The position numbers and the translations under genes are program-made. 64,000 bases of DNA from Methanotrichaceae archaeon (GTDB lineage Archaea > Halobacteriota > Methanosarcinia > Methanotrichales > Methanotrichaceae). The stretch lies in contig CAVVKN010000012.1 in NCBI GenBank assembly GCA_963748825.1, positions 1 through 64,000 of the forward strand. The letters run 5' to 3'. The notes beneath the pieces are model-generated. The model saw only the letters and a list, made by a program, of their open reading frames with translations, had not been told where the DNA came from and did no database searches. Each line of letters begins with the position of its first letter. Position 1 is the first letter of the stretch. Shown here in pieces: positions 1-64,000 of this stretch.

Positions 1-174
1 TAAAAACGCGGGCATCCGTCTGGGAGATGTAGTCTTCCAGCTCCTGGGGATTGCGATGGGCGGAGAGAACTTTATGCTCAAATGACGCCCCCTTCTCCTC
101 CAGTTTTCCTCAGCGACCTTGTCCACAATTGCCTGATCTGATTTGGAGCCCGAAATTATTGCAATATCGACCAT
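1..174 (-). CDS. purE: PurE (N5-CAIR mutase/AIR carboxylase), 5' part, runs off the window; apparent frameshift near 104-108
   Basis: Manual translation from ATG 174 gives MVDIAIISGSKSDQAIVDKVAE, then in a shifted frame LEEKGASFEHKVLSAHRNPQELEDYI (GSxSD and SAHR PurE motifs). Confidence 0.85.
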   Translation of the reverse strand, partial: MVDIAIISGSKSDQAIVDKVAEENWRRRGRHLSIKFSPPIAIPRSWKTTSPRRMPAFL

Positions 175-177
175 AAT

Positions 178-462
178 CTATCCTTGATTTCGGCCCTGCA
201 GCTCATGTTGCTTATTCACGCTCATCATAATCAGGATCTCAAAGATGCTCTTGACAGCCCCAGTGTCCAGATTCAACTCCGTGGCCAGATCCATGGCCCT
301 GGATAGAACCCTCATCTCGCGATGTGGATCGCTGATCGGCTTTCCTTCTGCCCTTTTAGCCTCAAAGATCTTCTTAGAGGTGCCTATGCGCTGATAGATG
401 AGCCTTATGATCTGCTCGTCAATCTGCTCAATATCGCTGCGATGCTCTTGTAGCCCCATCAA
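178..462 (-). CDS. Chorismate mutase (AroQ-type)
   Basis: 94 aa, RSDIEQIDEQIIRLIYQR...ISDPHRE; overlaps the shikimate kinase gene. Confidence 0.85.
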   Translation of the reverse strand: MMGLQEHRSDIEQIDEQIIRLIYQRIGTSKKIFEAKRAEGKPISDPHREMRVLSRAMDLATELNLDTGAVKSIFEILIMMSVNKQHELQGRNQG

Positions 463-1307
463 ATTCCCCGGCCCTTAGATGCGCATCTATTATTGGTCCT
501 CGTTCTTATCACTCTTCCGCCCAGAGGTCTCCAGGCAGCTTCAAGAACGTCCATCCTATCTTCATCAATTATTGCCGCATAAGCCGGTCCGGTTCCCGAA
601 AGGCTCACTCCTTCTGCCCCGGCCTCCAGCGCCAGGAGCAATGGCTCGGTAGGCAGGCCCAAAGCCGCGCAATAGGCCAGGCCGTTCAGGGTCATAGCCC
701 TGCCATAATCGCTGCGCATGGCCAGCTCGTAGATCACGTCCGCCATGGGCGCAATGAGCCGGGAGCGGGAAACATTGGTATCGATGGAGAAGAGCTTTCG
801 CTCAGGAACCAGGAGCATGACAATACGAGAGAACTCTTCCCGCTTGAGGAGGAGCATCCTGGCGTTGTCTGTAACTACAACGCCGCCCAGCATTGAGGCC
901 AAAGCGTCGTCCAGAGCGCCGGTAATGGTCACCCCCACTTCCCGGGCGGCGGCCACGCCGATCTTGGCCGCCTCTACAGGGTCCATCTCTTCTTGCAGAG
1001 CATCCAGGGTTGCCAGGACGGTGGCGTTGGCCGCGGTACTGCTGCTCTTGAGACCGCCGGCCACAGGGATCTCGCTGTAAGTTCGCACTATCGCGCCGTA
1101 GCAATAGCCCAGTCGCTCTTGCACCATGCGCACACAGGCCTCGATGAGGCGAGTGTCCATACCAGGAACGTCTCCCAAAATGTCGCCGGAATTGTTCAGC
1201 TCCACTTCGGCCCGTGTTTTGAGCTCGATTCCAAAGGCCGCCCCCTTCCAGGTGGCAACTGCATTGAGAACTGTGGCAGCGCCGTTTGCCCATGCATATC
1301 CTTTCAT
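459..1307 (-). CDS. aroK: Archaeal shikimate kinase (GHMP family)
   Basis: GAATVLNAVATWKG start, IPVAGGLKSSS GHMP motif, TITGALDD, SGTGP. Confidence 0.92.
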   Translation of the reverse strand: MKGYAWANGAATVLNAVATWKGAAFGIELKTRAEVELNNSGDILGDVPGMDTRLIEACVRMVQERLGYCYGAIVRTYSEIPVAGGLKSSSTAANATVLATLDALQEEMDPVEAAKIGVAAAREVGVTITGALDDALASMLGGVVVTDNARMLLLKREEFSRIVMLLVPERKLFSIDTNVSRSRLIAPMADVIYELAMRSDYGRAMTLNGLAYCAALGLPTEPLLLALEAGAEGVSLSGTGPAYAAIIDEDRMDVLEAAWRPLGGRVIRTRTNNRCASKGRGI

Positions 1308-1327
1308 GAATTTATCAGGTATCTCCC

Positions 1328-1852
1328 TTAAGCCTGCTCCATCTCAAAGATCTTCTTGAGCTTGTCCAGCTCTTTCGCAAACTCTTCCTTGCCTTCGCGA
1401 GTATATTTTGCAATCATCTTATTCAGATATTCAAGTTCTGTGATGGATGAGACGAAGATGGGCTGATAGCTGCCTAATTCAAAGAGCGGCAAGACCTCGA
1501 CACCGCCTTTGGTTGACATATCCTCCAGCCCCTTTACGACTACTATGAACGCGAAGTTCTTGTAGCCCAGTCCCCGGGCAATGTTCTTGGCGAAGCTGTT
1601 CATCTGCTGCACTCTTCGAGAAGAGAGGTCTTTGTAGGCTGCAACTGAATCTTTGTACTCCACAAACATGATGGATTCATCGGACCAGAGCAGGGCGTCA
1701 TACTCCACCACGGCAATAGCGTTCTTTAGAGCCACTACATTAAAGAGGACGCCGCGACACCAGCTTATGTTGAGGTGAAGCCGAAAGTCCGCTTCCGTCA
1801 TGGGCGTGTTCCTGGGCTTCAGGACATAAGGGTCGCTGGACAGTTCAATCAT
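1328..1852 (-). CDS. Hypothetical protein, possible PD-(D/E)xK/NERD-like nuclease fold
   Basis: EYDALLW...FVEYK resembles the E-x-D...E-x-K motif; sits in the operon-like run with aroK. Confidence 0.5.
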   Translation of the reverse strand: MIELSSDPYVLKPRNTPMTEADFRLHLNISWCRGVLFNVVALKNAIAVVEYDALLWSDESIMFVEYKDSVAAYKDLSSRRVQQMNSFAKNIARGLGYKNFAFIVVVKGLEDMSTKGGVEVLPLFELGSYQPIFVSSITELEYLNKMIAKYTREGKEEFAKELDKLKKIFEMEQA

Positions 1853-2468
1853 GAGGTATCACTTCTCTTTTCAGATAGATGGACTTTTCCCGTCGCATTA
1901 ACCATTTTGGTTATAACCAGTGGCTAACGACTACTCCACCAGCGCCAGGCACCAGGCACAACAGTTCACAGAGGATGCAATGAAATAGAAGAGTCCATAG
2001 CTTGGCAATTGTCTTGTTGAGCTGGAATTGCATCTTCATACAACGCGAGACTTTTCAGTCCTCCATGGTACTTCACACAAAAAGAGAGAAGTCTATATAT
2101 TTATTTCATTAGAATAATTAAAAATTAGTCGATAATATATTCCTTTTAGCAGAACATATTCTGGAAGAAAAAGCCGCTTAAGATACTGGTTTAAATGGGC
2201 AATTTTCAGAAATTTCTTTGTGATAACGCCAACAATCGCAAATAATTTATACTACACATTCTGTCGGAACATCAGTAACATAGTTTCGTATCAAACATTC
2301 GAACATCTCCGGGAATGGGGTCGGTCTCCTTTCTTCGGTTTTGTGGCAGGATCGGGAAGGGAGCATGGCAGCATATTTCGGAAGCCTGGGGGGCGCGCGC
2401 AGTCGGCAAAGAGCCGCGAGTATTGGCAGAATGATATCATCCGGAATAAGCACAAAAGAGGCGGCAGC

Positions 2469-5400
2469 ATGAGATGGCTGCTGCTCCTGGCCCTGCTGAC
2501 CATACTTTTGCTCGCATCTGCCCAGGCATCTCTGGTCAAAGTGGGCGCATACGACACGCCAGGATATGCCAAGAGCGTGACCCTGTCCGGCAGCTACGCC
2601 TATGTGGCCGACGGCTATTCTGGCCTGCAAGTCATCGACATCAGCAGCCCCACCAGTCCTTTCCTGAAAGGCACATGCAACACTCCCGGCTACGCTCATG
2701 GTGTGGCCATATCCGACAACTACGCCTATATGGCAGCCGGCGAGTCTGACCTGCAAATCATCGACATCAACAACCCCGTCAATCCCTCGTTGAAGTGCAC
2801 ATACAGCACGCCAGGCATTGCCTATGGAGTTGCCCTATCTGGCGGCTACGCCTATGTGGCCGCCGGCGATTCTGGCCTGCACATCGTTGACATCAACAGC
2901 CCCGTCAATCCCACATTGAAGGGCACATACGACACGTCAGGCACTGCTAACGGCGTGGCCCTGTCCGGCAGCTATGCCTATGTAGCCGACGGCAGTTCTG
3001 GTCTGCACATCGTTGACATCAACAGCCCCGTCAATCCCACATTGAAGGGCACATACGACACGTCAGGCACTGCCAACGGCGTGGCCCTATCCGGCAGCTA
3101 TGCCTATGTGGCCGCCGGAAGTTATGGCCTGCAGATCATCGATATCATCGACCCGGACAGACTCTCACTGAAAGGCACATACAACACGCAGGGCACTGCC
3201 AATGACATGGTCCTATCTGGCAGCTATGCCTATGTGGCCGATGGCAGTTCTGGCCTGCAGATCATCAACATCAGCGACCCAGCCAGCCCCTTTCTGAAGA
3301 GCACATACGACACGCCAGGCACTGCCGGGGGCGTGGCCCAGTCCGGCGGCTACGCCTATGTGGCCGACGGCGATTCAGGCCTGCAGATCCTCGCGGAAGG
3401 AGCATCCCTGCTGGGCAAGGCCTGGCATGATCAGGACTGCGACGGCCTCTGGGACTCGGGCGAGCTTGGCTACCCAAACGTTCCGGCAAGGCTTCTGGAC
3501 GGTACCGGAAGCCCCATTGCAGGCAAATCAACGACCACCGGCAGCGATGGCAGCTACTCCTTCCGGGACCTGGTTCCAGGCGATTATTATGTGGAGTTCA
3601 GCTTGCCCCAGGGCTGCGCCTTCAGCCCCAAAAACCAGGGCACTGACGACAGTCAGGATAGCGATGTGAATTCCAATGGAGTAAGTGAAAAAATCATATC
3701 CTTTCCTGGTCAAAGCCATAGTCTGGATGCCGGGATCTTTGCAGCCTATTCCATCTCCGGCATGAAGTTCAACGACCTGGATGGCGATGGTACTAAGGAC
3801 ACGGGTGAAGGCGGCCTGGATGGCTGGAAGATCTACAACGACAGCAACAATGACGGCAGCTTCCAGGAGGGCGAGATCTCTGCTATCACCGGCTCGCACG
3901 GTTCATATCAGTTCCAAAACCTGCCACCAGGAGACTACACCCTCCGCGAGGTTCAGCAGACCGGCTGGGCACAGACGACACCATCGGAAAACCTGCATAG
4001 CGTGGTGCTGACTAATGTGAACGTCGATAGCATCAACTTCGGTAACCGTGGAGCCCTCTCCATCTCCGGCATTAAGTTCAACGACTTGGACGGCGATGGT
4101 ACCAAGGACACGGGAGAAAGTTGCCTGTCCGGCTGGGACATCCAGCTCAAGGACAGTAGCGATTACCTCTTGCAGACCGCTACAACTAGCTTCGAGCTGG
4201 GCCAAGAGGGCAGTTACGAGTTCGTAAATCTGCAACCCGGCACCTACCGGGTGTACGAGGTTCAGAAACCCGGCTGGGTCCGGACAGTTCCTGTACAGGA
4301 GTACTATAGCGTAACCCTAACCAACTCTCCTTCCGGTGGGAATATCTTCGGTAATAACCTGTTGGCGATCTCCGGCGTGAAGTTCGAGGATCTGAACGGT
4401 AATAGTGCCAAGGATAGCGACGAGCCGGGATTAGAAGGCTGGACAATTAAGCTCAAAAGAGATGGCACGGAAGTCGCCAGCACTCTGACGATTACAGGTG
4501 GAGCTTATTCGTTTGCAGGCATCACTCCAGGTAGCTACACGGTTGAGGAGGTCTCTAAGCAATGCTGGGCTCAGACCTATCCCGCAGGCAATGTATACAT
4601 TGTAGTAGTCTCCAATACTGGACAGGTTGCGGTCACGAAAACAGATCAGACTTCCGTTGCGTCGACTGAGGTGAACTTCGGCAATGTTCCTACAGCCAGT
4701 ATTAGCGGCATGAAGTTCGAGGATCTGAACGGCAATGGTGCCAAAGATAGCGGCGAACCGGGATTAGAAGGCTGGACAATTAAGCTCAAAAAGGGTATCA
4801 CAGAAGTCGCCAGCACTCTGACGGTTGCAGGTGGAACTTATTCGTTTAGCGGCATCACATCCGGCAGCTACACCGTTGAAGAGGTAGTTCAGGACGGCTG
4901 GGTTCAGTCTTATCCCGCCTCACCAGGGACGCAAACAGTAACGCTGGTCTCTGGAGTAGCAGGACCGACAGACATCAATTTCGGTAACCTGCGCACGACC
5001 AGTTTTGCTGGCATGAAGTTCGAGGATCTGAATGGCAATGGTGCCAAGGATACGGACGAGCCGGGATTAGAAGGCTGGACAATTATGCTCAAAAATGGTA
5101 TCACAGAAGTTGCCAGCACTCAGACTGTTACAGGTGGTGCTTATTCGTTTACAGGCATCATACCCGGTACCTACGTAGTTGAGGAGGTCTCTAAGCAAGG
5201 CTGGGCTCAGACCTATCCAGCAGGCAATGTCTACACGGTAGTGGTCATCAATGCCGACCAGGTTACCGTCACGAAAGCAGATCAGACTTCAGTCACCTCG
5301 ACTGAGGTGAACTTCGGCAACGTGCCTACTGCCAGTATTAGCGGCATGAAGTTCGAGGATCTGAACGGCAACGGTCAGAAGGATGCAGAAGAGAAGGGGC

Positions 5401-8237
5401 TTAAGGACTGGACCATCAGGCTGCAAAGCCCGCAGATCACCGAGACCACTACGACCACCGGCCAGGACGGTTCATATCAGTTCCAAAACCTGCCACCTGG
5501 AGACTACACCGTCGGCGAAGAGCTGCAGAGTGGCTGGCTGCAGACATCTCCCGCTGGCGGCTCCTATTTGGTGATGCTCACGGATTCCGATGTCTCCGAG
5601 AGGGACTTCGGGAACCGCAAGCTCGTGGAGGCTTTCCTTGTCCAGATTACGGCCGATCCCCAGACGGTGCTGCCAGGCCAGGAGATCATCTTCAACATCA
5701 CCATCAACCGCCAGGGCGATATCCTGCTCGATAGCCTGGGCGCGGAATATACGCTACCTAAAGGTCTGAAGTTCATCTCCTCTAATCCCAGCCCTCAGAG
5801 CGTAATCGAGAACGCTGACGGCACCAGCACACTGATCTGGACAGTACTTGCCTTTGGCTCACAGATGGCTGCCCAGACGGCCGAATCTCAGGCCGCATCT
5901 GCGAACCTCGCAGGAGCGCCATCGCCTTCAACCACCATAACCGTAACCTCTCAAGTACAGCCAGGAGCACCGGAAAGTCTCACCAGCACAATCGTGGTCA
6001 CGGGCAGCACCGGTCAGGCAGCCGTGGCCCCGGTCATCGCCCAGACAAACGTGAAATGCCTGAAGCTGCTGAGTGACCCGGTGAAGCTGAACAAGACCTC
6101 CGACTTAAAAGAGGTCTGGCCAGGGACTACTGTCAGATACACCATCACTTACGAAAGCCTGGTGGACATCCCCCTGACTAATGTTGTGATCACGGAGCAT
6201 GCCTCTTCCGATCTCATCTTCCTCTCCGCTAATCCGGCACCGGATGCGGGAACGGAGAACGTCTGGAGCATCGGCACCCTGCCTCCTCTGGGCAAGGGCA
6301 CCATCAGCGTCCTTTTCCAGGTTAAAAATGCCTCAAATCTGAGTTTCGAGAGCCAGTCGTTCGTGTCAGGTAGCGGCTTTGTCAACAGCTATCGCCGCCT
6401 ATCCACGGAAACGCATGCAAGCGGTCTGAAAAACAGCGTTACCCTAACCGGTGACCAGTTCAAGCCCGTCTCGACAACCTACTACGTCAAGCTGCAGGAG
6501 AATGAAGGAACCATACTGCTCAAAAAGGAGCACGGCAGCGGAGAGTACAGAAACGAGGTGGTGGCAGCTTTGCAAATGCAAAACAGGTCGATCAAGAGCA
6601 TTAGCACTCTTCAGGCCGTCTACCGGACCACAAGCTTCGCTCTGCTAGGTGATAAGTCGATAGATTATGATTCCAGGGTATCCTCCCTGACCTATACCTG
6701 GAACCGCGCCACACATGCTTCGACCAGCCAGGAGTTCCGGTATGCCAAGAGCCTGGAGATGGATCAGCAGTTCTTGCTGGACCAGAACGAGACGATCATG
6801 TCGATGGAGGCGGAGTTCGTGGGCCAGGCCCATCTGGGCGTGCGCAAGAAGGATGGAGAAGCTGTCAAGCCCTCGCCCGTCTTCGAGTCTTCCCAGGACT
6901 ATGCCGGGACCTTCCGCATCAACCAGAGCCTGCAAGACTATGGCAGCAACGTGCGCATGATCCGCAATACCACCGGCCTGGGGCTAGCGGCCAGTGACCA
7001 GCGCCTGAAAAAGAGCCAGCGAAGCTATGAGCATGGCTTTGGCTCGTATGAGGGCGAGGAGCTGATCAGCACTGCGGAAAGCTTCATCGCCAAAGACCTG
7101 TTCGCCAGTTACGATCCGCAGTACGGCGACGGCAAATGGAAAGCGGGCATCTGGTCAAAGAGCCCCGGCCAAAGCTTCCTGGGCCAGGAGATTGCCGGGG
7201 CCGACTACATCCTGGAGGAGACAAAAGCGGAGGGCTTGAACGACATGTCCACCAATCTCAGATTCCAGGGAAAAGCCAGGCTGCGGGCCGTCTCAGAGAG
7301 CGCTCAACGCGAGGCGGATCTGGATGAAGAGTACGTGGGCCAGTACTCCTTGCAGCGCGAGGTTCACCTGGGGGGAGCATCCCGCTTCGATCGGCCTCAT
7401 CTCACATTGAACAAGACCGGGCAACTGGTGCCAGGCACCGCTGCAGCCGATTACACCATCACAGTTCTTAACGACGGCAACGCGGCCCTGGGGCCGGTCT
7501 ATGTTTGGGACATCTTCCCGGCGGGAACCGATTATCTGGGCTCCTCGCTCAAGCCCGAGCGGCTGCAGCCGGGCTATGCCAATTGGTCGCTGCACTACCT
7601 GGGCATCGGCCAGTCTGTGAACATCCACCTGCGGCTGAATGTAACTGACTCGCGGGACGAACTGGTCAATGTGGTCTACGCCTCGGGCGGCTATAATGAC
7701 CAGTGGATCAGCGCGGGCAACATGAGCGTCATGCAGTTCGGCTGGCTCTCCTGCTGCCCGCCAGAGATGCTCGTGGAAAAGCAGGCGCGCATCGATGCGG
7801 CGGACAGCCGGCTCATCTGGTATCGCATCCTTCTCAAAAACCAGGCCAACGTGAGCCTCGTAGCGCAGGTCACGGACCGCCTGCCTACGGGCCTGCAGCT
7901 CTTGAATGCCTCGGCACAGCCCCAGGTGGAGGGGCCGGATCTTGTCTGGGTAACTACGGCCATCCCTGCTGGTGAAAGCCGGTTCATCGAATATCGGGCC
8001 CAGGCCATGAGAAACGGCAAGTTCGTGAACACGGCCATGGTAGAGGCTCATGCCCTGGACGGCTCAGGCGGGACATCGACAGAGGCCAGCGCGACGGTGA
8101 CGGTGGGCGAGGCGACATCCTACGCCGAGGGCGGCTGGCGGCCACCGGAATGGGGGCTGGACAGATCGGAGATGATCTGCGACGATGAGATTGCCGGGGA
8201 TGGCGCGAGCTGTAGCTGTCCGCTGGTTGGTGAGTGA
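2469..8237 (+). CDS. Large secreted/surface protein: signal peptide, LVIVD repeats, multiple SdrD-B/CnaB-like domains, DUF11-like domains, Cys-rich C-terminus
   Basis: Likely start MRWLLLLALL at 2469; about 7 YAYVADGxSGLQIIDI repeats; repeated ISGMKFEDLNGNG..D..EPGLEGWTI; LNKT..YTITV..D..P modules. Confidence 0.85.
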   Translation: MRWLLLLALLTILLLASAQASLVKVGAYDTPGYAKSVTLSGSYAYVADGYSGLQVIDISSPTSPFLKGTCNTPGYAHGVAISDNYAYMAAGESDLQIIDINNPVNPSLKCTYSTPGIAYGVALSGGYAYVAAGDSGLHIVDINSPVNPTLKGTYDTSGTANGVALSGSYAYVADGSSGLHIVDINSPVNPTLKGTYDTSGTANGVALSGSYAYVAAGSYGLQIIDIIDPDRLSLKGTYNTQGTANDMVLSGSYAYVADGSSGLQIINISDPASPFLKSTYDTPGTAGGVAQSGGYAYVADGDSGLQILAEGASLLGKAWHDQDCDGLWDSGELGYPNVPARLLDGTGSPIAGKSTTTGSDGSYSFRDLVPGDYYVEFSLPQGCAFSPKNQGTDDSQDSDVNSNGVSEKIISFPGQSHSLDAGIFAAYSISGMKFNDLDGDGTKDTGEGGLDGWKIYNDSNNDGSFQEGEISAITGSHGSYQFQNLPPGDYTLREVQQTGWAQTTPSENLHSVVLTNVNVDSINFGNRGALSISGIKFNDLDGDGTKDTGESCLSGWDIQLKDSSDYLLQTATTSFELGQEGSYEFVNLQPGTYRVYEVQKPGWVRTVPVQEYYSVTLTNSPSGGNIFGNNLLAISGVKFEDLNGNSAKDSDEPGLEGWTIKLKRDGTEVASTLTITGGAYSFAGITPGSYTVEEVSKQCWAQTYPAGNVYIVVVSNTGQVAVTKTDQTSVASTEVNFGNVPTASISGMKFEDLNGNGAKDSGEPGLEGWTIKLKKGITEVASTLTVAGGTYSFSGITSGSYTVEEVVQDGWVQSYPASPGTQTVTLVSGVAGPTDINFGNLRTTSFAGMKFEDLNGNGAKDTDEPGLEGWTIMLKNGITEVASTQTVTGGAYSFTGIIPGTYVVEEVSKQGWAQTYPAGNVYTVVVINADQVTVTKADQTSVTSTEVNFGNVPTASISGMKFEDLNGNGQKDAEEKGLKDWTIRLQSPQITETTTTTGQDGSYQFQNLPPGDYTVGEELQSGWLQTSPAGGSYLVMLTDSDVSERDFGNRKLVEAFLVQITADPQTVLPGQEIIFNITINRQGDILLDSLGAEYTLPKGLKFISSNPSPQSVIENADGTSTLIWTVLAFGSQMAAQTAESQAASANLAGAPSPSTTITVTSQVQPGAPESLTSTIVVTGSTGQAAVAPVIAQTNVKCLKLLSDPVKLNKTSDLKEVWPGTTVRYTITYESLVDIPLTNVVITEHASSDLIFLSANPAPDAGTENVWSIGTLPPLGKGTISVLFQVKNASNLSFESQSFVSGSGFVNSYRRLSTETHASGLKNSVTLTGDQFKPVSTTYYVKLQENEGTILLKKEHGSGEYRNEVVAALQMQNRSIKSISTLQAVYRTTSFALLGDKSIDYDSRVSSLTYTWNRATHASTSQEFRYAKSLEMDQQFLLDQNETIMSMEAEFVGQAHLGVRKKDGEAVKPSPVFESSQDYAGTFRINQSLQDYGSNVRMIRNTTGLGLAASDQRLKKSQRSYEHGFGSYEGEELISTAESFIAKDLFASYDPQYGDGKWKAGIWSKSPGQSFLGQEIAGADYILEETKAEGLNDMSTNLRFQGKARLRAVSESAQREADLDEEYVGQYSLQREVHLGGASRFDRPHLTLNKTGQLVPGTAAADYTITVLNDGNAALGPVYVWDIFPAGTDYLGSSLKPERLQPGYANWSLHYLGIGQSVNIHLRLNVTDSRDELVNVVYASGGYNDQWISAGNMSVMQFGWLSCCPPEMLVEKQARIDAADSRLIWYRILLKNQANVSLVAQVTDRLPTGLQLLNASAQPQVEGPDLVWVTTAIPAGESRFIEYRAQAMRNGKFVNTAMVEAHALDGSGGTSTEASATVTVGEATSYAEGGWRPPEWGLDRSEMICDDEIAGDGASCSCPLVGE
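2540..3395 (+). repeat. Intragenic tandem 126-bp LVIVD repeat units, two nearly identical at DNA level
   Basis: ctgcacatcgttgacatcaacagccccgtcaatcccacattgaagggcacatacgacacgtcaggcactgc occurs twice, 126 bp apart. Confidence 0.85.
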
Positions 8238-8522
8238 GAAAAAGGCTCTTGGGAATAGGGTGCTGCTCATTCATTTTATTATAGTAGATGATAAAGGAAA
8301 CCAAGATATAACACTTAATTTTGCGGATTGTGCATTTCGAATTATTGTAGTTAGACCAAGATCCCCTCGGCCAACGGAAGATCCTCGGAATCGGAAAAGA
8401 TGGATACGGGATCTATGATAGGAAACTGAGGGAGCACTCCACGGCCAGATCGCTCCCGTCAGTCTTTTCGCGACCTTTATCGGCTCATTGCCAGAGGACG
8501 ATACAAAAGCCCATAGCTGTAC

Positions 8523-8765
8523 TCAACTCAGTTCCTCATTAACTCGATTAATGGCTTCCAGAAGATTTGCGCCTTTTTGTGTGGTTTCATACAATACGTT
8601 TTTTCCTGAGTTGACTTCTATTAGTTTGCTTCCGATCAATGTCTCCAAGTAGGGCTTTACCGTCTTGAAGTTGAGGTTTACCTGATACACTATTCGGGTC
8701 TTGCTGGCACTTTTCGCGCACGTATCTAGAATTTGGGCTAAGATCTCTTCACGGCTTCTCTTCAT
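8523..8765 (-). CDS. Small winged-helix transcription regulator (ArnR1-like/HTH_45 type)
   Basis: MKRSREEILAQILD..SKTRIVYQVNLNF..YL..L...LI...YETTQKG is typical of this archaeal family. Confidence 0.8.
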   Translation of the reverse strand: MKRSREEILAQILDTCAKSASKTRIVYQVNLNFKTVKPYLETLIGSKLIEVNSGKNVLYETTQKGANLLEAINRVNEELS

Positions 8766-8844
8766 GCTCCACCTCTTACTGAGCTACGGATTTCCAATCC
8801 GGAATAGTACTATTGATGCATCGCACGCTGTTTATTTAAGGACA

Positions 8845-8882
8845 TATGGCACAGAACATGGATTATAGCACAAAATGTGAAC
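8845..8882 (-). promoter_or_regulatory. 38-bp conserved motif copy 1, 5 bp upstream of a TTAAATA TATA box for the wHTH gene
   Basis: + strand tatggcacagaacatggattatagcacaaaatgtgaac; aligns without gaps to 4 other copies. Confidence 0.7.
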
Positions 8883-9243
8883 ATATATACTCTATCATTA
8901 TTTTTAATTTTGAAAGCGATTTTTATATTATTATTTATGATAACCATATTGATTGATTATTTAAGCTTAATAAAATAATTATTAATAATAGCTTTGGATA
9001 CAAATGAAATTAGCGGAACACAGCGCAAAATTGGCTAAAAAAAACGGATGGTCTTTCTAGAACATTCGGATAGAGAGTTAGGGTTATGACGGGTTATGAC
9101 GCGGGACTAATAAGAACCAATCACCATGACCTTATTTCCTCTCGTGATACACTGTTTTATATCGAATAGAGTAAATTCTAAAATTGGCATTGAGATTTCG
9201 GAAGAACCCTTCTATCTCCAATTTAGAGGAGTGTGGATATGCC

Positions 9244-11262
9244 TCAGATAGTTAGATGCTTTCTTAGCATCTCGTCCAGCTCCTCCATCTTAACCGGCTT
9301 ACTGATATAATCATCCATGCCAGCCTCAAGGCACTTCTCTCTATCTCCCTTGAGCGCATATGCGGTTATGGCGATTATCAACATTTTGTTGTGCCAGCGC
9401 TGGCGAATTATGCGGGTGGCCTCCAGGCCATCCATCTCGGGCATCCTTACATCCATGAGCACAACATCGTAGCTTCCCAATTCAAGAGCCTGCAGAGCCT
9501 CCTTTCCACTGGATACCGCATGTGCTCGATAACCCAATCTCTTAAGCATTGAGAGTATGACCTTTTGATTCGACACATTGTCTTCAGCTATAAGCACACT
9601 TAGATCCTCATGGCCGCTTCTTTCCGCGATTAGCTCATCATCGCTGTCGGCTATGGATTGCTTGGCAAGCGCGGCTTTTAGGGCATTGAAGAGATCTGTT
9701 TGCCTGACGGGTTTGGCCAAAGTGCCTGTAAAAAGCTTTGGTCTGATTCGTTGGCCGGCGAATATCAGAGCTACTATTGGCAATGCCTTATTGATCTTGA
9801 GTATCTCTTCCTCTAAAGAGAGGCCGTTATCTATTGTGCTAATATCCAGGAGAGCAATGTCCATGGGATCAATACTTCTTATTAATCCAAGAGCTTCTTC
9901 AAACCCTGTGCTGGTTATCGGAATCATGCCCCATTCAGCGGTTTGCATTTCTAGGTTACTACGAATGGTTCTATTTCCTTCTGCGATGAGGATTCGCTTT
10001 CCATCAAGCGGCAGCTGGATCCCGCTTAGAAGCGAAATATTGGGAACAGGTTTAGTTTTAATGGTGAAATGGAATGATGACCCCTCCCCCAACTTGCTCT
10101 CTGCCCAAATCCTTCCGCTCATTAGCTCCACCAACTCTCTGCTAGTGGATAAACTCGTGTCAGCAACCTTGTTTTTTCTCTTCTTTAGCTCTTCGGGCGT
10201 TTCACATGAGTTGAAAAGCCGATCTAATTTATCCGCAGGGATACCTATGCCGGTATCTTTGATCTCAAAGTGAATCTCGTATAAGGGATCAAGATGTACA
10301 GAAGATACTGACACATCAACCTCTCCCTTATCGGTGAACTCGACTGAGTTGCTTAGCAAATTGATGAGGATTTGAAGAAGCTTCTTCGGGTCACCGATTA
10401 TTACATCCGGTGAAATTCCATCTATCTTGTATGCCAGATCCAGCCCCTTCGCCGTTGCCTTTTTAGCAACTGACTGCAGAGCATCCTCAATGCAATTGCG
10501 CAGATTAAATGTCCTAATTTCAAGCTCCGTCTTCTCTCGCTCTATCTTTGAGAAATCGAGGAAATCATTTACAACGGCCATCAGAGCATCTGAAGATATT
10601 CTGATGGTCTCTACGAAATCTCTCTGCTCTGCAGTCATATTCTCTTCAAGTAGCAGGCTTGTCATGCCCACTATGGCATTCATGGGCATACGAATGTCAA
10701 AGCTCATGTCTGTCATGAATTTTTTGTATGTCTTTAGCAGTTCAATTACACTTTTTTCATCATTTATGCGATATCTCTTTTTCCTTCCAACTTTCTCATG
10801 GGATAATATTTTGCGATCTTCTAAGATGTTGATGTATTTTGAGGCCGTCGAATGGCTCATTGACAATCTTTGTGCTATCTGAGAAAATGTGGATCCAGGT
10901 GACTCGACCAATATGAGGATTATATCTCGAAAACGCTTCTGCTGCAGTAATTGGGTTAATGCCCTCTCCTCTGGCTTGAGTTTGCCTGAAAGAAAATATA
11001 TTCTTAAGTTATATTGCTTTTGGCTAACAATTAATTCATTTTTCTCTAACTGATCGAGGTGATATCGCAAAGTACTAAGACTTATTTTAAGTTCCCTTGC
11101 GAGTTTCCTCAGGTGAGAGCCGGGATTATTCGAGATATAAGCTAAAATCTTCTCCCTATTATCATGGACAATGTTCTCTTGCATGTCGTCTCTGTCGTTT
11201 CCATCCAATGAATATCTATTTATTTGTTTTAATTTATTTCTGATGAAGTCACGTAGCTGCAA
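9244..11262 (-). CDS. Double winged-helix DNA-binding domains fused to a degenerate histidine kinase (His replaced by Phe) and two receiver domains
   Basis: N-terminal NPGSHLRKLARELKISLSTLRYHL and SPGSTFSQIAQRLSMSHSTASKY; H-box reads DMSFDIRMPMNA; G2 box replaced; C-terminal REC VLMDVRMPEMDG..KP. Confidence 0.85.
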   Translation of the reverse strand: MQLRDFIRNKLKQINRYSLDGNDRDDMQENIVHDNREKILAYISNNPGSHLRKLARELKISLSTLRYHLDQLEKNELIVSQKQYNLRIYFLSGKLKPEERALTQLLQQKRFRDIILILVESPGSTFSQIAQRLSMSHSTASKYINILEDRKILSHEKVGRKKRYRINDEKSVIELLKTYKKFMTDMSFDIRMPMNAIVGMTSLLLEENMTAEQRDFVETIRISSDALMAVVNDFLDFSKIEREKTELEIRTFNLRNCIEDALQSVAKKATAKGLDLAYKIDGISPDVIIGDPKKLLQILINLLSNSVEFTDKGEVDVSVSSVHLDPLYEIHFEIKDTGIGIPADKLDRLFNSCETPEELKKRKNKVADTSLSTSRELVELMSGRIWAESKLGEGSSFHFTIKTKPVPNISLLSGIQLPLDGKRILIAEGNRTIRSNLEMQTAEWGMIPITSTGFEEALGLIRSIDPMDIALLDISTIDNGLSLEEEILKINKALPIVALIFAGQRIRPKLFTGTLAKPVRQTDLFNALKAALAKQSIADSDDELIAERSGHEDLSVLIAEDNVSNQKVILSMLKRLGYRAHAVSSGKEALQALELGSYDVVLMDVRMPEMDGLEATRIIRQRWHNKMLIIAITAYALKGDREKCLEAGMDDYISKPVKMEELDEMLRKHLTI

Positions 11263-11557
11263 CCCAAGCTGTGAACTTCTCTCTTGGACAATATCGCATC
11301 AAATTCCACCGGATTCCCATAGTCTCCCTAGCGAGGAGGTGGCTGCTAATCTGTTATAGATATTTTGTGGTCAATTTCCATCAGTCCCAAAATAGGAGAG
11401 GACGAAATGGCAAGTAGGCTGGCCGCTAGTATTAATGGACGGCTATGTGGCCATAGTGAGTAGTGCGCTCCGGTAAGAGGCGTTCCGATTCTTTTTTTCA
11501 ACAGCGTCTAAATTTGCCGCCTCCTCTGTATAAGCTGACCTTATGCCTGAATGCATT

Positions 11558-11734
11558 CTAGGAAACCACCTGCACAAACCGCTCCTGTATACGATACCGA
11601 TGAAACTGCTCAGACTCCGCTATCTTTCCCAGGAAATCCAAACGCTGATCAATTTTATCAACTTCATAGTTCATCTTCGAGATCCTATCCGAAAGCAACT
11701 GACGTCTTTTGATAAGTGCCTCCCATTCTTCCAT
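11558..11734 (-). CDS. Small coiled-coil hypothetical protein
   Basis: ATG at 11734 with GGAGGTGA RBS; degenerate paralog near 31320-31520. Confidence 0.55.
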   Translation of the reverse strand: MEEWEALIKRRQLLSDRISKMNYEVDKIDQRLDFLGKIAESEQFHRYRIQERFVQVVS

Positions 11735-11809
11735 GTATTTCACCTCCGATTTACATCTTATTCGCATCTGATTTGCATCCAGATAATTGATACATTTGCA
11801 TAAGCTCTT

Positions 11810-11847
11810 TATGGCACATATTGAGAATTATAGTACAAAGTGTAAAC
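11810..11847 (-). promoter_or_regulatory. 38-bp conserved motif copy 2, upstream of a TTATGCAA TATA-like box
   Basis: + strand tatggcacatattgagaattatagtacaaagtgtaaac. Confidence 0.65.
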
Positions 11848-12040
11848 TATCAAATTTACCCGGTCGTGAATTTTTCCAGTCAATGTCTTAGGGATGATGA
11901 AAGCAGTATGTTGCTTTTAGGGCAGGTATGATGTCATAAGGGATCATTCATCCTGGGATGGGATCTAACTTGACTTAATAATTTCTAAGTAAATCAATCA
12001 ATATATGATTTTTTAGTTATAATTGCATGGTTGATATTAA

Positions 12041-12301
12041 TTATGTGAGCTTGGCAGTAACTCTATCCTTAAGATGTACCAATTGTAATATACTCATCCT
12101 CGCCAATTTGATAAGATGCTGTAGGAACGGGATGGAAAAAACCATGCTTCTCCGGGGCATAGGAAAGTTGCAGTTGGGGCATTGTGGAATCCTCAGGATA
12201 ATATTTATCAAATAGAAGATTCCTAAACCTCTAATAAAGCCTTTCCACGTTAAATACATATTGGGCTTTACATCCTTCCGGCAATATCTACAGAGTACCA
12301 T
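12041..12301 (-). CDS. LITAF-like zinc-ribbon membrane-associated protein (paralog of 18688-19038)
   Basis: CRYC - hydrophobic helix - CPNC. Confidence 0.65.
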   Translation of the reverse strand: MVLCRYCRKDVKPNMYLTWKGFIRGLGIFYLINIILRIPQCPNCNFPMPRRSMVFSIPFLQHLIKLARMSILQLVHLKDRVTAKLT

Positions 12302-12589
12302 ATATCCACCATTTATATTACTAACACAGGTTTTGACAAATTAGCGCCTGGAGACCCCGAGAATTTGGTTCAGGCTCTGTTCGGAAGGTACTTCGAAATG
12401 GGCTTACCACTATTTATTAGGAACTGATAGTATTTAAGATATCATAAGACAATCTCCGCCAACTTTTGTCCGTAAGCTTGATCCTCCTCCCCTTCAGCAG
12501 CCCATCTCCTGTTCCCATCTAGAATTATCCCGATATGTTTGGTATTCGTTTCATGGACTCCGAACTAATTTTGAAGGTGCTAAATTTTG

Positions 12590-12884
12590 GTTTCCATTGG
12601 TGCTGTGATAGAAGCATCCATCGTTCCTGCAGACAGGTCCGTGAATGCCTGATCATTGGTAGCAAATACCACGAAGGTATTATTGCTTATATGCAATCCT
12701 TCATTATTCCGAGTGCCCACCACATCAGCTTTCTGGATGGCTGCAGAGTACGTATTCAGGTTTCCCAGATCCTGGCCGCCTCCAGGACGCCGTAATCCGC
12801 GCCAGTAGCTCCCATGAGAAGGGTGATCGATATAAGCGATGCCAATAGCAATATCGGCAAAGTCCGTTTGATTTTTACGATCAT
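12590..12884 (-). pseudogene. Truncated, frameshifted fasciclin (FAS1)-domain secreted protein
   Basis: ATG 12884 gives signal peptide MIVKIKRTLPILLLASLISITLLMG; a second frame gives GNLNTYSAAIQKADVVGT..EG..TFVVFATNDQAFTDLSAGTMDA (FAS1 H1-like). Confidence 0.65.
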
Positions 12885-13087
12885 ATAACGTCAAATCCTA
12901 AAAATTTTCCAACTTTTGGTTTTCGCTATTTTTATTCTTATTTGCCTTTAGCTGTGATTGTATTCTATGTAGTTTCCATATTTTTTTGATTAAGACTGGA
13001 GAGAAGAGGAGAGAGAGACAGAATCTCTCCAGCCAAGGAGGTTAACCTGACTACAATGTTAGAATGCGCTAAATCTATTTAAATTGT

Positions 13088-13125
13088 TATGGCGCAAAAT
13101 AAGAATAGTAGTACAAATCGCGAAC
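13088..13125 (-). promoter_or_regulatory. 38-bp conserved motif copy 3, upstream of TTTAAATA
   Basis: + strand tatggcgcaaaataagaatagtagtacaaatcgcgaac. Confidence 0.65.
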
Positions 13126-13176
13126 AATAATTTATATATATTAATCTAAAGTTATTAGTCAGAATACCCCTTCGTC

Positions 13177-15735
<2,559 letters not shown>

Positions 15736-15747
15736 AATAGTGCTCAG

Positions 15748-16140
15748 TCATCCTTTCGTTTTCTGGGGTTTCACCTCTTGCAGGGGATCGACGATTTCTG
15801 TCGTACCGATGTGCAAGTCCATTCCTACCAGAACTCGCCTCGTGTCCGACATGCTCCCAATCAGTTTTCTCAGAGGCGGTGGAAGCTCTTTGATGAGCGT
15901 AGGCGCTGCTACAATTTGTCCATCTTTGGCGAGAATGGGCTGCTGGTAAACATCAACCACTTCGAGTTGATATCTGCCTGCCAGGTATGTCTCGCATATG
16001 CGCTTGATGTTTTCGATTGCCTGAAGAGACTTTGGGTTCATACCTGCGACAAAAAGGCGTAGGACATACTTTTCCTGACTTAGCCGCTTGAGTGCTTCCT
16101 CAAACTCCTGGGTCGTGTCTTTCTGCTCGTCCATAGGCAA
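15748..16140 (-). CDS. kaiB: KaiB-family protein (second copy)
   Basis: YVLRLFVAG..S..AI..I..ICE..L.GRY.LEVVD...P.LA...IVAAPTLIKELPPPLRKLIG. Confidence 0.92.
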   Translation of the reverse strand: MPMDEQKDTTQEFEEALKRLSQEKYVLRLFVAGMNPKSLQAIENIKRICETYLAGRYQLEVVDVYQQPILAKDGQIVAAPTLIKELPPPLRKLIGSMSDTRRVLVGMDLHIGTTEIVDPLQEVKPQKTKG

Positions 16141-16169
16141 CCCCTCGTTTTCGAATCAACTGACTTTTG

Positions 16170-16490
16170 CTATGCCGGTCTTAGATCAAGACCTACTAAA
16201 ACCTTCTCTGTATTGGATAGGTCGCCGATAATCTTCTTTAAGGGGGGCGGCAGCTGCCTTACCAGAGTGGGGATGGCCAGGATCTGATCTCCCTTAGCAA
16301 GCTGAGGTTTCTCCAGCAGGTCTATTATCTCTATTTTATATCTGCCTGCCAGGTGCTCCTCGCAGATCTTCTTGAGATTGGCAAAGGCAGCAAGGCTCTT
16401 CCTGGTCTGACCTGCCACATAGAGCCTCAGTATGTAGACATTTTCTCCTGGCTGCATGCCGGACTGAACTGTTTCAGCTCCTTCTTCCAT
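16170..16490 (-). CDS. kaiB: KaiB-family protein
   Basis: [28 protein letters not shown]...[26 protein letters not shown]. Confidence 0.94.
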
Positions 16491-16531
16491 TTGATCTCCT
16501 CAGCTTCCTTTAGAGTGGCTATCAGCCTTTC

Positions 16532-18223
16532 TCAAACGTGCCATGTCCGTGTGACTTTCTTATCTATGGCTTCACGCTTGAGTTCCTCCTCCCCAACCAA
16601 TTTTTTCAGCTCTTTTTCTTCCGTCTCGAACTCTGAACGAAGTGCAGCAATCTGTTCATCCAGTGATCTCAGCGTTTTCTCCAGATCGCGCTTCTTGCGT
16701 TCAGTCTCTTGCTTTTGAGCCATGGCTTCGGCTTTCTCCCGAGCCTCCACAACCGCTCTTGAGGAGCCCATGAGAAGTCCTCCTGTCTGGCCCAGATAAA
16801 CATCTGTCAGCTTTACGCCCTCGCCTGTGATCAGGTACTCGCGTATCTGGTTGGAGTGCGCCATGCCACGAGACTTCACCACTGACAAGCCACGATTGCG
16901 TTCATCGCCCTCCTCAAACATCCGCAGCCTGATCCAGGTATCCATCAGAGAAGAGATTCCCTGGCCAGACTGCCCATCCTCCTCGCTATCAATCAGGCTG
17001 GTAGAGAGCGCGGTTATACCCCTCCGTTTGAGGTAATCAATCAGCCTTGTCAGCATGAACTTCACATCGGTTTCTGTTCCGACGTTCGTCAGGTTCGAGA
17101 TGGGATCGATGATCACCACTTTAGGCTGGAACTTGTCGATGATCTTTCGCATCTCCAACAGATGCATCTCAATACCTTTAGCCATCGGCCTTGAGGCGTG
17201 GATCTGAAGGAGACCTGCGTTAATGCATGAATTGAAGTTGATGCCGATAGAACCCATGTTGCGGCCGATCTGGCTGGGTGACTCCTCGAAGGCGAAGTAA
17301 AGGCAGCGCTCATGTCGGCGGCATGCAGCATCTATAAAATGAGCCGCCAAGCTGGTCTTGCCAGTGCCCGCCGTCCCTGAGATCAGAATGCTGCTCCCGC
17401 AAAAGTAACCTCTTCCCCCCAGCATATTGTCAAGCCGCTCGATTCCGGAAGATATCCTCTCTGTGGAAGCGGTATGCTCCAGCCCGAGGGATGTTATGGG
17501 CAGAACAGAGATGCCGTCTTCCTCTATGAGAAAGGGATACTCGTTCGTGCCGTGCTTCGAGCCGCGATACTTGACGATGCGAAGCCTTCTGGTGGCGATC
17601 TGCTGCTCCATGCGGTTGTCGAGGAGTATTACGCAATCGGCAACGTACTCCTCCAGGCCGAAGCGTGTCAGTGTGTTATCGCTACGCTCACCTGTTACGA
17701 TGGCCGTTACTCCCTTGCTCTTCAGCCATTTGAAGAGCCTTCGAAGCTCTGAACGCAAAATGGCATAATTCTTAAACCCTGCAAAAAGCACCTCAATAGT
17801 GTCCAGGACCACGCGCTTGGCTCCGATGGAGTCAATGGCAGATCCCAAGCGGATGAAGAGACCTTCTAGATCATATTCCCCCGTCTCCTCAATCTCTGAG
17901 CTGTCGATGTAGATGTAATCGATGAGGATCTTTTTTCTAGCCGTTAGGTCTGCCAGGTCGATTCCCAGGGAGGCGAAGTTCTTGGTCAGCTCCTCGGAGC
18001 TCTCCTCAAAGGCTACGAAGACTCCAGGTTCATCATATTTGAGGGCCCCCTGCGCGAGGAACTGCATGGAAATCAGAGTCTTGCCTGAGCCTGCGCCACC
18101 TGCTATTAGAGTAGGACGTCCTTTAGGAAGCCCACCATCCGTGATCTCGTCTAACCCGTTGATCCCCGTAGGGGATTTCTCTAAACCAGCAGAATTGATG
18201 TCAGCAGTGTTCGTGTCCGTCAT
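16532..18223 (-). CDS. kaiC: Double-domain KaiC with C-terminal coiled coil
   Basis: Two Walker A motifs (GGAGSGKT, GTAGTGKT), two FEES, KYRGS/KSRG, phospho-site region ISSLMD. Confidence 0.95.
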   Translation of the reverse strand: MTDTNTADINSAGLEKSPTGINGLDEITDGGLPKGRPTLIAGGAGSGKTLISMQFLAQGALKYDEPGVFVAFEESSEELTKNFASLGIDLADLTARKKILIDYIYIDSSEIEETGEYDLEGLFIRLGSAIDSIGAKRVVLDTIEVLFAGFKNYAILRSELRRLFKWLKSKGVTAIVTGERSDNTLTRFGLEEYVADCVILLDNRMEQQIATRRLRIVKYRGSKHGTNEYPFLIEEDGISVLPITSLGLEHTASTERISSGIERLDNMLGGRGYFCGSSILISGTAGTGKTSLAAHFIDAACRRHERCLYFAFEESPSQIGRNMGSIGINFNSCINAGLLQIHASRPMAKGIEMHLLEMRKIIDKFQPKVVIIDPISNLTNVGTETDVKFMLTRLIDYLKRRGITALSTSLIDSEEDGQSGQGISSLMDTWIRLRMFEEGDERNRGLSVVKSRGMAHSNQIREYLITGEGVKLTDVYLGQTGGLLMGSSRAVVEAREKAEAMAQKQETERKKRDLEKTLRSLDEQIAALRSEFETEEKELKKLVGEEELKREAIDKKVTRTWHV

Positions 18224-18498
18224 GATTATGCCATATCATTTAGTTTTTGTTTTCAAGCAACTGAGATCCGACCATTATCTTGCATTTGGCCTCATCTGTT
18301 TATAAATGGAAGAACTTACTCATAACTTATATAGATAACGTACTAAAGACGCATTACGCCACCACACTGATCGAATTTTGGATATATCACGATACTTTGC
18401 ACAATCGAGCCACCCCACCTGCTTTGCCACTCGTCGGTCGCCGCGACATTGACTGATATCTTGGATTATGTCGAATGCCTTCCAACTTTAAAAATAAT

Positions 18499-18536
18499 GT
18501 TCGTGCTTTGTGCTATAGTTCCTGATTTGTGTCATA
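18499..18536 (+). promoter_or_regulatory. 38-bp conserved motif copy 4 (opposite orientation), 5 bp upstream of TTTAATA
   Basis: gttcgtgctttgtgctatagttcctgatttgtgtcata; reverse complement aligns to the other copies. Confidence 0.7.
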
Positions 18537-18687
18537 ATATCTTTAATACTTTTAGTTCCTTATAAGTAATGGTTAAGACCTTTCAAACCACCTTCCGAAC
18601 TGAAGAGCCAGAAACCTCCTTCTCGGCTCTCCTGGTCGATAATTGTCAAAACCTGTATTAGCTAATAATAGATCGAGGACATATAGT

Positions 18688-19038
18688 ATGGTACTTTGTG
18701 GATATTGTCGTATCAATGTAAAGCCCAAGATGTATTTAACGTGGAAAGGCTTTATTAGAGGTTTAGGATTCTTCTATTTGATATATATTATCACAAAGGT
18801 TCCACAATGCCCCAACTGCAATTTTCCTATGCCCCGGAGAAGCATGGTTTTTGCCTTCCATCCCCCACCGCAGCTTATCAAATTGGCGAGGATATGTGTA
18901 TTTCAACTGATCCATTTTAAGGATCGGGTAATATCCGCTTCTCGGAGATACAATATAAATCGCAGATTCTATCCATCCCAGAATTTCGGAAGTATGAACC
19001 CAAACAAAACCACATATTTCAATAATATGTTTAAGTAG
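18688..19038 (+). CDS. LITAF-like zinc-ribbon protein
   Basis: MVLCGYC...hydrophobic...CPNC; start chosen by alignment to the paralog. Confidence 0.65.
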   Translation: MVLCGYCRINVKPKMYLTWKGFIRGLGFFYLIYIITKVPQCPNCNFPMPRRSMVFAFHPPPQLIKLARICVFQLIHFKDRVISASRRYNINRRFYPSQNFGSMNPNKTTYFNNMFK

Positions 19039-19226
19039 TGCTATCAGTTTAGGTGATAATCTATGATTAAAACTATAGGTTCCTGTCAATGTAGTTTTTT
19101 GATTGTCTCTGTAATGATGTTTTGTATTTATGAATCTTACGTATCTGAAATTTTAGGTGCCAAAATCGTTTTATGCAATAACATCCTATAATAGATTAGG
19201 TTTCATCGAAGGAGGAATCAAAAAAA

Positions 19227-19511
19227 ATGGCAAGTGAAAATGTAGAGAAGGCAAAGGCCGATGTAAAGAAAGGTGTGGCTGATTTGGAGAAGGCGGGGAG
19301 TTATTTAAAGGCTGATATAGAATCTGGTGTGGAAAAGGCCAAGGCAAGTTTGGGGCATAGTGAACTTGGGAAGAAAGTAGAATATGCCAAGGCAGACATA
19401 AAGGCTGACGTGGAGAAGTCAAAGGCGGAAATAAAACATGCGTCCGCTGATGCAAAAGCAAATGCAGATGAAGAAAAGGCTAGGATAGATCGAGCAAGAA
19501 AAACCACATGA
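19227..19511 (+). CDS. Small hydrophilic LEA-like/apolipoprotein-like repeat protein
   Basis: AAGGAGG RBS; repeated EKAKADVK/IK amphipathic units. Confidence 0.65.
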   Translation: MASENVEKAKADVKKGVADLEKAGSYLKADIESGVEKAKASLGHSELGKKVEYAKADIKADVEKSKAEIKHASADAKANADEEKARIDRARKTT

Positions 19512-19572
19512 GATAAACATCAGATTAAGATATGTGGAATAGCTCGGTTTGAACAGCAAAAAGGAGGATAAA

Positions 19573-19755
19573 ATGGCAGACTTGCTCTATTTGGCAGTAG
19601 TGTTCTTTGTAATAGCCCTGATACTTGGAATAATGGGATCACGAGGTGCCGGCATATCGATGGATATTGCCAAATGGCTGATAATTGTATTCATCATTCT
19701 GGCGGTACTGTCGCTCATATTCGGTGGTGGCATATTGTTAACGTTGGCAATTTAG
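19573..19755 (+). CDS. DUF1328/UPF0391 small membrane protein
   Basis: [37 protein letters not shown]; GGAGG RBS. Confidence 0.8.
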
Positions 19756-19835
19756 ATTAATAGATATTAACATATCTATTGAATATGTATAAGCGACAAA
19801 AGAGTGATTTACATAGATCAGAAAAGAGGTTAGAT

Positions 19836-20159
19836 ATGAAAAAAGTATTATTGATTATGCTTATTGCCACAATGATGCTCACAGCATTCCTAGCTCTAAG
19901 CGTAGCAGAGGATGTAACTAAATCAACTACGAGTACGACTACAACCCCTGCTCCCGATGTTACCAAATCAACCACAACTACCACGACTCCTGGCTCCGAG
20001 GCTACCAAATCAACTACAACTACTACGACTCCTAGCTCCGAGCCTACAAGCACGACTAAATCAACATCTACGACTACCTCGACTCCTGGCTTTGAGGCAA
20101 CCTTTGCCGTAGCCGGAATTCTTGCAGTTACTTTCATAGCTTTGAGGAGGAGACACTAG
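19836..20159 (+). CDS. Thr-rich PGF-CTERM surface protein
   Basis: Signal peptide, TKSTTTTTTP repeats, TPGFE + TM helix + RRRH. Confidence 0.85.
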   Translation: MKKVLLIMLIATMMLTAFLALSVAEDVTKSTTSTTTTPAPDVTKSTTTTTTPGSEATKSTTTTTTPSSEPTSTTKSTSTTTSTPGFEATFAVAGILAVTFIALRRRH

Positions 20160-20192
20160 GAATATCGTAATTTTTTGATATTAGGAGAGGCA

Positions 20193-20345
20193 ATGTTTGT
20201 CTTAGATGAAACGGACTATGATAAAAAGACTTATAAAAATATTGTTCACGCTTGGGACTATCATCCCCCTAATCTTGGTCCTGGCGAGAAAGATGCGCAA
20301 AGCGGTGAAAAAGAATTAAATTACTTAAATGTACTGACCGATTGA
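20193..20345 (+). CDS. Unlisted 50-aa small ORF
   Basis: AGGAGAGG RBS, MFVLDETDYDKK...NVLTD; stop is 1 nt before the next ATG. Confidence 0.45.
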   Translation: MFVLDETDYDKKTYKNIVHAWDYHPPNLGPGEKDAQSGEKELNYLNVLTD

Positions 20346-20346
20346 G

Positions 20347-20676
20347 ATGATAATTTTGAAAAAAGAAGAATTTATGCGGCAGATCGAGGGTTGCAAGCTT
20401 CCAGCGATCTTTGATCAAGGTCTCTTGGATAATGCTTCTGAGATGTTCAGCAAATGGGGTATGACCACACATTTGGACGAAAAGGAGCACCTTTTTAAGA
20501 GTTCTGGACTGGCACCTAAACCCGAAGATAGCGATGCCCTGAAAAAGGAAAAAGAGGCATTGCGTTGTGTGTGCGAGAAGATGATGGACTCAAATCTGAA
20601 TAGGAATGACGCAGCGGTGATCATCAAGAATTTTAATAACATCAAAGATCCGGAATTTGAGTGGGCAAAAGAATAG
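20347..20676 (+). CDS. Hypothetical protein
   Basis: 109-aa ORF in a co-oriented cluster. Confidence 0.65.
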   Translation: MIILKKEEFMRQIEGCKLPAIFDQGLLDNASEMFSKWGMTTHLDEKEHLFKSSGLAPKPEDSDALKKEKEALRCVCEKMMDSNLNRNDAAVIIKNFNNIKDPEFEWAKE

Positions 20677-20863
20677 ATCCACTCCATTAATTTTTATAAA
20701 ATTATAATCATTATATCACGGAGATATGATGTTTGGAGTCCGTACTTAAACTTATTGAGCTTTATAAGTATATAGCGTATAGAACTTTAATATTTTTATA
20801 CCAAAAGCTTTTTATTTAATGACATCCTACTGTATCTAGAATCACTAATGGAGGATTAAAAAT

Positions 20864-21004
20864 ATGGCAAATGACGTTGAAGCACAGCTAAAGCAGCTAG
20901 ACATAGAGATGAAGAAAGCGAAAACCCAGGCGGAAAAAGATGAGATTAAGGAACGTCAGGATGAACTCAAACGACAATTAGCTGGTTCCCCGAAAAAGAA
21001 GTAG
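20864..21004 (+). CDS. Unlisted 46-aa charged coiled-coil small protein
   Basis: GGAGG RBS, MANDVEAQLKQLDIEMKKAKTQAEKDEIKERQDELKRQLAGSPKKK; TATA-like sequence upstream. Confidence 0.6.
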   Translation: MANDVEAQLKQLDIEMKKAKTQAEKDEIKERQDELKRQLAGSPKKK

Positions 21005-21223
21005 AAGTCTATGGTTGCGGAAAATGCTAAAGCTTCATATAGAAAATATGGAGTTGAGGCATGAAATTCTACAATACTTATACCTATATAATATAGGCAT
21101 ATCCGAAAAGGGATTCAAAAGATTTTTGACATCTTTTTCGCTATCTTTTTGTCCCTCCTCTTAAATTTTAGTTCATCAATAGGAATCTTAGAAACCGGTT
21201 TAAGCAATAGTAGGTGTGAAAAA

Positions 21224-22207
21224 ATGAAATATAGCAAAATTTTGATATTTATGACCGTGCTCGTCTGCCTTGCGTTTCAGGCATTCGCACAGTCTGACCC
21301 ACTAGGCGGAAGTTCCGCTAGTGGCACAATGGGATCGAGCGGAGATTATCTTAGCCCCAACATGGGCCAAATGCGCGGTACAAGTGATCCGGGACTGGCT
21401 GGCATGTTGCATTGGCTCGATACGCCAGTACCAAACTTCCCCTGGTATACTACGGGGGGTTCCTTCTACAGCCAAGAGTATAGCGACGTCACGTTCTCGC
21501 CTTACACAGAGTACTATACAACTACTGGTACGCCTGTAGTAGGTGGGATAGTAAGCAATCCTACTAAGTTCGATATAACGCAGAAAACGCCTTCCACTGT
21601 GTACTACGGTGCCGGTGTAGGGTTGCCGTACACCCAGTATGCATCCACAGTGCCATCCAAGACCAATGACCTATGGGTCCAGGGAGCAACAAACTGGACA
21701 CAGTATGTGGTAAGTCCAGTCGGAACATGGCTACAGCTAATCGCTTACGCACCCGTCGAAGGACCAGCAGGCTTCTATGAGATGATCCAGACAGACACAA
21801 CCAGTTCGAAATACAAGACTTATCAGTTCAACCAGGGTTATAACACCATGAACTTCAATGCCGACCAGGTTGGAAGACACATGCTCTACTTTGTGGTAAA
21901 CAACCAGCCCAGCAATGTAGTCGTTGTGGATGTATTTGCCCAGGCACCAGCTGGAAACGCAGGGGTAAGCATTTATCCGGCAGCAAAACAGACACCACCA
22001 GTAACCGTTCTTGGCAATTCAAACGGCTTGACTACTACAACCACATCAGATGGACTAACCACCACTACATCCAATGGCCAGACCACCATTACGCCTGGTG
22101 GTCAGACTACGACAACCTCTGATGGAACTTACCAAACAACGACGAGTTCCGATGGAACTACTGTCATATCCAACAACGGCCAGATGACAACGACAAGCTC
22201 CGGTTGA
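21224..22207 (+). CDS. Secreted hypothetical protein with Thr/Gly-rich tail
   Basis: Signal peptide MKYSKILIFMTVLVCLAFQAFA; repeated (N/D)GxTTTT tail. Confidence 0.75.
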   Translation: MKYSKILIFMTVLVCLAFQAFAQSDPLGGSSASGTMGSSGDYLSPNMGQMRGTSDPGLAGMLHWLDTPVPNFPWYTTGGSFYSQEYSDVTFSPYTEYYTTTGTPVVGGIVSNPTKFDITQKTPSTVYYGAGVGLPYTQYASTVPSKTNDLWVQGATNWTQYVVSPVGTWLQLIAYAPVEGPAGFYEMIQTDTTSSKYKTYQFNQGYNTMNFNADQVGRHMLYFVVNNQPSNVVVVDVFAQAPAGNAGVSIYPAAKQTPPVTVLGNSNGLTTTTTSDGLTTTTSNGQTTITPGGQTTTTSDGTYQTTTSSDGTTVISNNGQMTTTSSG

Positions 22208-22255
22208 ACTGCTGTCAAATCCATTCAACGCCGATAAAGAGAGAAGGGGAGAGAG

Positions 22256-22330
22256 GTCGGAGGAACTCCTTCACTGGAGCGATGGGAGTCCCGAAGTCCG
22301 ACAATTTGTTAATTTTTCTAATTTTGAAGA
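22256..22330 (+). terminator. Stem-loop followed by T-rich tract
   Basis: gtcgga...tccgac stem with inner ggaactcc/ggagtccc, then aatttgttaatttttc. Confidence 0.4.
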
Positions 22331-22651
22331 ACAACATATATTTCAGATCCAATAGCAATCAACTAAAATTAGAAAAATTAGGATGATGTTGGTTTTTCCC
22401 GAAAAATATTGCACGAAATGGTGTCCGTCCAGCAGAGGCCGGTGCCCGATGCATCTCCTTCTCAATAATCAAAGTCCAAGTACTGGCCTTAGCGGAATTT
22501 GCAGATGAAATAATCCCCGAAGGCATGCTCTAGGCCATCTATGGCTAATAGGATCAATTTATCTCAGTCGACGTTATGAGAAGCAGAGGCACAAAGATCG
22601 CGCAGTTGATGTTGAAAAGAATTGTTTTGATATCCCCGGATTCCGGTTTGT

Positions 22652-25600
22652 TCATGAGCCATCCTGAGTGAGTCGATATTTCCTCAGCACCTCGGCCAGT
22701 TCCTCTATTCTTACTGGTTTGCTGATATAATCGTCCATGCCGGCATCAAGGCACTTCTCCCGATCGCCTCTTAGAGCATAGGCAGTGATGGCTATTATCT
22801 TCGGCCCGTTATCCGGCCAGAGCTGGCGGATTATGCGGGTAGCCTCCAGGCCATCCATCTCAGGCATCCTCAAATCCATTAGCACCAGACCATAAGGCTG
22901 GCGTTCCAGGGCCTGCAGAGCTTCAATTCCATTAGCGACCACATCCACAGTGCAGCCCAGGCGTTTAATCATCTGACGCACTACCTTCTGGCTGGACACA
23001 TTGTCCTCGGCCAGAAGTATGTGCATCGGTCTGATCTGAGTCTTCTGGTTTACCTCGCCAGCTTGAGCTGACTTTCGAGAGAGTACACATATCAAAACCT
23101 TGTGAAGCTGAGAAGGTTTGATGGGCTTGATCAAGTATGCATCAATGATATCTGAAGCCATTTGATGATCTATGGAGGTTAGCAGAACCAATGGCATGGT
23201 CTTATCGATTTTTCTGATCTCTTTGGCCAATGTTGCGCCATCCATTTTTGGCAAATCTATGTCCAGCATAGCCACGTCAAAGTGGCTTCCTCTTTTGATC
23301 CAGTTAAGAGCGTCCTGGCTGTTCGATGCGATGAGAGGCACCATGCCCCAGGAATAAGCATATTCCCCCAAGATGCGACGGTTGGATTTATTGTCATTGA
23401 CTATCAGAACATTTTTGCCTACAAGCAGAGACTGAGCACCAAGCAATTGCTTCTCGGGCTGTATTGGTGCAATCGCAGCAATAATGGTGAAATGGAAGGT
23501 AGATCCCTTGCCAAACTCGGATTCTACCCAAATTCGTCCTTCCATGAGTTCGACCAGTTTCTTAGCTAGGACCAGGCCCAGACCAGTTCCGCCGTAATCG
23601 CGCGTTATTGATGCATCCACCTGGCTGAATGGCTGGAAAAGACGATCCATCTTTTCATTGGATATGCCGATACCTGTATCGGCAATAGCGAAATGTATCT
23701 CATAATTGCCATCGAGCTGATGGCCAGATACATTGAGTTTTACCTCGCCATTTGCTGTAAACTTCACTGCATTGCCCAGCAGATTAACCAGAATCTGGCG
23801 CAGCCTGTTAGGATCACCGATTATGTTTTCTGGAACGGTTCTGTCTATGATAATGGACAGGTTCAGGTGCTTCTCGGTAGCACAGGCTGATACCAGGTTG
23901 ATAGATTCCTCGATACAGCTATGCAGGTCAAAAGGCTGCTCCTCCAGAACCACTCTTTCCTGCTGCATCTTGGAGAAGTCCAGGATGTCGTTTATAACCA
24001 CCATCAACGCATCCCCGCTGATCCTGATGGTCTCAATAAAGTCCTTCTGTTCATCATTTAGAGATTCATCATCGAGCAGCAGGCTGGTCATGCCTATAAC
24101 TGCATTCATGGGAGTGCGGATCTCATGGCTCATATTGGCCATGAAATTGGATTTGGCCTGCGTTGCCTCCTCCGCGACCTCCTTGGCTTGCATAAGCTGT
24201 TGATTGATTTTTACAAGATCAGCGGTTCTTTCCTGGACCCTCTGCTCCAGCTCGTCCCTGGACCTGCGTAATGTCTCTTCAGCCAGCTTGAGACGGGTCA
24301 CGTCCGCACCGGCGATGACAGCGCCACGCACATGGCCCTCGGCATCGAATAGGGGCATGGCGCTCTCTATCAGGTGGACAGTTCTTCCGTCAGGGAAGAG
24401 CAGTTCCAGTTTCTCACCCATCACAGGCTTGCCGGTAGCAGTGGCGACCTGGGCGGGCATTTCTTCCGTCTTCAGCTCTACGCCTTTTTTGATAACCTTG
24501 TACATGACAGCGACGTCTTCAGGCGGGGCACTGCGAGAGACATTGGCGCCCCGTGGAGCTTTCAAGATCTGATCGGCATAGGCATTGCCGGTAATTCGGC
24601 TGCACTGCGGATCGTGTGCGATCCAGACGGCGACGGGCACTGCATCCAACACGACCTGCAGTTCTGCGATTCTGTCAGCCAGCTCGAGGGCAAGACGCTG
24701 GCGCTGCTCTTCAGCCTGTTTGCGCTCGGTGATGTCCATGAACAGGACCGCAAACTGGCTGGGCGCCGTGCGATAGGCAAACACCTGGTAGTGCCTACCC
24801 AGAGCAGGCGAGAAGTTTTCGAATTGGGCTGACTTGCCGGTGAGAGCGACAGCACCATACTCCCTGACCCATCGCGGATCATCGTCAGGCAAGACATCGT
24901 TGTGGTTTTTGCCGATCACATCCTCCCGCGTTAGGCCAGTAAGCCTCTCGAAAGCCGCGTTGACGTCGAGGAAACGGAAATCGCAGGGATCGCCTTTTTC
25001 ATCGCATACAATCTCATGCAGAGCGAAGCCTTCCGTCATCCCATTGAATAGATCGCGGTATTTCTTTTCACTCTGGCGCAGATTATCTTCTGCTTGCTTT
25101 CGCATCGTGATATCAAAAGTGGCAACTACGACTCGAAAATCTGGAAAAGGAAGAGAGACTGCGTTTACATCGGTCCAGATAACCGTATTATCTTCTTTGA
25201 TTATACCTATCATGGCATTCTGAACGATTCCTTCTCCTTCAGTTAGTGCTTTTGAGCTGGGGAATTCCTCTGGAGATATCTCCTTCCCATCAGGCTGAAT
25301 GTACCTTCTGCCAGAGTATTTTCCTTCCAGTAGCTCCTCCCTGGAAAGACCCAGCACTTTCTCTAAGGCGGGGTTAACAATAATGACTTTTCTTTCGTTA
25401 TCGGTGACAGAGATCCCTATCGGCAACAGGTTGAATAGAGCCCTCAATTTCCCTTCGCTTTCTCGAAGAGCCTTTTCCATTTTCTTTCGGTCTGTAATGT
25501 CTTGGCCCTGGGCAATGGTAGCAATGATCGTAGTTCCATTCGCGTCATAGATGTTGGCCGAATTCCATAAGACGGTTCGTATCGATCCGTCTGCATTAAG

Positions 25601-27487
25601 AATAGGGATCTCGACAACTTCCCAGCGTTCTCCAGACAGAGTTCGACGGATATGCTCCAAAGATTCTAGGCTGTTACTCTCCGGGAAGAGTATGTTCAGA
25701 GGCTCCCCGAGGGCTTCGGCTGCTCTAAGTCCAGTCAACCTCTCAAAAGCATGGTTGAATCTGGTGATCCTGAATGAGGGGTCCCAGACTATGATCGGAG
25801 CATTGGCATAGTCGATCAGGCTCTTCAGATAATCATGTGTCTCACGTATTGCATCTTCGGCCCGTTTGCGATCAGTGATGTTCTTTCCATAAACATTGAC
25901 ATAACCCAAATCAGCGATAGGAACGAACACGAGCGAATAAGCGATGCCACCGGGCATAATTTCAATTTCACTGCAGTTTCCAGATCGGAGGGTTTCCTGG
26001 ATAAGATTTCCATAACCCCCTGGTAGCTTCTGTCCTATCTGGCAGCCCCATTGCTCAAGCAGCAGAATGCTGCCTCTATTTGCGTATATGATAGTACCGT
26101 CTGCTGCTATTCTAAGGACAGGATTCGGGTTTTCGTCCGCGAACTTAGCCAGGCTCTCTATCTCTCTCATGGCCTTCCTGCGCTCTGAGATGTCGCGGAA
26201 GACAAGCACGACGCCGGTAGTTTTGCCATCTCGGTCATTTATTGGCGCACCGCTGTCGTCAATCGGAATTTCTGTTCCGTCCCTGCGCACCAATATCGTG
26301 TGGTTGGCAAGACCGACAATTACCCCTTTGTCGAGCACCTTGGTGACAGGGTCTTCAACTTTCCGGCGGGTGTGTTCGTTTATGATGTTGAATACATCCT
26401 TCGCCGGTTTCATCGAAGCCTCATGGAGGGTCCAGCCGGTCAATTCTTCTGCTATTTTGTTCATGAAGGTGATCTTGCCTTCAATATCGGTGGAGATGAT
26501 CGCATCGCCGATGCTCGCCAGGGTGGTTGCGTAGCGCTGCTCGCTCTTCTGCAGCGCCTTTTTAGCCTGCTCGCGCTCAGTAATATCACGGATGATGCTC
26601 AGAAGTACACGCTCACCCTCGATCACCGTTCCCAGCGAGCTGACCTCTACTGGGAAGGTGCTGCCATCTTTGCGTATGTGTTTGGTTTCGAAAAGGAGAC
26701 CCTCTGAATCAGCCAGTTGCATCTGGTTAGATACTTTTTCTAAGGTTTCGGGATCCCTCAGATCGCAAATATTCTTGGAGAGCAGCTCATCACGTGAATA
26801 TCCATAGGCGTTTATTGCAGCCTCGTTGGCCTCGGTTATACAGCCATCTCTGCCCATGAGCAGAATGATGTCCCGCGCATATTTCGAGATAAGCTGATAA
26901 CGTCCCAATATTCTCTCAGCCTTCTTGCGCTCGGTTATGTCGATAGCGGCGATCCGGCACTGTCTGCCGTTCGTCGAGCCATCCTCAGCGACTATACCCT
27001 CGATGCGAGCATAAACGGTAGGCTTTCCATCCTTTAGGAGGTTGAGTTCGCACGTTTGCTTGATGGATGTCTCAAACGCTTTTTTGCAGAAATCATCAAA
27101 AAAAGGACAGTCTTTGGGTGCCACAAAACGCTGAAAATGCCTGCCATTCATCAGGTTTCGCCTCTCCATACCCAGGAGTTTGGCTCCCGCCAGGTTGACC
27201 TCCTGGATCAGTCCCTGCGCATCGAAAGCAAACAATCCGATGGGGGCAAAGTCATAGAGGTCTGAATACTTCATAAGAGCATTTTCCGTCTCCAGTTTGG
27301 CGAGCTTCAGCTCTTCGTTTTGCATCTCCAGCTCAATCTGGTGGACCTGTAGCTCATGAACCAGAGCTCGGGCATCTTTGCCTTCCCCCTCAAAGCCGGC
27401 GGGATCGCTTCCGCTGCCCATCAAACGCTCTTCTGCCTGGTGACGCAGGTCACCGTTCTGATTTGATTTGGCTTTCTCATTCTTCAT
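22652..27487 (-). CDS. Multi-PAS hybrid histidine kinase with two receiver domains
   Basis: [20 protein letters not shown]-terminus (typical downstream of CheB/CheR), many PAS/PAC DITERK motifs, intact H/N/G boxes; start may extend to 27559. Confidence 0.92.
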
Positions 27488-27507
27488 GGTCTTCTTCTCT
27501 TGTAATT

Positions 27508-30500
27508 TCAGGACTGATCTTTGCGATCCGTGATGTCTTCTATTGCGAGTAGAATCCATTGCGCTTGGCGGTCCGCCTGCACTATTTGCCGGGCATTGAG
27601 GAGCATCCTCTTGCGACCGATCCTTGGGAATTCATGCTCCATCAGGAAATCCTCAACCTGGGTGTTCTTGGGAAGCATTTTATCCAGAAGCTGCCGGAGA
27701 GCGGGAATGTCCCACTGTCTATTTCCCAGGTCGTAAAGGAGCTGCCCTTCGATCTCCTGGGGCGCCACCTGAAACGTCCTGTAGAACGCGGGATTGGCCG
27801 AAACAACTCTCAGGTCGCCGTTAAGCACCACCAGCGGTTCCCTAACCGTGCGGATGATGCCCTCTGCATACCTGGTGCGCTCCATCATGAGATCGGTCAT
27901 CTTTTTTAATTCTGTGATGTCTGAGAATGTGATCACAGCGCCATCGATGATGTTATTAGCTGTTCGATAGGGGATGATGCGCATCAGGTACCATGTCCCA
28001 TCCCTGGTCTGCACCTGAGTTTCCTTGAACACCAGCGTCTGCAGAACATCCCTCACATCTTGGATCAGATCTTTATACTCAAGGTTGGTTACGATATCTG
28101 TGATCGGACGCCCAGTGTCGCTCTGGATGAGGTTAGCGATCTTCGTCGCATAAGGCGTGAACCGTTTGATTTTCAGGTTGTTGTCCAGAAATATGGTCGG
28201 GATTTGCATGCTGTCGAGGAGGTTTTTCATATCGTTGTTGGTATTGAACAGTTCATCATTTTTGGACAGCAGCTCAGCATTGAGGGTTATCAGCTCCTCG
28301 TTGAGGGATTGCAGCTCCTCTTTTGAGGTTATCATCTCCTCATTGATGCTCTGCATCTCTTCGTTGGTCGATTGCAGCTCCTCGTTCGCGGACTTTAGCT
28401 CTTCCTGGGAAGTCTCCATCTCTTCAACGACACTCTGAAGGTGTTCCTTCGTGGATTGCAGCTCCATCTCGAGCTTGCCGTTGATGGCCTCCAGCCTGGA
28501 AGAAGATCTTAATTTTTTCTTGGAGGATTGAGCCACCTCTGCGAGCATTTCCACGTCCTCAAACAGGACCATCATGAGCCCGCGCATCACCTCTTGCTCC
28601 TCGAAAGGACTGACCGTGAGGTTGACCACCTGTTCGGACCCGTTCGTCTTGATCCGCAGGCCCTTAATGGTTGTCTTCGTCTTCTCGGTCATCACTTTAC
28701 GGATGAGCATTCCCAGCTCAGATCTCAGGCCCTCACGCGCCATGGCATAGATGTTCAAATTCGCTTTTCCGACAGGCGGTTCCAGGTATTTCCCCGTACG
28801 CCTGGTAAGGTAAAGGATGTCTCCCTTGTCATTGATGAGCACCACAGGAGGTGCGATGGTCTGGAGGATGAACGTCTGGGCTATCTCGATGACGCTGGCA
28901 TCGGAAATTCTTGGTGTGCTCACGATGCCTTGCCTGCGGACTTCAAAAGGCGGCCGCGACGTGGGAAATTCGATCAGCCCCTTGCGGGCGATGAGTGTCT
29001 CCCTGCGCTTGAAGACCTTCCATTTGTTGTCCAGCGGAGAGAAGAGATCGGTGTAGACTCCTATGGACTCGGAAGAGCCGATGAAGAGAAATCCTTCCGG
29101 ATTCAGGGAGTAGTGGAAGAGTGGCAAGAGCTTCTTTTGTGTCCCGGAGTTCAGATAAATGAGAAGGTTTCGGCAGCTGAGCAAGTCCAGATTGGTGAAC
29201 GGCGGGTCGATGAGAACGTTCTGCTGCGCAAAGATGATTAAATCCCTGATCTCTTTCTTTATACGATAATGATTGTCCTCTTCTGTAAAAAATCGTTGCA
29301 AGCGCTCCTGTGACACGTCTTCGACGATTGTTGCAGGGTAGGTACCCTGGCGAGCAAAGTCGATGGCATCTTTGGCTATATCCGTTGCATAGATCTGGAT
29401 CTTGAAATTTCCTCTAGGCAACAGATCATCCAGGCACTCTCTGAGAGCGATGGCGATGGAATACGCCTCCTCGCCGGTGGAGCAGCCGACCACCCAGACG
29501 CGGATGGTGCTCTCCCCCTTTCTTTGTCTTGAGAAGCTCTAAAATGACCTTCTCTTTCAGGACAACAAAAGCATCCGGTTCCCTGAAAAAGCTGGTCACG
29601 CCGATCAGAAGCTCTTTGAAAAGCAGATCGATCTCAGGGGAATTCTCCTGAAGGTAGCGGACGTACCCAGTTATATTATTAATTTGATGAATGTTCATCC
29701 GCCTTTCAATTCTGCGGAGAATTGTGCTCTTCTTGTAGAGGCTGAAGTCGTTTCCGGTTTGAGCCCGGATAAGGACGAATATCTTTTGCAATGCGCCAGT
29801 GGTTTTCTTCTCGGCAGGAGGCAGCTCCCCGGTTATCCTGTAGACGTGATTCACATATCCGAGCAGCTTTGCAGGCAGTTCGTTTGCCGGTGCCACATAA
29901 TCAATGAGACCGGTATTGATGGCGCTCTGGGGCATTCCGTCGTACTTGGCTGAACTTACGTCCTGCGCCATCGCCATACCCAGCTTCTCTTTGATGGCTT
30001 TCAACCCAAGGGTGCCGTCCGTTCCCATTCCGGAGAAAATGATGCATATGCTATTCGCTCCCTGGTCATCGGCCAGGTGCTTGAAAAAGAAATCGATGGG
30101 CGCCCGAAATCCCCTCGGCATGGAGGGCTCCAGTAGCTGGAGGGTTTTGTGCAGGATGGACATGTCCTTGTTTGGCGGGATCACGTAGACATGGTTCGGT
30201 TGAACTTTCATCCCGTCCTTCGCCTGAAGAACCTTCATGGTCGTGACGCGTGAGAGCAGCTCTGGCAAGATGCCTTTGTGAGTTGGGTCGAGATGGGACA
30301 CGATCACAAAAGCCAGTCCGGTATCATTTGGCATGTTTTGGAGGAATTGCTCAAAAGCCTCCAGAGAGCCGGCCGACCCGCCCATTCCCACGATGTAGAA
30401 GGACTTCTTTCGGTCATTCTCGTGGGGTGCGCTCTCTTTCGGCAGAGAAGCAGGTGATGTTTTGATGATGCTATCATTTTTTGGATCTTTATCTTCTGGT

Positions 30501-30580
30501 TTCATGCGAAGTTCTCCCTTTCTCGAAAGCAATAGCTCGCTTCTGTGCTGTATTTCCTCTGCCAGCTTGATCTGCCCCAT
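27508..30580 (-). CDS. CheB methylesterase/CheR methyltransferase fusion with coiled coil and PAS, split by a +1 frameshift near 29514-29518
   Basis: GGSAG, HLDP, SGMGTDG (CheB); [31 protein letters not shown] (CheR); removing one G from a G5 run restores [18 protein letters not shown]. Confidence 0.9.
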
Positions 30581-31037
30581 ACTTCTTGGACTTTCTGCTC
30601 GCCATCTATCCGCTTTATCAATTATCCTCGGTCTCCACTGTGGATGAGCTACAGATTGTGACCCAAACCTCCGCAGTTAAAAATTCGCTACTTTGCTCCC
30701 AAGCCTAACCAAGTCTAGCGATCATTCGAACGGATGCATTCTAATGCGCAATCTTCGTTTTCCCCTGATAGGTGCAATAAATAAGTATTCTTTTTCTGTA
30801 AGAGATCATCGATCCTCTGGTACATCGACCTTTTGAAGCTCGCCCCCCAGTTCGTTCGAGTGGAATCGCCAGCATCTCCGGCCACAGTCCAGTTCGCAGT
30901 ACGCATCAGTTCCTCAGGGCGCAAGTCTCGCTTTCAATGCCTTTTTTTGGAGGCTTGTAGGATTAGCCACATAGATATCATCGCCCACCATATCTGAAAA
31001 ATAGGTAGCCACCAACAGTGGATGCGTTCCGCTGATT

Positions 31038-31337
31038 TTATCGATTGCGTTGTGGCCATAGCGAATAATGACCACCGGGAAGAGGCGTTAGGATTTCTTT
31101 TTCAACGGCTTCTGCATTCGCCGCCTCTTTTGCATAAGCTGACTTTATGCCTGCTTCTATGGCCCTTACCGTCGAAATATTCCAGTTGTAAAGACGTGCA
31201 TCGTAGTAGAGGTTCAGTAAAGCTCCATCTTCTGTGCCAGCCTGCCCGACAGTGTCCAAGAAATCTTCAACATATTCCTTGTTCACTCCACGATGTGATG
31301 TAAAATTCTCTATTTCATTAATTGACAATGAATGCAT
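31038..31337 (-). CDS. Hypothetical protein
   Basis: AGGAGGT RBS; internally deleted paralog at about 11430-11556. Confidence 0.6.
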   Translation of the reverse strand: MHSLSINEIENFTSHRGVNKEYVEDFLDTVGQAGTEDGALLNLYYDARLYNWNISTVRAIEAGIKSAYAKEAANAEAVEKEILTPLPGGHYSLWPQRNR

Positions 31338-31554
31338 TCTGAGAAACCTCCTGCGAAAATCTATAATTTAAATGATACTGATCAAACTGCTCATATATTG
31401 TCGTCATATCCAGGAAATCCAAACTCTGATGAATTTTTTTAACTTCATATTTCATCTTCTGAGATATTGTCCATGATCACATCTTTGAGTAATTGCCTCC
31501 GATTCTTCTTTGTGGTTCACTACACAGGCAATTGGCACATTTGTATAAGCTCTT

Positions 31555-31592
31555 TATGGCACATATTGAGAATTATAGTACAAAATGTGAAC
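31555..31592 (-). promoter_or_regulatory. 38-bp conserved motif copy 5, upstream of TTATACAA
   Basis: + strand tatggcacatattgagaattatagtacaaaatgtgaac. Confidence 0.7.
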
Positions 31593-31619
31593 TATTTTGG
31601 CGCAATCGCATTGTTAGTG

Positions 31620-31960
31620 ATGGTCATAGATGATGAATATAAAATAGAATTCATAAAATTTGTATGTTTTGAAATTGAGCAAAGATATTCTATTGTGCTG
31701 ATACAATTTGGCACTGATGGCGACCATATGCATGTTTTTGTTGGGCAGCGCCAAAATATTCGCCTTCAAAAATTATGCAAATTATAAAAAATAAGGTTGC
31801 GAGAGATTTGCTTAGGCGTTTGCCCTGAAATTAAGAAACTACTTTGGTGAGGCATTTCTGGAGCGATGGCAGGTATATTGGTACTGTTAGTGATTAGTGA
31901 TAATGTGTTACATCAGATGTGATTAGAAAGTATATTGATGAACAAGGCACCAAAGAGAAC
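31620..31960 (+). mobile_element. tnpA: IS200/IS605-family TnpA (Y1 HUH) transposase remnant
   Basis: DGDHMHVFV (HUH), then broken frames APKYSPSKIMQIIK, FWSDGRYIGTV, IRKYIDEQG (catalytic Tyr); stops and frameshifts present. Confidence 0.8.
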
Positions 31961-32002
31961 ATCAAATCTTCGCTCAAGACATATTGACATATTAAGACAT
32001 CT

Positions 32003-33424
32003 CTAGCTGCTAAGCTGCCTGCCTACCGTTGAATCCATAAGCGCCAAAAATTCCTCTTTTGCCTGTGGCGGGATAGTCGCCCCGGCAGCTACATTGTGCC
32101 CCCCGCCCACGCCGCCCACCGCGCGCGCACAGCGCGACAAGGCATCGGCCAGGTCCAGACCCGATCTGACCAGATCCTGTGTGCCTCGCGCCGAGACTTT
32201 TAGCTCCCCTTCCGCGGTCCGGGCAAAGGCCAGGATAGGCCGGGAGCGATCACCCATCTGAAAGCTCATGCCGGCTACGATGCCGACGATGGTGTCCAAA
32301 ATGGCATCTCCGGCATCAAAGTACTGGATGCTCTTAAGGGAGGTGATGCCTTTCTCGCGGACGAGCTTCAGGCCGTTTACCAGATTCTGGCGGTGCTGGC
32401 CCAGCAGCCTTTGCGCCTCGCTAAAGGCTTCGTCTCTGTCGCCCATGCATACTTGCAGCCCCACGTCGGCGTGACCGTAACGAGCGGTAGCATTGAGAAG
32501 AGTCGAGTACTCGCTGGCGTCCCTCAGCTCCGTGCCCTCCTGTTCGCCTAAAAGGATGTAGACCTCTCCTATCAAGCGCTCCAGCTTGACATTGGTGATG
32601 CCGCTTCTTAGGCCCTTGCGAAGAATGGCTGTGACAAAGCTGGCCTTCTCCTCCTGGGATAGATCGATCCAGCGTCGCCACTTCTCTCCGCCCAGGCGTA
32701 TGCCGATCTCCTTGAGAAATGCGATGCAAGCGTCTTCATTTCCTGAAAGCCCGGGCAGGTACGGGTCCTGAGAGTACTCCAGCATCTTGTAGACCGGACG
32801 GGTCTGTCTGCCGAAGAACTTGATGTCCCGGGAGAAGGAAACGGCCCCTGCATTGGATCCGATCTCCAGGATATGACGGTTGATGCCGACCAGCTGGCCG
32901 CGTGCCATGTCCTGCAGATCTCCCACAGCCCCCACCACCGCTAAAGCTGCCAGATCATCATTGCTGCCAGGCGTAGATGCCAGCGCCCGGGCCAGGAGAA
33001 AAGAGGTTCCGCTGCCGCTGAGCTGTGTTGCCCCATCAGCGCCTACAAGATGGGGATTGATGTGGGCTATTGGACGGGCCTCACAAGCGGCAGGCTTGTG
33101 ATGATCGGCCACTACCGCAGAAATGTTGCGATCGCATATCTGCTGAATCATTCCGCTGCCAAGATCCGTGAATATGACCAGATCGGCACCGTGATCTGCA
33201 ACCTCGTTTATCGCCGCATCATCAAGCTGGCGGAAAAATTTGGGCTGAAAGTCCAAGCCGCACCTCTCCAGGGCGGTGCAGACTATAGCCGCTGCCGTGA
33301 GCCCATCCGCATCTACGTGAGAGACGACGAGAAGATTCTTTTTCGTCTTGATCTCCTTTGCAGGGCTCTTGCATAGCTCGCAAAGCTCGCGATACTTTCC
33401 GGCGATCTCCTGGTTGTCCTGCAT
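32003..33424 (-). CDS. DHH/DHHA1 phosphoesterase, archaeal RecJ/GAN-like
   Basis: HVDADG, DLGSG, DHH, GAVGD, GGGHNVAAG. Confidence 0.9.
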   Translation of the reverse strand: MQDNQEIAGKYRELCELCKSPAKEIKTKKNLLVVSHVDADGLTAAAIVCTALERCGLDFQPKFFRQLDDAAINEVADHGADLVIFTDLGSGMIQQICDRNISAVVADHHKPAACEARPIAHINPHLVGADGATQLSGSGTSFLLARALASTPGSNDDLAALAVVGAVGDLQDMARGQLVGINRHILEIGSNAGAVSFSRDIKFFGRQTRPVYKMLEYSQDPYLPGLSGNEDACIAFLKEIGIRLGGEKWRRWIDLSQEEKASFVTAILRKGLRSGITNVKLERLIGEVYILLGEQEGTELRDASEYSTLLNATARYGHADVGLQVCMGDRDEAFSEAQRLLGQHRQNLVNGLKLVREKGITSLKSIQYFDAGDAILDTIVGIVAGMSFQMGDRSRPILAFARTAEGELKVSARGTQDLVRSGLDLADALSRCARAVGGVGGGHNVAAGATIPPQAKEEFLALMDSTVGRQLSS

Positions 33425-33475
33425 ATCTATCGTAACTTTGATGGAGTGTTAATAAATCTTTGGCGCAAGGCGAAA

Positions 33476-33940
33476 CTAATCGGCTATCATTTGTACGCTA
33501 TCATTTTGCGGGGTAAGGTTTATTTTTGCGGCCCAGGTCGTCCCCAGCAGGCGGAAGCTTCCTGGGCTTTTAGTCATCTGAGGATAGTCGCGAATAGTAA
33601 TCTCGTGGGCGACAGGTATCTTCGTAAAGAGGAACTGGTCTTCGATGGAGACGTTCTCGGAGTTGTTGCTGACAAAAACATATTTGTTCATGACCTCGCC
33701 GCTTCCTCGCACTCTTCCGGTAGCCTGCGTGCTCTCATCCGATCCCATTTTAAAATCGGTCATTACTGTCCCGGTACCTACAACGTTATGGCTGTAATCA
33801 ATATCCATATTTGCAGAAGTGACATATGCTACAGCCATCAGCATCGTCAGAGCTAAAATCAGCAGAGCTAGAGGGAGCGGGGCGTAGTTGAGCTGAAGCG
33901 AAAAAGCGTTTCTTTTTTTCATGTTTTCATTGCCTGACAT
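33476..33940 (-). CDS. Secreted hypothetical protein
   Basis: N-terminal hydrophobic signal followed by a beta-rich region. Confidence 0.7.
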   Translation of the reverse strand: MSGNENMKKRNAFSLQLNYAPLPLALLILALTMLMAVAYVTSANMDIDYSHNVVGTGTVMTDFKMGSDESTQATGRVRGSGEVMNKYVFVSNNSENVSIEDQFLFTKIPVAHEITIRDYPQMTKSPGSFRLLGTTWAAKINLTPQNDSVQMIAD

Positions 33941-34141
33941 TTCTCATGCTTGGCCCGTTTTATGGCGAACCTGACTCATGCGGGCCTGTTTCATGCCTGC
34001 CTTATCTTTATCCTTATTTAAGTCTGCGGCAATATTGTTGCCCGCTTTCATGTTTCAGTATCAGGTTTCAGTTTCATTTCTGATATTGCAGCCAAACAAA
34101 AAGGCATTACTATATGGCCAAGAAAGATAACAAAGATCCTC

Positions 34142-34918
34142 ATGACAGCTCAAAATACCATGCCGCCATTCAGCCAGCTTGACATCGCACCCACGGCAGC
34201 TCTTATCCTGGGGCTGCAGCTTCCTAAGCCAGACGGCCGGCCGATTGATTCGGCAGTGGCCTGGGGCTGCAAAAACGTCGCGCTCATCATCATCGACAGC
34301 CTGGGCTATGATTTATTGAAGTGGCTCTTGCCCACAATGGAGAACATGAGAGCTCTAAGTATTGCTGGGCTGCTCTTGCGGGCCACGGCCGTCTCCAATC
34401 ACACCACCCCGGCCATCGCCAGCATCTTGAGCGGACTGTTGCCGGAGCACCACGGAATTTTGGATAAGGCCGGCGCAAAAGAGTCCCGCATCCTCAGCTT
34501 GCCGGAGATAGCAGCCGCGTCAGGCCTTAAGTGCGCGGTGATAATGGAGCAAAATGGTGCCGACGTTTACCAGGGTTTGATTGAGATTGTGCACGGCATA
34601 CTGGACAGTATTCCTCCGCAGGACTTCGATCGAGAGGCTTGCCGCATGACCTGCCAGGCCCTTTTAGAGGGGCCCAGGCTTCTCGTCTCCTACTTCATAG
34701 GAATTGATAAGAGCGTACATATGGGCAGGGGTTGGGAAGGTATTAGAGAAGCGGCTTTGCTTATTGATCGCTGTATAGGTGAGATAGTAAGGACGGCAAA
34801 CGACGAGACTTTATTCATCATCTGCGGAGACCATCCTATACACGCCGGGCCGCTAAAGAGAACCAGAGAGCCTTATTGCGTGGCTTTGATCCTGGCAAAA
34901 GGAAGTGCGCAGAAATGA
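34142..34918 (+). CDS. Alkaline phosphatase superfamily metalloenzyme
   Basis: IIIDSLG, HTTP..ASILSG..PEHHG, DKSVH, GDH. Confidence 0.8.
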   Translation: MTAQNTMPPFSQLDIAPTAALILGLQLPKPDGRPIDSAVAWGCKNVALIIIDSLGYDLLKWLLPTMENMRALSIAGLLLRATAVSNHTTPAIASILSGLLPEHHGILDKAGAKESRILSLPEIAAASGLKCAVIMEQNGADVYQGLIEIVHGILDSIPPQDFDREACRMTCQALLEGPRLLVSYFIGIDKSVHMGRGWEGIREAALLIDRCIGEIVRTANDETLFIICGDHPIHAGPLKRTREPYCVALILAKGSAQK

Positions 34919-34973
34919 GAATCTAACAGGCTTTCGATAAGTTTAAATGCCGAAAGCGGTTAACATGTGTTCG

Positions 34974-35096
34974 ATGGATGAAGATCTCTCTGAGGTTTTT
35001 CAATTAATTGCCGAAGATGAACGCAAGCGCAGATATCTTAAGGAGGTCGGCGACTGGCTTGTAGAAGAATACTTTGAACTTCGTCAAGCATCTTGA
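34974..35096 (+). CDS. Unlisted 40-aa small protein, possibly leaderless
   Basis: MDEDLSEVFQLIAEDERKRRYLKEVGDWLVEEYFELRQAS about 25 nt after TTTAAAT; T-rich tract downstream. Confidence 0.5.
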   Translation: MDEDLSEVFQLIAEDERKRRYLKEVGDWLVEEYFELRQAS

Positions 35097-36441
35097 ATCA
35101 TTTACTTATTTCTTGGTTTTCCCTTTATTTCATAACTATGGTACTTAACTATAATTATTATGTGGCTTCGGGGTGGATTTCGCATTTATGAGCATGTTGT
35201 GCGGCAACTTCGCGCGCATTAATTCACAATGTTTTTTGAAAATAGGGTAGAATTTCGGGTAATTTTCCTAAATTTCAGCATCAGTAAGTCGTTGTGAAAT
35301 GGTTCACAAAGGCAAAATTTCCTCCGCGCATAATCGTAAGGCCTACTGATGGCTATTATTATGATAGTATTCGCCCGAAAATTCTTTTCACAACACATTA
35401 TAATTCGTTTTACCTGTCTTAAGCATACCCTGTGAAATACTATTCTGAATACTATTAGGGCTTTATTTCAAAAAATAACTTCAAATCTGAGTTTTAAGCT
35501 ATTAACCACAACTACCAACTATTGGAAAGGTTTATATATCCTAAATACCAGGTTAATATTGTGCCAAAACGGCCAGACAACCTGTCTGAATACATAGAGA
35601 CAGGATGACTAAAGAGGGCTTATTCGTCTGAGGGGATGGATGGACCTTGGCAATATATCGGCGCAGTAAGGGAAGTGTATCGGGTGGATAAATCTGATGT
35701 ATCAGCTCTATTTGATCCACACAATTGGGTGAAGAGCTTGATCGTCTGGAAAATGTTCGCCTTTGTGAAAGCATAACGTCACCGTAAGGGATGGCAAAGG
35801 GGTAGCAATGAAGGGGGAAATCGAAGCCTTGAATGGCATTTTCGATATCCAGAGAAATGCTTCACAGAAATATACTTTCTCGCATAGATGGCACAAGGGG
35901 TAGCGAAAGGGAGTTCGTATCGGATCTGGATACATGCATCTGTCTACATACTGTTCACTGTCGGAAAGGGACGACAAAATAGCTCAGGCCTGATGCAGAC
36001 AATGAATTCCTTGGCCGGTGAAATCCTCGTTGTTGGAAAGGGACGGCAATGAGGTTCAAAAGGGAACGGCTGAGACTGGATCGGATATGAATTGTTGGAG
36101 ACTTGGCTGTGAAAGCAATGTCTTTCACAACCTGCCTCAAATTGGGGATGGCACGAGAATAAGATTTGATCGGATCGGCTGGAATGGAATTCATATATTA
36201 TAAAGCTGGTCCGATCTGGAAAATAAGTGAGTAGTTGGCTATGAGGAGGGGAAAATTGTGAGAGGGCACATCAAATTATTTATGCTGCAGATGGACCTAG
36301 AGAGGTTCAGGCAGCCTAAAAATGCTGCAATGACAGAAAATGTCTGCTTTGGCACCTGCCGGGATGCAGCTTCCTCTATGCAGCGCATATACCTTCCTTC
36401 TTTGAAGATAGTGTCCGGAAGATGATTGGAGGGGGTTTAGA

Positions 36442-36909
36442 ATGAGGATCCGGATAGAGATAGAAGACAAGGGCCTTAAGTCCTCCCATGAATTTGAGTC
36501 GCAAAACATGGATGGAGAGGCTCTAAGAGACAGAATCGTTGGCTTTCTGTCGGCTTCCGGTATCTTTGAAGGCAGAGGAGAGAGCATTGCATCAGCCACA
36601 TCTGCTCGTGATTATAGCAGCGGAACGATCATGGACCGGCTGGAAAGCTTCATCCGACATGAGTTTACCAACACCTGGTTCACAACCCAGGAATTAAGAG
36701 AGCAATATGAGACCGTAGCCGATGATATAAAGCTCTCCACAGTCTCCACCTATCTATCTCGCATGAATCACGATGGTCTGCTGGATAAGAGAGGGAACAG
36801 AAACAACCGGCAGTACAGATTGATGGAGATCATCGAGCCGGAGATGGTATCGCAGCATAATTATCAACGTCAAACTAGCTATGAGAAAAAGAGAGTAGAA
36901 AGCAGATGA
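36442..36909 (+). CDS. Protein with C-terminal winged-helix domain
   Basis: WFTTQELREQY...IKLSTVSTYLSRM...GLL.KRG....RQY. Confidence 0.75.
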   Translation: MRIRIEIEDKGLKSSHEFESQNMDGEALRDRIVGFLSASGIFEGRGESIASATSARDYSSGTIMDRLESFIRHEFTNTWFTTQELREQYETVADDIKLSTVSTYLSRMNHDGLLDKRGNRNNRQYRLMEIIEPEMVSQHNYQRQTSYEKKRVESR

Positions 36910-36920
36910 AGAAATGGCCA

Positions 36921-36988
36921 GACCGGAAAGCATCTAATGGATCTTTCCCACCACCTAGACATTCTTTGCCATAGATTTCCGGTCCGGC
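36921..36988. terminator. Inverted repeat between convergent genes
   Basis: gaccggaaa..atcta..tgg pairs with ccatagat.ttccggtc. Confidence 0.45.
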
Positions 36989-37090
36989 TCCTCTGCTTCA
37001 TAGCAGCCGTATTTTGCATAATTTTATGCAGACTGTTTTTATGCTGATTGCATTATACTGGAATACTGGATGTTATATGCACGACCTGAG

Positions 37091-40000
37091 CTAGGCTGTA
37101 CCGCTGAGGCGAGCCTGAGTTAGATTGATGGCATACCTGGCCAATGAATTCTCCGGATCGATCTCTAAGACTCCTTCAAAGGCGCGAAGAGCTTCTTGAT
37201 AGCTGTTTTTGGCCACCAATGTCAGGCCCCTGTTGTATTTGGCATCAGTATTTTGCGGCTGCAGCAAGGCCGCTTTCTCAAAGCTCTGCAAAGCCTCATC
37301 AAGCTTACCACTCTGGTTTTGCGCCAGTCCCAGTTCCAGCCAGGCGGCTGCATCCTGCGGGTTTAGCCTGGTCACATTCTGGAAAGCATCTGCCGATTGA
37401 CCGTAGCGGCCCAAAGAGTAGTACACCTGGCCCAGATTATACCAGACTTCCTCATGAGTGGAATCGGCCCGGCATGCCTTTTCCAGGTTCCTGGCAGCCT
37501 CATCGTACTGGCCAATAGAGGCCTGCAGGCTTCCCAGGTTGGACCAGGCAGCATAGTTTCCTGGATTTATGGATACAATCTCCTGGAAGCATTTTATGGC
37601 AAGAGAGCTGTTGCCAAGAGCCACCAGCGCCAGTCCCTTTCCCAGCAATGCATCGACATCCAGCGGATTTCGGCTCAGGGATTTGTCAAAGAGCGGCAGA
37701 GAACTGTTGTACTCCCCCTGGGCACAGAGAGCATTGCCCTGTCCACTGTAGCCGCGGGCGTTGCCCGTATCAAATGCTACAGCCTGCTCATAGTAGTGAA
37801 GAGCATCACTGTAGTTGCCATTTTCGTAAAGAGCATCGCCCATGCCCAGGAGAGACGCCACGTTTTGCGGCTGGATGGCAAGAGCCCGCTCGTAGCTTTG
37901 CAGGGCTAGATCAACATCCTTTCCGCAGAGCAGGGAATTGCCCCTGCCCGCCCAGGCGGCAGTGTTATTTTCATCCAGTGAAAGGGCTTCGTCATAAGAA
38001 TTCAGAGCGGATTTGCAGTCTGCCATTGCATATTGAATCCCGGCTTTTCCCAATAATGCGCGAATATTTAGCCGGTCGATTTCAAGAGCGTTCTCATAAA
38101 GTGGCAATGCCCTATCAAGGATGCCGTTTTGCAGGAAAGCATCTCCCCTGCCTAGCATCGCCCGCACATTGTCAGGCTCCAGAGCGAGGACGCGGCCATA
38201 GGCCAGCAAAGCACCGGTCAGATCGTTTTGCTCCAAGAGCACATCTCCTTTGCCCAGCAGTGCCGCAGTATTATCCGGTTCCCGGAGAAGAGCCTGCTCG
38301 TAGCATTGCAGGGCCTGTTCTCTCTCTCCTTGCTGATAGAGAGCCTCTCCTTTTCCCAATAGGGCGGGGACGCTTTCCGAATCCTGGGCCAGAGCACTGG
38401 CAAAGCTTTCCAGAGCAAAAGGATAATCATGCAGTGCCAGGAGGCAGTATCCAATGCCCAGCAATGCCCGAAGATCGTCAGGCTTTATCTTCAAGGCCTG
38501 ATCGTATGTCTGCAGGGAGGAGTTGTAGTCCTGCCTGGCATAAAGAGTCTCAGCCTTTCCCAGCATTGATGCAAGATCGCTGGAGTTGTGCAAAAGTGCT
38601 GCCTCGTAGGACTCTAAGGCCTGATCGTATTCCCGAAGAGCGAGGTGGGCATCGCCCATGCCCCGCAAGGCAGAATCATTTTCTTTTTCCAGCACTAATA
38701 CCAGGGAGAAGCATTGCACTGCCTCCCGGTACTTTGCCAATTGCAGCAATAGACTGCCTTTGTTAAGCAGAGTCTCTGTATTATTATCATCCAGCTTTAA
38801 TGCCTTGTCGTAGCTTCGCAGGGCGCTTTTATAGTCTTGCAGCTTCTCTTGCACCAGTGCCTTTTCATTCCACAGGGCGATATTCTCCGGGTCCAGACGC
38901 AGGGCAGAGTCGATGAATAGCCCGGACATTCTATATTTCCCCGTCATGGCCAGGATGCGCCCCTTTAATACCAGGGCGGGGAGGCTGGACTGATTTATCT
39001 TTAAAGCCTGATCCAGTGAATTGAGGGCCTCGGACTGCATTCCCATGCGGGAGAGAATCTGTCCTTTGAGCAGCCATGCCTCTGACTGGCTGGCATCAAG
39101 CTCAAGGGATTTGTTAATGTTCTCCAAAGCCAGAGAATACGAGCCGTTCCTGCTATGGTTTTCAGCCTGCTGCAAATAATGGGAGTAATCGGAGATCTCC
39201 GACTCTTTTTGCCGGGAAGCATTCTCCGATTCGGCCTCCTCCATCCTGGCGGCAAGTGCTGCCGATGCCTTCTCTTTTCCGGCCAGTGCGCCAGGGCCCT
39301 CAGGCAAAAGGACAAGGGCTGCATCGTAATTCTTGAGAGCCTCTGAGAAGAGACCATCGCACGAAAGCCGATCGGCCTTGACCGTCAGAGCCTTGACCCA
39401 ACCGGACACTGCCTCTGCGCTTTGGGGTGCAAGGCGAGAAGCCTCCTTAAAATTGTCAAGGGCACGGGAAATGTTCCCCCCGGCCAGCTCTTTTTCGCCC
39501 AGGCCCACCAGAGCCAGGGCCTTGCCATCTTTGGCCTGCTGATCAGATGAATTGCCGGCCAGAATTTCGTCATAGCTGGCCAGCCCCTCCTCAAATCTGC
39601 CCAGGCTGTTCAAAGCTGCTCCCTTTAGCTGCAGTGCCTGGATATTTTGCGGGTCAAGGGCTAGAGCATCATTGCTACCATTATAAGCCTCCTCGAATTT
39701 ACCTTCCTTCATCAAGGCCGAACTGTGAGCCAGCAGCACTCTAACCTGGCCCGCCTTGCCAGCATCGCTCCGGCCGTAAAGAGAGGCGTTCTTGAAACTT
39801 TGTAGGGCTTCATCGTAGCTTTCCAGGACAAGAGAAGCATTGGCCTTTCCCAACCAGGCCTCGGCAAGGCTGCCGTCCAAAGCCAGGGCCCGCTCGTAGC
39901 TCTGCGAAGCCTGCCCAAAATCCCCGGCCAGCTCTTTTACCCTGCCGTCCTCCAGCCAGAGCCGGGCATTTTTGGCATCTTTTCTGAGAGCATAGTCAAA

Positions 40001-40282
40001 GCACAGCTCGGCCATCTTGTACCGGCCCAGCCGGGAGAGGGCAGCGCCTTTGCCGCCCCAGGCCGATGAGTTCTCGGGATCAATCTTTATGGCACGATCA
40101 AAGCTGCCGATGGCCTGCTGAAAGCTGCCGTTTAAGAGAGATGCCTGACCCATCTCCAGCCAGTAGGCAGCACTATCTTGAGCTGCGGCAGACACTGGAA
40201 GGAATAGCAGCAGCATACAAGCCAGCATAGCGCAAGAACGCATCGGGGATGGGAAGGGAGAGGACTTTTGCAAAGCAATCAC
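37091..40282 (-). CDS. Secreted TPR-repeat protein
   Basis: Signal-like N-terminus followed by many 34-aa TPR units (KG.AL..LG.Y.EAL..YD.AL..DP.N). Confidence 0.9.
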   Translation of the reverse strand: MIALQKSSPFPSPMRSCAMLACMLLLFLPVSAAAQDSAAYWLEMGQASLLNGSFQQAIGSFDRAIKIDPENSSAWGGKGAALSRLGRYKMAELCFDYALRKDAKNARLWLEDGRVKELAGDFGQASQSYERALALDGSLAEAWLGKANASLVLESYDEALQSFKNASLYGRSDAGKAGQVRVLLAHSSALMKEGKFEEAYNGSNDALALDPQNIQALQLKGAALNSLGRFEEGLASYDEILAGNSSDQQAKDGKALALVGLGEKELAGGNISRALDNFKEASRLAPQSAEAVSGWVKALTVKADRLSCDGLFSEALKNYDAALVLLPEGPGALAGKEKASAALAARMEEAESENASRQKESEISDYSHYLQQAENHSRNGSYSLALENINKSLELDASQSEAWLLKGQILSRMGMQSEALNSLDQALKINQSSLPALVLKGRILAMTGKYRMSGLFIDSALRLDPENIALWNEKALVQEKLQDYKSALRSYDKALKLDDNNTETLLNKGSLLLQLAKYREAVQCFSLVLVLEKENDSALRGMGDAHLALREYDQALESYEAALLHNSSDLASMLGKAETLYARQDYNSSLQTYDQALKIKPDDLRALLGIGYCLLALHDYPFALESFASALAQDSESVPALLGKGEALYQQGEREQALQCYEQALLREPDNTAALLGKGDVLLEQNDLTGALLAYGRVLALEPDNVRAMLGRGDAFLQNGILDRALPLYENALEIDRLNIRALLGKAGIQYAMADCKSALNSYDEALSLDENNTAAWAGRGNSLLCGKDVDLALQSYERALAIQPQNVASLLGMGDALYENGNYSDALHYYEQAVAFDTGNARGYSGQGNALCAQGEYNSSLPLFDKSLSRNPLDVDALLGKGLALVALGNSSLAIKCFQEIVSINPGNYAAWSNLGSLQASIGQYDEAARNLEKACRADSTHEEVWYNLGQVYYSLGRYGQSADAFQNVTRLNPQDAAAWLELGLAQNQSGKLDEALQSFEKAALLQPQNTDAKYNRGLTLVAKNSYQEALRAFEGVLEIDPENSLARYAINLTQARLSGTA

Positions 40283-40476
40283 TGTTCTAGAGAGAATTGC
40301 AGATGGGATATATTACCAGCGCCTTTATTCATTCCCAGCGCATCTTTAGAATCGGATGCAACCAGCCATCAGGCCAGAGAAGTGCCGTGCCCGCCCGCGC
40401 TCGGGACGCGAGAGCACGCCCGCCAGGAAGGGCACCGGCATCCCAACTTTTTTGGGCTTTGTTTGACTGCATCCTA

Positions 40477-40872
40477 TCATAATAATATTACCTCGACGGG
40501 ATCGCCTTCTTCCAGCCCCAAAGCCTGGCGCAGTTGCACGGGCGCTATGACCTCGATCAATTCCGACGGATAGCGGCTCCGCTCGGGCCGGACCACAGCG
40601 GCATCGATACCGTTCAGCTTGATGCGGTAGCATTTGCACTCGCCAAAGCTCTTGCCCTCCTCCGCGAAGCCCTCGATTTTGATCGCCTGGCTAGCTCCAG
40701 CCGGGAAAGGCTCATCGAGCAGCACGTTCAGGGTGCCGGGGAAGGGGACAAAGCCCAGATGCTGCAAAAACTGGCGGCTGTAGCCTTCTCGGGAGATGAA
40801 GTACTGGCCCTGCCCAAGACCTGACGCAATTTTTCCGCGCATGATTTTGACCTTCTTGCTCTCAAACATCAA
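40477..40872 (-). CDS. ribK: CTP-dependent archaeal riboflavin kinase
   Basis: G.IASGLGQGQYFIS..GY..QF...LGF.PFPGTLN; IEVIAP..LR. Confidence 0.9.
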   Translation of the reverse strand: MMFESKKVKIMRGKIASGLGQGQYFISREGYSRQFLQHLGFVPFPGTLNVLLDEPFPAGASQAIKIEGFAEEGKSFGECKCYRIKLNGIDAAVVRPERSRYPSELIEVIAPVQLRQALGLEEGDPVEVILL

Positions 40873-41072
40873 GCATCTTCGATTGGAACTCCTTTTCCAA
40901 GATCACGCAGCGTTTCAATATAGACATCGATAGCCTCTTCAGCCATCAGAACAGCTTCTTTTGCATTCTTTCCGAAGGTATTGCATCCCGGAAGCGAAGG
41001 TACCGAAGCGATATAAACGCCCTCTTCAGGGTATTTTTCTATTATTATGCGATATTTCGGGGGCATCATCAA
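40869..41072 (-). CDS. HicB-family antitoxin-like protein
   Basis: Y.IIIE....G.Y.ASVP.LPGC.T.G....EA.....EAI..YIE. Confidence 0.85.
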   Translation of the reverse strand: MMMPPKYRIIIEKYPEEGVYIASVPSLPGCNTFGKNAKEAVLMAEEAIDVYIETLRDLGKGVPIEDA

Positions 41073-41223
41073 TCCATCTATTGAAAGATCTTTTATTTCT
41101 TCATCTCAAATGTGGAGTTGGAAATGAGCGATCATCGGCCAAGCTCTTCTTCAAGAGTTCGGAGATCCTTTTCTGCATCATTGGCCGAGTAGTCGAGAGG
41201 CACTCCCCTCTCGCTGAGCAGCA

Positions 41224-43263
41224 TCAGCATTGCCTTGGCAATAGTGCATGGTCTAATACTTCTTCAATGCTCTTTACAGGAGTTATTTTAATCGCATCAA
41301 GAATATATGACGGAAGGCTTTGAGCATCTTTCAAATTGTCCTCCGGCAGAAGCACTTCTTTAATTCCCGCATCATATGCAGCTCTTACCTTCTCTTGAAT
41401 GCCTCCTACGGGAAGGACCTTGCCCATGATAGTGATCTCGCCAGTCATCGCCAGATCATTTCTTATGGGAATGCCTTTCAATGCGGAGACTATACCTGTT
41501 ACGAGCGTGACTCCAGCAGAAGGCCCTTCTTTGGGAATGCCCATAAACGTTGCCAGCACCGCGACATCAAAACTGCTACGCCACTCCTCAGTTATCCCTA
41601 GCACTTGATGTTTGGCTTTTATATACTGGGCTCCAGCTTCGATGCTCTCCCTCATTACTCGCTGAATGGAACCAAGGGGAACGATACGACCGGTGCCCTT
41701 CGTTGCCTGCATCTCAAAGAGCAGTATGCAACCATGGTCGCCCGCAACTGCCAGACCGATAACTTCACCAACCGAAGGTTCAGGTGGTAGAGCGACCTTC
41801 TGAATTCTATTGGCGTCCGGTAGCTCTGGTGTGACCACTTTGCCCGTAGAAAGGATCTTCGCCCCTAAATTTATGCGCTCGTATTCTCCAGCGGCAATCA
41901 GGTGGAGCTGCTCACGAACCCGTTGACGAAGCTCGCATGCGATAGTGAGAAGCTCTTCCAGTTCTTCATCAGTTATTTTGCCATCCGGATAAATGAGCTT
42001 CATAAGTCCTGATGCCAGCTTCATTATTGCACGCTGATCTCGACCAGAGACTCCTCGACCGGTTCCACCTCTATCCACAAGCTCGAAGCGGGATCTCACA
42101 ATGTTCATGGGATCCGTTCGCCTGAGTTCATGCATGATCTCGCAGAAGTAGTCAGTGATAAAACCATAGTCTTTGGCATAGCTCTCCGGTGTCAACTTGG
42201 GGATCTCCCAGCCTGGCAAATAACCATGAATCCGATCCAGAAAAGCGGTGACCTGAAGAAAGTCCGGGAGTGGCTCGAAGAGATGATAGTACTTCTCATG
42301 GGGAAGATTGCCCTGAACATCCAGATTCCCAACGAACACCAGGCTGCCAAAGGCCAGTATCTCCTTCTTTCCGCGGCTGAACTTGGCGTCCTGCATGTAG
42401 GCCTGCATGATGCTTACGAAGGACTTGGTATCAGTGAAATCCGTATTGGCTATCTCGTCAAAGACTACGCAGTCCCTTGTCCCTACAACCCCGATCTTGC
42501 CGGTGTTGAGGTTGATAAAAAGCTGGGAAGGAGTAGCCTTGCCGCCAGATAGAACATGGGCATAATAAGAAATGTTCCTGTAGAGATAGGTCTTTCCGGT
42601 CTCGCGCGGCCCTAGCTCGATTATGTTTACGTTTGTCTCAACCAGGGGGATGCATCTGCATAGGTAGAGAAGCTTCTGCCTAAGGGTCAACTTATCAGGA
42701 TTCAAACCGCATGAGTTTATCAGGACGTCTACCCACTCATCCGTCGTAAATCTGGAACGCTTATCGATGTACTCCTGCTGATTTATGACGCTAACCTGGA
42801 ACGGAGTGAATTCAACGATCTTGAAGGGACGGATTTTCTTGTTATGGATCTCGGTCTCGTCGTAGGTCAGTTCGAGGGTTCCCCACATGCCACCTGATAA
42901 GAGCATTGGATACTGATTGACAATGCTTTCTGGAATGTTAACGAAGCTCTCGTTTATGGCAGGGATCGAGGCCCAGTACTTATCTTCGGTCTCGACCAGC
43001 CTAGCTTCCATGTTAGCTATTAGAGTATGATGGCGATTCTCTCTTATGAAATGGCGTATCTTTTCCGCCTCTGCGCCATGGACGAAATTCTCCTTCAAAC
43101 GAAGAATAACTTTGCCCATATCCACATAGAAAGTCTCTTCTGAGCAGAAATTGTCGATGAGGTACTCTAGAACATATCGTGGGAATTCATCAACGCCTGT
43201 GTTGAGGGTGTGAGCCTTATTGACTACCTTGCCTTTGAAGACCTCTTTGAGCTTTGTATTCAC
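41224..43263 (-). CDS. brxL: BREX BrxL-like AAA+ protein with Lon protease domain
   Basis: [40 protein letters not shown]; C-terminal PKEGPSAG and [10 protein letters not shown]. Confidence 0.88.
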
Positions 43264-43313
43264 AGCACTCCCTCTCCTACCCGCGATTTATCGCATAGCT
43301 TTTTCATGCTTAG

Positions 43314-46208
43314 TTACCTCATGCCTCTTGGAGTCAGTCCCAGGATGCTGCCCAAATTGCCCATGCGCCTAATGATCTTCTCGGAGTTGATCCTGACCCT
43401 GAACTCATGGGACATTGACCTACGTGCCGCTCTGCGGCCTTCTTTGTAGCTTACAGTTACAGTTATAATGACTTTTATATCCTCTTTGAGTCGTTCTGAG
43501 GGAGGCAATTTAGTCATGTCTGGGACAAATCGATAAAAGACCTCTTTCTCAGACAAGGCAGACAAATAAGCCACTTTTAGGGGTAATGCCATTTCATCTT
43601 GGCCACAGTTGTAGCTGGCCTCAATGTCAACACGCAGGTCCTGAGCAGATTCGCGATCATCAGGACTGCTCAGAATTATGCCTAATTCAACCTCTTCACC
43701 CTCGACGGCCTCTTTGGATCCACGCAGTTCAATTTTCATCTCACTGGCATCGGGCTGCTTGACCTGCAGGACGCACATGGGAATCATCATCTCCTGAATG
43801 GAGATTCCCCCATGGGTGAAGGCATCAGGCTTATGGCCTCCCTTTCTGCTAAAATAATATCTGATTTTAGGAAACACGATCGAATGATATGTTTTGTTTA
43901 TCTTAGTGTTCGTTCGTCTGTCTGAAATTATAACCTCTTTGCTAGGCATTCGAAGCTGAGATGGGGTGAAACTTATCATGTTCTCCTTGATCCGGTCAGG
44001 AATCCTTGAGAAGAGAAGAGATTGCTTTAGCCGGCAGTTCAAATAGGAGCAGTCGTACTCGTCATTCAAATCCTCTTCATTGAACCATATCGGCTCACGG
44101 CCCACCTGAACGAAGCCGTGATCTGCGGTTATGAACACTTTTGTCCCGGGCGAAAGGCCGCGGACAATCTCCATAACTTCGTTCTTCAATATGTCTTTGA
44201 TGAGCTGGGTATAAATGAAAGCTATCGGCCTTGATGGGATGAGTCTGCCATCGGAGAGCTCTTTCATCTTGATCTTGTGCAGCTCCTTATCACAGAGTTC
44301 GAATATGTAAACATCGAGGTTCCCGGCTCGATAGTGCACGGTTTCGCCAGTGCCGGCTCCATCGGGATTTACCACATCAACTTGGCCAGCATAGCGAAAC
44401 TCGCGTGCCAGCGCCTCTTTTAGAAGATCATCTTCGCCACGACGAGAATCAAACTCATCCGGATTGGCTCCAGCACTGATAGCTTTTCTTGTGATATGGG
44501 TTTCGGAGGGCAGAAGCGAGGATGCTGGATAGTCCTTGATCAGATCCATGCGTCCCATCAGCATGGGACGAAAGAGCTCATCCCAGATATCGTATCGCAT
44601 GCCATCGAAGATAAACAGGACTGCCTTCTCTTTCTCAGGGTCCCAATGAGGTTTGATACATCTTCTCAGGATCTGGCTGGTCAGGATTACATCGCCATCC
44701 TTTTCGATCCATGAAGGATACTGTTTCTTGACCATCTCCTGGAAGCGAAGGTTGATTTCGTCAAGCAGGTCATTTGTCTTCTCCGTGACCTCTTGTATCC
44801 GCTGCTTTATGTGATCCAGAGATTCCAGGAATACCTTTGGCAGCCTATCGCTGGAACAGGGCAAGAGCCTCTGGCCTTCTGATAGCCTTGCCAAGCGGGA
44901 GAGATTGTATTCAAGTCGATTGATCTCCTTTTTGTTCCAGAGATCGCGGAAAAACTCGAAAGAGAAATCATCCTTGGTAACCCGCATCTTACGGAGAGCT
45001 TCGAAGAGAGAGCTTCTAAGCCGGCGGATCTCATAGGCCAGAAGGTATGCCGTTTTGAGATTTGACCAGGAGCTCGATTCCCGAAGATCTACAAACCTGG
45101 CACCTTTATGACCACCAGAGATTACTTCATTGATCTTTCTATGCTCGGTCGGGCTCGCTTCACTTGTGAGAAGATCCTCAAGAGCCGCAAGAAGTGCCAG
45201 AGATCTGAGAAAAGTTGAATATTCTTCCTTCTCAATCACAGAGGCAAAATTCTTAGCATCCATTATCTTCATCTGGTCGATGAGCAGGAGCTTCAGGGAC
45301 TCCTGGGAGAGAGAGTCCTCCAAGTCGCTCAAGTCGGAGTCGGCCTGGAGGAAATCCAGCTCAACCAGCTTTGGAGCTGCCTCTTTCAGGACTTCGGCTT
45401 TTATATTGGATAGTGGTTTCAACGATGGGTCGATGTTGGCGAGCATTAGCTGCCAGTTGTCGAAGTGCTGGGCCAGAATGGCAGACAGATAAAAAGCTCT
45501 GATGACCCTCTCAGGATCATGATCGCCAAACCAGCAGAAGGGAGGCTCTGCTTGCGAGAACTGGTCCTTGATGGGCTTGATAATATCCGCAGCCAAATAT
45601 TCGAGCATCCTCAGCTCTTCATGCTTCAAAAGTCCTATCGTCCAGAGGTCCCTTGAATCGAGCTTTTTAAAAGCTTTTTCGGGCACGCCGAGGGTTGCGA
45701 AGGCGACAATGGTCTTGAAGTCATGATCTGTGAAACGTCTTTCGTCTGCAGTTCGAAGGTTGGAATGAGCACGAAGCGTTCCTTCGATGTTCTTTACGAT
45801 CAACCTCGCATAGCGGGATTCATTGGCTTCTGCAGGCCAGTTGGAGTCCCCAGTTTTCTCTTTCAGGAACTCGCGAAGATCCAGTCGTATCCTGGCCTCC
45901 TGGGGTGTTTTGGCCAGGAAATCCGGATAGAATAGAGGAGGTGCCTTGTTTATCGCTGACCTGGCCCTCCGAGACTCTGGAGTTCGATCAATGAGAAGTA
46001 TCTTCGGCGTTTGCGGATCCGAACTGGCCGCCTCATAAAGCTCGCGGAAGACCAGGTTAGTAGAGGCTGGTATTGCGGTGAAGCCATTACTTGTGGCAAA
46101 CTCATTGATGATGCTGTCAGGCTTGAGGAGCTGCAAGGGGTCGCTTACAAGAACCCGAGGGCTATCCTTTACATCTTCAAGCTTTGATAAGACCCAGTCT
46201 TTCAGCAT
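43314..46208 (-). CDS. pglZ: PglZ-domain protein (alkaline phosphatase fold)
   Basis: FIFDGMRYD, LLPSET, D..LH, ITADHGF, FTHGGIS.QEM.IP. Confidence 0.88.
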   Translation of the reverse strand: MLKDWVLSKLEDVKDSPRVLVSDPLQLLKPDSIINEFATSNGFTAIPASTNLVFRELYEAASSDPQTPKILLIDRTPESRRARSAINKAPPLFYPDFLAKTPQEARIRLDLREFLKEKTGDSNWPAEANESRYARLIVKNIEGTLRAHSNLRTADERRFTDHDFKTIVAFATLGVPEKAFKKLDSRDLWTIGLLKHEELRMLEYLAADIIKPIKDQFSQAEPPFCWFGDHDPERVIRAFYLSAILAQHFDNWQLMLANIDPSLKPLSNIKAEVLKEAAPKLVELDFLQADSDLSDLEDSLSQESLKLLLIDQMKIMDAKNFASVIEKEEYSTFLRSLALLAALEDLLTSEASPTEHRKINEVISGGHKGARFVDLRESSSWSNLKTAYLLAYEIRRLRSSLFEALRKMRVTKDDFSFEFFRDLWNKKEINRLEYNLSRLARLSEGQRLLPCSSDRLPKVFLESLDHIKQRIQEVTEKTNDLLDEINLRFQEMVKKQYPSWIEKDGDVILTSQILRRCIKPHWDPEKEKAVLFIFDGMRYDIWDELFRPMLMGRMDLIKDYPASSLLPSETHITRKAISAGANPDEFDSRRGEDDLLKEALAREFRYAGQVDVVNPDGAGTGETVHYRAGNLDVYIFELCDKELHKIKMKELSDGRLIPSRPIAFIYTQLIKDILKNEVMEIVRGLSPGTKVFITADHGFVQVGREPIWFNEEDLNDEYDCSYLNCRLKQSLLFSRIPDRIKENMISFTPSQLRMPSKEVIISDRRTNTKINKTYHSIVFPKIRYYFSRKGGHKPDAFTHGGISIQEMMIPMCVLQVKQPDASEMKIELRGSKEAVEGEEVELGIILSSPDDRESAQDLRVDIEASYNCGQDEMALPLKVAYLSALSEKEVFYRFVPDMTKLPPSERLKEDIKVIITVTVSYKEGRRAARRSMSHEFRVRINSEKIIRRMGNLGSILGLTPRGMR

Positions 46209-46217
46209 GTTGCCACC

Positions 46218-49200
46218 TCATTCCAACTGTAGCATCTGCCTTGAATCAGGATCACCGTCTTCAAACTGCTCCTCCAGGAACTTCTTGAAGGCAGAGACCA
46301 GGCCGTCGATCTGATTTCGCTCGATAGTCCTGGTGATCGGCTTGAAGTCCGAGATGCGTACCGATTTGACTAAAACTCTCAACAGATACTTGTTTATCTT
46401 GTCTACTAAGGTTGGATCTCGGAGGCTGCTTTCTGTCAGGTAAGACCTAACTTCGCTCGGGCTCTGGCATTTTAGCAGGGCTGCGATCTCAGGTTCGTTC
46501 TCTCCCTGCTTCAGCCTCTCTTTAATTCCTGGGCTTAAGAAGAACTCCATTTTCTTATTGATAGTATCATCGAAGATCCTCTGAGCCTCTTCAGACTTCT
46601 GAGAAGCGAAGTCAAGATGCTTGGATGCGCCGCCAAAGGAGAGGCCGCAACCATGTTCCGGCTTGACCCTCAGATCTTTATCAATCGAGGACCGGGATTG
46701 TTCGGGACAGGAGAAGATTTCCTCAGATAGTTTCTGGAGCCTTGCTTTGATTTCCACGGAATCGTTCTGTTGAATTGCTTTGATCTTTTCCAGGACACCA
46801 AGGGCTTTCATCTCATTGCTCTGAAGTATCTCCCGGATCATGCGGCGGTTTTCGTCGATCCTCACCAGGACGTTGTCGTGCATGGTGGCATACTTGACTG
46901 TGTACTCGTGGATGAAGGACCAGAGCGTGCCGGACTCGCCGGCCTGCGGGGGATTCTTGCCTATCAGTTCTGAGCTGAGTTTCACTTCCGAATCGATATA
47001 GGGCTGCAAGTTCTTCAACTTCAGAGAGAGGGCCTTTTGCATCTCTTTGAGCGATGAGAGTTCCTGCTGGTCCGGGAGGACGTAGCTGCAGTAGATCTGG
47101 GCGGTCTCCAGCTCCCTCTCGAATTCGAGGAATCTCTTTATTTTGCGGTAGTTGTCCAGCCGATTAGCCAGATCATCGATCTCTCTTTGGTCTGGGCTCG
47201 TCTGCTGGAAGACTCTGTATCCAAAGGCTTGGTCTAAAGCATAGAGCACAGCCTCGATGTCCTTGCCGCCGCGAAGATCGTTGGCAAAGAAGGCCGCAGC
47301 CTGCTCTACCTCTTTCTCGTAGGGATTATTCGTGGCTAGCAGAGAGAAAAGCTCTTTAGCTTTTGCCAGGACTTCTAAAGATTGATCTCTCTCTTTTTCG
47401 AAGGTCTCAATAAGCTCCTTGCGGTACCCAGAGATGATGGCATCATCGTTGGTATTCTTCAGTTCATGCCCGAGTAGCTTCTCGGCGTAAGGGCGCAGGA
47501 CTTCCCAATTCTCTGGGTGGAGCCAGCCGCTGCACTTCAAGCATGGAGTCGAGCACTCTAGCTGTGAAGTCGATGTCAGATATGTTCGAGTAATCGACAT
47601 AGTTGGAAGGAAGCCCGGACTTTGGCCCCAGAGCTATTCTGATCTTGCCCTGCTGGACCAGGCAGAGGAGATAGATCTGGACCATGCGGCGGGAGAGGCC
47701 GTAGTTCTTGCCATTGGGCCCGCCTACGCCCATGAAGTTCTTCATCAGGGTGTCAATTTTGATGGCCTGGCCGCCTTCGCCGCTCTTTGATTCGATGAAG
47801 GACAGGATATCGGAAACGTGGCTGTTTGCAGATGTATCCAAAACTCTTTCGGCGCCTCTCCGGACGATCTTCAAGCCTGGGCCGAAGTTCAGGGCTGCGC
47901 TGATGTTTTTATCCTGCTTGGCACCCTTGGGGATCTGGCCGGTCTTGACGATGCCGTTTATGACGTTTACTCCGTACTCTTTGGTGAAGACCAGATTTCC
48001 CTCAAATTCAATATCCCTGGAGTCGTAAGCAGCCCTTAGGACACGATCGACGATGGGTGGGAGAATGCCTGGCAGCTCTCCAGCCACGTGAAAGTCCATC
48101 CTGGAGTTGTTGAGGGCGTCCATCCGGCCTCGGTCATAGCTGCTGTCCACGATCTTTTTTATTCGAGCCATTTCCCTTTGGAGCTGCTCAGCTACCCAGT
48201 TTATAATGGCGATGGCGTCTTCGCTGTCCTTTCCCTGGCTGTCGGCAACCAGCTTCCTGTAGGCGGCAAAGTCCAGGAGCCGATCTCTCTCCTCTGCGGT
48301 CAGCTCCTCCGGTGTCCATACGATCATCCTCGGATCGTTTCTCTGCAAGAGTATCTTGTTGAGGGTGCTCTGGTCTAAAGGCTTAGTTCCCACAAAGACG
48401 GCAAAGTCCAGGTCGGAATCCGGGCTGGCGATGGCTGGTAGAATCAGGCTGTCGGATACTACCCTTCCCAGATCCAGCATCTCAATTCTTCCTGCGATCT
48501 GGCGATTCTGCCAGTTTACAGACAGGTTCTGGGGCCCGGCCTTTGCCGTGGACCTTTCCTCCCAGGGGCCCACGAAGGCAGCAATATCTCGGAAGATAGA
48601 TCTAACGCCGTTTTCCAGATAAATGGTCATCTGGCGGGTGCGCACCGGCCACTCGTCGAGGGCCAGGAGGTGGTTCCATGCCTCCTGCTGCATGAGAAGG
48701 TTGGACTCGGACTCCGCTCTGGCTTTTTCAAATTCGCGTTTGGGGTTCTTGCTGGTTATTATGATGGGTCGAAGCGGAACCTGGGGCGGTTATCCTCATC
48801 GTAATTTGCGACTATCTGCGGCAGCTCTTTGCCAAGACTGTCGGCAATGGTCTCATAGTGCTGGATGTTCTCATCCACGGTGGCATCCGGGCTTCTTTCC
48901 GTAAGGACGGAGTTGGCTATCTCCTCAGGGGTCAAGCCTTGCTGACGGGTCTTAGAAACGTAATAGAGAAAGAGGGTTTGCAATGTCTTGATGGATCGGT
49001 CCCGATACACCTTCAAGGTTCCCTTTGTGATGCTATCAATCTGCTTCTTGCAGATTTCGTAGATCCTGTACTCGGTATCTTTGCTTGCCCGCAGAGCTTT
49101 GATTCCGGCGTATGTGCCGCTGGGGTCTTCTTCATAGGTCAGGGCTTCATCGAAGAAGTCCCAGAGGCGGATCAATTCAGTGCCTTGAATCTTCATCTGA

Positions 49201-50571
49201 TATTTCAGGGTCTGATGCATGAAGTGAATGGCAGATCTGGTGGTGGTCAGCTCGTAGGTGATGGCTCTGAAGGACTTCGATGGCTGGTTTATGGAAGGGG
49301 AAGAAGCGCCAAACTCGTCTTCACTTATGGCGTTGGACCAGGTGAAGCCGCGTTTATAGTAGGAGTAGTAGCTGGTTATAGCATCAGGCTTGATATATAT
49401 CTCGAACGCGGGAGAGGACGATATCATAATAGTCCTTCTCATCCTTGAGCAGGGGAATGAGCTTCAGCCGGTCATCGGCTATGATGTTCTTGGCACCCAT
49501 CTTGGATTCTATGGCCTGCTGGGCAGCGCAGACGGTCCAGATGGGAAGATTGTGAACTCTGGTCAGGACGGTTGGACAGGACCAGGAGGGTCTTCTCGTC
49601 TTCGGTCCTCTGAGTTCTCGTCTCGATCCTTCATGAAAAGAGAGACCTCGTCCAGCAACAGAAGAATGCCGCTGTAGCCCTCGGCCATGATGGCCTTAGC
49701 CATGTGCACCAGGATCTCCTCCAGATCAGCTTCGATGCGCGGTCTGACCTTCAGGTATTCGTCATAAAATCTCCAGAGTTTGTTGCCGCAAGATTCCTTG
49801 TATGCGGGAGATTTATCGTCCTGAATCTCGCGGATGAATTCGTCTACATCCTCAAACTCGTCTTCTTCAAAGAAGCGTGGATCTCGGAGAAACTTCTTGA
49901 GATCATTTCTGTATCGATCTAAATCGTCACTGATGAATCGATCTGCCAGCAGTTCCACCGGATAAAGGGAAATATTTTTTCCCAGACTCCCGCAAAAGTT
50001 GCTCCTTTGCCTCATCCAGGATGTAATCCAACAGGCGTCTCCCGGAGCCTACACCGTCTGCGCTTCTGCCACCTGATCCTACCAGTGTTTTCACGACGAC
50101 GAAGATGCCCTTATTGGGAGCAGAGCTCTTGGCCTCAAGGCCTTCTTCCCAGAACTGGTAGAGCGATTCTCGCTTTCCCCGACCGGCTTTTTGCTCTTTT
50201 TCTCGGACCAGTTCCCAGGAATCCTTCGAGCCCAGAGCAAGCGAGGCCAGGAAACAGAGGAGATGGGACTTTCCGGAGCCGAACTCGGCCTGGATCCAGT
50301 AGCCCTGGCCGATAGGATCGCCCACCCGGTCCGGCCGGTAGGGGGCGGCCATCTTGCGGAAGATGTCGTTTAAGAAGTGACGGACGGGATCGATCTGAAA
50401 CTCCTGGATGGTTTTAAGCTCCGGTTTTCTCAGGCGGAAGGCATCAGGGTCGAGGTGGCCTCCAGCCCAGACGTGCTGCTCCAGAGTGTAAACGGAGATA
50501 ATTTTATCAGGAATCTTGCAGATCTTGTCCAGGCTTTCGCGGAAGGTCAGAATGTCCGATTTTGCCGCCAT
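46218..50571 (-). pseudogene. BrxC/PglY-like large P-loop ATPase (about 1450 aa) split by at least four frameshifts (real or assembly error)
   Basis: Walker A AEFGSGKSH, Walker B LLLLDEVS; five consecutive same-strand fragments directly upstream of pglZ. Confidence 0.72.
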
Positions 50572-50686
50572 TTCAATCCCTTCCGTGACTGCTTTCTACG
50601 AACTTTGCCCCAGGTTTTGTTCCTCGCATTCCAACATCTCAATTAGTCCACATTCAATCTCTCTCAAAACTCTATCGATCAGACTC

Positions 50687-50770
50687 CTGACTCATGAGTC
50701 ATGACTCATGACTCATGGTCACTGACTCCGATCAGACTCAAGACTTATTACTAATGACTTATTACTAAGA
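50687..50770. repeat. TGACTCA heptamer tandem plus a 13-14 bp direct repeat in a divergent intergenic region
   Basis: tgactca tgagtca tgactca tgactca tggtcac tgactcc ... gacttattactaat gacttattactaag. Confidence 0.8.
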
Positions 50771-50857
50771 ATTCAGGACCGGGGATTATGGATTTGACCT
50801 TTCGAGCAGGAGCTGTGGGATCGCGATGTATTGGGATTCGATTAGGGTGATTGATTT

Positions 50858-51943
50858 ATGTACAGGTCCATAGAGGTTGACAACTTTCGGGGTTTCCGCA
50901 GACTTGTTATGGACAACCTGAGCAGGATCAATCTAGTTGCAGGCGTGAATAACGTCGGCAAGACGGCTCTACTTGAGGCTATTTTCATACATTCCGGGGC
51001 ATACAATCCCTCTATTACTATGAGCCTGGACAATTTTCGCGGTATCGACAGACTTCATATCGAAATAGGAAGCTTTGAAAAGACACCCTGGGATTCGCTA
51101 TTTTATAATTTTGATAGATCGAAAGAAGTAGAGATTAGCGGTGAATTCGAAGAGGGCGGCAGCAGGAAGATTCATTTGCGGGTGATAAGCCCGGCGGATG
51201 AGCCTTCAGAAAGCCTTCCGGTCATTCATTACGACACCATGAAGCTGCAAAAGATGGACTTATCTCCAGACAATACCCTCCTCTTGAAATTGGATTATGA
51301 GGAGTCTCCTGGAGAGAAGACGGGAAGCGCATTCTTAATTATCGATCAGCAGGGCGTAAGATCCTCCCTGGCAAGACGTTCACCTTTCCCGGTTTACTTT
51401 CTGCCGGCTCGCTTTCGCATTCCTCTGGCGGAGGAAGCAGAAAAGTATGGAAAGCTGGAGATATCCGGCAAGCAGGATGTGCTTTTGGAGGCTCTTCGCA
51501 TCATCGAGCCGAAGCTGCAGCGCGTCACCGTGGTGGCCATGGGCGGCGTTCCCATCCTGTATGGAGACATTGGCCTGGAACAGATGCTTCCTCTCTCCTA
51601 CATGGGCGACGGGATGTCAAGGCTGGCGAGCCTAATTTTGGCCATCGGAAATGCCAAGAACGGCGTAGTCCTCGTTGACGAAATTGAGAATGGTTTTCAT
51701 CATAAGGTAATGGCAAAAGTGTGGAGTGCCATAGCAAAAGCCGCCCGGAGATTCAATTGTCAGGTATTCGCCACAACCCACAGTTTGGAGTGCATCGCTT
51801 CGGCTCACAAAGCCTTCTCAGAAGAGGATCGTTACGATCTTTTAGTTCACCGACTGGATCAAACGGATGATAAGGTTTCAGCGACTGCCTTCGGACAGGA
51901 TGAGCTGGACGTAGCTTTTGAGATGAAGATGGATATCAGATGA
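50858..51943 (+). CDS. ABC/AAA_15-AAA_21-type ATPase
   Basis: NFRGF, GVNNVGKT, MGDGM signature, VLVDEIENGFH, TTHS. Confidence 0.9.
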   Translation: MYRSIEVDNFRGFRRLVMDNLSRINLVAGVNNVGKTALLEAIFIHSGAYNPSITMSLDNFRGIDRLHIEIGSFEKTPWDSLFYNFDRSKEVEISGEFEEGGSRKIHLRVISPADEPSESLPVIHYDTMKLQKMDLSPDNTLLLKLDYEESPGEKTGSAFLIIDQQGVRSSLARRSPFPVYFLPARFRIPLAEEAEKYGKLEISGKQDVLLEALRIIEPKLQRVTVVAMGGVPILYGDIGLEQMLPLSYMGDGMSRLASLILAIGNAKNGVVLVDEIENGFHHKVMAKVWSAIAKAARRFNCQVFATTHSLECIASAHKAFSEEDRYDLLVHRLDQTDDKVSATAFGQDELDVAFEMKMDIR

Positions 51944-52569
51944 CTCTGAAGACTTTGGACGCCCCGGGCAGCATCGAAGAGAGGCATCTCTTGATTGTGG
52001 AGGGAATCGATGATGCACTTTTCTGCGAGGCCTTTATTCGACGCCTGAATCTCTCTGCAATAGAGATATGGCCAATTGGCGGCAAGACAAATCTAAAGCG
52101 GAATCTGGGATTGCTCAAGAAACTTTCCGGATTTGCCGGGGTGATCGCTCTTGGGATCATTCGAGATGCCGATGACAATCCCTGGGGTGCTTTTGAGAGC
52201 GTTTGTCAGGCCTTGAGGGAGAGCAATCTTCCCGTGCCTGGCGGCCCTGGGCTTCGGTCGGATGGAGTTCCAGTGGTAAGGGTTATGATTCTGCCGGATG
52301 CAGAGAGTCCCGGCAATCTCGAATCGCTTTGCCTGAGGTCGATCTCTGAGGATCCCGTTCTGAGTTGTGTAAGCCGGTATTTTGAATGTCTTGACGATCT
52401 GGGGATCTCAACCGGAGAGATAGACAAAGCGAGAGTGCAAGTCTATCTTGCCTCAATGGAGAAGCCGGACAGGAGACTGGGCGAGTCGGCACTGGCAGAT
52501 TGCTGGCCGCTCGACAATCGGGCTTTCGACAGCATGTTGCAGTTTCTCCTCAGCGTCGGCAACATTTGA
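51940..52569 (+). CDS. TOPRIM-like protein (DUF3226/DUF4435-like), coupled to the ATPase
   Basis: LIVEGIDD, GG, GIIRDAD, G.LE.L; 4-bp overlap with the ATPase. Confidence 0.75.
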   Translation: MTLKTLDAPGSIEERHLLIVEGIDDALFCEAFIRRLNLSAIEIWPIGGKTNLKRNLGLLKKLSGFAGVIALGIIRDADDNPWGAFESVCQALRESNLPVPGGPGLRSDGVPVVRVMILPDAESPGNLESLCLRSISEDPVLSCVSRYFECLDDLGISTGEIDKARVQVYLASMEKPDRRLGESALADCWPLDNRAFDSMLQFLLSVGNI

Positions 52570-52588
52570 CGCCAGGCAGGAGAGCCTC

Positions 52589-55177
52589 TTAAATCTCTTC
52601 GGCCTTCCCGGCCTTTCTGCTTCGCTTTGCTCTCTTCTCGGATCCACCCGCACGGGCCAGCATCTTGCCACAGATCTGGTAGTCCTCGTCCGCGTTCACC
52701 TGGCTCTCTTCGGTCAGGCTCTCCAGGTTGAGGCCGCCTTTCTCGTAGAGCAGTTTGCCCTGCTCGTACATGCCGGAGCGCTTGCAGTGGCGGATCCAGT
52801 CGGCCAGGGTGGCGTCGCCCGGCCGCTCGCCCGCGGGCACGGGCACGCCCTGCTCCAGATAGGCCAGGTAGCGCTTGATCCTGCGGCTGACGCCCTGAGA
52901 GCGGCCCTCTTTCTTGATCTGCTCTTCTTCAGGGGAGGCAGGCAGGCGGTAGGTGCCCTCATCGGTTTTGTAGAAGTAGTCGAGGAGCCACTCGACCAGA
53001 GGCCGGCGCGGCTTGTCCTTTGGCCGGAACGACGTAGACGTAGTGCTCGAATATGTCGGAGTAATGGACGCCTTCATCCTCAGGCTTCTTGGATTTGGCA
53101 ATGAACCCTTTGATGATATCAGCGGCAGCATCTTCTTTGCCGGACTCGGCAGAATCGTCGATCTCCGTCTCCCGCAAGTACCAACGGGCATGCGCCGTTG
53201 GCCTCACCTTCGGGATGAAAAGGCTCAGCCACCTGGGAAAGAAGGTCCTCGAAATTGTGGGACTCCATCCGGCCCCGGCGCACCATGCGGCTGACAACCT
53301 CGTCGAAGATGCGGTCCTTGGTAGAGCCTGGATTTGAAGTAAGGTAAATGGTTATGATGTTTTTGACCTTGTCCTGGAAGGTGCCAAAGTCGTCAAGTTC
53401 CGTGATTAATTCGGGACGCCTAATTCATCCGGCTTGGGCTTGCGGAAGTTGATCACCAGGTCGCGTCTTATTGACTTTATCTGCGGTCATCTTGATTGAA
53501 TGTGTTTTCTGACCAGTATCGATAAACAGCGCAGAGTCTGTCTTTCTCAACTACAAATCCAACTTCAGCCATGATATCTTGAATCAAAGCCCATGTTCCC
53601 TCAGATGTATCGTGATAACATAGGGAAATGCCACCCGACCGGGCTTGAGAACGCGACAACATTCAAACATAGCCTTTCGCATGTCATTTGCCCAATCAGC
53701 TCTCTGGTCTTTCCGCTGACTTCATTGACTATAATCTCTTCATTATGCCATCTGGTATCGAAGTCCAAGCCATGCTTCCCAGATAAAGTTCAGTTCGCCA
53801 TACTGAATATTGCCTGCATAAGGAGGATCGGTAAAAATATAATCGATTGACTCTGCTGGTATATCTCTGAGATTGACAGCTGTACTCTGTGTAGAAATGA
53901 TTCAGATCATTATTTAGATTGTTGAGACTGCAGGTAATCCCCGCTCTTAGCCGTCCAAATTTTGCTTCATATGATTGCTCCAAGTACATTGATTTCTCGG
54001 GATATCTGCGGAATATAATATGTTCCTTTAAGATATCATGTTAACCACTCTGCACGCTATCGATACATCTTGAGCAGTCCTAGATAGGATTGACTTGAAA
54101 CGCAAAACAGCAGCATTGCATTTATGTTGCTATCAGTATTGATCTATTGTTTCAAGCACTGCCGCCAGCGCCCACAGGTTGCGCTTGGTGAAAAGCTCAT
54201 CAACCGTTCTAAAGTTGCTTGTTCCTGCTACTCCATTTAACGCCCCAGCATTCTTGAACATCCTCAGGAGCATTCATCATCCTGTGCTGTAGGATACCAG
54301 TGCGGTATCTCCTTCCCTTCGATCTCTTTGATCTTGCTCAGGTCATATCGTCTCGAAGAACTCCCGCTTCCTCGGATCGGGATCATCATGCCTGCGCTCA
54401 TCTCTTGCTGGCTTGCACCCATTCTCGCAGATGTAGCTCACCAACACCGGCACGGCCCCGAATTTCTCGCTCGAAGTGCTGATCTCTTCGGTAATCCCGC
54501 GCTTCTGGCAGTGAGGACAGACCCTGACCTTCTTGGGCTTCCCAGCCTTGGTCCTTCCCTCCACCTCCGGGCAGTCGAAGAGCGCCACCTTCTCCATGCA
54601 CCTGCGGGCACTGGAAAACCTGCGAGTAAACCGTGTAAGCCGTGGTCGCCTTTCCGCCGCATCGATCGCACCGGGTCTCATAGAGCCAGTCGATCTCCGG
54701 CTTGACCTTTGCCTTCAGCTCCTCAAAGGCCGCCTGCAGCTCATCCACATCCACCGGCGTGCAGTAGTTCTTGGTGATGAAGGTGGCCGCAGGCGAGCGA
54801 TCGATGGCGATGGCTTTGCGGCCCTCCATGAGCGCTGCCAGGGCTGTTCCGCCCGAGCCGCAGAAGGGATCGAGCACCAGATCGCCCGGTTTGGTGTAGT
54901 GGCGGATGTACTCCCGGATGGCGTCGTGGGGCTTCTTGGACCAGTAGGTGTGCATGTTGTAGATGGCTGTGGCCTTGGTGGTCTCGATGGCATGGTCGAA
55001 GGCCGGGACATCGTACTTATCGGTCTCGGGATCGTAAGGCCGCTCTGCCAGGTGCGCCTCCACGAAGGCCCGCAGGTTGGGATTGGGCTTGTCGCCGGAG
55101 TAGTAGCCCTCGGGCATCTGCGGGACGGGGCGCCTTCGCGCCGCTGTCTTCTTGCGCTCGTCTTTCCATTCGGTCAT
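52589..55177 (-). pseudogene. PglXI-like amino-DNA methyltransferase, multiply frameshifted
   Basis: [33 protein letters not shown]; CDRC/C..C zinc motifs; [10 protein letters not shown] at about 53818-53847. Confidence 0.8.
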
Positions 55178-55294
55178 GGTTCGGTCCTTTCAGCTAAGAT
55201 CTTGGGGGCTCTGGTGGAAGGCCCCGTGATAAGCTTGCAACCACACATCAACACTGTCTTCAACATCCCTTAGTCCGCCTTTTTGGGTTATCTA

Positions 55295-55495
55295 CTTCAT
55301 GTAAACCCATTGCGTGTCACAAACCTGTGTTTGATGACACACAAATGGATTTGTGGATCATATATTAGACGCAAACTCTGTTGTGTATCATAGATACTCG
55401 TTTGGTGATACACAAACAGATTTGTGTTTCATATAATACATGCAAATTCCGTATGCAAATCATAGAACTCTGTTTGATGGTACACAACAGAAGTC
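55295..55495. repeat. Degenerate array of about 26-bp palindromes with a period of about 71 bp
   Basis: tgacacacaaatggatttgtggatca (55335), tgatacacaaacagatttgtgtttca (55406), tggtacacaacag (55478), with inverted copies between them. Confidence 0.7.
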
Positions 55496-55520
55496 CATGA
55501 TGATATGGTAATGGACTGCA

Positions 55521-56646
55521 TCACACTTCGTCCCTCTCAGTGATATCAATCAACTCAGTGAATTCATAGAGAGCGGATCGACTTCCTCGTCTTTCACGAG
55601 AAACAACAAGAATTCCGCTTTCTTTCATCTCTCGCAGTATCCTTTGAGCAGTCATTTTGTTTATCTCCGATTTCTTTATGAAATACGCGGAGTTGAATAT
55701 CGGCCTGGAGAATATGGCATCTATCGCTTGAATAGAGTGCTGGGAATGCGTAATCTCCGGCACCTGCTGCTTCATGCTGTTATACAGCGCCAGGATCGCC
55801 CTCGCTTTGTGGCTGTTCTCGTCAGCCTGCTCTACAAGTGCCTTGAGGAAGAACGATACCCAGCCGTTCCAATCTCCCTCGCCGGATATTGCCCTCAGCC
55901 GCTCGTAGTAAACGTCCCGGTTTCTCTCCAGATAGGCGCTGATGTAAAACATGGGACTGGAGAGAATCACCTTTGTGGTAGAGGATAAGCGGCACAAGCA
56001 TCCGCCCGATACGTCCGTTGCCATCCAGAAAGGGGTGGATCAGCTCAAACTGAGCCTTGAGGATGGCGAGTTGAACTAGCGCATCCTTTTCGTCGCTGTG
56101 CAGGTATTCTTCCCAGTTGGAGAGCGCATCCATAATCATGGGCGGGGTTGGGGGAACAAAGGTCGCCCGCTCAAGGGGAGTGCCAGGCGGGGCAATGTAA
56201 TTTTGGATGCGCCGAATCTCTCCTGGGTCCTTGTTTCTGCCTCTAACCCCTGTCAAAAGGATACGGTGAAGATCACGAATCGTGTTTATGCCAAAAGGCC
56301 GCTTTTTCATCTCCTCGACAGCGGCACCCATGGCCTTCCGGTAGTTGATTATCTCATGAATATCCCTGGTTTCCGGAGTATCTTTCCCGATTCCGTCTTC
56401 CGGAGGTTCTCCAACATCCGCCTCATACTGCAGGACGTCTTCCAAAGATGCTTGAGTGCCCTCGATCCGCGAAGACAGCACTGCCTCGCGGGTGGTGAGC
56501 GGAGAGAGAAGCACCTGGGGATTGACAATTCCGAGGAGGATTCCATCATATCTGGCAAGCGCTGCATTGGCTTTGCCGATAAGAGAAACATGCATCTCCC
56601 AGTCGATGGTCTGAAGAGGCAATCTATCAGGAATATACGGCTCCAT
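55521..56646 (-). CDS. Fic-domain protein with C-terminal wHTH, frameshift near 55975
   Basis: SSRIEG inhibitory motif, HPFLDGNGRIGR catalytic motif; C-terminal part lies in another frame. Confidence 0.88.
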
Positions 56647-56650
56647 TATC

Positions 56651-57181
56651 TCATGCTCGCTCGTTCAGGCTCCATATGTGATCATCTGCAATGAGGTTGG
56701 TGGGCAGCAAGTAGCTGTCTTCGCCGGACTCGGAGAACATGATTATCTTGTCGCCGGCACGCCTTCCGGGCAAGAGCAGTATCGCTCTCTTCTGGTCCGT
56801 GGACAGAGTGCGCAGAGGATTCAGGTCCACGTCATAGGCGAAGAGAAGTTCCAGGTTAGAAAGCACCACGAGACCGTTCTCCATGAGCTTTTGGCGCAAA
56901 AACTTCTCAAAGGCCCGGTAGATATGGGCTCGGGTAGGCTCGGGCTTCCTGGCCTCGCTCTCGACGAGCTTTTTGAACTCGTCGTCCGGGATAGCACTGA
57001 GTATTCCTTTGTTTACCGAAGTTGGGGCTGGGAAGGGCTGCCCGTCAGAGGTCTTCGCTTCCTGGAGACGGGATGCAAACCGCTCCAGGGCGCTGTAAGA
57101 ACCGACTATGCCATACAGGTGTCTTCCTACATCAACTGAGAGCTTGGCTATAATGGCCTCAGTAATTTCCGTATCCCTTAT
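56651..57181 (-). CDS. BrxF/BrxB-like protein; the frame is open well upstream of the listed ORF and the likely start reads ATA
   Basis: RHLYGIVGSY...SVNKGIL...VVLSNLELLF..D.DLNPLR.LS.....ILLLPG; GGGAGG about 10 nt upstream of ATA 57181. Confidence 0.6.
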   Translation of the reverse strand: MRDTEITEAIIAKLSVDVGRHLYGIVGSYSALERFASRLQEAKTSDGQPFPAPTSVNKGILSAIPDDEFKKLVESEARKPEPTRAHIYRAFEKFLRQKLMENGLVVLSNLELLFAYDVDLNPLRTLSTDQKRAILLLPGRRAGDKIIMFSESGEDSYLLPTNLIADDHIWSLNERA

Positions 57182-57268
57182 GCCTGCATCCCTCCCAACA
57201 GATCATTAATTCACTTCATGCATTGAAGTAATAAGTCCTTTAAGCTGCCTTCGGTCGGACAAAATATA

Positions 57269-58426
57269 TTATTGGATTATTCTTTCTTTTCCCAAGTATT
57301 CGACAAGTTCCTCTAGAGTGAACTTGGTAGTGAACTGCCTGAATCTGTCGATCTCTGAGACCTTTGCCAGGATGCCCCGATTCCTCAGTTCATATAGCCC
57401 AGCAAGCAGCTTATCTGGATTCCAGAGCATTGATTTTATAGCTTGATTCTGCTCCACATTTGATATCTCGTACATTCCAGGCTGTGGAAATTCGCTGTGG
57501 ATCACAAAGGCCAGGGAGGCTGTCAATGGATCGCGGTAGCCAAAACTGATTATCTTTCGGTCTGATCGAGCTAGGCCGCCAGCTACAAGAGAACTTACAA
57601 TGGCCTGGGCGGACAGATTGGTAACTTTGGCGGAGGGGTAACGTGCGGCCAGGTATTCTCTTATCTTCGATCGGTCTAGGCGGCCATAACCAACGGCCGG
57701 CATCAACATGTCATTAAAGATGGAGAGCATCAAGGGTTCGGCCTTGCAGAACCGGTAAAAGCAAGCATCTCGAAGCTCCTGGCGTCCCGAGTAAATCTTG
57801 GCAAAAGATCTCATCGCCTGATCCGCCTTGCCATCAGGAAACAGCCTGTTCACGATGTAGGGAACGTATCTATCTCTGGTGTTCTGGCCGCTGAAGGGCA
57901 GGTTCTCCTTGAGAAAAGCTCTTATTATGCCGATATCTTCCGTATCAGGCAGCCTGGGCAGAATCTCAATGGCTTCTTTTAGAACAGAATTGGTGAAAAG
58001 ATCGCTCTTACGCCTGGCAATATTTGCTTTGCGCAATTGCGTCTCTTTCTTCGATGGCAATATGGGCGTTTGATCTGACAACGGTTGAAACTTACTTAGG
58101 CTTTGTTGCGGCTTCTCAAAAACTTCTTTTTGTTGATCCTTGGTAGTTTCATTGGAGCGAAGATATCCTACGAGCTTTAGGAGCGTTGCGGTATATGATT
58201 TCACTCCCTTTACCCGGCATAGAGCATCAAAATCAGAGGACAAAACGCCATCCAGTCCTCCAAATTCTAAGATGAGCTTTTTAGCCAACGGCTCAGGATT
58301 TCCTCTGCTCAGAGCATAGCTTAAAAGCAGCTCAAGGAGTGCTTCATGCGTAAGTGCATTTGGCTCTCCTGAGACAAAATCGTCTCTCAGCTTTTGCCTT
58401 AGCCCGATCGCACTTTTCTCAGCCAT
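57269..58426 (-). CDS. Fusion of RadC/UPF0758 N-terminal helical domain and a BrxA-like domain
   Basis: G.RQKLR..F......ELLL.YA.......LAK.L...FGGL.GVL......L..VKGV...TA.LLKLV, then ENLPFSGQNTRDRYV.YIV.RL. Confidence 0.65.
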   Translation of the reverse strand: MAEKSAIGLRQKLRDDFVSGEPNALTHEALLELLLSYALSRGNPEPLAKKLILEFGGLDGVLSSDFDALCRVKGVKSYTATLLKLVGYLRSNETTKDQQKEVFEKPQQSLSKFQPLSDQTPILPSKKETQLRKANIARRKSDLFTNSVLKEAIEILPRLPDTEDIGIIRAFLKENLPFSGQNTRDRYVPYIVNRLFPDGKADQAMRSFAKIYSGRQELRDACFYRFCKAEPLMLSIFNDMLMPAVGYGRLDRSKIREYLAARYPSAKVTNLSAQAIVSSLVAGGLARSDRKIISFGYRDPLTASLAFVIHSEFPQPGMYEISNVEQNQAIKSMLWNPDKLLAGLYELRNRGILAKVSEIDRFRQFTTKFTLEELVEYLGKERIIQ

Positions 58427-58662
58427 CCGTCCCTCATTAAGGCCATTTAATGATAATCCAAATTAAATTTTTGGTCAAGACTGCATCCCATAATTCAATT
58501 TCATGTCCTCTTCAGGTATCTCTCATAGCTTTGCCTAATAGGTGCCCTGAATAATTTTTCTTATTTGTTAAAAAACCATAAATGAGGAATAAGCGGCTTG
58601 AAGAACACCATGTCCCATCCTCCTCTTTCGAAGAAGAATTTTGTAACGAAGAGTAGTCATAG

Positions 58663-59328
58663 CTACACCTTCCGCCCTCTTCTCACCCTCTTCCTCACAA
58701 TCAGGCATATCGACTGCACGGTGTTCCCAATGAAAAACCGCGGCGGCGTCCGCTTCCCAACGACGCGCGTCTGCCCGGCCCGGATGGCCTGCACCGCTTC
58801 CTCTGCGTCTGCCGCCTCGATCTCCGTGACCCCCAGCCCAACCGTGGCGGCAAAGTGCGAGTCGCTTCCCGCCACCATGGGCAGGTCTAGCTTCTTGGCG
58901 TTCCTCCGGGCCCGAGCGTTGGCTATGCCGAAGAGGTGCTTGGAGTTGTAGACCTCCACCGCATCGCAGTCCGGTATGCGCCCGATGGCGTGCCGGAAGG
59001 GATGGTAAGGATGGGGAACAATAGTGATGCCCCCCTGCTCGCGGGCCATCTCGGACGTTTCTTCAGGGCTCAACCCACGAGGCGGCAGCTTCTCTATTCC
59101 CAGGACGAGCAGGTGGCCCTCGGCGGTGGTGACCTCCGCTCCGGGGATGAGGATCAGGTCGAGCCTCTCTTCCCGGATGATCTTGAGGGCTTCTAGTGAG
59201 CCTTGCAGAGTGTCGTGATCAGTTATGGACAGACCGGCCAGTCCCCGGCGCACGGCGGCCCGCAGGATGGTTCTGACCTCATCGCGGCCGTCGGAACAGT
59301 TGGAATGCACATGCAGATCAAATTTCAT
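58663..59328 (-). CDS. PHP-domain metallohydrolase
   Basis: DLHVHS..SDG, ITDHD, G.EV, GH, PHP, GSDSH. Confidence 0.9.
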   Translation of the reverse strand: MKFDLHVHSNCSDGRDEVRTILRAAVRRGLAGLSITDHDTLQGSLEALKIIREERLDLILIPGAEVTTAEGHLLVLGIEKLPPRGLSPEETSEMAREQGGITIVPHPYHPFRHAIGRIPDCDAVEVYNSKHLFGIANARARRNAKKLDLPMVAGSDSHFAATVGLGVTEIEAADAEEAVQAIRAGQTRVVGKRTPPRFFIGNTVQSICLIVRKRVRRGRKV

Positions 59329-59364
59329 CTTCGCCTGGGCTCCATTTTACAAATTAGTTAGTCG

Positions 59365-59402
59365 CTCTGTGCGTTCTCTGTGAGCTCTGTGTCTCTGTGG
59401 TT
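59365..59402. repeat. Short CTCTGTG repeat cluster
   Basis: ctctgtgcgttctctgtgagctctgtgtctctgtggtt. Confidence 0.7.
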
Positions 59403-59438
59403 AGAGCGTCGTTAGCCGCTGGTTATAATCAAATTATT

Positions 59439-60686
59439 CTAAATCTCGGGCACGGCCAGATAGCCGCTCAGGGCCGAGGCCGCTGCTGTGGCAGGACTCG
59501 TCAGATAAACCAGTCCTCCTTTGCCCATCCTTCCCGGGAAGTTGCGATTGGATGTGGAGACGCAAACCTCGCCTTCCGCCAGGACGCCCATGTGCGCTCC
59601 CAGGCAGGGCCCGCATCCCGGCGGACCGATCATCGCTCCGGCTTCCACCAGCGTCTGGATGATGCCGCTTTGCAGTGCCTCCAGCAGAACCTCCCGCGAG
59701 GCGGGGATGACCAGGGTTCTGGCTTTGACCTGTTTTCCCTTCAAGATGCGGGCCGCCACAGACAGATCCTCCAGCCTTCCATTGGTGCAGGTGCCTATGA
59801 AGACCTGATCGACCTCCAGGCCATCCAGCTCCGAGACAGGCCGAACATTGTCGACCCGGTAGGGCACCGCAACCTGCGGTTCTAAATCAGTTATGTCGTA
59901 CTCGTATTCATAATCGTAGGAACCGGGATCGGAATGCACCGGAGTGTAAGGCTGGCGCGCCCGACCCTCAAGCCAAGCATCCGTCTTTTTGTCGGGCGGA
60001 ACTATTGTAGCCTTGGCCCCCATCTCCACGCCCAAATTGCACATCGTCATCCTTCCCGACATGCTCAGGGCCTCGATGGCAGGTCCGATGTACTCCACGG
60101 TTTTGTAGGTCGCCCCGTCAGCGCCCAGTTTGCCAATCACCATAAGAGCAATGTCCTTGGCGGAGACGTTGGACTTAAGCGAGCCGGAAACGCTCACGGC
60201 TATGGTCTCGGGCACCTTGAACCACAAACGCCCTCGGGAGTAGATCTCAGCCATATCCGTCGCCCCCACGCCTGTGCCGAAGGCCCCGAAGGCCCCGTAG
60301 GTGCAGGAATGCGAATCTGCTCCTACCAGCAATAGGCCGGGCAAGGCAAAGCCCTGCTCGGGAAAGACCTGATGACAGACTCCACTGCCGCAATCAAAGA
60401 GGCTCTTGATCTTCTGCTGTTTAGCCCAGGCCCGCACATCCCTTTGCAGCTCGGCTGCCGTCTCATTGTTGGCAGGAACGATATGATCGAAGGGTATGAC
60501 AATGCTTTCCGGATCCCATACCTTCTCCGATCCCATCTCCTGGAAGGCCTTGATGGCCAGGACACTTGTCCCGTCATGAGACATGGCATAATCCACGCCC
60601 GCCTCAACAATCTCCCCCGGCTCCACCATTTTAGTGGAACCGGAGGCCCGCGAAAAAATTTTTTGGCTTATCGTAGCAGTCGCCAT
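59439..60686 (-). CDS. Aconitase-family dehydratase large subunit (LeuC/HacA/DmdA type)
   Basis: [43 protein letters not shown]. Confidence 0.92.
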
Positions 60687-60730
60687 TCTCGCCCGCCTCA
60701 GGGCTTAAACGACGATTCTATCACTTAAGC

Positions 60731-62590
60731 TCAACGCTTGCATTTAATGTCCTCCGGAGAGGGCATCATGTAAGCGATATCATCCGATGGATGCCGGTAG
60801 AGCCTTGAACCCAGTCGCTTTTGATCCAGGATATGCCCGATCAGTCCGATGCTTCTGCCCAGGGCAAACAGCCCATTGAGATAGCCCAGACGCACCACTT
60901 CATTGATCTCCTCTTTGCTGAAATCTCCGCAGGAGGTCATCAGGTCTAAGAAGAGAATGCCGATGCATCCGTCCACGTTCAAGATCAGGTTCCCCTTCTT
61001 GGCTGTGGTAAGCTCCTCCACCTGCAGGGCGTAATTGAGAAGCTCCGTGTGGGGGAAGTTCGCTCGGGCGTAGCTTATGAGAAGTTGCACCCTTTTATCC
61101 GGGTTCTTGACGCTCTTGATCTTGTGGCCGATGCCCGGGATGTTGATGCCCTTCCTCTTCATGTCGCTGACAAACTGCTCGGGCGTCATAGCCATCTCTT
61201 TGGCGTGCTTGAATTCGCGAGCAGCATCGTCGATGGCTCCACCGAAGCGCGGGCCGATGGTCAAGAGGCCGCTGCATAGTGATGATATGAGGTCTTTTCC
61301 GGCGCAGGAGGCGACGATAGCGTTATGGGCCCCGGATACGGCCGGGCCATGGTCGGCCACGATCTGCAAGACAAGCTCAATGAATCCGGCTGCATAGTCG
61401 GGCAGCTCCTTCTTGAACCACAGCAGGCCGATGACACCACCAATGCCCATCTTCTCTTCCAGGACGGCAGAGAGCTTCTTGCCCGCGTAGAGCACCTCTT
61501 CCCCACTGTCATCTGAGACTGTGCAGATGAATGTGGTCGGCTTTCTGATGTCGCCGGAAGCGAGGGCTTTGCTATAATCGGCCGCGATCTTGGGCGCCTC
61601 GGGCTCCTCAAACGGAATAGCAATGCCCTTGGAGAGAAGCATCTCGTAGACCTGTCGCACCGTATCGCCATAGCCGTCGAATGATGTGGGAACGTAGGCG
61701 CCTGCCTCGCGAAAAGCATCATTCTTGGCCTGAGCCGTCTCCTTATGAGTATCGGCCTTGGCTCCGGCATGGCCGAACTGAACGCTGGCAGGAAGCACGG
61801 GCGAGCAGGTCCCCGTCACCCAGGCTACCAGCGGCTTTTTGATCTTGCCCTCTTTTAAGGCGGAAATGATCCTGTACTCGTCTTCACCGCCGAGTTCTCC
61901 AAGGCAGGCAATCATCTTGATGGCGGGATTCTCCTCATAGCGCAGGATGTGGTCGAGCATGGTCGAGCCTGGATAACGATCTCCTCCAATGGCCACGCCC
62001 TCGTAAATGCCGTCTGAGTTTCTGGAGATGATGTTAAAGGCCTCGTTGAGCATGCCTCCCGACTTGGAGACAAAGCCGACCGATCCCGGCCGGTAGAGCT
62101 TGGAGGCGATGATGTTCTCGATGGTTCCGGCGGTATTGCCGATGCGAAAAGCTCCTGCCGTCATTCCTCCCACAGTGGCCGGACCTAAGACGATCTTGCC
62201 CTGCTTTTTGGCGGTGGCGCTCATGATCCGCGACTTCCTCTCCGGCACGCCCTCGGCAATGACAGCCACAATGCGAATGCTCTCCTCGGCCAATGCCTCC
62301 ATGGTAGTCTCGAAGGCGGAACGGTGTGAGGCGAAGTTGACCATCACATCAGCTTCGGGATAGGCTTTGGCTGCCAGGGAGATGCTCCTGTACATGGGCA
62401 GGATGATCTCTTTGCTTCCCCAAAAGGCCTTGTGAATGCCGGCTCGACTGGGATTGATGATGGCAGAGATGCTGGGGCCGGGGCGTTTGCAGATGTAATC
62501 GAAGTCCAGCATGCGCTGAATGGCATTGGTCTGATAGCCGTAGACGAAGGCTTTCGTGTTTCTATCAAAGAGAACGTAATTCTTGCTCAT
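60731..62590 (-). CDS. aclA: ATP-citrate lyase alpha subunit
   Basis: GPATVGG, SKSGGM, QFGHAGA, ADHGPAVSGAHN, IGPRFGGA, GIGH, LILNVDG. Confidence 0.95.
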   Translation of the reverse strand: MSKNYVLFDRNTKAFVYGYQTNAIQRMLDFDYICKRPGPSISAIINPSRAGIHKAFWGSKEIILPMYRSISLAAKAYPEADVMVNFASHRSAFETTMEALAEESIRIVAVIAEGVPERKSRIMSATAKKQGKIVLGPATVGGMTAGAFRIGNTAGTIENIIASKLYRPGSVGFVSKSGGMLNEAFNIISRNSDGIYEGVAIGGDRYPGSTMLDHILRYEENPAIKMIACLGELGGEDEYRIISALKEGKIKKPLVAWVTGTCSPVLPASVQFGHAGAKADTHKETAQAKNDAFREAGAYVPTSFDGYGDTVRQVYEMLLSKGIAIPFEEPEAPKIAADYSKALASGDIRKPTTFICTVSDDSGEEVLYAGKKLSAVLEEKMGIGGVIGLLWFKKELPDYAAGFIELVLQIVADHGPAVSGAHNAIVASCAGKDLISSLCSGLLTIGPRFGGAIDDAAREFKHAKEMAMTPEQFVSDMKRKGINIPGIGHKIKSVKNPDKRVQLLISYARANFPHTELLNYALQVEELTTAKKGNLILNVDGCIGILFLDLMTSCGDFSKEEINEVVRLGYLNGLFALGRSIGLIGHILDQKRLGSRLYRHPSDDIAYMMPSPEDIKCKR

Positions 62591-63855
62591 TGAGATGCAC
62601 CCTCCAGGGCAAGGGGAACAATTCTGGTCATATGCGTCTCAGGTCCGTATACTTCAATGGGCACGCCTAGCCTTCTGCCTAAACTGCGCATGAGCTTCAG
62701 GCCCTGCTCATAATTTGGGCCCCCTCTCCTCACATAGATCTTAACGCCTGCTTCATGCAACTTTTCCTGGTACTCTTCCAAAGCCATGACCACGCCCTTG
62801 AAGGTCTTGGCCACATCAGTGAAGTTGGCAATAGCGCCTCCGATGAGCAGCATCTTTCCACGGGGGTCAATGTGACGCGTCATCAGGTCCAAAATGGTCT
62901 TGGTGTAGTAGTAAGTCTCCTCGGTATTGGGGTCGCCGCTGTATTCGCCGTAATTGGCCATCTCCTTGGCAAAACCCAGGTCGCAGATGGTATCGGCGTA
63001 GATCACGCTCGCCCCACCTCCGGCCACCATGGTCCAGACCCGTCCTTCCGGATTTAAAATGGTCAGCTTCAAAGAGGCTCCTGTCTTGGAATCGAGATCC
63101 TTGATGAAGAGCTCCTCCTTGGACAGGCTCCTGCCGAAGGGCTCGGGGAAAGCAAGACCTGACCATCTTTTCCTCTGCCAGTACTCCTCAGCATCATCAA
63201 GCTTGGCCACCATATCCAGGGGCACAATGGAGCCGTTATGGAAGGTAAAGGGATTGATCTCCAGGTAGGAAAAGCCCGTTTCTGCATAAAAGCGCCACAA
63301 AGCCTTGACGAAATTCTCAATTGCGGTGCTCTTTTCCCCAAGGCTCTTCGGCAACCCGGACTTTATGTCAACGCCATCCATTCCTGCCAGTACATCTACA
63401 TGAAAACGAACTACTTTGTCCCAATTCTCCTCAACAAAGACGCCGCCTTGCATGGAGATGAATATGTTGTCGCCATCACCATCAGAGCTGATGGCCACAT
63501 AAAGCTCCTCTTCGTGTGGTATGAAGGGTTCAATTAAGAAATGAGATAGCCTTCCAGTTATGCCTCCAACCGCTACCAATGCACCCATGTTCTCCTGAAG
63601 GTATTTCTTCGCCCGATCCCAATCTGCATCCAGAAGAACCAGCCCGTGCTTGCCCCTCTTTCCAAAGAGCTGATCCGGCTTGACGACAAGCCTGGCCGTC
63701 TTCAGCCAGGGATGAGTTGATGCCAGCTCCTCCAGATCGGTCTCTGGTCCCACAAGGGCGAGATCGCCTTTATAGGAGAATTCGTTGAGGTACTGGGGAA
63801 GGAATCCGGCCAGCAAACGCTTTGCATCGTATTCCCTAATGCCTCTCTGTGCCAT
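62587..63855 (-). CDS. aclB: ATP-citrate lyase beta subunit
   Basis: MAQRGIREYDAK, KPDQLFGKRGK, EINP, VAGGGASV, NYGEYSG, GGAIANFT, RRGGPNY. Confidence 0.95.
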   Translation of the reverse strand: MAQRGIREYDAKRLLAGFLPQYLNEFSYKGDLALVGPETDLEELASTHPWLKTARLVVKPDQLFGKRGKHGLVLLDADWDRAKKYLQENMGALVAVGGITGRLSHFLIEPFIPHEEELYVAISSDGDGDNIFISMQGGVFVEENWDKVVRFHVDVLAGMDGVDIKSGLPKSLGEKSTAIENFVKALWRFYAETGFSYLEINPFTFHNGSIVPLDMVAKLDDAEEYWQRKRWSGLAFPEPFGRSLSKEELFIKDLDSKTGASLKLTILNPEGRVWTMVAGGGASVIYADTICDLGFAKEMANYGEYSGDPNTEETYYYTKTILDLMTRHIDPRGKMLLIGGAIANFTDVAKTFKGVVMALEEYQEKLHEAGVKIYVRRGGPNYEQGLKLMRSLGRRLGVPIEVYGPETHMTRIVPLALEGASQ

Positions 63856-63966
63856 GTCCAAAACCACCTTCGCCGCCTTAATGATTTTCTTATTTACAAA
63901 CCTTTCTAAAGGAAAAAGCCAGAATATCTCTTGAATGGCGAAATACTCCTGGGAGACCGGCATACT

Positions 63967-64000
63967 ATGAAGTGTCCTGTTTGCGGAAAAGGCTGCATTC
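63967..64000 (+). CDS. Start of a Cys-rich protein, truncated by the window edge
   Basis: MKCPVCGKGCI, divergent from aclB. Confidence 0.45.
   Translation, partial: MKCPVCGKGCI

Follow-up and report, generated by a model that had tools for sequence, protein, structure and literature searches.

It is largely unclear how two-component systems of bacterial type act on the transcription machinery of archaea. Archaeal DNA-binding response regulators are rare, and the kinases of Methanothrix are hybrids with few known outputs (PMC5847659). A locus within a 64,000-nucleotide stretch of DNA from a Methanotrichaceae archaeon (GCA_963748825.1, CAVVKN010000012.1:1-64000; “the window”) holds hybrid kinases, kai genes, a kinase-like protein with DNA-binding domains, and several copies of a promoter-associated motif. 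Comparative analysis identifies its core as a predicted two-part system, a double winged-helix (wHTH) protein and an operator that ends 4–6 bases before the TATA box. Certain acetate-using methanogens appear to have fused an archaeal DNA-binding protein to a disabled bacterial-type sensor kinase, and the product probably switches on stress genes.

The core protein (9244..11184, minus strand; 646 amino acids from a conserved ATG, with the reading frame open from 11262) consists of two wHTH domains, a His-less DHp helix bundle, a degenerate ATP-binding domain, an atypical receiver, and a canonical receiver. Its N terminus matches two HTH_24 stretches in Pfam, HVO_0163-like in type, and its predicted structure contains two wHTH domains (pLDDT 88). 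The phosphorylatable histidine of the H box has become Phe and the G2 box is missing; among 99 homologues this position holds Tyr in 68, Phe in 27, and His in 4, the G2 glycines are retained in 32–56 of 97, and the ATP lid is missing in part of the family. The protein has neither the histidine nor the complete N/G1/G2 set of an active hybrid histidine kinase. Its last receiver has the acidic pair, Asp, Thr, and Lys, the latter three unchanged in all 91 homologues that hold that receiver. In the first receiver the Asp remains, but neither the acidic pair nor the Thr/Ser does. The first-pass annotation had described a third kinase paralogue with a dead core, two wHTH domains, and intact receiver Asp residues, a description that holds for the core, the head, and both Asp residues, with only the second receiver being canonical.

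Constraint along the chain is uneven. Across seven pairs, dN/dS is 0.00–0.13 for the His-less bundle, 0.06–0.10 for the wHTH pair, 0.05–0.11 for the last receiver, and 0.15–0.57 for the first receiver, values that indicate strong purifying selection on the bundle, which appears constrained like the DNA-binding head. Residues 143–179 form a single helix in the predicted structure, and in that model the first helix of the bundle runs on from the last helix of the head. The double-wHTH regulator is fused to the hybrid-kinase chassis in 19 of 105 Methanotrichaceae genomes and is also found as a 172-residue stand-alone protein. The evolutionary route suggested is that an archaeal regulator took up a kinase body, after which the histidine was lost and the helix bundle retained; this loss is seen in the main clade and again in a pair that is placed separately. 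In the literature searched, no prior description of a DNA-binding histidine pseudokinase was found. A fold search with the wHTH pair returned just single-domain ArsR/SmtB proteins and unrelated tandem wHTH matches, and the sole match in a sequence search against structures was a structural-genomics wHTH protein, 5duk.

The second part of the system is a 19-bp direct repeat, RTTCNCRNTTTGTRCYATA, present in 2 to 7 units per site. Five such putative operators lie in the window: operator 1 (2 × 19 bp; 8845..8882, minus) precedes an HTH_45 gene; operator 2 (11810..11847, minus) precedes a 69-residue ORF upstream of the core gene; operator 3 (13088..13125, minus) lies right behind the Kai-linked kinase and before a decayed fasciclin-like gene; operator 4 (18499..18536, plus) is oriented away from kaiC and toward a gene for a CxxC-hydrophobic-CxxC protein; and operator 5 (31555..31592, minus) stands before a decayed ORF of the 69-residue type and a 99-residue ORF. 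Their leave-one-out scores in a weight matrix are 36–39 bits, against a best background score of 16.8 in the 2.9-Mb genome. Further copies in this genome occur only on a redundant contig (C8) that is 99% identical over 12.8 kb, unrelated genes included, and the second locus copy is not counted as independent. The earlier observation of five motif copies, each beside a TATA-like box, stands, although what had been taken for a single element is two direct repeats. A TATA-like box follows the last repeat unit by 4–6 bases in 69 of 78 distinct sites, and at its target promoters the predicted operator keeps a constant spacing, immediately upstream of the BRE/TATA zone. A sigma-70 promoter scan, a model unsuited to archaea, gave results at chance level.

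Protein and operator occur together. The operator is found in 23 of 27 genomes with the wHTH pair versus 2 of the 78 without it, and, within the genus, the 11 of 36 genomes that match the wHTH pair strongly are precisely those with the motif; among the 68 genomes outside pattern building, the operator occurs in 11 of the 15 that have the protein versus 2 of the 53 that lack it. Fisher tests on these counts overstate the association because the genomes are kin, and they were set aside. When 50 genomes were placed on a recJ tree, all six independent pairs supported the pairing (p 0.031), a result that comes from only six pairs, one gene, and incomplete genomes. Among the four genomes with the protein and no operator called, three carry a variant site beside the gene (29 bits in G071, and one 20-bp-spaced site each in G070 and G072, by a pattern drawn up after those sites had been seen) and in the fourth just a fragment of the gene is present; a search allowing three mismatches recovered no sites in G070, G071, G072, or G125. 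Of the 17 fusion genomes that have sites, 15 carry one on a different contig or more than 30 kb away, so the pairing does not reflect linkage alone. Outside the family, where the pairing extends to stand-alone homologues in Thermoplasmata, a tandem site of 32–47 bits (shuffles below 5) lies near stand-alone homologues in four of six loci of other archaea, the locus DNA examined for the other two having no site; Methanolobus-type loci have a weak variant site in only 3 of 12. Against the pairing, three sites occur in one genome (G077, 97% complete in 350 contigs) in which the search found no wHTH pair. On this evidence, the pseudokinase proposed earlier as the reader of the motif is very probably the protein that binds it.

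How binding would be converted into regulation is less certain, and we lean toward the core protein being a one-chain, phosphorylation-controlled transcription activator. Each double-wHTH head would read one 19-bp unit and a dimer would read two, and binding just upstream of BRE would help TFB/TBP to load. Activation by that placement is likely; the sites have the fixed upstream position of TFB-RF1, a precedent for an activator that binds immediately upstream of BRE (PMC5937170). The last receiver would be phosphorylated in trans, by related hybrid kinases directly or via an Hpt protein, and the signal would then pass through the His-less bundle to the head, a path that we consider probable. 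A methanogen hybrid kinase capable of phosphorylation in trans is a precedent (10.1101/2021.03.04.434021).

The opposite direction of control, in which a bound dimer blocks TFB and phosphorylation releases it, is unlikely, although several features fit it. The last repeat lies directly against the BRE zone, at only 4–6 bases from the TATA-like box in most sites, and a bound dimer could therefore block TFB. Moreover, the BRE weakness expected of TFB-recruiting activators was not apparent: a comparison with 171 background boxes, themselves a crude background, found A at −3 and −2 of the site promoters to be no less common. Single wHTH domains share their fold with ArsR/SmtB repressors, but this fold does not by itself set the direction of control, no operator covers a TATA box or start region, and the position matches that of an activator, TFB-RF1 (PMC5937170).

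Another reading is that the protein binds the operator without being switched by its own receiver: the His-less bundle would sense the phospho-receiver of another protein, as in DivL, or the chassis would serve only for dimerising, as in PsmA. The His-to-Tyr change seen in most homologues is also that of DivL (PMC4211667), head and bundle are equally constrained, the genome encodes about ten stand-alone receivers, and in two genomes (G023, G009) the last receiver is encoded in a separate frame. The receiver Asp conserved in the hybrid pseudokinase PsmA can be dispensable (PMC12963549), and the stand-alone wHTH form is predicted to function without any receiver. Set against these points, no catalytic residue of the last receiver varies in the 91 homologues with that domain, in contrast to a decaying first receiver, which makes this reading doubtful, and the phosphorylation-controlled activator remains preferred.

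Candidate phosphoryl donors lie in the same locus. As described in the first-pass annotation, HK1 (13177..15735, minus, the last gene of the kai operon; PAS-PAS-HisKA-HATPase-REC-REC) and the multi-PAS HK2 (22652..27559, minus, behind cheB-cheR) are intact hybrid kinases of PAS-HisKA-HATPase-REC-REC type with intact H, N, G1, and G2 boxes. They are the closest paralogues of the core protein among the 16 kinases of the genome, with identities of 64% (HK2) and 62% (HK1) in the helix bundle versus 45–59% for the other kinases, and of 70% and 71% in the last receiver versus 50–69%. The 24 island ORFs scanned include no Hpt protein or stand-alone receiver, again in agreement with the earlier account; one stand-alone Hpt protein, of a kind that occurs genus-wide, is encoded elsewhere in the genome, as are the stand-alone receivers.

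The kai genes (kaiC-kaiB-kaiB; 15748..18223, minus) might seem to make a timer of this system. The window KaiC, a double-domain protein accompanied by KaiB, aligns over residues 12–548 with the 568-residue KaiC chains 8dba/8fwi (E 3e-179), which we take to be R. sphaeroides KaiC, and retains the Ser-Ser site and C-terminal extension. It resembles the KaiA-less type (10.1101/2022.11.28.518275). In the circuit first proposed, KaiBC times HK1, CheBR tunes HK2, and both kinases phosphorylate or heterodimerise with the pseudokinase; its adjacent parts, the close paralogy of HK1 and HK2 to the fusion, and the presence of the motif system in all nine kaiB genomes of the genus speak for it. This last association is not significant on the tree (p 0.22), however, and kai and fusion are adjacent on one contig only in the window genome (G000) and G012, where kaiC is split into three frames. 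Further, searches of the 19 fusion genomes found no kaiB in 8, among them four of at least 95% completeness (G027, G028, G062, and G023, 95–99%), three genomes (G065, G068, G069) have strong kaiB matches without protein or motif, no operator was found on any kai operon, and in the nine other genomes that combine kaiB with the motif, the kai contigs are free of sites. The cheB-cheR-PAS fusion (27508..30580, minus) is broken in this assembly by a one-base insertion near 29508, is intact in the three relatives aligned there, and, with its kinase, adjoins the fusion gene in 4 of 19 fusion genomes within the stretches examined.

The check proposed earlier, co-occurrence across genomes, bears out the wHTH protein and motif and leaves the kai cluster apart from them, and the self-contained module is not supported on either its Kai or its CheBR/Hpt side, the Hpt protein lying outside the island; the circuit as proposed is improbable. 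Kai-HK1 and CheBR-HK2 are better described as interchangeable neighbours, which might feed the core protein or might not, and the clock-like genes look like optional passengers rather than a built-in timer. Sequencing runs match only relatives (share at most 0.21), in every case as contigs. Two metatranscriptome runs contain fragments that span kaiC-kaiB-kaiB-HK1 and, of the core gene, short fragments only; contigs of this kind give no ranking of genes, no proof of transcription, and no verdict on the cheB-cheR frameshift. There is a slim chance that the pseudokinase is the transcriptional end point of the hybrid-kinase/Hpt network in some Methanotrichaceae and, in lineages also carrying kaiC-kaiB-kaiB-HK1, connects a KaiBC energy or time sensor to TFB-dependent promoters, which if true would be an archaeal clock output without SasA/RpaA, built from a dead kinase.

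The genes behind the operators vary among lineages. Recurrent targets are an HTH_45/Sso10a-like protein (8523..8765, minus), a 69-residue coiled-coil-like ORF of no known family (11558..11767, minus), and a 99-residue ORF, also of no known family (31038..31337, minus). The first of these, which has a site, was absent from the first-pass annotation; a remnant copy of the 99-residue ORF lies at 11432–11549. Behind operator 3 is a decayed fasciclin-like remnant (12580..12894, minus) with no Pfam match in the window and a G012 counterpart that matches Fasciclin; in G006 and G116 an Hsp20 gene occupies the corresponding position. The CxxC-hydrophobic-CxxC protein behind operator 4 (18688..19038, plus) is LITAF-like by eye only, having no Pfam match, and the inverted duplicate of its gene at 12041–12301 has no site. 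Three of the five sites stand before decayed or unknown ORFs. Hsp20, Usp, rubrerythrin-like, and M50 protease genes bear sites in single lineages only, and a basic target family of 85–133 residues, AbrB-like by eye only, was not found in the window genome; a protein atlas gave no usable match for this family or the 99-residue ORF. The small-gene cluster (19227..22207, plus; a by-eye LEA-like protein, DUF1328, PGF-CTERM, and ORFs of 109, 46, and 327 residues), noted earlier alongside the motif copies, is placed outside the regulon in this genome, its LEA-like, DUF1328, and PGF-CTERM genes and their neighbours having no site within 500 bases upstream; most have paralogues elsewhere in the genome, likewise without an operator. 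The predicted output is probably a small, lineage-variable, stress-type regulon of the Sso10a-like and other small proteins.

That the small HTH_45 protein is itself the motif reader is very improbable: although a site precedes its gene in several genomes, close homologues are present in 14 of the 25 genomes that have the motif and in 18 of the 80 that do not, 2.7 of 7 tree pairs agree, and, leaving out the redundant contig, this genome has a site at only 1 of its 13 HTH_45 loci. Two of the five window operators arose by local duplication and an IS200 scrap adjoins one, but repeats that precede unrelated genes on numerous contigs and keep a constant spacing to a TATA-like box, with unconserved flanks, no Rfam match within 8000–33000, and retention beside distant homologues in other archaea, are scarcely conceivable as duplication relics, a mobile-element end, or a small RNA.

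The core protein offers a candidate output for methanogen hybrid kinases, with a predicted operator and targets, named donor candidates, and a natural control in the stand-alone double-wHTH head that has no chassis, and these together make the system directly testable.

Several known systems resemble the locus in part. The KaiBC hourglass of Rhodobacter sphaeroides differs from the window, which has two kaiB genes, not tied to the regulon, and the kai genes co-occur only loosely with the proposed output. In MA4377-MA4376-MA4375 of Methanosarcina acetivorans, a hybrid kinase with two receivers, with a transcription factor nearby, phosphorylates the receiver of another protein in trans; unlike in the core protein, the kinase works, and it, the receiver, and the transcription factor are distinct proteins. 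TFB-RF1 (PF1088) of Pyrococcus furiosus binds just upstream of BRE/TATA and controls a small regulon beside its own gene, through a short palindrome (TCTG-N5-CAGA) and with no kinase chassis (PMC5937170), in contrast to the 19-bp direct repeats here. DivL (Caulobacter) and PsmA (Streptomyces), like the core protein, have replaced the phospho-His (by Tyr in DivL) and kept the helix bundle, and PsmA is likewise a hybrid with a receiver; their outputs are protein contacts, with no DNA-binding domain described in the sources consulted. DivL, a PAS-HK with a retained G2 box, binds a separate phospho-regulator, whereas the core protein has no PAS domain and the G2 box is often gone. FilR1 (Methanosaeta harundinacea) and LtrR (Methanococcoides burtonii) show the same union of a wHTH or HTH domain with a receiver in a methanogen protein, FilR1 being phosphorylated in trans by a separate kinase (PMC3991700, PMC5847659). 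FilR1 is a wHTH-DUF1724-REC protein and LtrR an HTH-REC protein; the core protein, with no DUF1724 among its 25 best Pfam families, instead joins two wHTH domains to a His-less hybrid kinase with two receivers.

The five motif copies reported in the window by the first-pass annotation are borne out by weight-matrix scoring, in which each copy, when left out (the two duplicated copies being removed together), still scores 36-39 bits, against 16.8 bits for the best non-site in the genome. With the sites of relatives added, the motif takes the form of tandem 19-bp direct repeats, RTTCNCRNTTTGTRCYATA. Among 78 distinct terminal sites, which include orthologous ones and are not independent, 65 have two units, 12 have three to seven and a single one scores under the unit threshold; in 69 a TATA-like box starts 4-6 bases past the last unit. 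Arrays of three and four units are present in four relatives (G061, G062, G063 and G089), and a seven-unit 19-bp array precedes one promoter (L115:5757-5892, on contig C2 of G062). Sequence comparison strongly supports this predicted operator.

The distribution of the operator follows that of proteins with a wHTH pair. A first pattern built from the five window copies and applied to 36 genus genomes matched 11, exactly those with a strong wHTH-pair homologue. The wHTH-pair protein was found in 27 of 105 family genomes (19 fused to a kinase chassis, 7 only as the stand-alone form and 1 as a fragment); a refined pattern matched 25 of the 105, of which 23 also have the protein. In the 68 genomes outside pattern building, the motif was found in 11 of 15 with the protein vs 2 of 53 without it. 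Four genomes with the protein were missed by the refined pattern: a 29-bit site lies behind the wHTH-pair gene of G071, a single 20-bp-spaced site adjoins the gene in G070 and likewise in G072, and in G125 the gene is only a fragment. The motif was found without the protein in G112, a 59% complete genome whose contig bears the right half of the same island as the window, and in G077, so far a true exception in which no wHTH pair was found. When the 50 genus genomes that gave a match, out of 59, are placed on a recJ tree, the two traits require 7 changes each and agree in 6/6 independent pairs (p 0.031).

The pairing is more than mere linkage, since a site lies on another contig or >30 kb from the gene in 15 of the 17 fusion genomes with sites, and since G032, G111 and G114 have no site on the contig of the wHTH-pair gene. 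Outside the family, tandem sites of 32-47 bits lie near stand-alone homologues in 4/6 loci, from Halobacteriota, Thermoplasmata, Thermoplasmatota and an uncultured archaeon, with shuffles scoring <5 bits; Methanolobus-type loci have a weak variant site in 3/12. The wHTH-pair protein is very probably the binder of the predicted operator.

HTH_45 proteins, considered as rival binders, do not track the motif, being found in 14/25 motif genomes vs 18/80 without it. Three of the 13 HTH_45 loci in the source genome lie near stand-alone receiver genes (G000:C5:22346-23395, C6:48731-51073 and C18:24056-25118), pairs that possibly represent a separate receiver-plus-HTH output.

The chassis of the window's 646-aa fusion (9244-11184, minus strand) has Phe in place of the phospho-His, and its G2 box is gone. 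Among 99 fusion-length homologues, the His position is Tyr in 68, Phe in 27 and His in 4. The last receiver keeps its Asp, Thr and Lys in 91/91 homologues; the first keeps its Asp in 86/88, its acidic pair and Thr not being kept. Over 7 pairs, with several dS values saturated, the dN/dS ranges by domain are: His-less bundle, 0.00-0.13; last receiver, 0.05-0.11; wHTH pair, 0.06-0.10; ATP domain, 0.08-0.30; first receiver, 0.15-0.57. The gene thus encodes a maintained pseudokinase and is not in decay. In a monomer model (pTM 0.48), a single helix spanning residues 143-179 leads out of the DNA-binding head and into the bundle. The fusion join takes the place of the stand-alone form's short C-terminal helix. 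Of 49 kinase cores placed on a quick tree, those of 14 fusions group in one supported clade; two shorter fusions cluster with their neighbouring intact kinases, a placement that suggests a second fusion or a core swap. One fusion that retains the His (followed by Gly, not Glu) and is without the first receiver (L109:8453-10036) is a natural control, and P0063, a 364-aa homologue with a wHTH pair, HisKA and GAF matches and no receiver, is, judged from its domain matches, another chassis variant.

The earlier proposal of a self-contained circuit driven by a Kai timer overreaches. kaiB was not found in 8/19 fusion genomes, four of these 95-99% complete; only in G000 and G012 do kaiB and the fusion lie on one contig, and in the nine other genomes with kaiB and the motif no site lies on a kai contig. 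In 3/3 other kai loci fetched, kaiC-kaiB-kaiB and the kinase after it make up a separate unit. Some link is favoured by the occurrence of the motif system in every one of the 9 genus genomes with kaiB, although the tree test gives p 0.22, and by the identity of the fusion's closest paralogues among 16 in the genome, the hybrid kinases behind kaiC-kaiB-kaiB (13177-15735) and behind cheB-cheR (22652-27559). kaiB is found in 18/105 genomes, 13/27 with the wHTH pair and 5/78 without. Kai as an input to the pseudokinase regulator is improbable. Nor need the module be self-contained, as an Hpt is present in the source genome (G000:C13:47347-47745) and in 78/105 genomes. Another cheR-PAS gene is likewise followed by a hybrid kinase and has no site (G000:C19:19167-23024), which indicates that the cheR-kinase module is common. 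Compared with G012, G112 and G008, a single base is inserted near 29508 in the window's cheB-cheR, which may be an error or mark a pseudogene.

First genes recurring behind sites encode a basic 85-133-aa family, a 99-aa ORF, a 69-aa ORF and HTH_45. Pfam matches were obtained for 12 of 40 scanned downstream ORFs and none for the remainder: lamin-tail domain (3), Hsp20 (2), M50 protease (2, a CBS match being counted with an M50 hit), Usp, rubrerythrin-like, DUF347 and fasciclin. These matches suggest that the regulon is of a stress type and varies among lineages. In the source genome the window's small-gene cluster falls outside it: no site lies within 500 bases of the LEA-like, DUF1328, PGF-CTERM, 109-, 46- or 327-aa gene, and their paralogues elsewhere likewise have none (the labels LEA-like, LITAF-like and AbrB-like were assigned by eye only). 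The 46-aa gene is preceded by a site in G012, G112 and G008, unlike in the window.

The island (8.5-31.9 kb), in which GC dips to 0.39-0.45, is flanked by a large surface-protein gene and recJ. The relatives that bear a name are Methanotrichaceae. It comprises an HTH_45 gene, the wHTH-wHTH-HisKA-HATPase-REC-REC fusion, two intact multi-PAS hybrid kinases, kaiC-kaiB-kaiB, the small-gene cluster, a cheB-cheR-PAS fusion and an IS200-like transposase scrap (31600-31900, plus strand) between operator 5 and recJ. Among 30 recJ loci, a site beside recJ occurs in G000 and G012 only, although these are not sister genomes on the recJ tree. A short undecaprenyl diphosphate synthase-like remnant (12445-12564, minus strand; E 0.01) occupies the place where G012 has a site before a CxxC gene. 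A Thr-rich, probably secreted protein (21224-22207, plus strand) belongs to no Pfam family and matches about 20 stretches across the genome. G000:C8:1-12842 repeats window 1-12843 at 99% identity; the assembly has probably taken in a strain variant as a second copy. Elsewhere in the window, BREX-type defence genes (41224-48693, minus strand) encode BrxL and a PglZ-domain protein; a DNA methylase fragment, an AAA ATPase and a Fic gene lie farther along.

Past anatomy and co-occurrence, the steps of the mechanism are ones that we infer. Most likely, the His-less bundle would dimerise the fusion, with two double-wHTH heads sitting on two 19-bp units; heads bound just upstream of the BRE would promote initiation, and the last receiver would be phosphorylated in trans, control being relayed through the continuous helix. 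The fusion is likely to be an activator, and it is probably governed by its own receiver; that binding, activation and own-receiver control all hold jointly is somewhat favoured. Source databases give fusion-family proteins generic names only, and no description of the fusion or the operator was found in the literature searched, which took in few subscription papers or preprint supplements. Together, the fusion and its operator are a real variant of archaeal two-component output, apparently one not yet described.

Follow-up and report, generated by a model that had tools for sequence, protein, structure and literature searches.

The window, a stretch of 64,000 nucleotides from a Methanotrichaceae archaeon, encodes on its minus strand a protein with the order tandem wHTH-HisKA-HATPase_c-REC1-REC2, in which two winged helices precede a hybrid-kinase core that appears to have lost catalysis. 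We put the probability at about 0.55 that this protein is a phospho-controlled transcription factor of the response-regulator type; by analogy with known systems, its pseudokinase core would dimerise and relay the state of the second receiver (REC2) to the DNA-binding domains. The features are located as follows.

11212..11219, minus strand: TATA-like element ATAGATAT, 28-35 nt upstream of the ATG and within the first 26 codons of the frame.
9244..11184, minus strand: CDS of the putative pseudokinase transcription factor, 646 amino acids plus stop (ORF list and translation; ATG common to the orthologues).
10963..11163, minus strand: winged helix 1, residues 34-100 (Pfam HTH_HVO_0163_N at 34-100, HTH_24, HTH_5).
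10774..10926, minus strand: winged helix 2, residues 113-163 (Pfam MarR_2 at 113-163, HTH_24, HTH_IclR; model).
10648..10758, minus strand: residues 169-205, predicted to form one uninterrupted helix that starts where winged helix 2 ends, crosses the fusion junction LLKTYKK|F, and enters DHp helix 1 (AlphaFold2).
10537..10722, minus strand: DHp without phospho-acceptor (Pfam HisKA 181-242, E 8.9e-14, 51.7 bits against a cut-off of 26.9).
10699..10701, minus strand: codon of Phe188, which replaces the phospho-acceptor His (alignment with both neighbouring kinases).
10054..10395, minus strand: CA with a degenerate ATP lid, G2 reading VxDxS for GxGxG (Pfam HATPase_c 290-403, E 2.7e-21, 76.5 bits against a cut-off of 26.4).
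9706..10002, minus strand: REC1, about residues 421-519, with D473 and K517 kept.
9265..9597, minus strand: REC2, a canonical receiver (the single Pfam Response_reg stretch, 556-666, E 7.3e-33, 113.5 bits).
13177..15735, minus strand: PAS-PAS hybrid kinase with intact His and REC-REC, last gene of a kaiC-kaiB-kaiB-kinase row.

The open reading frame spans 9244..11262 on the minus strand and comprises 672 codons when counted from the TTG at 11262. A sequence-only reading of this DNA had taken the 672-codon frame as it stands; the frame is indeed unbroken, but its length overstates the protein by 26 codons. Judged from the sequences of relatives, the ATG at 11184 (codon 27 of the frame) is probably the true start, giving a product of 646 amino acids: the aligned ATG is used as the start by 20/20 genomic orthologues, and public gene calls record the exact 646-aa product. 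Blocks comparable in A/T content to the TATA-like element occur at equal distance from the ATG in loci L032, L034, L035, and L036, suggesting that the element may serve in the promoter. The upstream alignment of 10 orthologues showed nothing shared beyond this block, the repeat search upstream of the pseudokinase gene gave no convincing operator, and the Rfam search of the window returned no matches. Two groundwater metatranscriptome runs cover little of the stretch (shares of 0.15 and 0.06); the matching contigs are short, 90-97% alike, and fall on parts of the gene and of the upstream small ORFs. These contigs were discounted as proof of transcription because they come from relatives and the libraries may contain DNA.

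The translation of the window protein reads FMTDMSFDIRMPMNA, NLLSNSVEFT, and KNKVADTSLS, whereas both neighbouring kinases (13177-15735 and a second hybrid kinase at 22652-27559, minus strand) carry the phospho-His and read YGGTGLGL at G2. The contrast that had been drawn with these intact neighbours, namely Phe for the phospho-His, KVADTSLS, and NSVEF, is borne out by translation and alignment. In CA, N305 and the G1 (DxGxG) residues D336, G338, and G340 persist; Glu replaces the N-box Lys, and G2 reads V-A-D-T-S-L where the paralogues have G-T-G-L-G-L. The D/ExxT/N stretch after the His is given as a phosphatase motif in the available part of PMC12963549. Here the window protein has F-D-I-R-M, and Met occupies the T/N position, a change absent from the sequence-only reading; across the family, this position is T in 56, M in 27, N in 7, V in 7, and I in 2. 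The HisKA and HATPase_c folds are thus present, and the H-box His, the phosphatase motif, and the full N/G1/G2 set are absent. Phe188, the Met, and the degenerate lid together suggest that the hybrid-kinase core of the window protein has lost catalysis.

The architecture wHTH-wHTH-HisKA-HATPase-REC-REC was found in 100 of the best 120 cluster representatives, and per source records the family is confined to one archaeal family, Methanotrichaceae. In a tree of 108 rows with the trait columns excluded, it forms one clade apart from the canonical hybrids (SH-aLRT 100). Residue counts at the H-box were taken from the alignment, as a pattern search missed many H-boxes. Among 101 cluster representatives, the His-position column holds Y in 68, F in 29, H in 2, and a gap in 2. 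It had been proposed to check in homologues whether the loss of His is conserved; it is, the His being replaced in 97 of the 99 with a residue at this column, and in both His-bearing representatives the adjacent acid is replaced by Gly. The canonical PAS-type relatives carry His in 18/18, and the 20 genomic orthologues carry Tyr (14) or Phe (6). Four of the 120 representatives (P0105, P0106, P0107, and P0117) lie outside both the family and the canonical sets; P0107 and P0117 read Tyr.

Selection was estimated as pairwise Nei-Gojobori dN/dS over 16 pairs. By domain, the values were 0.02-0.13 for DHp, 0.06-0.12 for wHTH, 0.05-0.17 for REC2, 0.12-0.33 for CA, and 0.2-0.9 for REC1, the least constrained. 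The joint loss of several catalytic motifs might be taken as the mark of a decaying paralogue heading to a pseudogene. However, the frame is open in 20/20 orthologues, the whole-gene dN/dS is 0.07-0.39, and the same substitution occurs throughout a family whose members range down to about 45% identity, which leaves decay with a probability close to negligible. Function rather than decay had been argued before, and this conclusion holds, because homologues of the same architecture exist, the His is replaced nearly throughout, and dN/dS lies far below 1 in each domain, a sign of purifying selection. About a hundred relatives keep the dead kinase intact, and the core must therefore serve another job.

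All six scored ATP-site residues of N, G1, and G2 are retained by 26/101 relatives; they are kept by 22 Tyr-bearing members versus only 2 Phe-bearing members, and the intact members make up one clade plus a short sister subfamily. As judged from the alignment, loss of the ATP lid is a lineage-specific trait. The description of the kinase as dead thus applies family-wide to the His, but to the ATP site only in certain lineages. CA is under purifying selection even where the ATP lid is lost, which a pure "scaffold" reading leaves unexplained. Binding of a nucleotide, or even modification of the Tyr, may play a part in the relatives whose ATP site is intact. Their distribution could mean that the core of these Tyr-bearing relatives still phosphorylates the Tyr or binds ATP as a signal, with the Phe form of the window being a later, fully dead derivative. 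We consider this quite improbable: DivL carries Tyr in place of the phospho-His together with all boxes and has no autokinase activity (available part of PMC4211667), Tyr and Phe alternate inside clades with 6 changes on the tree, and the idea is inapplicable to the window protein itself, which has Phe and no G2.

Where a sensor region would be expected, a tandem wHTH had been proposed by eye, and Pfam agrees (HTH_24, HTH_HVO_0163_N, and MarR_2); PAS domains were not found in the Pfam search of the window protein. At least eight HTH Pfam families score above cut-off (HTH_24, HTH_HVO_0163_N, MarR_2, HTH_20, MarR, HTH_5, HTH_11, and HTH_IclR), with HTH_24 called in two stretches (E 6.9e-17). The winged-helix model (pLDDT 92.7) gave ArsR/SmtB/CzrA-like fold matches, the single domains matching these repressors with target TM 0.6-0.74 and rmsd 1.8-3.4 Å. 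The best fold matches of the tandem include ScpB and RNA polymerase III/TFIIIC arrays, at low TM-scores of 0.3-0.36. The winged helices of ScpB and RNA polymerase III/TFIIIC have proteins as well as DNA among their partners. The helix LSTLRYHL of winged helix 1, which is recognition-helix-like, is invariant across 66 sequences. The net charge of winged helix 1 is +5 in the window protein and always positive in the family (+3 to +8), and the other domains of the family are mostly negative. Fold, invariant helix, and positive charge together suggest that the tandem winged helices bind DNA. From the tandem matches, one might instead take the winged helices for an ScpB-like protein-binding or localisation module and the protein for a signalling adaptor rather than a transcription factor. 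The single domains, however, fit the ArsR/SmtB/CzrA repressors much better, and the many HTH families above cut-off, the invariant segment, and the positive charge also speak against an adaptor, an option to which we give little credence.

The wHTH pair derives from a widespread archaeal stand-alone regulator of ~175 amino acids, as indicated by sequence comparison. The stand-alone relatives end in a helix reading ...LLxTYKKSFWDSFVD..., and the fused family departs after TYKK into FMxDMS[YF]E; the last helix of the stand-alone regulator is spliced in register into DHp helix 1. The junction spacing is fixed in 95/101 by pattern and in 3 more by eye. In the AlphaFold2 model, one helix (model residues 143-179) spans the junction with moderate confidence (block pLDDT 65-76); the interdomain geometry of the full-length model is uncertain (pTM 0.47).

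The two receivers have fared differently, and the REC-REC assignment of the sequence-only reading stands without reserve only for REC2. REC1 was called by Pfam in both paralogues but not in the window protein, and one of its Mg-binding acids, the second, is lost (Gly429, against Asp in 15/18 canonical relatives), indicating that it is probably a pseudo-receiver. REC2 keeps the ED, D, T, and K that had been reported: E560, D561, D604, T633, and K655 are present and are invariant in 97/97 family members with the domain. The REC2 consensus of the family differs from that of the canonical paralogues solely by S565N. The DHp consensus equals that of the canonical paralogues at 48/70 positions, the fixed differences being the junction residues and V197I only, and the receiver-facing DHp surface residues are conserved besides the core. 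A natural 384-aa variant retains only wHTH-wHTH-DHp(Tyr)-REC2. Based on this conservation, the predicted continuous helix, and analogy, we suggest that the DHp may serve as a scaffold for dimerisation and docking and that phosphorylation of REC may gate DNA binding.

A simpler view would be that the protein binds DNA constitutively, with the core only dimerising in place of the last helix of the stand-alone regulator and with the receivers vestigial or acting as a phosphate sink of the relay. The splice does replace a probable dimerisation helix, constraint on REC1 is relaxed (dN/dS up to 0.9), and the CA motifs have decayed in most lineages. However, REC2 is held at dN/dS 0.05-0.17 with its five catalytic residues invariant, and conservation of the DHp reaches its receiver-facing surface rather than the core alone. 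Therefore, we judge constitutive binding to be rather improbable.

The best match of the kinase core, by sequence and by fold, is full-length ShkA (6qrj), with a sequence E of 3.6e-55 over residues 6-490 of the 494-residue core and a fold E of 2.2e-34 over 503 columns. RetS, GacS, and HK853 (HK853-RR468) also match, as does DivL (PDB 4q20, rank 40 among the fold matches). In the available text of bioRxiv 10.1101/675454, ShkA of Caulobacter shows the same DHp-CA-Rec1-Rec2 order with a central pseudo-receiver, and, at rest, its Rec2 is seated on the DHp bundle; ShkA is described there as an active kinase with His, without an N-terminal domain, and with a Rec1 that binds c-di-GMP. Unlike ShkA, the window protein lacks the His and G2 and carries a DNA-binding module on DHp helix 1.

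A likeness to DivL-type pseudokinases had been suggested, and it fits better than was then known because the family consensus is Tyr, the residue of DivL (PMC4211667, available part); the window protein itself departs from DivL in its Phe and its lack of PAS. According to the same part of that paper, the DHp of Caulobacter DivL is kept as a receiver-docking surface, as proposed here, and information is proposed to flow from the receiver through the DHp to the N-terminal domains. PMC4211667 also cites an earlier finding that the Y550F form of DivL retains specific binding of DivK~P; the way Tyr and Phe alternate in the family is a parallel to this. As far as that available text goes, DivL has N-terminal PAS, no DNA-binding domain, and no fused receivers, keeps the H, N, G1, F, and G2 boxes, and acts on CckA, another kinase. 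The window protein is archaeal rather than bacterial, its lid is degenerate, and it carries receivers of its own. In the tree, the family sits next to its canonical archaeal paralogues, and the resemblance to DivL is therefore taken as convergent, of independent origin.

Further systems are alike in part. PsmA of Streptomyces is hybrid-kinase-like, lacks the His, the D/ExxT/N motif, and the ATP-lid motifs, and is conserved within one organism family; the residue that stands for the His varies (Glu, Asp, Gln, Val, or Tyr), it binds DivIVA at hyphal tips, and no DNA-binding domain is described in the available part of PMC12963549. LtrR and FilR1 are archaeal HTH-REC response regulators, FilR1 coming from the same methanogen group, and differ in having no kinase core between HTH and REC and, for FilR1, in a DUF1724/FilR1_middle domain (PMC5847659, accessible portion). 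The one FilR1_middle protein of the archaeon's own genome lacks REC. The hybrid two-component systems of Bacteroides also combine a kinase core, a receiver, and a DNA-binding domain in one polypeptide; they are membrane-bound and catalytically active, start with a periplasmic sensor, and carry an AraC-type domain at the C-terminus, so that the order is sensor-kinase-REC-HTH. A literature search for the architecture described here found no description. Public records label family members generically, as "CheY-like chemotaxis protein", "response regulator", or "histidine kinase FilI".

RetS of Pseudomonas aeruginosa offers a different model. Its structures (PDB 6dk7, 6dk8, and 7n0e) are strong sequence and fold matches to the core, it shares the HisKA-HATPase-REC-REC arrangement, and it works partly by binding rather than autophosphorylation, blocking GacS by replacing its homodimer interface; it is membrane-bound with a periplasmic sensor, keeps the His, and has no DNA-binding domain in the available part of PMC8498467. 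By this analogy, the pseudo-DHp might heterodimerise with the DHp of a paralogous kinase, for example 13177-15735, and block or redirect its trans-autophosphorylation, so that DNA binding would hang on the partnership and not on REC2 phosphorylation. The near-identical DHp consensus and the rank of RetS among the best matches are consistent with such a modulator, and 12/20 orthologous loci have a hybrid kinase no more than 10 kb away. It leaves unexplained, however, both the invariance of the REC2 phospho-acceptor (97/97) and the 384-aa variant, whose kinase part consists of DHp and REC2 only. We regard a RetS-like role as unlikely.

The genome itself contains 38 REC matches, about 15 hybrid kinases with a C-terminal REC, and one HPt, at C13:47347-47745; only the window gene and a near-identical contig copy combine REC with a Pfam DNA-binding domain in one ORF. 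This copy lies in C8:1-12842, the reverse complement of window positions 1-12843 at 98.98% identity. Both stretches begin at a contig end, and the copy seems to reflect two strain variants whose overlapping ends were left unmerged, not a duplication. Fused forms occur in 19/105 Methanotrichaceae genomes; the pseudokinase gene is accessory. HPt is present in 19/19 genomes with the fused gene, but this co-occurrence is uninformative and the link unspecific because HPt is also found in 78/105 genomes overall. By its proximity, the 13177-15735 kinase, whose core is 51% identical to that of the window protein, is a candidate phosphodonor or partner. KaiBC was ruled out as a family-wide partner, kaiC and kaiB adjoining the gene in 2/20 loci (the window and its nearest relative).

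With the protein taken as a phospho-controlled transcription factor, the DHp four-helix bundle would yield a dimer with four winged helices. REC2 could be phosphorylated by the single HPt of the genome, or directly by the paralogous hybrid kinases, with which it shares a near-identical DHp/REC2 consensus. Depending on its phosphorylation state, REC2 would dock on or leave the Tyr/Phe face of the DHp, as may be compared with ShkA Rec2 and with DivK~P on DivL. A change in DHp helix 1 would then run along the continuous helix into the winged helices and alter DNA binding. If the state of REC2 passes from the DHp to the winged helices in this way, signal flow through the kinase core would therefore be reversed. 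A bolder proposal, which we hold tentatively and consider doubtful in its entirety, is that the family comprises "reverse-wired" kinases convergent with DivL, in which phospho-REC2 on a Tyr/Phe DHp sends a backward helix signal to four winged helices. It would be the methanogen's only recognisable phospho-dependent DNA-binding output, pooling about 15 hybrid kinases via the single HPt, and here also the output of the adjacent kaiC-kaiB-kaiB-kinase row.

The family is a second, independent case of a His-to-Tyr pseudokinase after DivL, and its core is fused to a predicted output, DNA binding, that lends itself to simple assays. This fusion would open "backward" signal transfer through a DHp bundle to direct testing. 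The natural variants, namely Tyr, Phe, or His-Gly at the H-box, an intact or degenerate ATP site, and forms with or without REC1 and with or without CA, provide a ready dissection series. According to the available part of PMC5847659, response regulators that bind DNA are seldom found in archaea, and for most two-component systems of archaea the output has yet to be identified. The hosts, methanogens that use acetate, have almost exclusively hybrid kinases, and in these organisms the family is a concrete candidate for the step that may lead from the phosphorelay to transcription.

In the window, an unbroken ORF lies at 9244..11262 on the minus strand and comprises 672 codons when counted from a TTG (ORF listing of the window); the residue numbers used here follow this frame. 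Codon 27 aligns with the ATG start of all 20 genomic orthologues, public gene calls record the exact 646-aa product, and a TATA-like block, ATAGATAT, is located at 11212-11219, 28-35 nt upstream of the ATG. Therefore, the gene was assigned to 9244-11184; the frame described in the sequence-only reading is unbroken, but the product is most likely 646 aa long. The tandem winged helices proposed ahead of the kinase core were both called by Pfam.

Residues 34-100: winged helix-turn-helix 1 (Pfam HTH_HVO_0163_N)
Residues 113-163: winged helix-turn-helix 2 (Pfam MarR_2/HTH_24)
Residues 181-242: HisKA, DHp (Pfam)
Residues 290-403: HATPase_c, CA (Pfam)
Residues ~421-519: REC1, a weaker receiver between HATPase_c and REC2, without a Pfam call in this gene but called by Pfam in both neighbouring kinases
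Residues 556-666: REC2, C-terminal receiver (Pfam)

Upon alignment with the two neighbouring kinases (13177-15735 and 22652-27559, both minus strand, His intact), Phe188 falls on their phospho-acceptor His, the N box reads NSVEF instead of NAVKF, and the G2 box reads V-A-D-T-S-L instead of G-T-G-L-G-L, exactly as first quoted from the sequence. In the D/ExxT/N phosphatase motif, taken as described in PMC12963549 (section 9), Met replaces Thr. With Phe, with Met at the phosphatase position and without a G2 box, the window's clade has lost every scored catalytic feature.

The homologue search scored 7999 candidates, and among the best 120 listed, 100 (P0004-P0103, 45-94% identity) share the full architecture. 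The family proteins whose organism is named by the source are from Methanotrichaceae, and their source-record names are generic. Of 105 genomes of the window's family, 19 contained full-length matches to a wHTH-wHTH-DHp query, at 21 places in total; at E 1e-45, this query had no match among 196 genomes from seven other families of the class. P0001 and the 100 family proteins were aligned with 18 canonical PAS/GAF-type hybrids (the two window paralogues and 16 from the homologue list); the listed homologues P0105, P0106, P0107, and P0117 belong to neither group. At the His position, the family (n = 101) has 68 Tyr, 29 Phe, 2 His, and 2 gaps, compared with His in 18/18 canonical hybrids. The two His-bearing members read S-H-G-V-R, so that the acid adjoining His is Gly. 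When the ATP site was scored at N305, D336, G338, G340, G368, and G370, 75 of the 101 proteins were degenerate; the 26 intact ones comprise 22 with Tyr, 2 with Phe, and 2 with His. The loss of His is family-wide, whereas the loss of the ATP site is not.

In the core tree (108 rows, with the trait columns removed and 11 short rows excluded), a branch with SH-aLRT 100 separates the family from the canonical hybrids. In the main family, the ATP-intact members fall into a single clade, in which they make up 20 of 21 rows; the others form a short sister subfamily of ~527 aa without REC1 (a six-row clade, support 100). This subfamily (P0096, P0097, P0099, P0101-P0103; loci L020 and G002:C1:1312459-1313274) keeps all scored ATP-site residues, varies between His-Gly, Tyr, and Phe at the His position, and may be a record of stepwise kinase inactivation. 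An enzymatic or nucleotide-sensing function in Tyr-bearing relatives with an intact CA would fit the retained residues; it seems quite improbable.

All 20 extracted orthologous genes have open frames (14 Tyr, 6 Phe). Pairwise Nei-Gojobori dN/dS was estimated over 16 pairs; no ratio is available where dS is saturated, and such pairs were not counted. The values were as follows: whole gene, 0.07-0.39; winged helices, 0.06-0.12; DHp, 0.02-0.13; CA, 0.12-0.33; REC1 (the least constrained domain), 0.2-0.9; and REC2, 0.05-0.17. Every domain is below 1, and the gene is under purifying selection. The sequence-only reading had argued for retained function and had pointed to homologues of the same architecture and to His loss conserved at dN/dS below 1; both were found, and decay, into which the missing motifs of the window's clade might have been read, is barely credible.

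The acidic pair, D, T, and K reported for the last receiver are all present: E560, D561, D604, T633, and K655 of REC2 are invariant in 97/97 family members having this domain. REC1 retains D473 in 92/94 members and K517 in 87 (family alignment), and its second Mg-binding Asp, found in 15/18 canonical hybrids, is Gly or Ser in the family. A constitutive binder with vestigial receivers would suit the state of REC1, and the invariant REC2 site speaks against it; we regard it as improbable. DHp conservation is as high in the family (mean majority fraction 0.80) as in the canonical hybrids (0.85), and the two consensuses are identical at 48/70 positions, including the stretch after Tyr/Phe. Fixed family-specific differences are limited to three junction residues and V197I in DHp and to S565N in REC2, and none was found in CA in the same comparison. 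These near-identical consensuses indicate that the receiver-facing DHp surface and the receiver are still matched, both mutually and with the paralogous kinases. Such matched surfaces would be compatible with cis docking of REC2 and also with REC2 sharing the phosphodonors of the paralogues' own receivers.

A full-length AlphaFold2 model built on a 66-sequence alignment had a mean pLDDT of 78.8 and a pTM of 0.47. In this model, residues 143-179 (169-205 of the protein; block pLDDT 65-76) form one predicted helix, which starts beyond winged helix 2 and passes through Phe188. Searched against sequence, the 494-residue core matched PDB 6qrj over residues 6-490 (E 3.6e-55), and the fold search also ranked 6qrj, full-length ShkA, first (E 2.2e-34, 503 columns), followed by GacS, RetS, and HK853-RR468, with DivL (4q20) at rank 40. 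The core resembles ShkA in its DHp-CA-REC1-REC2 order. ShkA has no N-terminal input domain and its Rec1 is a pseudo-receiver; in the auto-inhibited state Rec2 sits on the DHp bundle, and c-di-GMP binding to Rec1 frees it (bioRxiv 10.1101/675454). DivL carries a conserved Tyr instead of His, lacks kinase and phosphatase activity, and has a DHp whose receiver-docking face binds DivK~P; Y550F retains specific DivK~P binding (an earlier finding cited there), and the authors proposed a kinase core turned sensor of a phosphorylated receiver that passes information back to the N-terminal domains (PMC4211667). The RetS match and the DHp likeness to the paralogues would allow a RetS-like modulator acting by heterodimerisation, which is an unlikely alternative.

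Modelled alone, the N-terminal module reached pLDDT 92.7 and pTM 0.82. Taken one at a time, the winged helices match the repressors SmtB, CzrA, and ArsR (target TM 0.6-0.74). As a tandem they give only loose fold matches, to ScpB and RNA polymerase III/TFIIIC arrays (TM 0.3-0.36). Winged helix 1 has a net charge of +5 (family range +3 to +8). An N-terminus that binds protein rather than DNA could be reconciled with the loose matches; with the repressor matches and this charge, it appears very improbable. When residues 27-178 were searched against 1.84 billion representatives, 4505 hits were obtained at E up to 0.001, and the best 150 were mostly stand-alone proteins (~170-180 aa) sharing this pair of winged helices; 13 of them were checked with Pfam. 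Among these 150, N-terminal fusion to a kinase core is limited to the close family: P0083, P0097, the fragment P0126, and P0125, a 384-aa wHTH-wHTH-HisKA(Tyr)-linker-REC protein without HATPase_c and REC1. A stand-alone version of 174-179 aa, 55-61% identical, occurs in nine genomes of the window's family and was not found in the window's own genome. Such genes lie at L021-L027 in other genomes of the family. In G080 and G073 at least, a hybrid kinase gene on the other strand lies within a few kb, an arrangement like that of the fused gene at loci L033 and L034. The stand-alone proteins end in the helix ...LLxTYKKSFWDSFVDNVLELYLER; the fused family retains LLKTYKK and continues into DHp helix 1, FMxDMS[Y/F]E.... 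The splice is in register: six residues separate TYK from the Ser before Tyr/Phe in 95/101 members; three of the remaining six keep this spacing with variant letters, and the last three have truncated N-termini.

The window's genome (25 contigs, 94.9% complete) contains 38 Pfam receiver matches and 32 receiver ORFs by a self-built profile, 15 of which are kinases with a C-terminal receiver. The Pfam scan covered 11 of the other REC-bearing ORFs: one of these C-terminal-REC kinases (C19:19167-21050), one REC-GAF-kinase, one REC-PAS, five REC-only, two with unassigned C-terminal halves, and one without a Pfam hit. The ~130-aa C-terminal halves of C9:70396-71214 (272 aa) and C9:78189-78953 (254 aa) match no Pfam family and are possible novel output domains. 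Among the scanned ORFs, a receiver with a recognised DNA-binding domain is found only in the gene studied and in the copy of it that contig C8 carries (97% identical). The genome has one stand-alone HPt (C13:47347-47745), and its single FilR1_middle protein has no receiver. Window 1-12843 is the reverse complement of C8:1-12842 (98.98% identity, both at contig ends), probably an unmerged overlap of two strain variants and not a true duplication. The two gene copies differ at 29 sites (17 non-synonymous, 12 synonymous), which are confined to codons 354-671, leaving the first half without differences.

A hybrid kinase was present in 12/20 orthologous loci within the 10 kb fetched on each side, some loci being short contigs; a rough by-hand chance expectation is ~1 locus in ten (~17 kinase genes in 2.9 Mb). 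The kinase nearest to the gene ends the following row, which adjoins the gene in 2/20 loci only, the window and its closest relative (L032).

16532-18223, minus strand: kaiC, 563 aa
16170-16490, minus strand: kaiB, 106 aa
15748-16140, minus strand: kaiB, 130 aa
13177-15735, minus strand: PAS-PAS hybrid kinase with two receivers

In this methanogen, 13177-18223 resembles a KaiBC module for timing or stress, with a kinase as its output. Small paralogous ORFs at 12041-12301 (minus) and 18643-19038 (plus), 71% identical over 83 aa, each contain CxxC, a hydrophobic stretch, and CPNC; they resemble a zinc-ribbon membrane mini-protein, with no Pfam match in either, and L032 also has a copy adjoining kaiC. 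Between the former and the gene studied lies a 58-aa ORF (11558-11734, minus) with GGAGGTG just upstream, overlapped by one metatranscriptome contig. A 2005-aa surface-type protein with LVIVD, SdrD_B, SpaA, and DUF11 repeats (2220-8237, plus) is convergent with the gene. At 27508-30580 (minus), two ORFs overlap each other and the downstream 1635-aa kinase; the first carries CheB_methylest and CheR_N, and the second begins mid CheR SAM-binding domain and continues with PAS domains. This division of CheR between two frames points to a single giant CheB-CheR-PAS-kinase gene disrupted by frameshifts, or to errors in sequencing. Elsewhere, BREX-type defence genes (BrxL Lon-like protease, PglZ-domain protein, DNA methylase fragment) extend from 41224-46208 to ~55200, adjoined by an AAA_15/AAA_21 ATPase with DUF3226 and a Fic protein, and ATP-citrate lyase-like genes (Citrate_bind/ATP-grasp; CoA-ligase with citrate synthase C-terminal domain) at 59439-63963 (minus) adjoin an aconitase-family gene.

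Histidine pseudokinases are already known (DivL, PsmA, and in part RetS), as are archaeal regulators with an N-terminal HTH and a C-terminal REC (LtrR, FilR1; PMC5847659). No description of a His-less kinase core as the linker of a DNA-binding response regulator was found in the literature searched; the supplementary tables of the archaeal census PMC5847659 may list such proteins among hybrid kinases. Two observations count against the reading we favour: CA is under selection although its lid is not working, and a quarter of the family retains the ATP-site residues. Judged from sequence, structural models, and analogy, we give a probability of roughly 0.55 to putative phospho-controlled DNA binding through the pseudokinase core. 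The DHp bundle would dimerise the protein, replacing the role of the stand-alone regulator's last helix, and REC2 would be phosphorylated via HPt or directly by paralogous kinases. Phosphorylation would alter the seating of REC2 on the Tyr/Phe face of DHp, and the movement of helix 1 would be relayed along the continuous helix to the winged helices, altering DNA binding.
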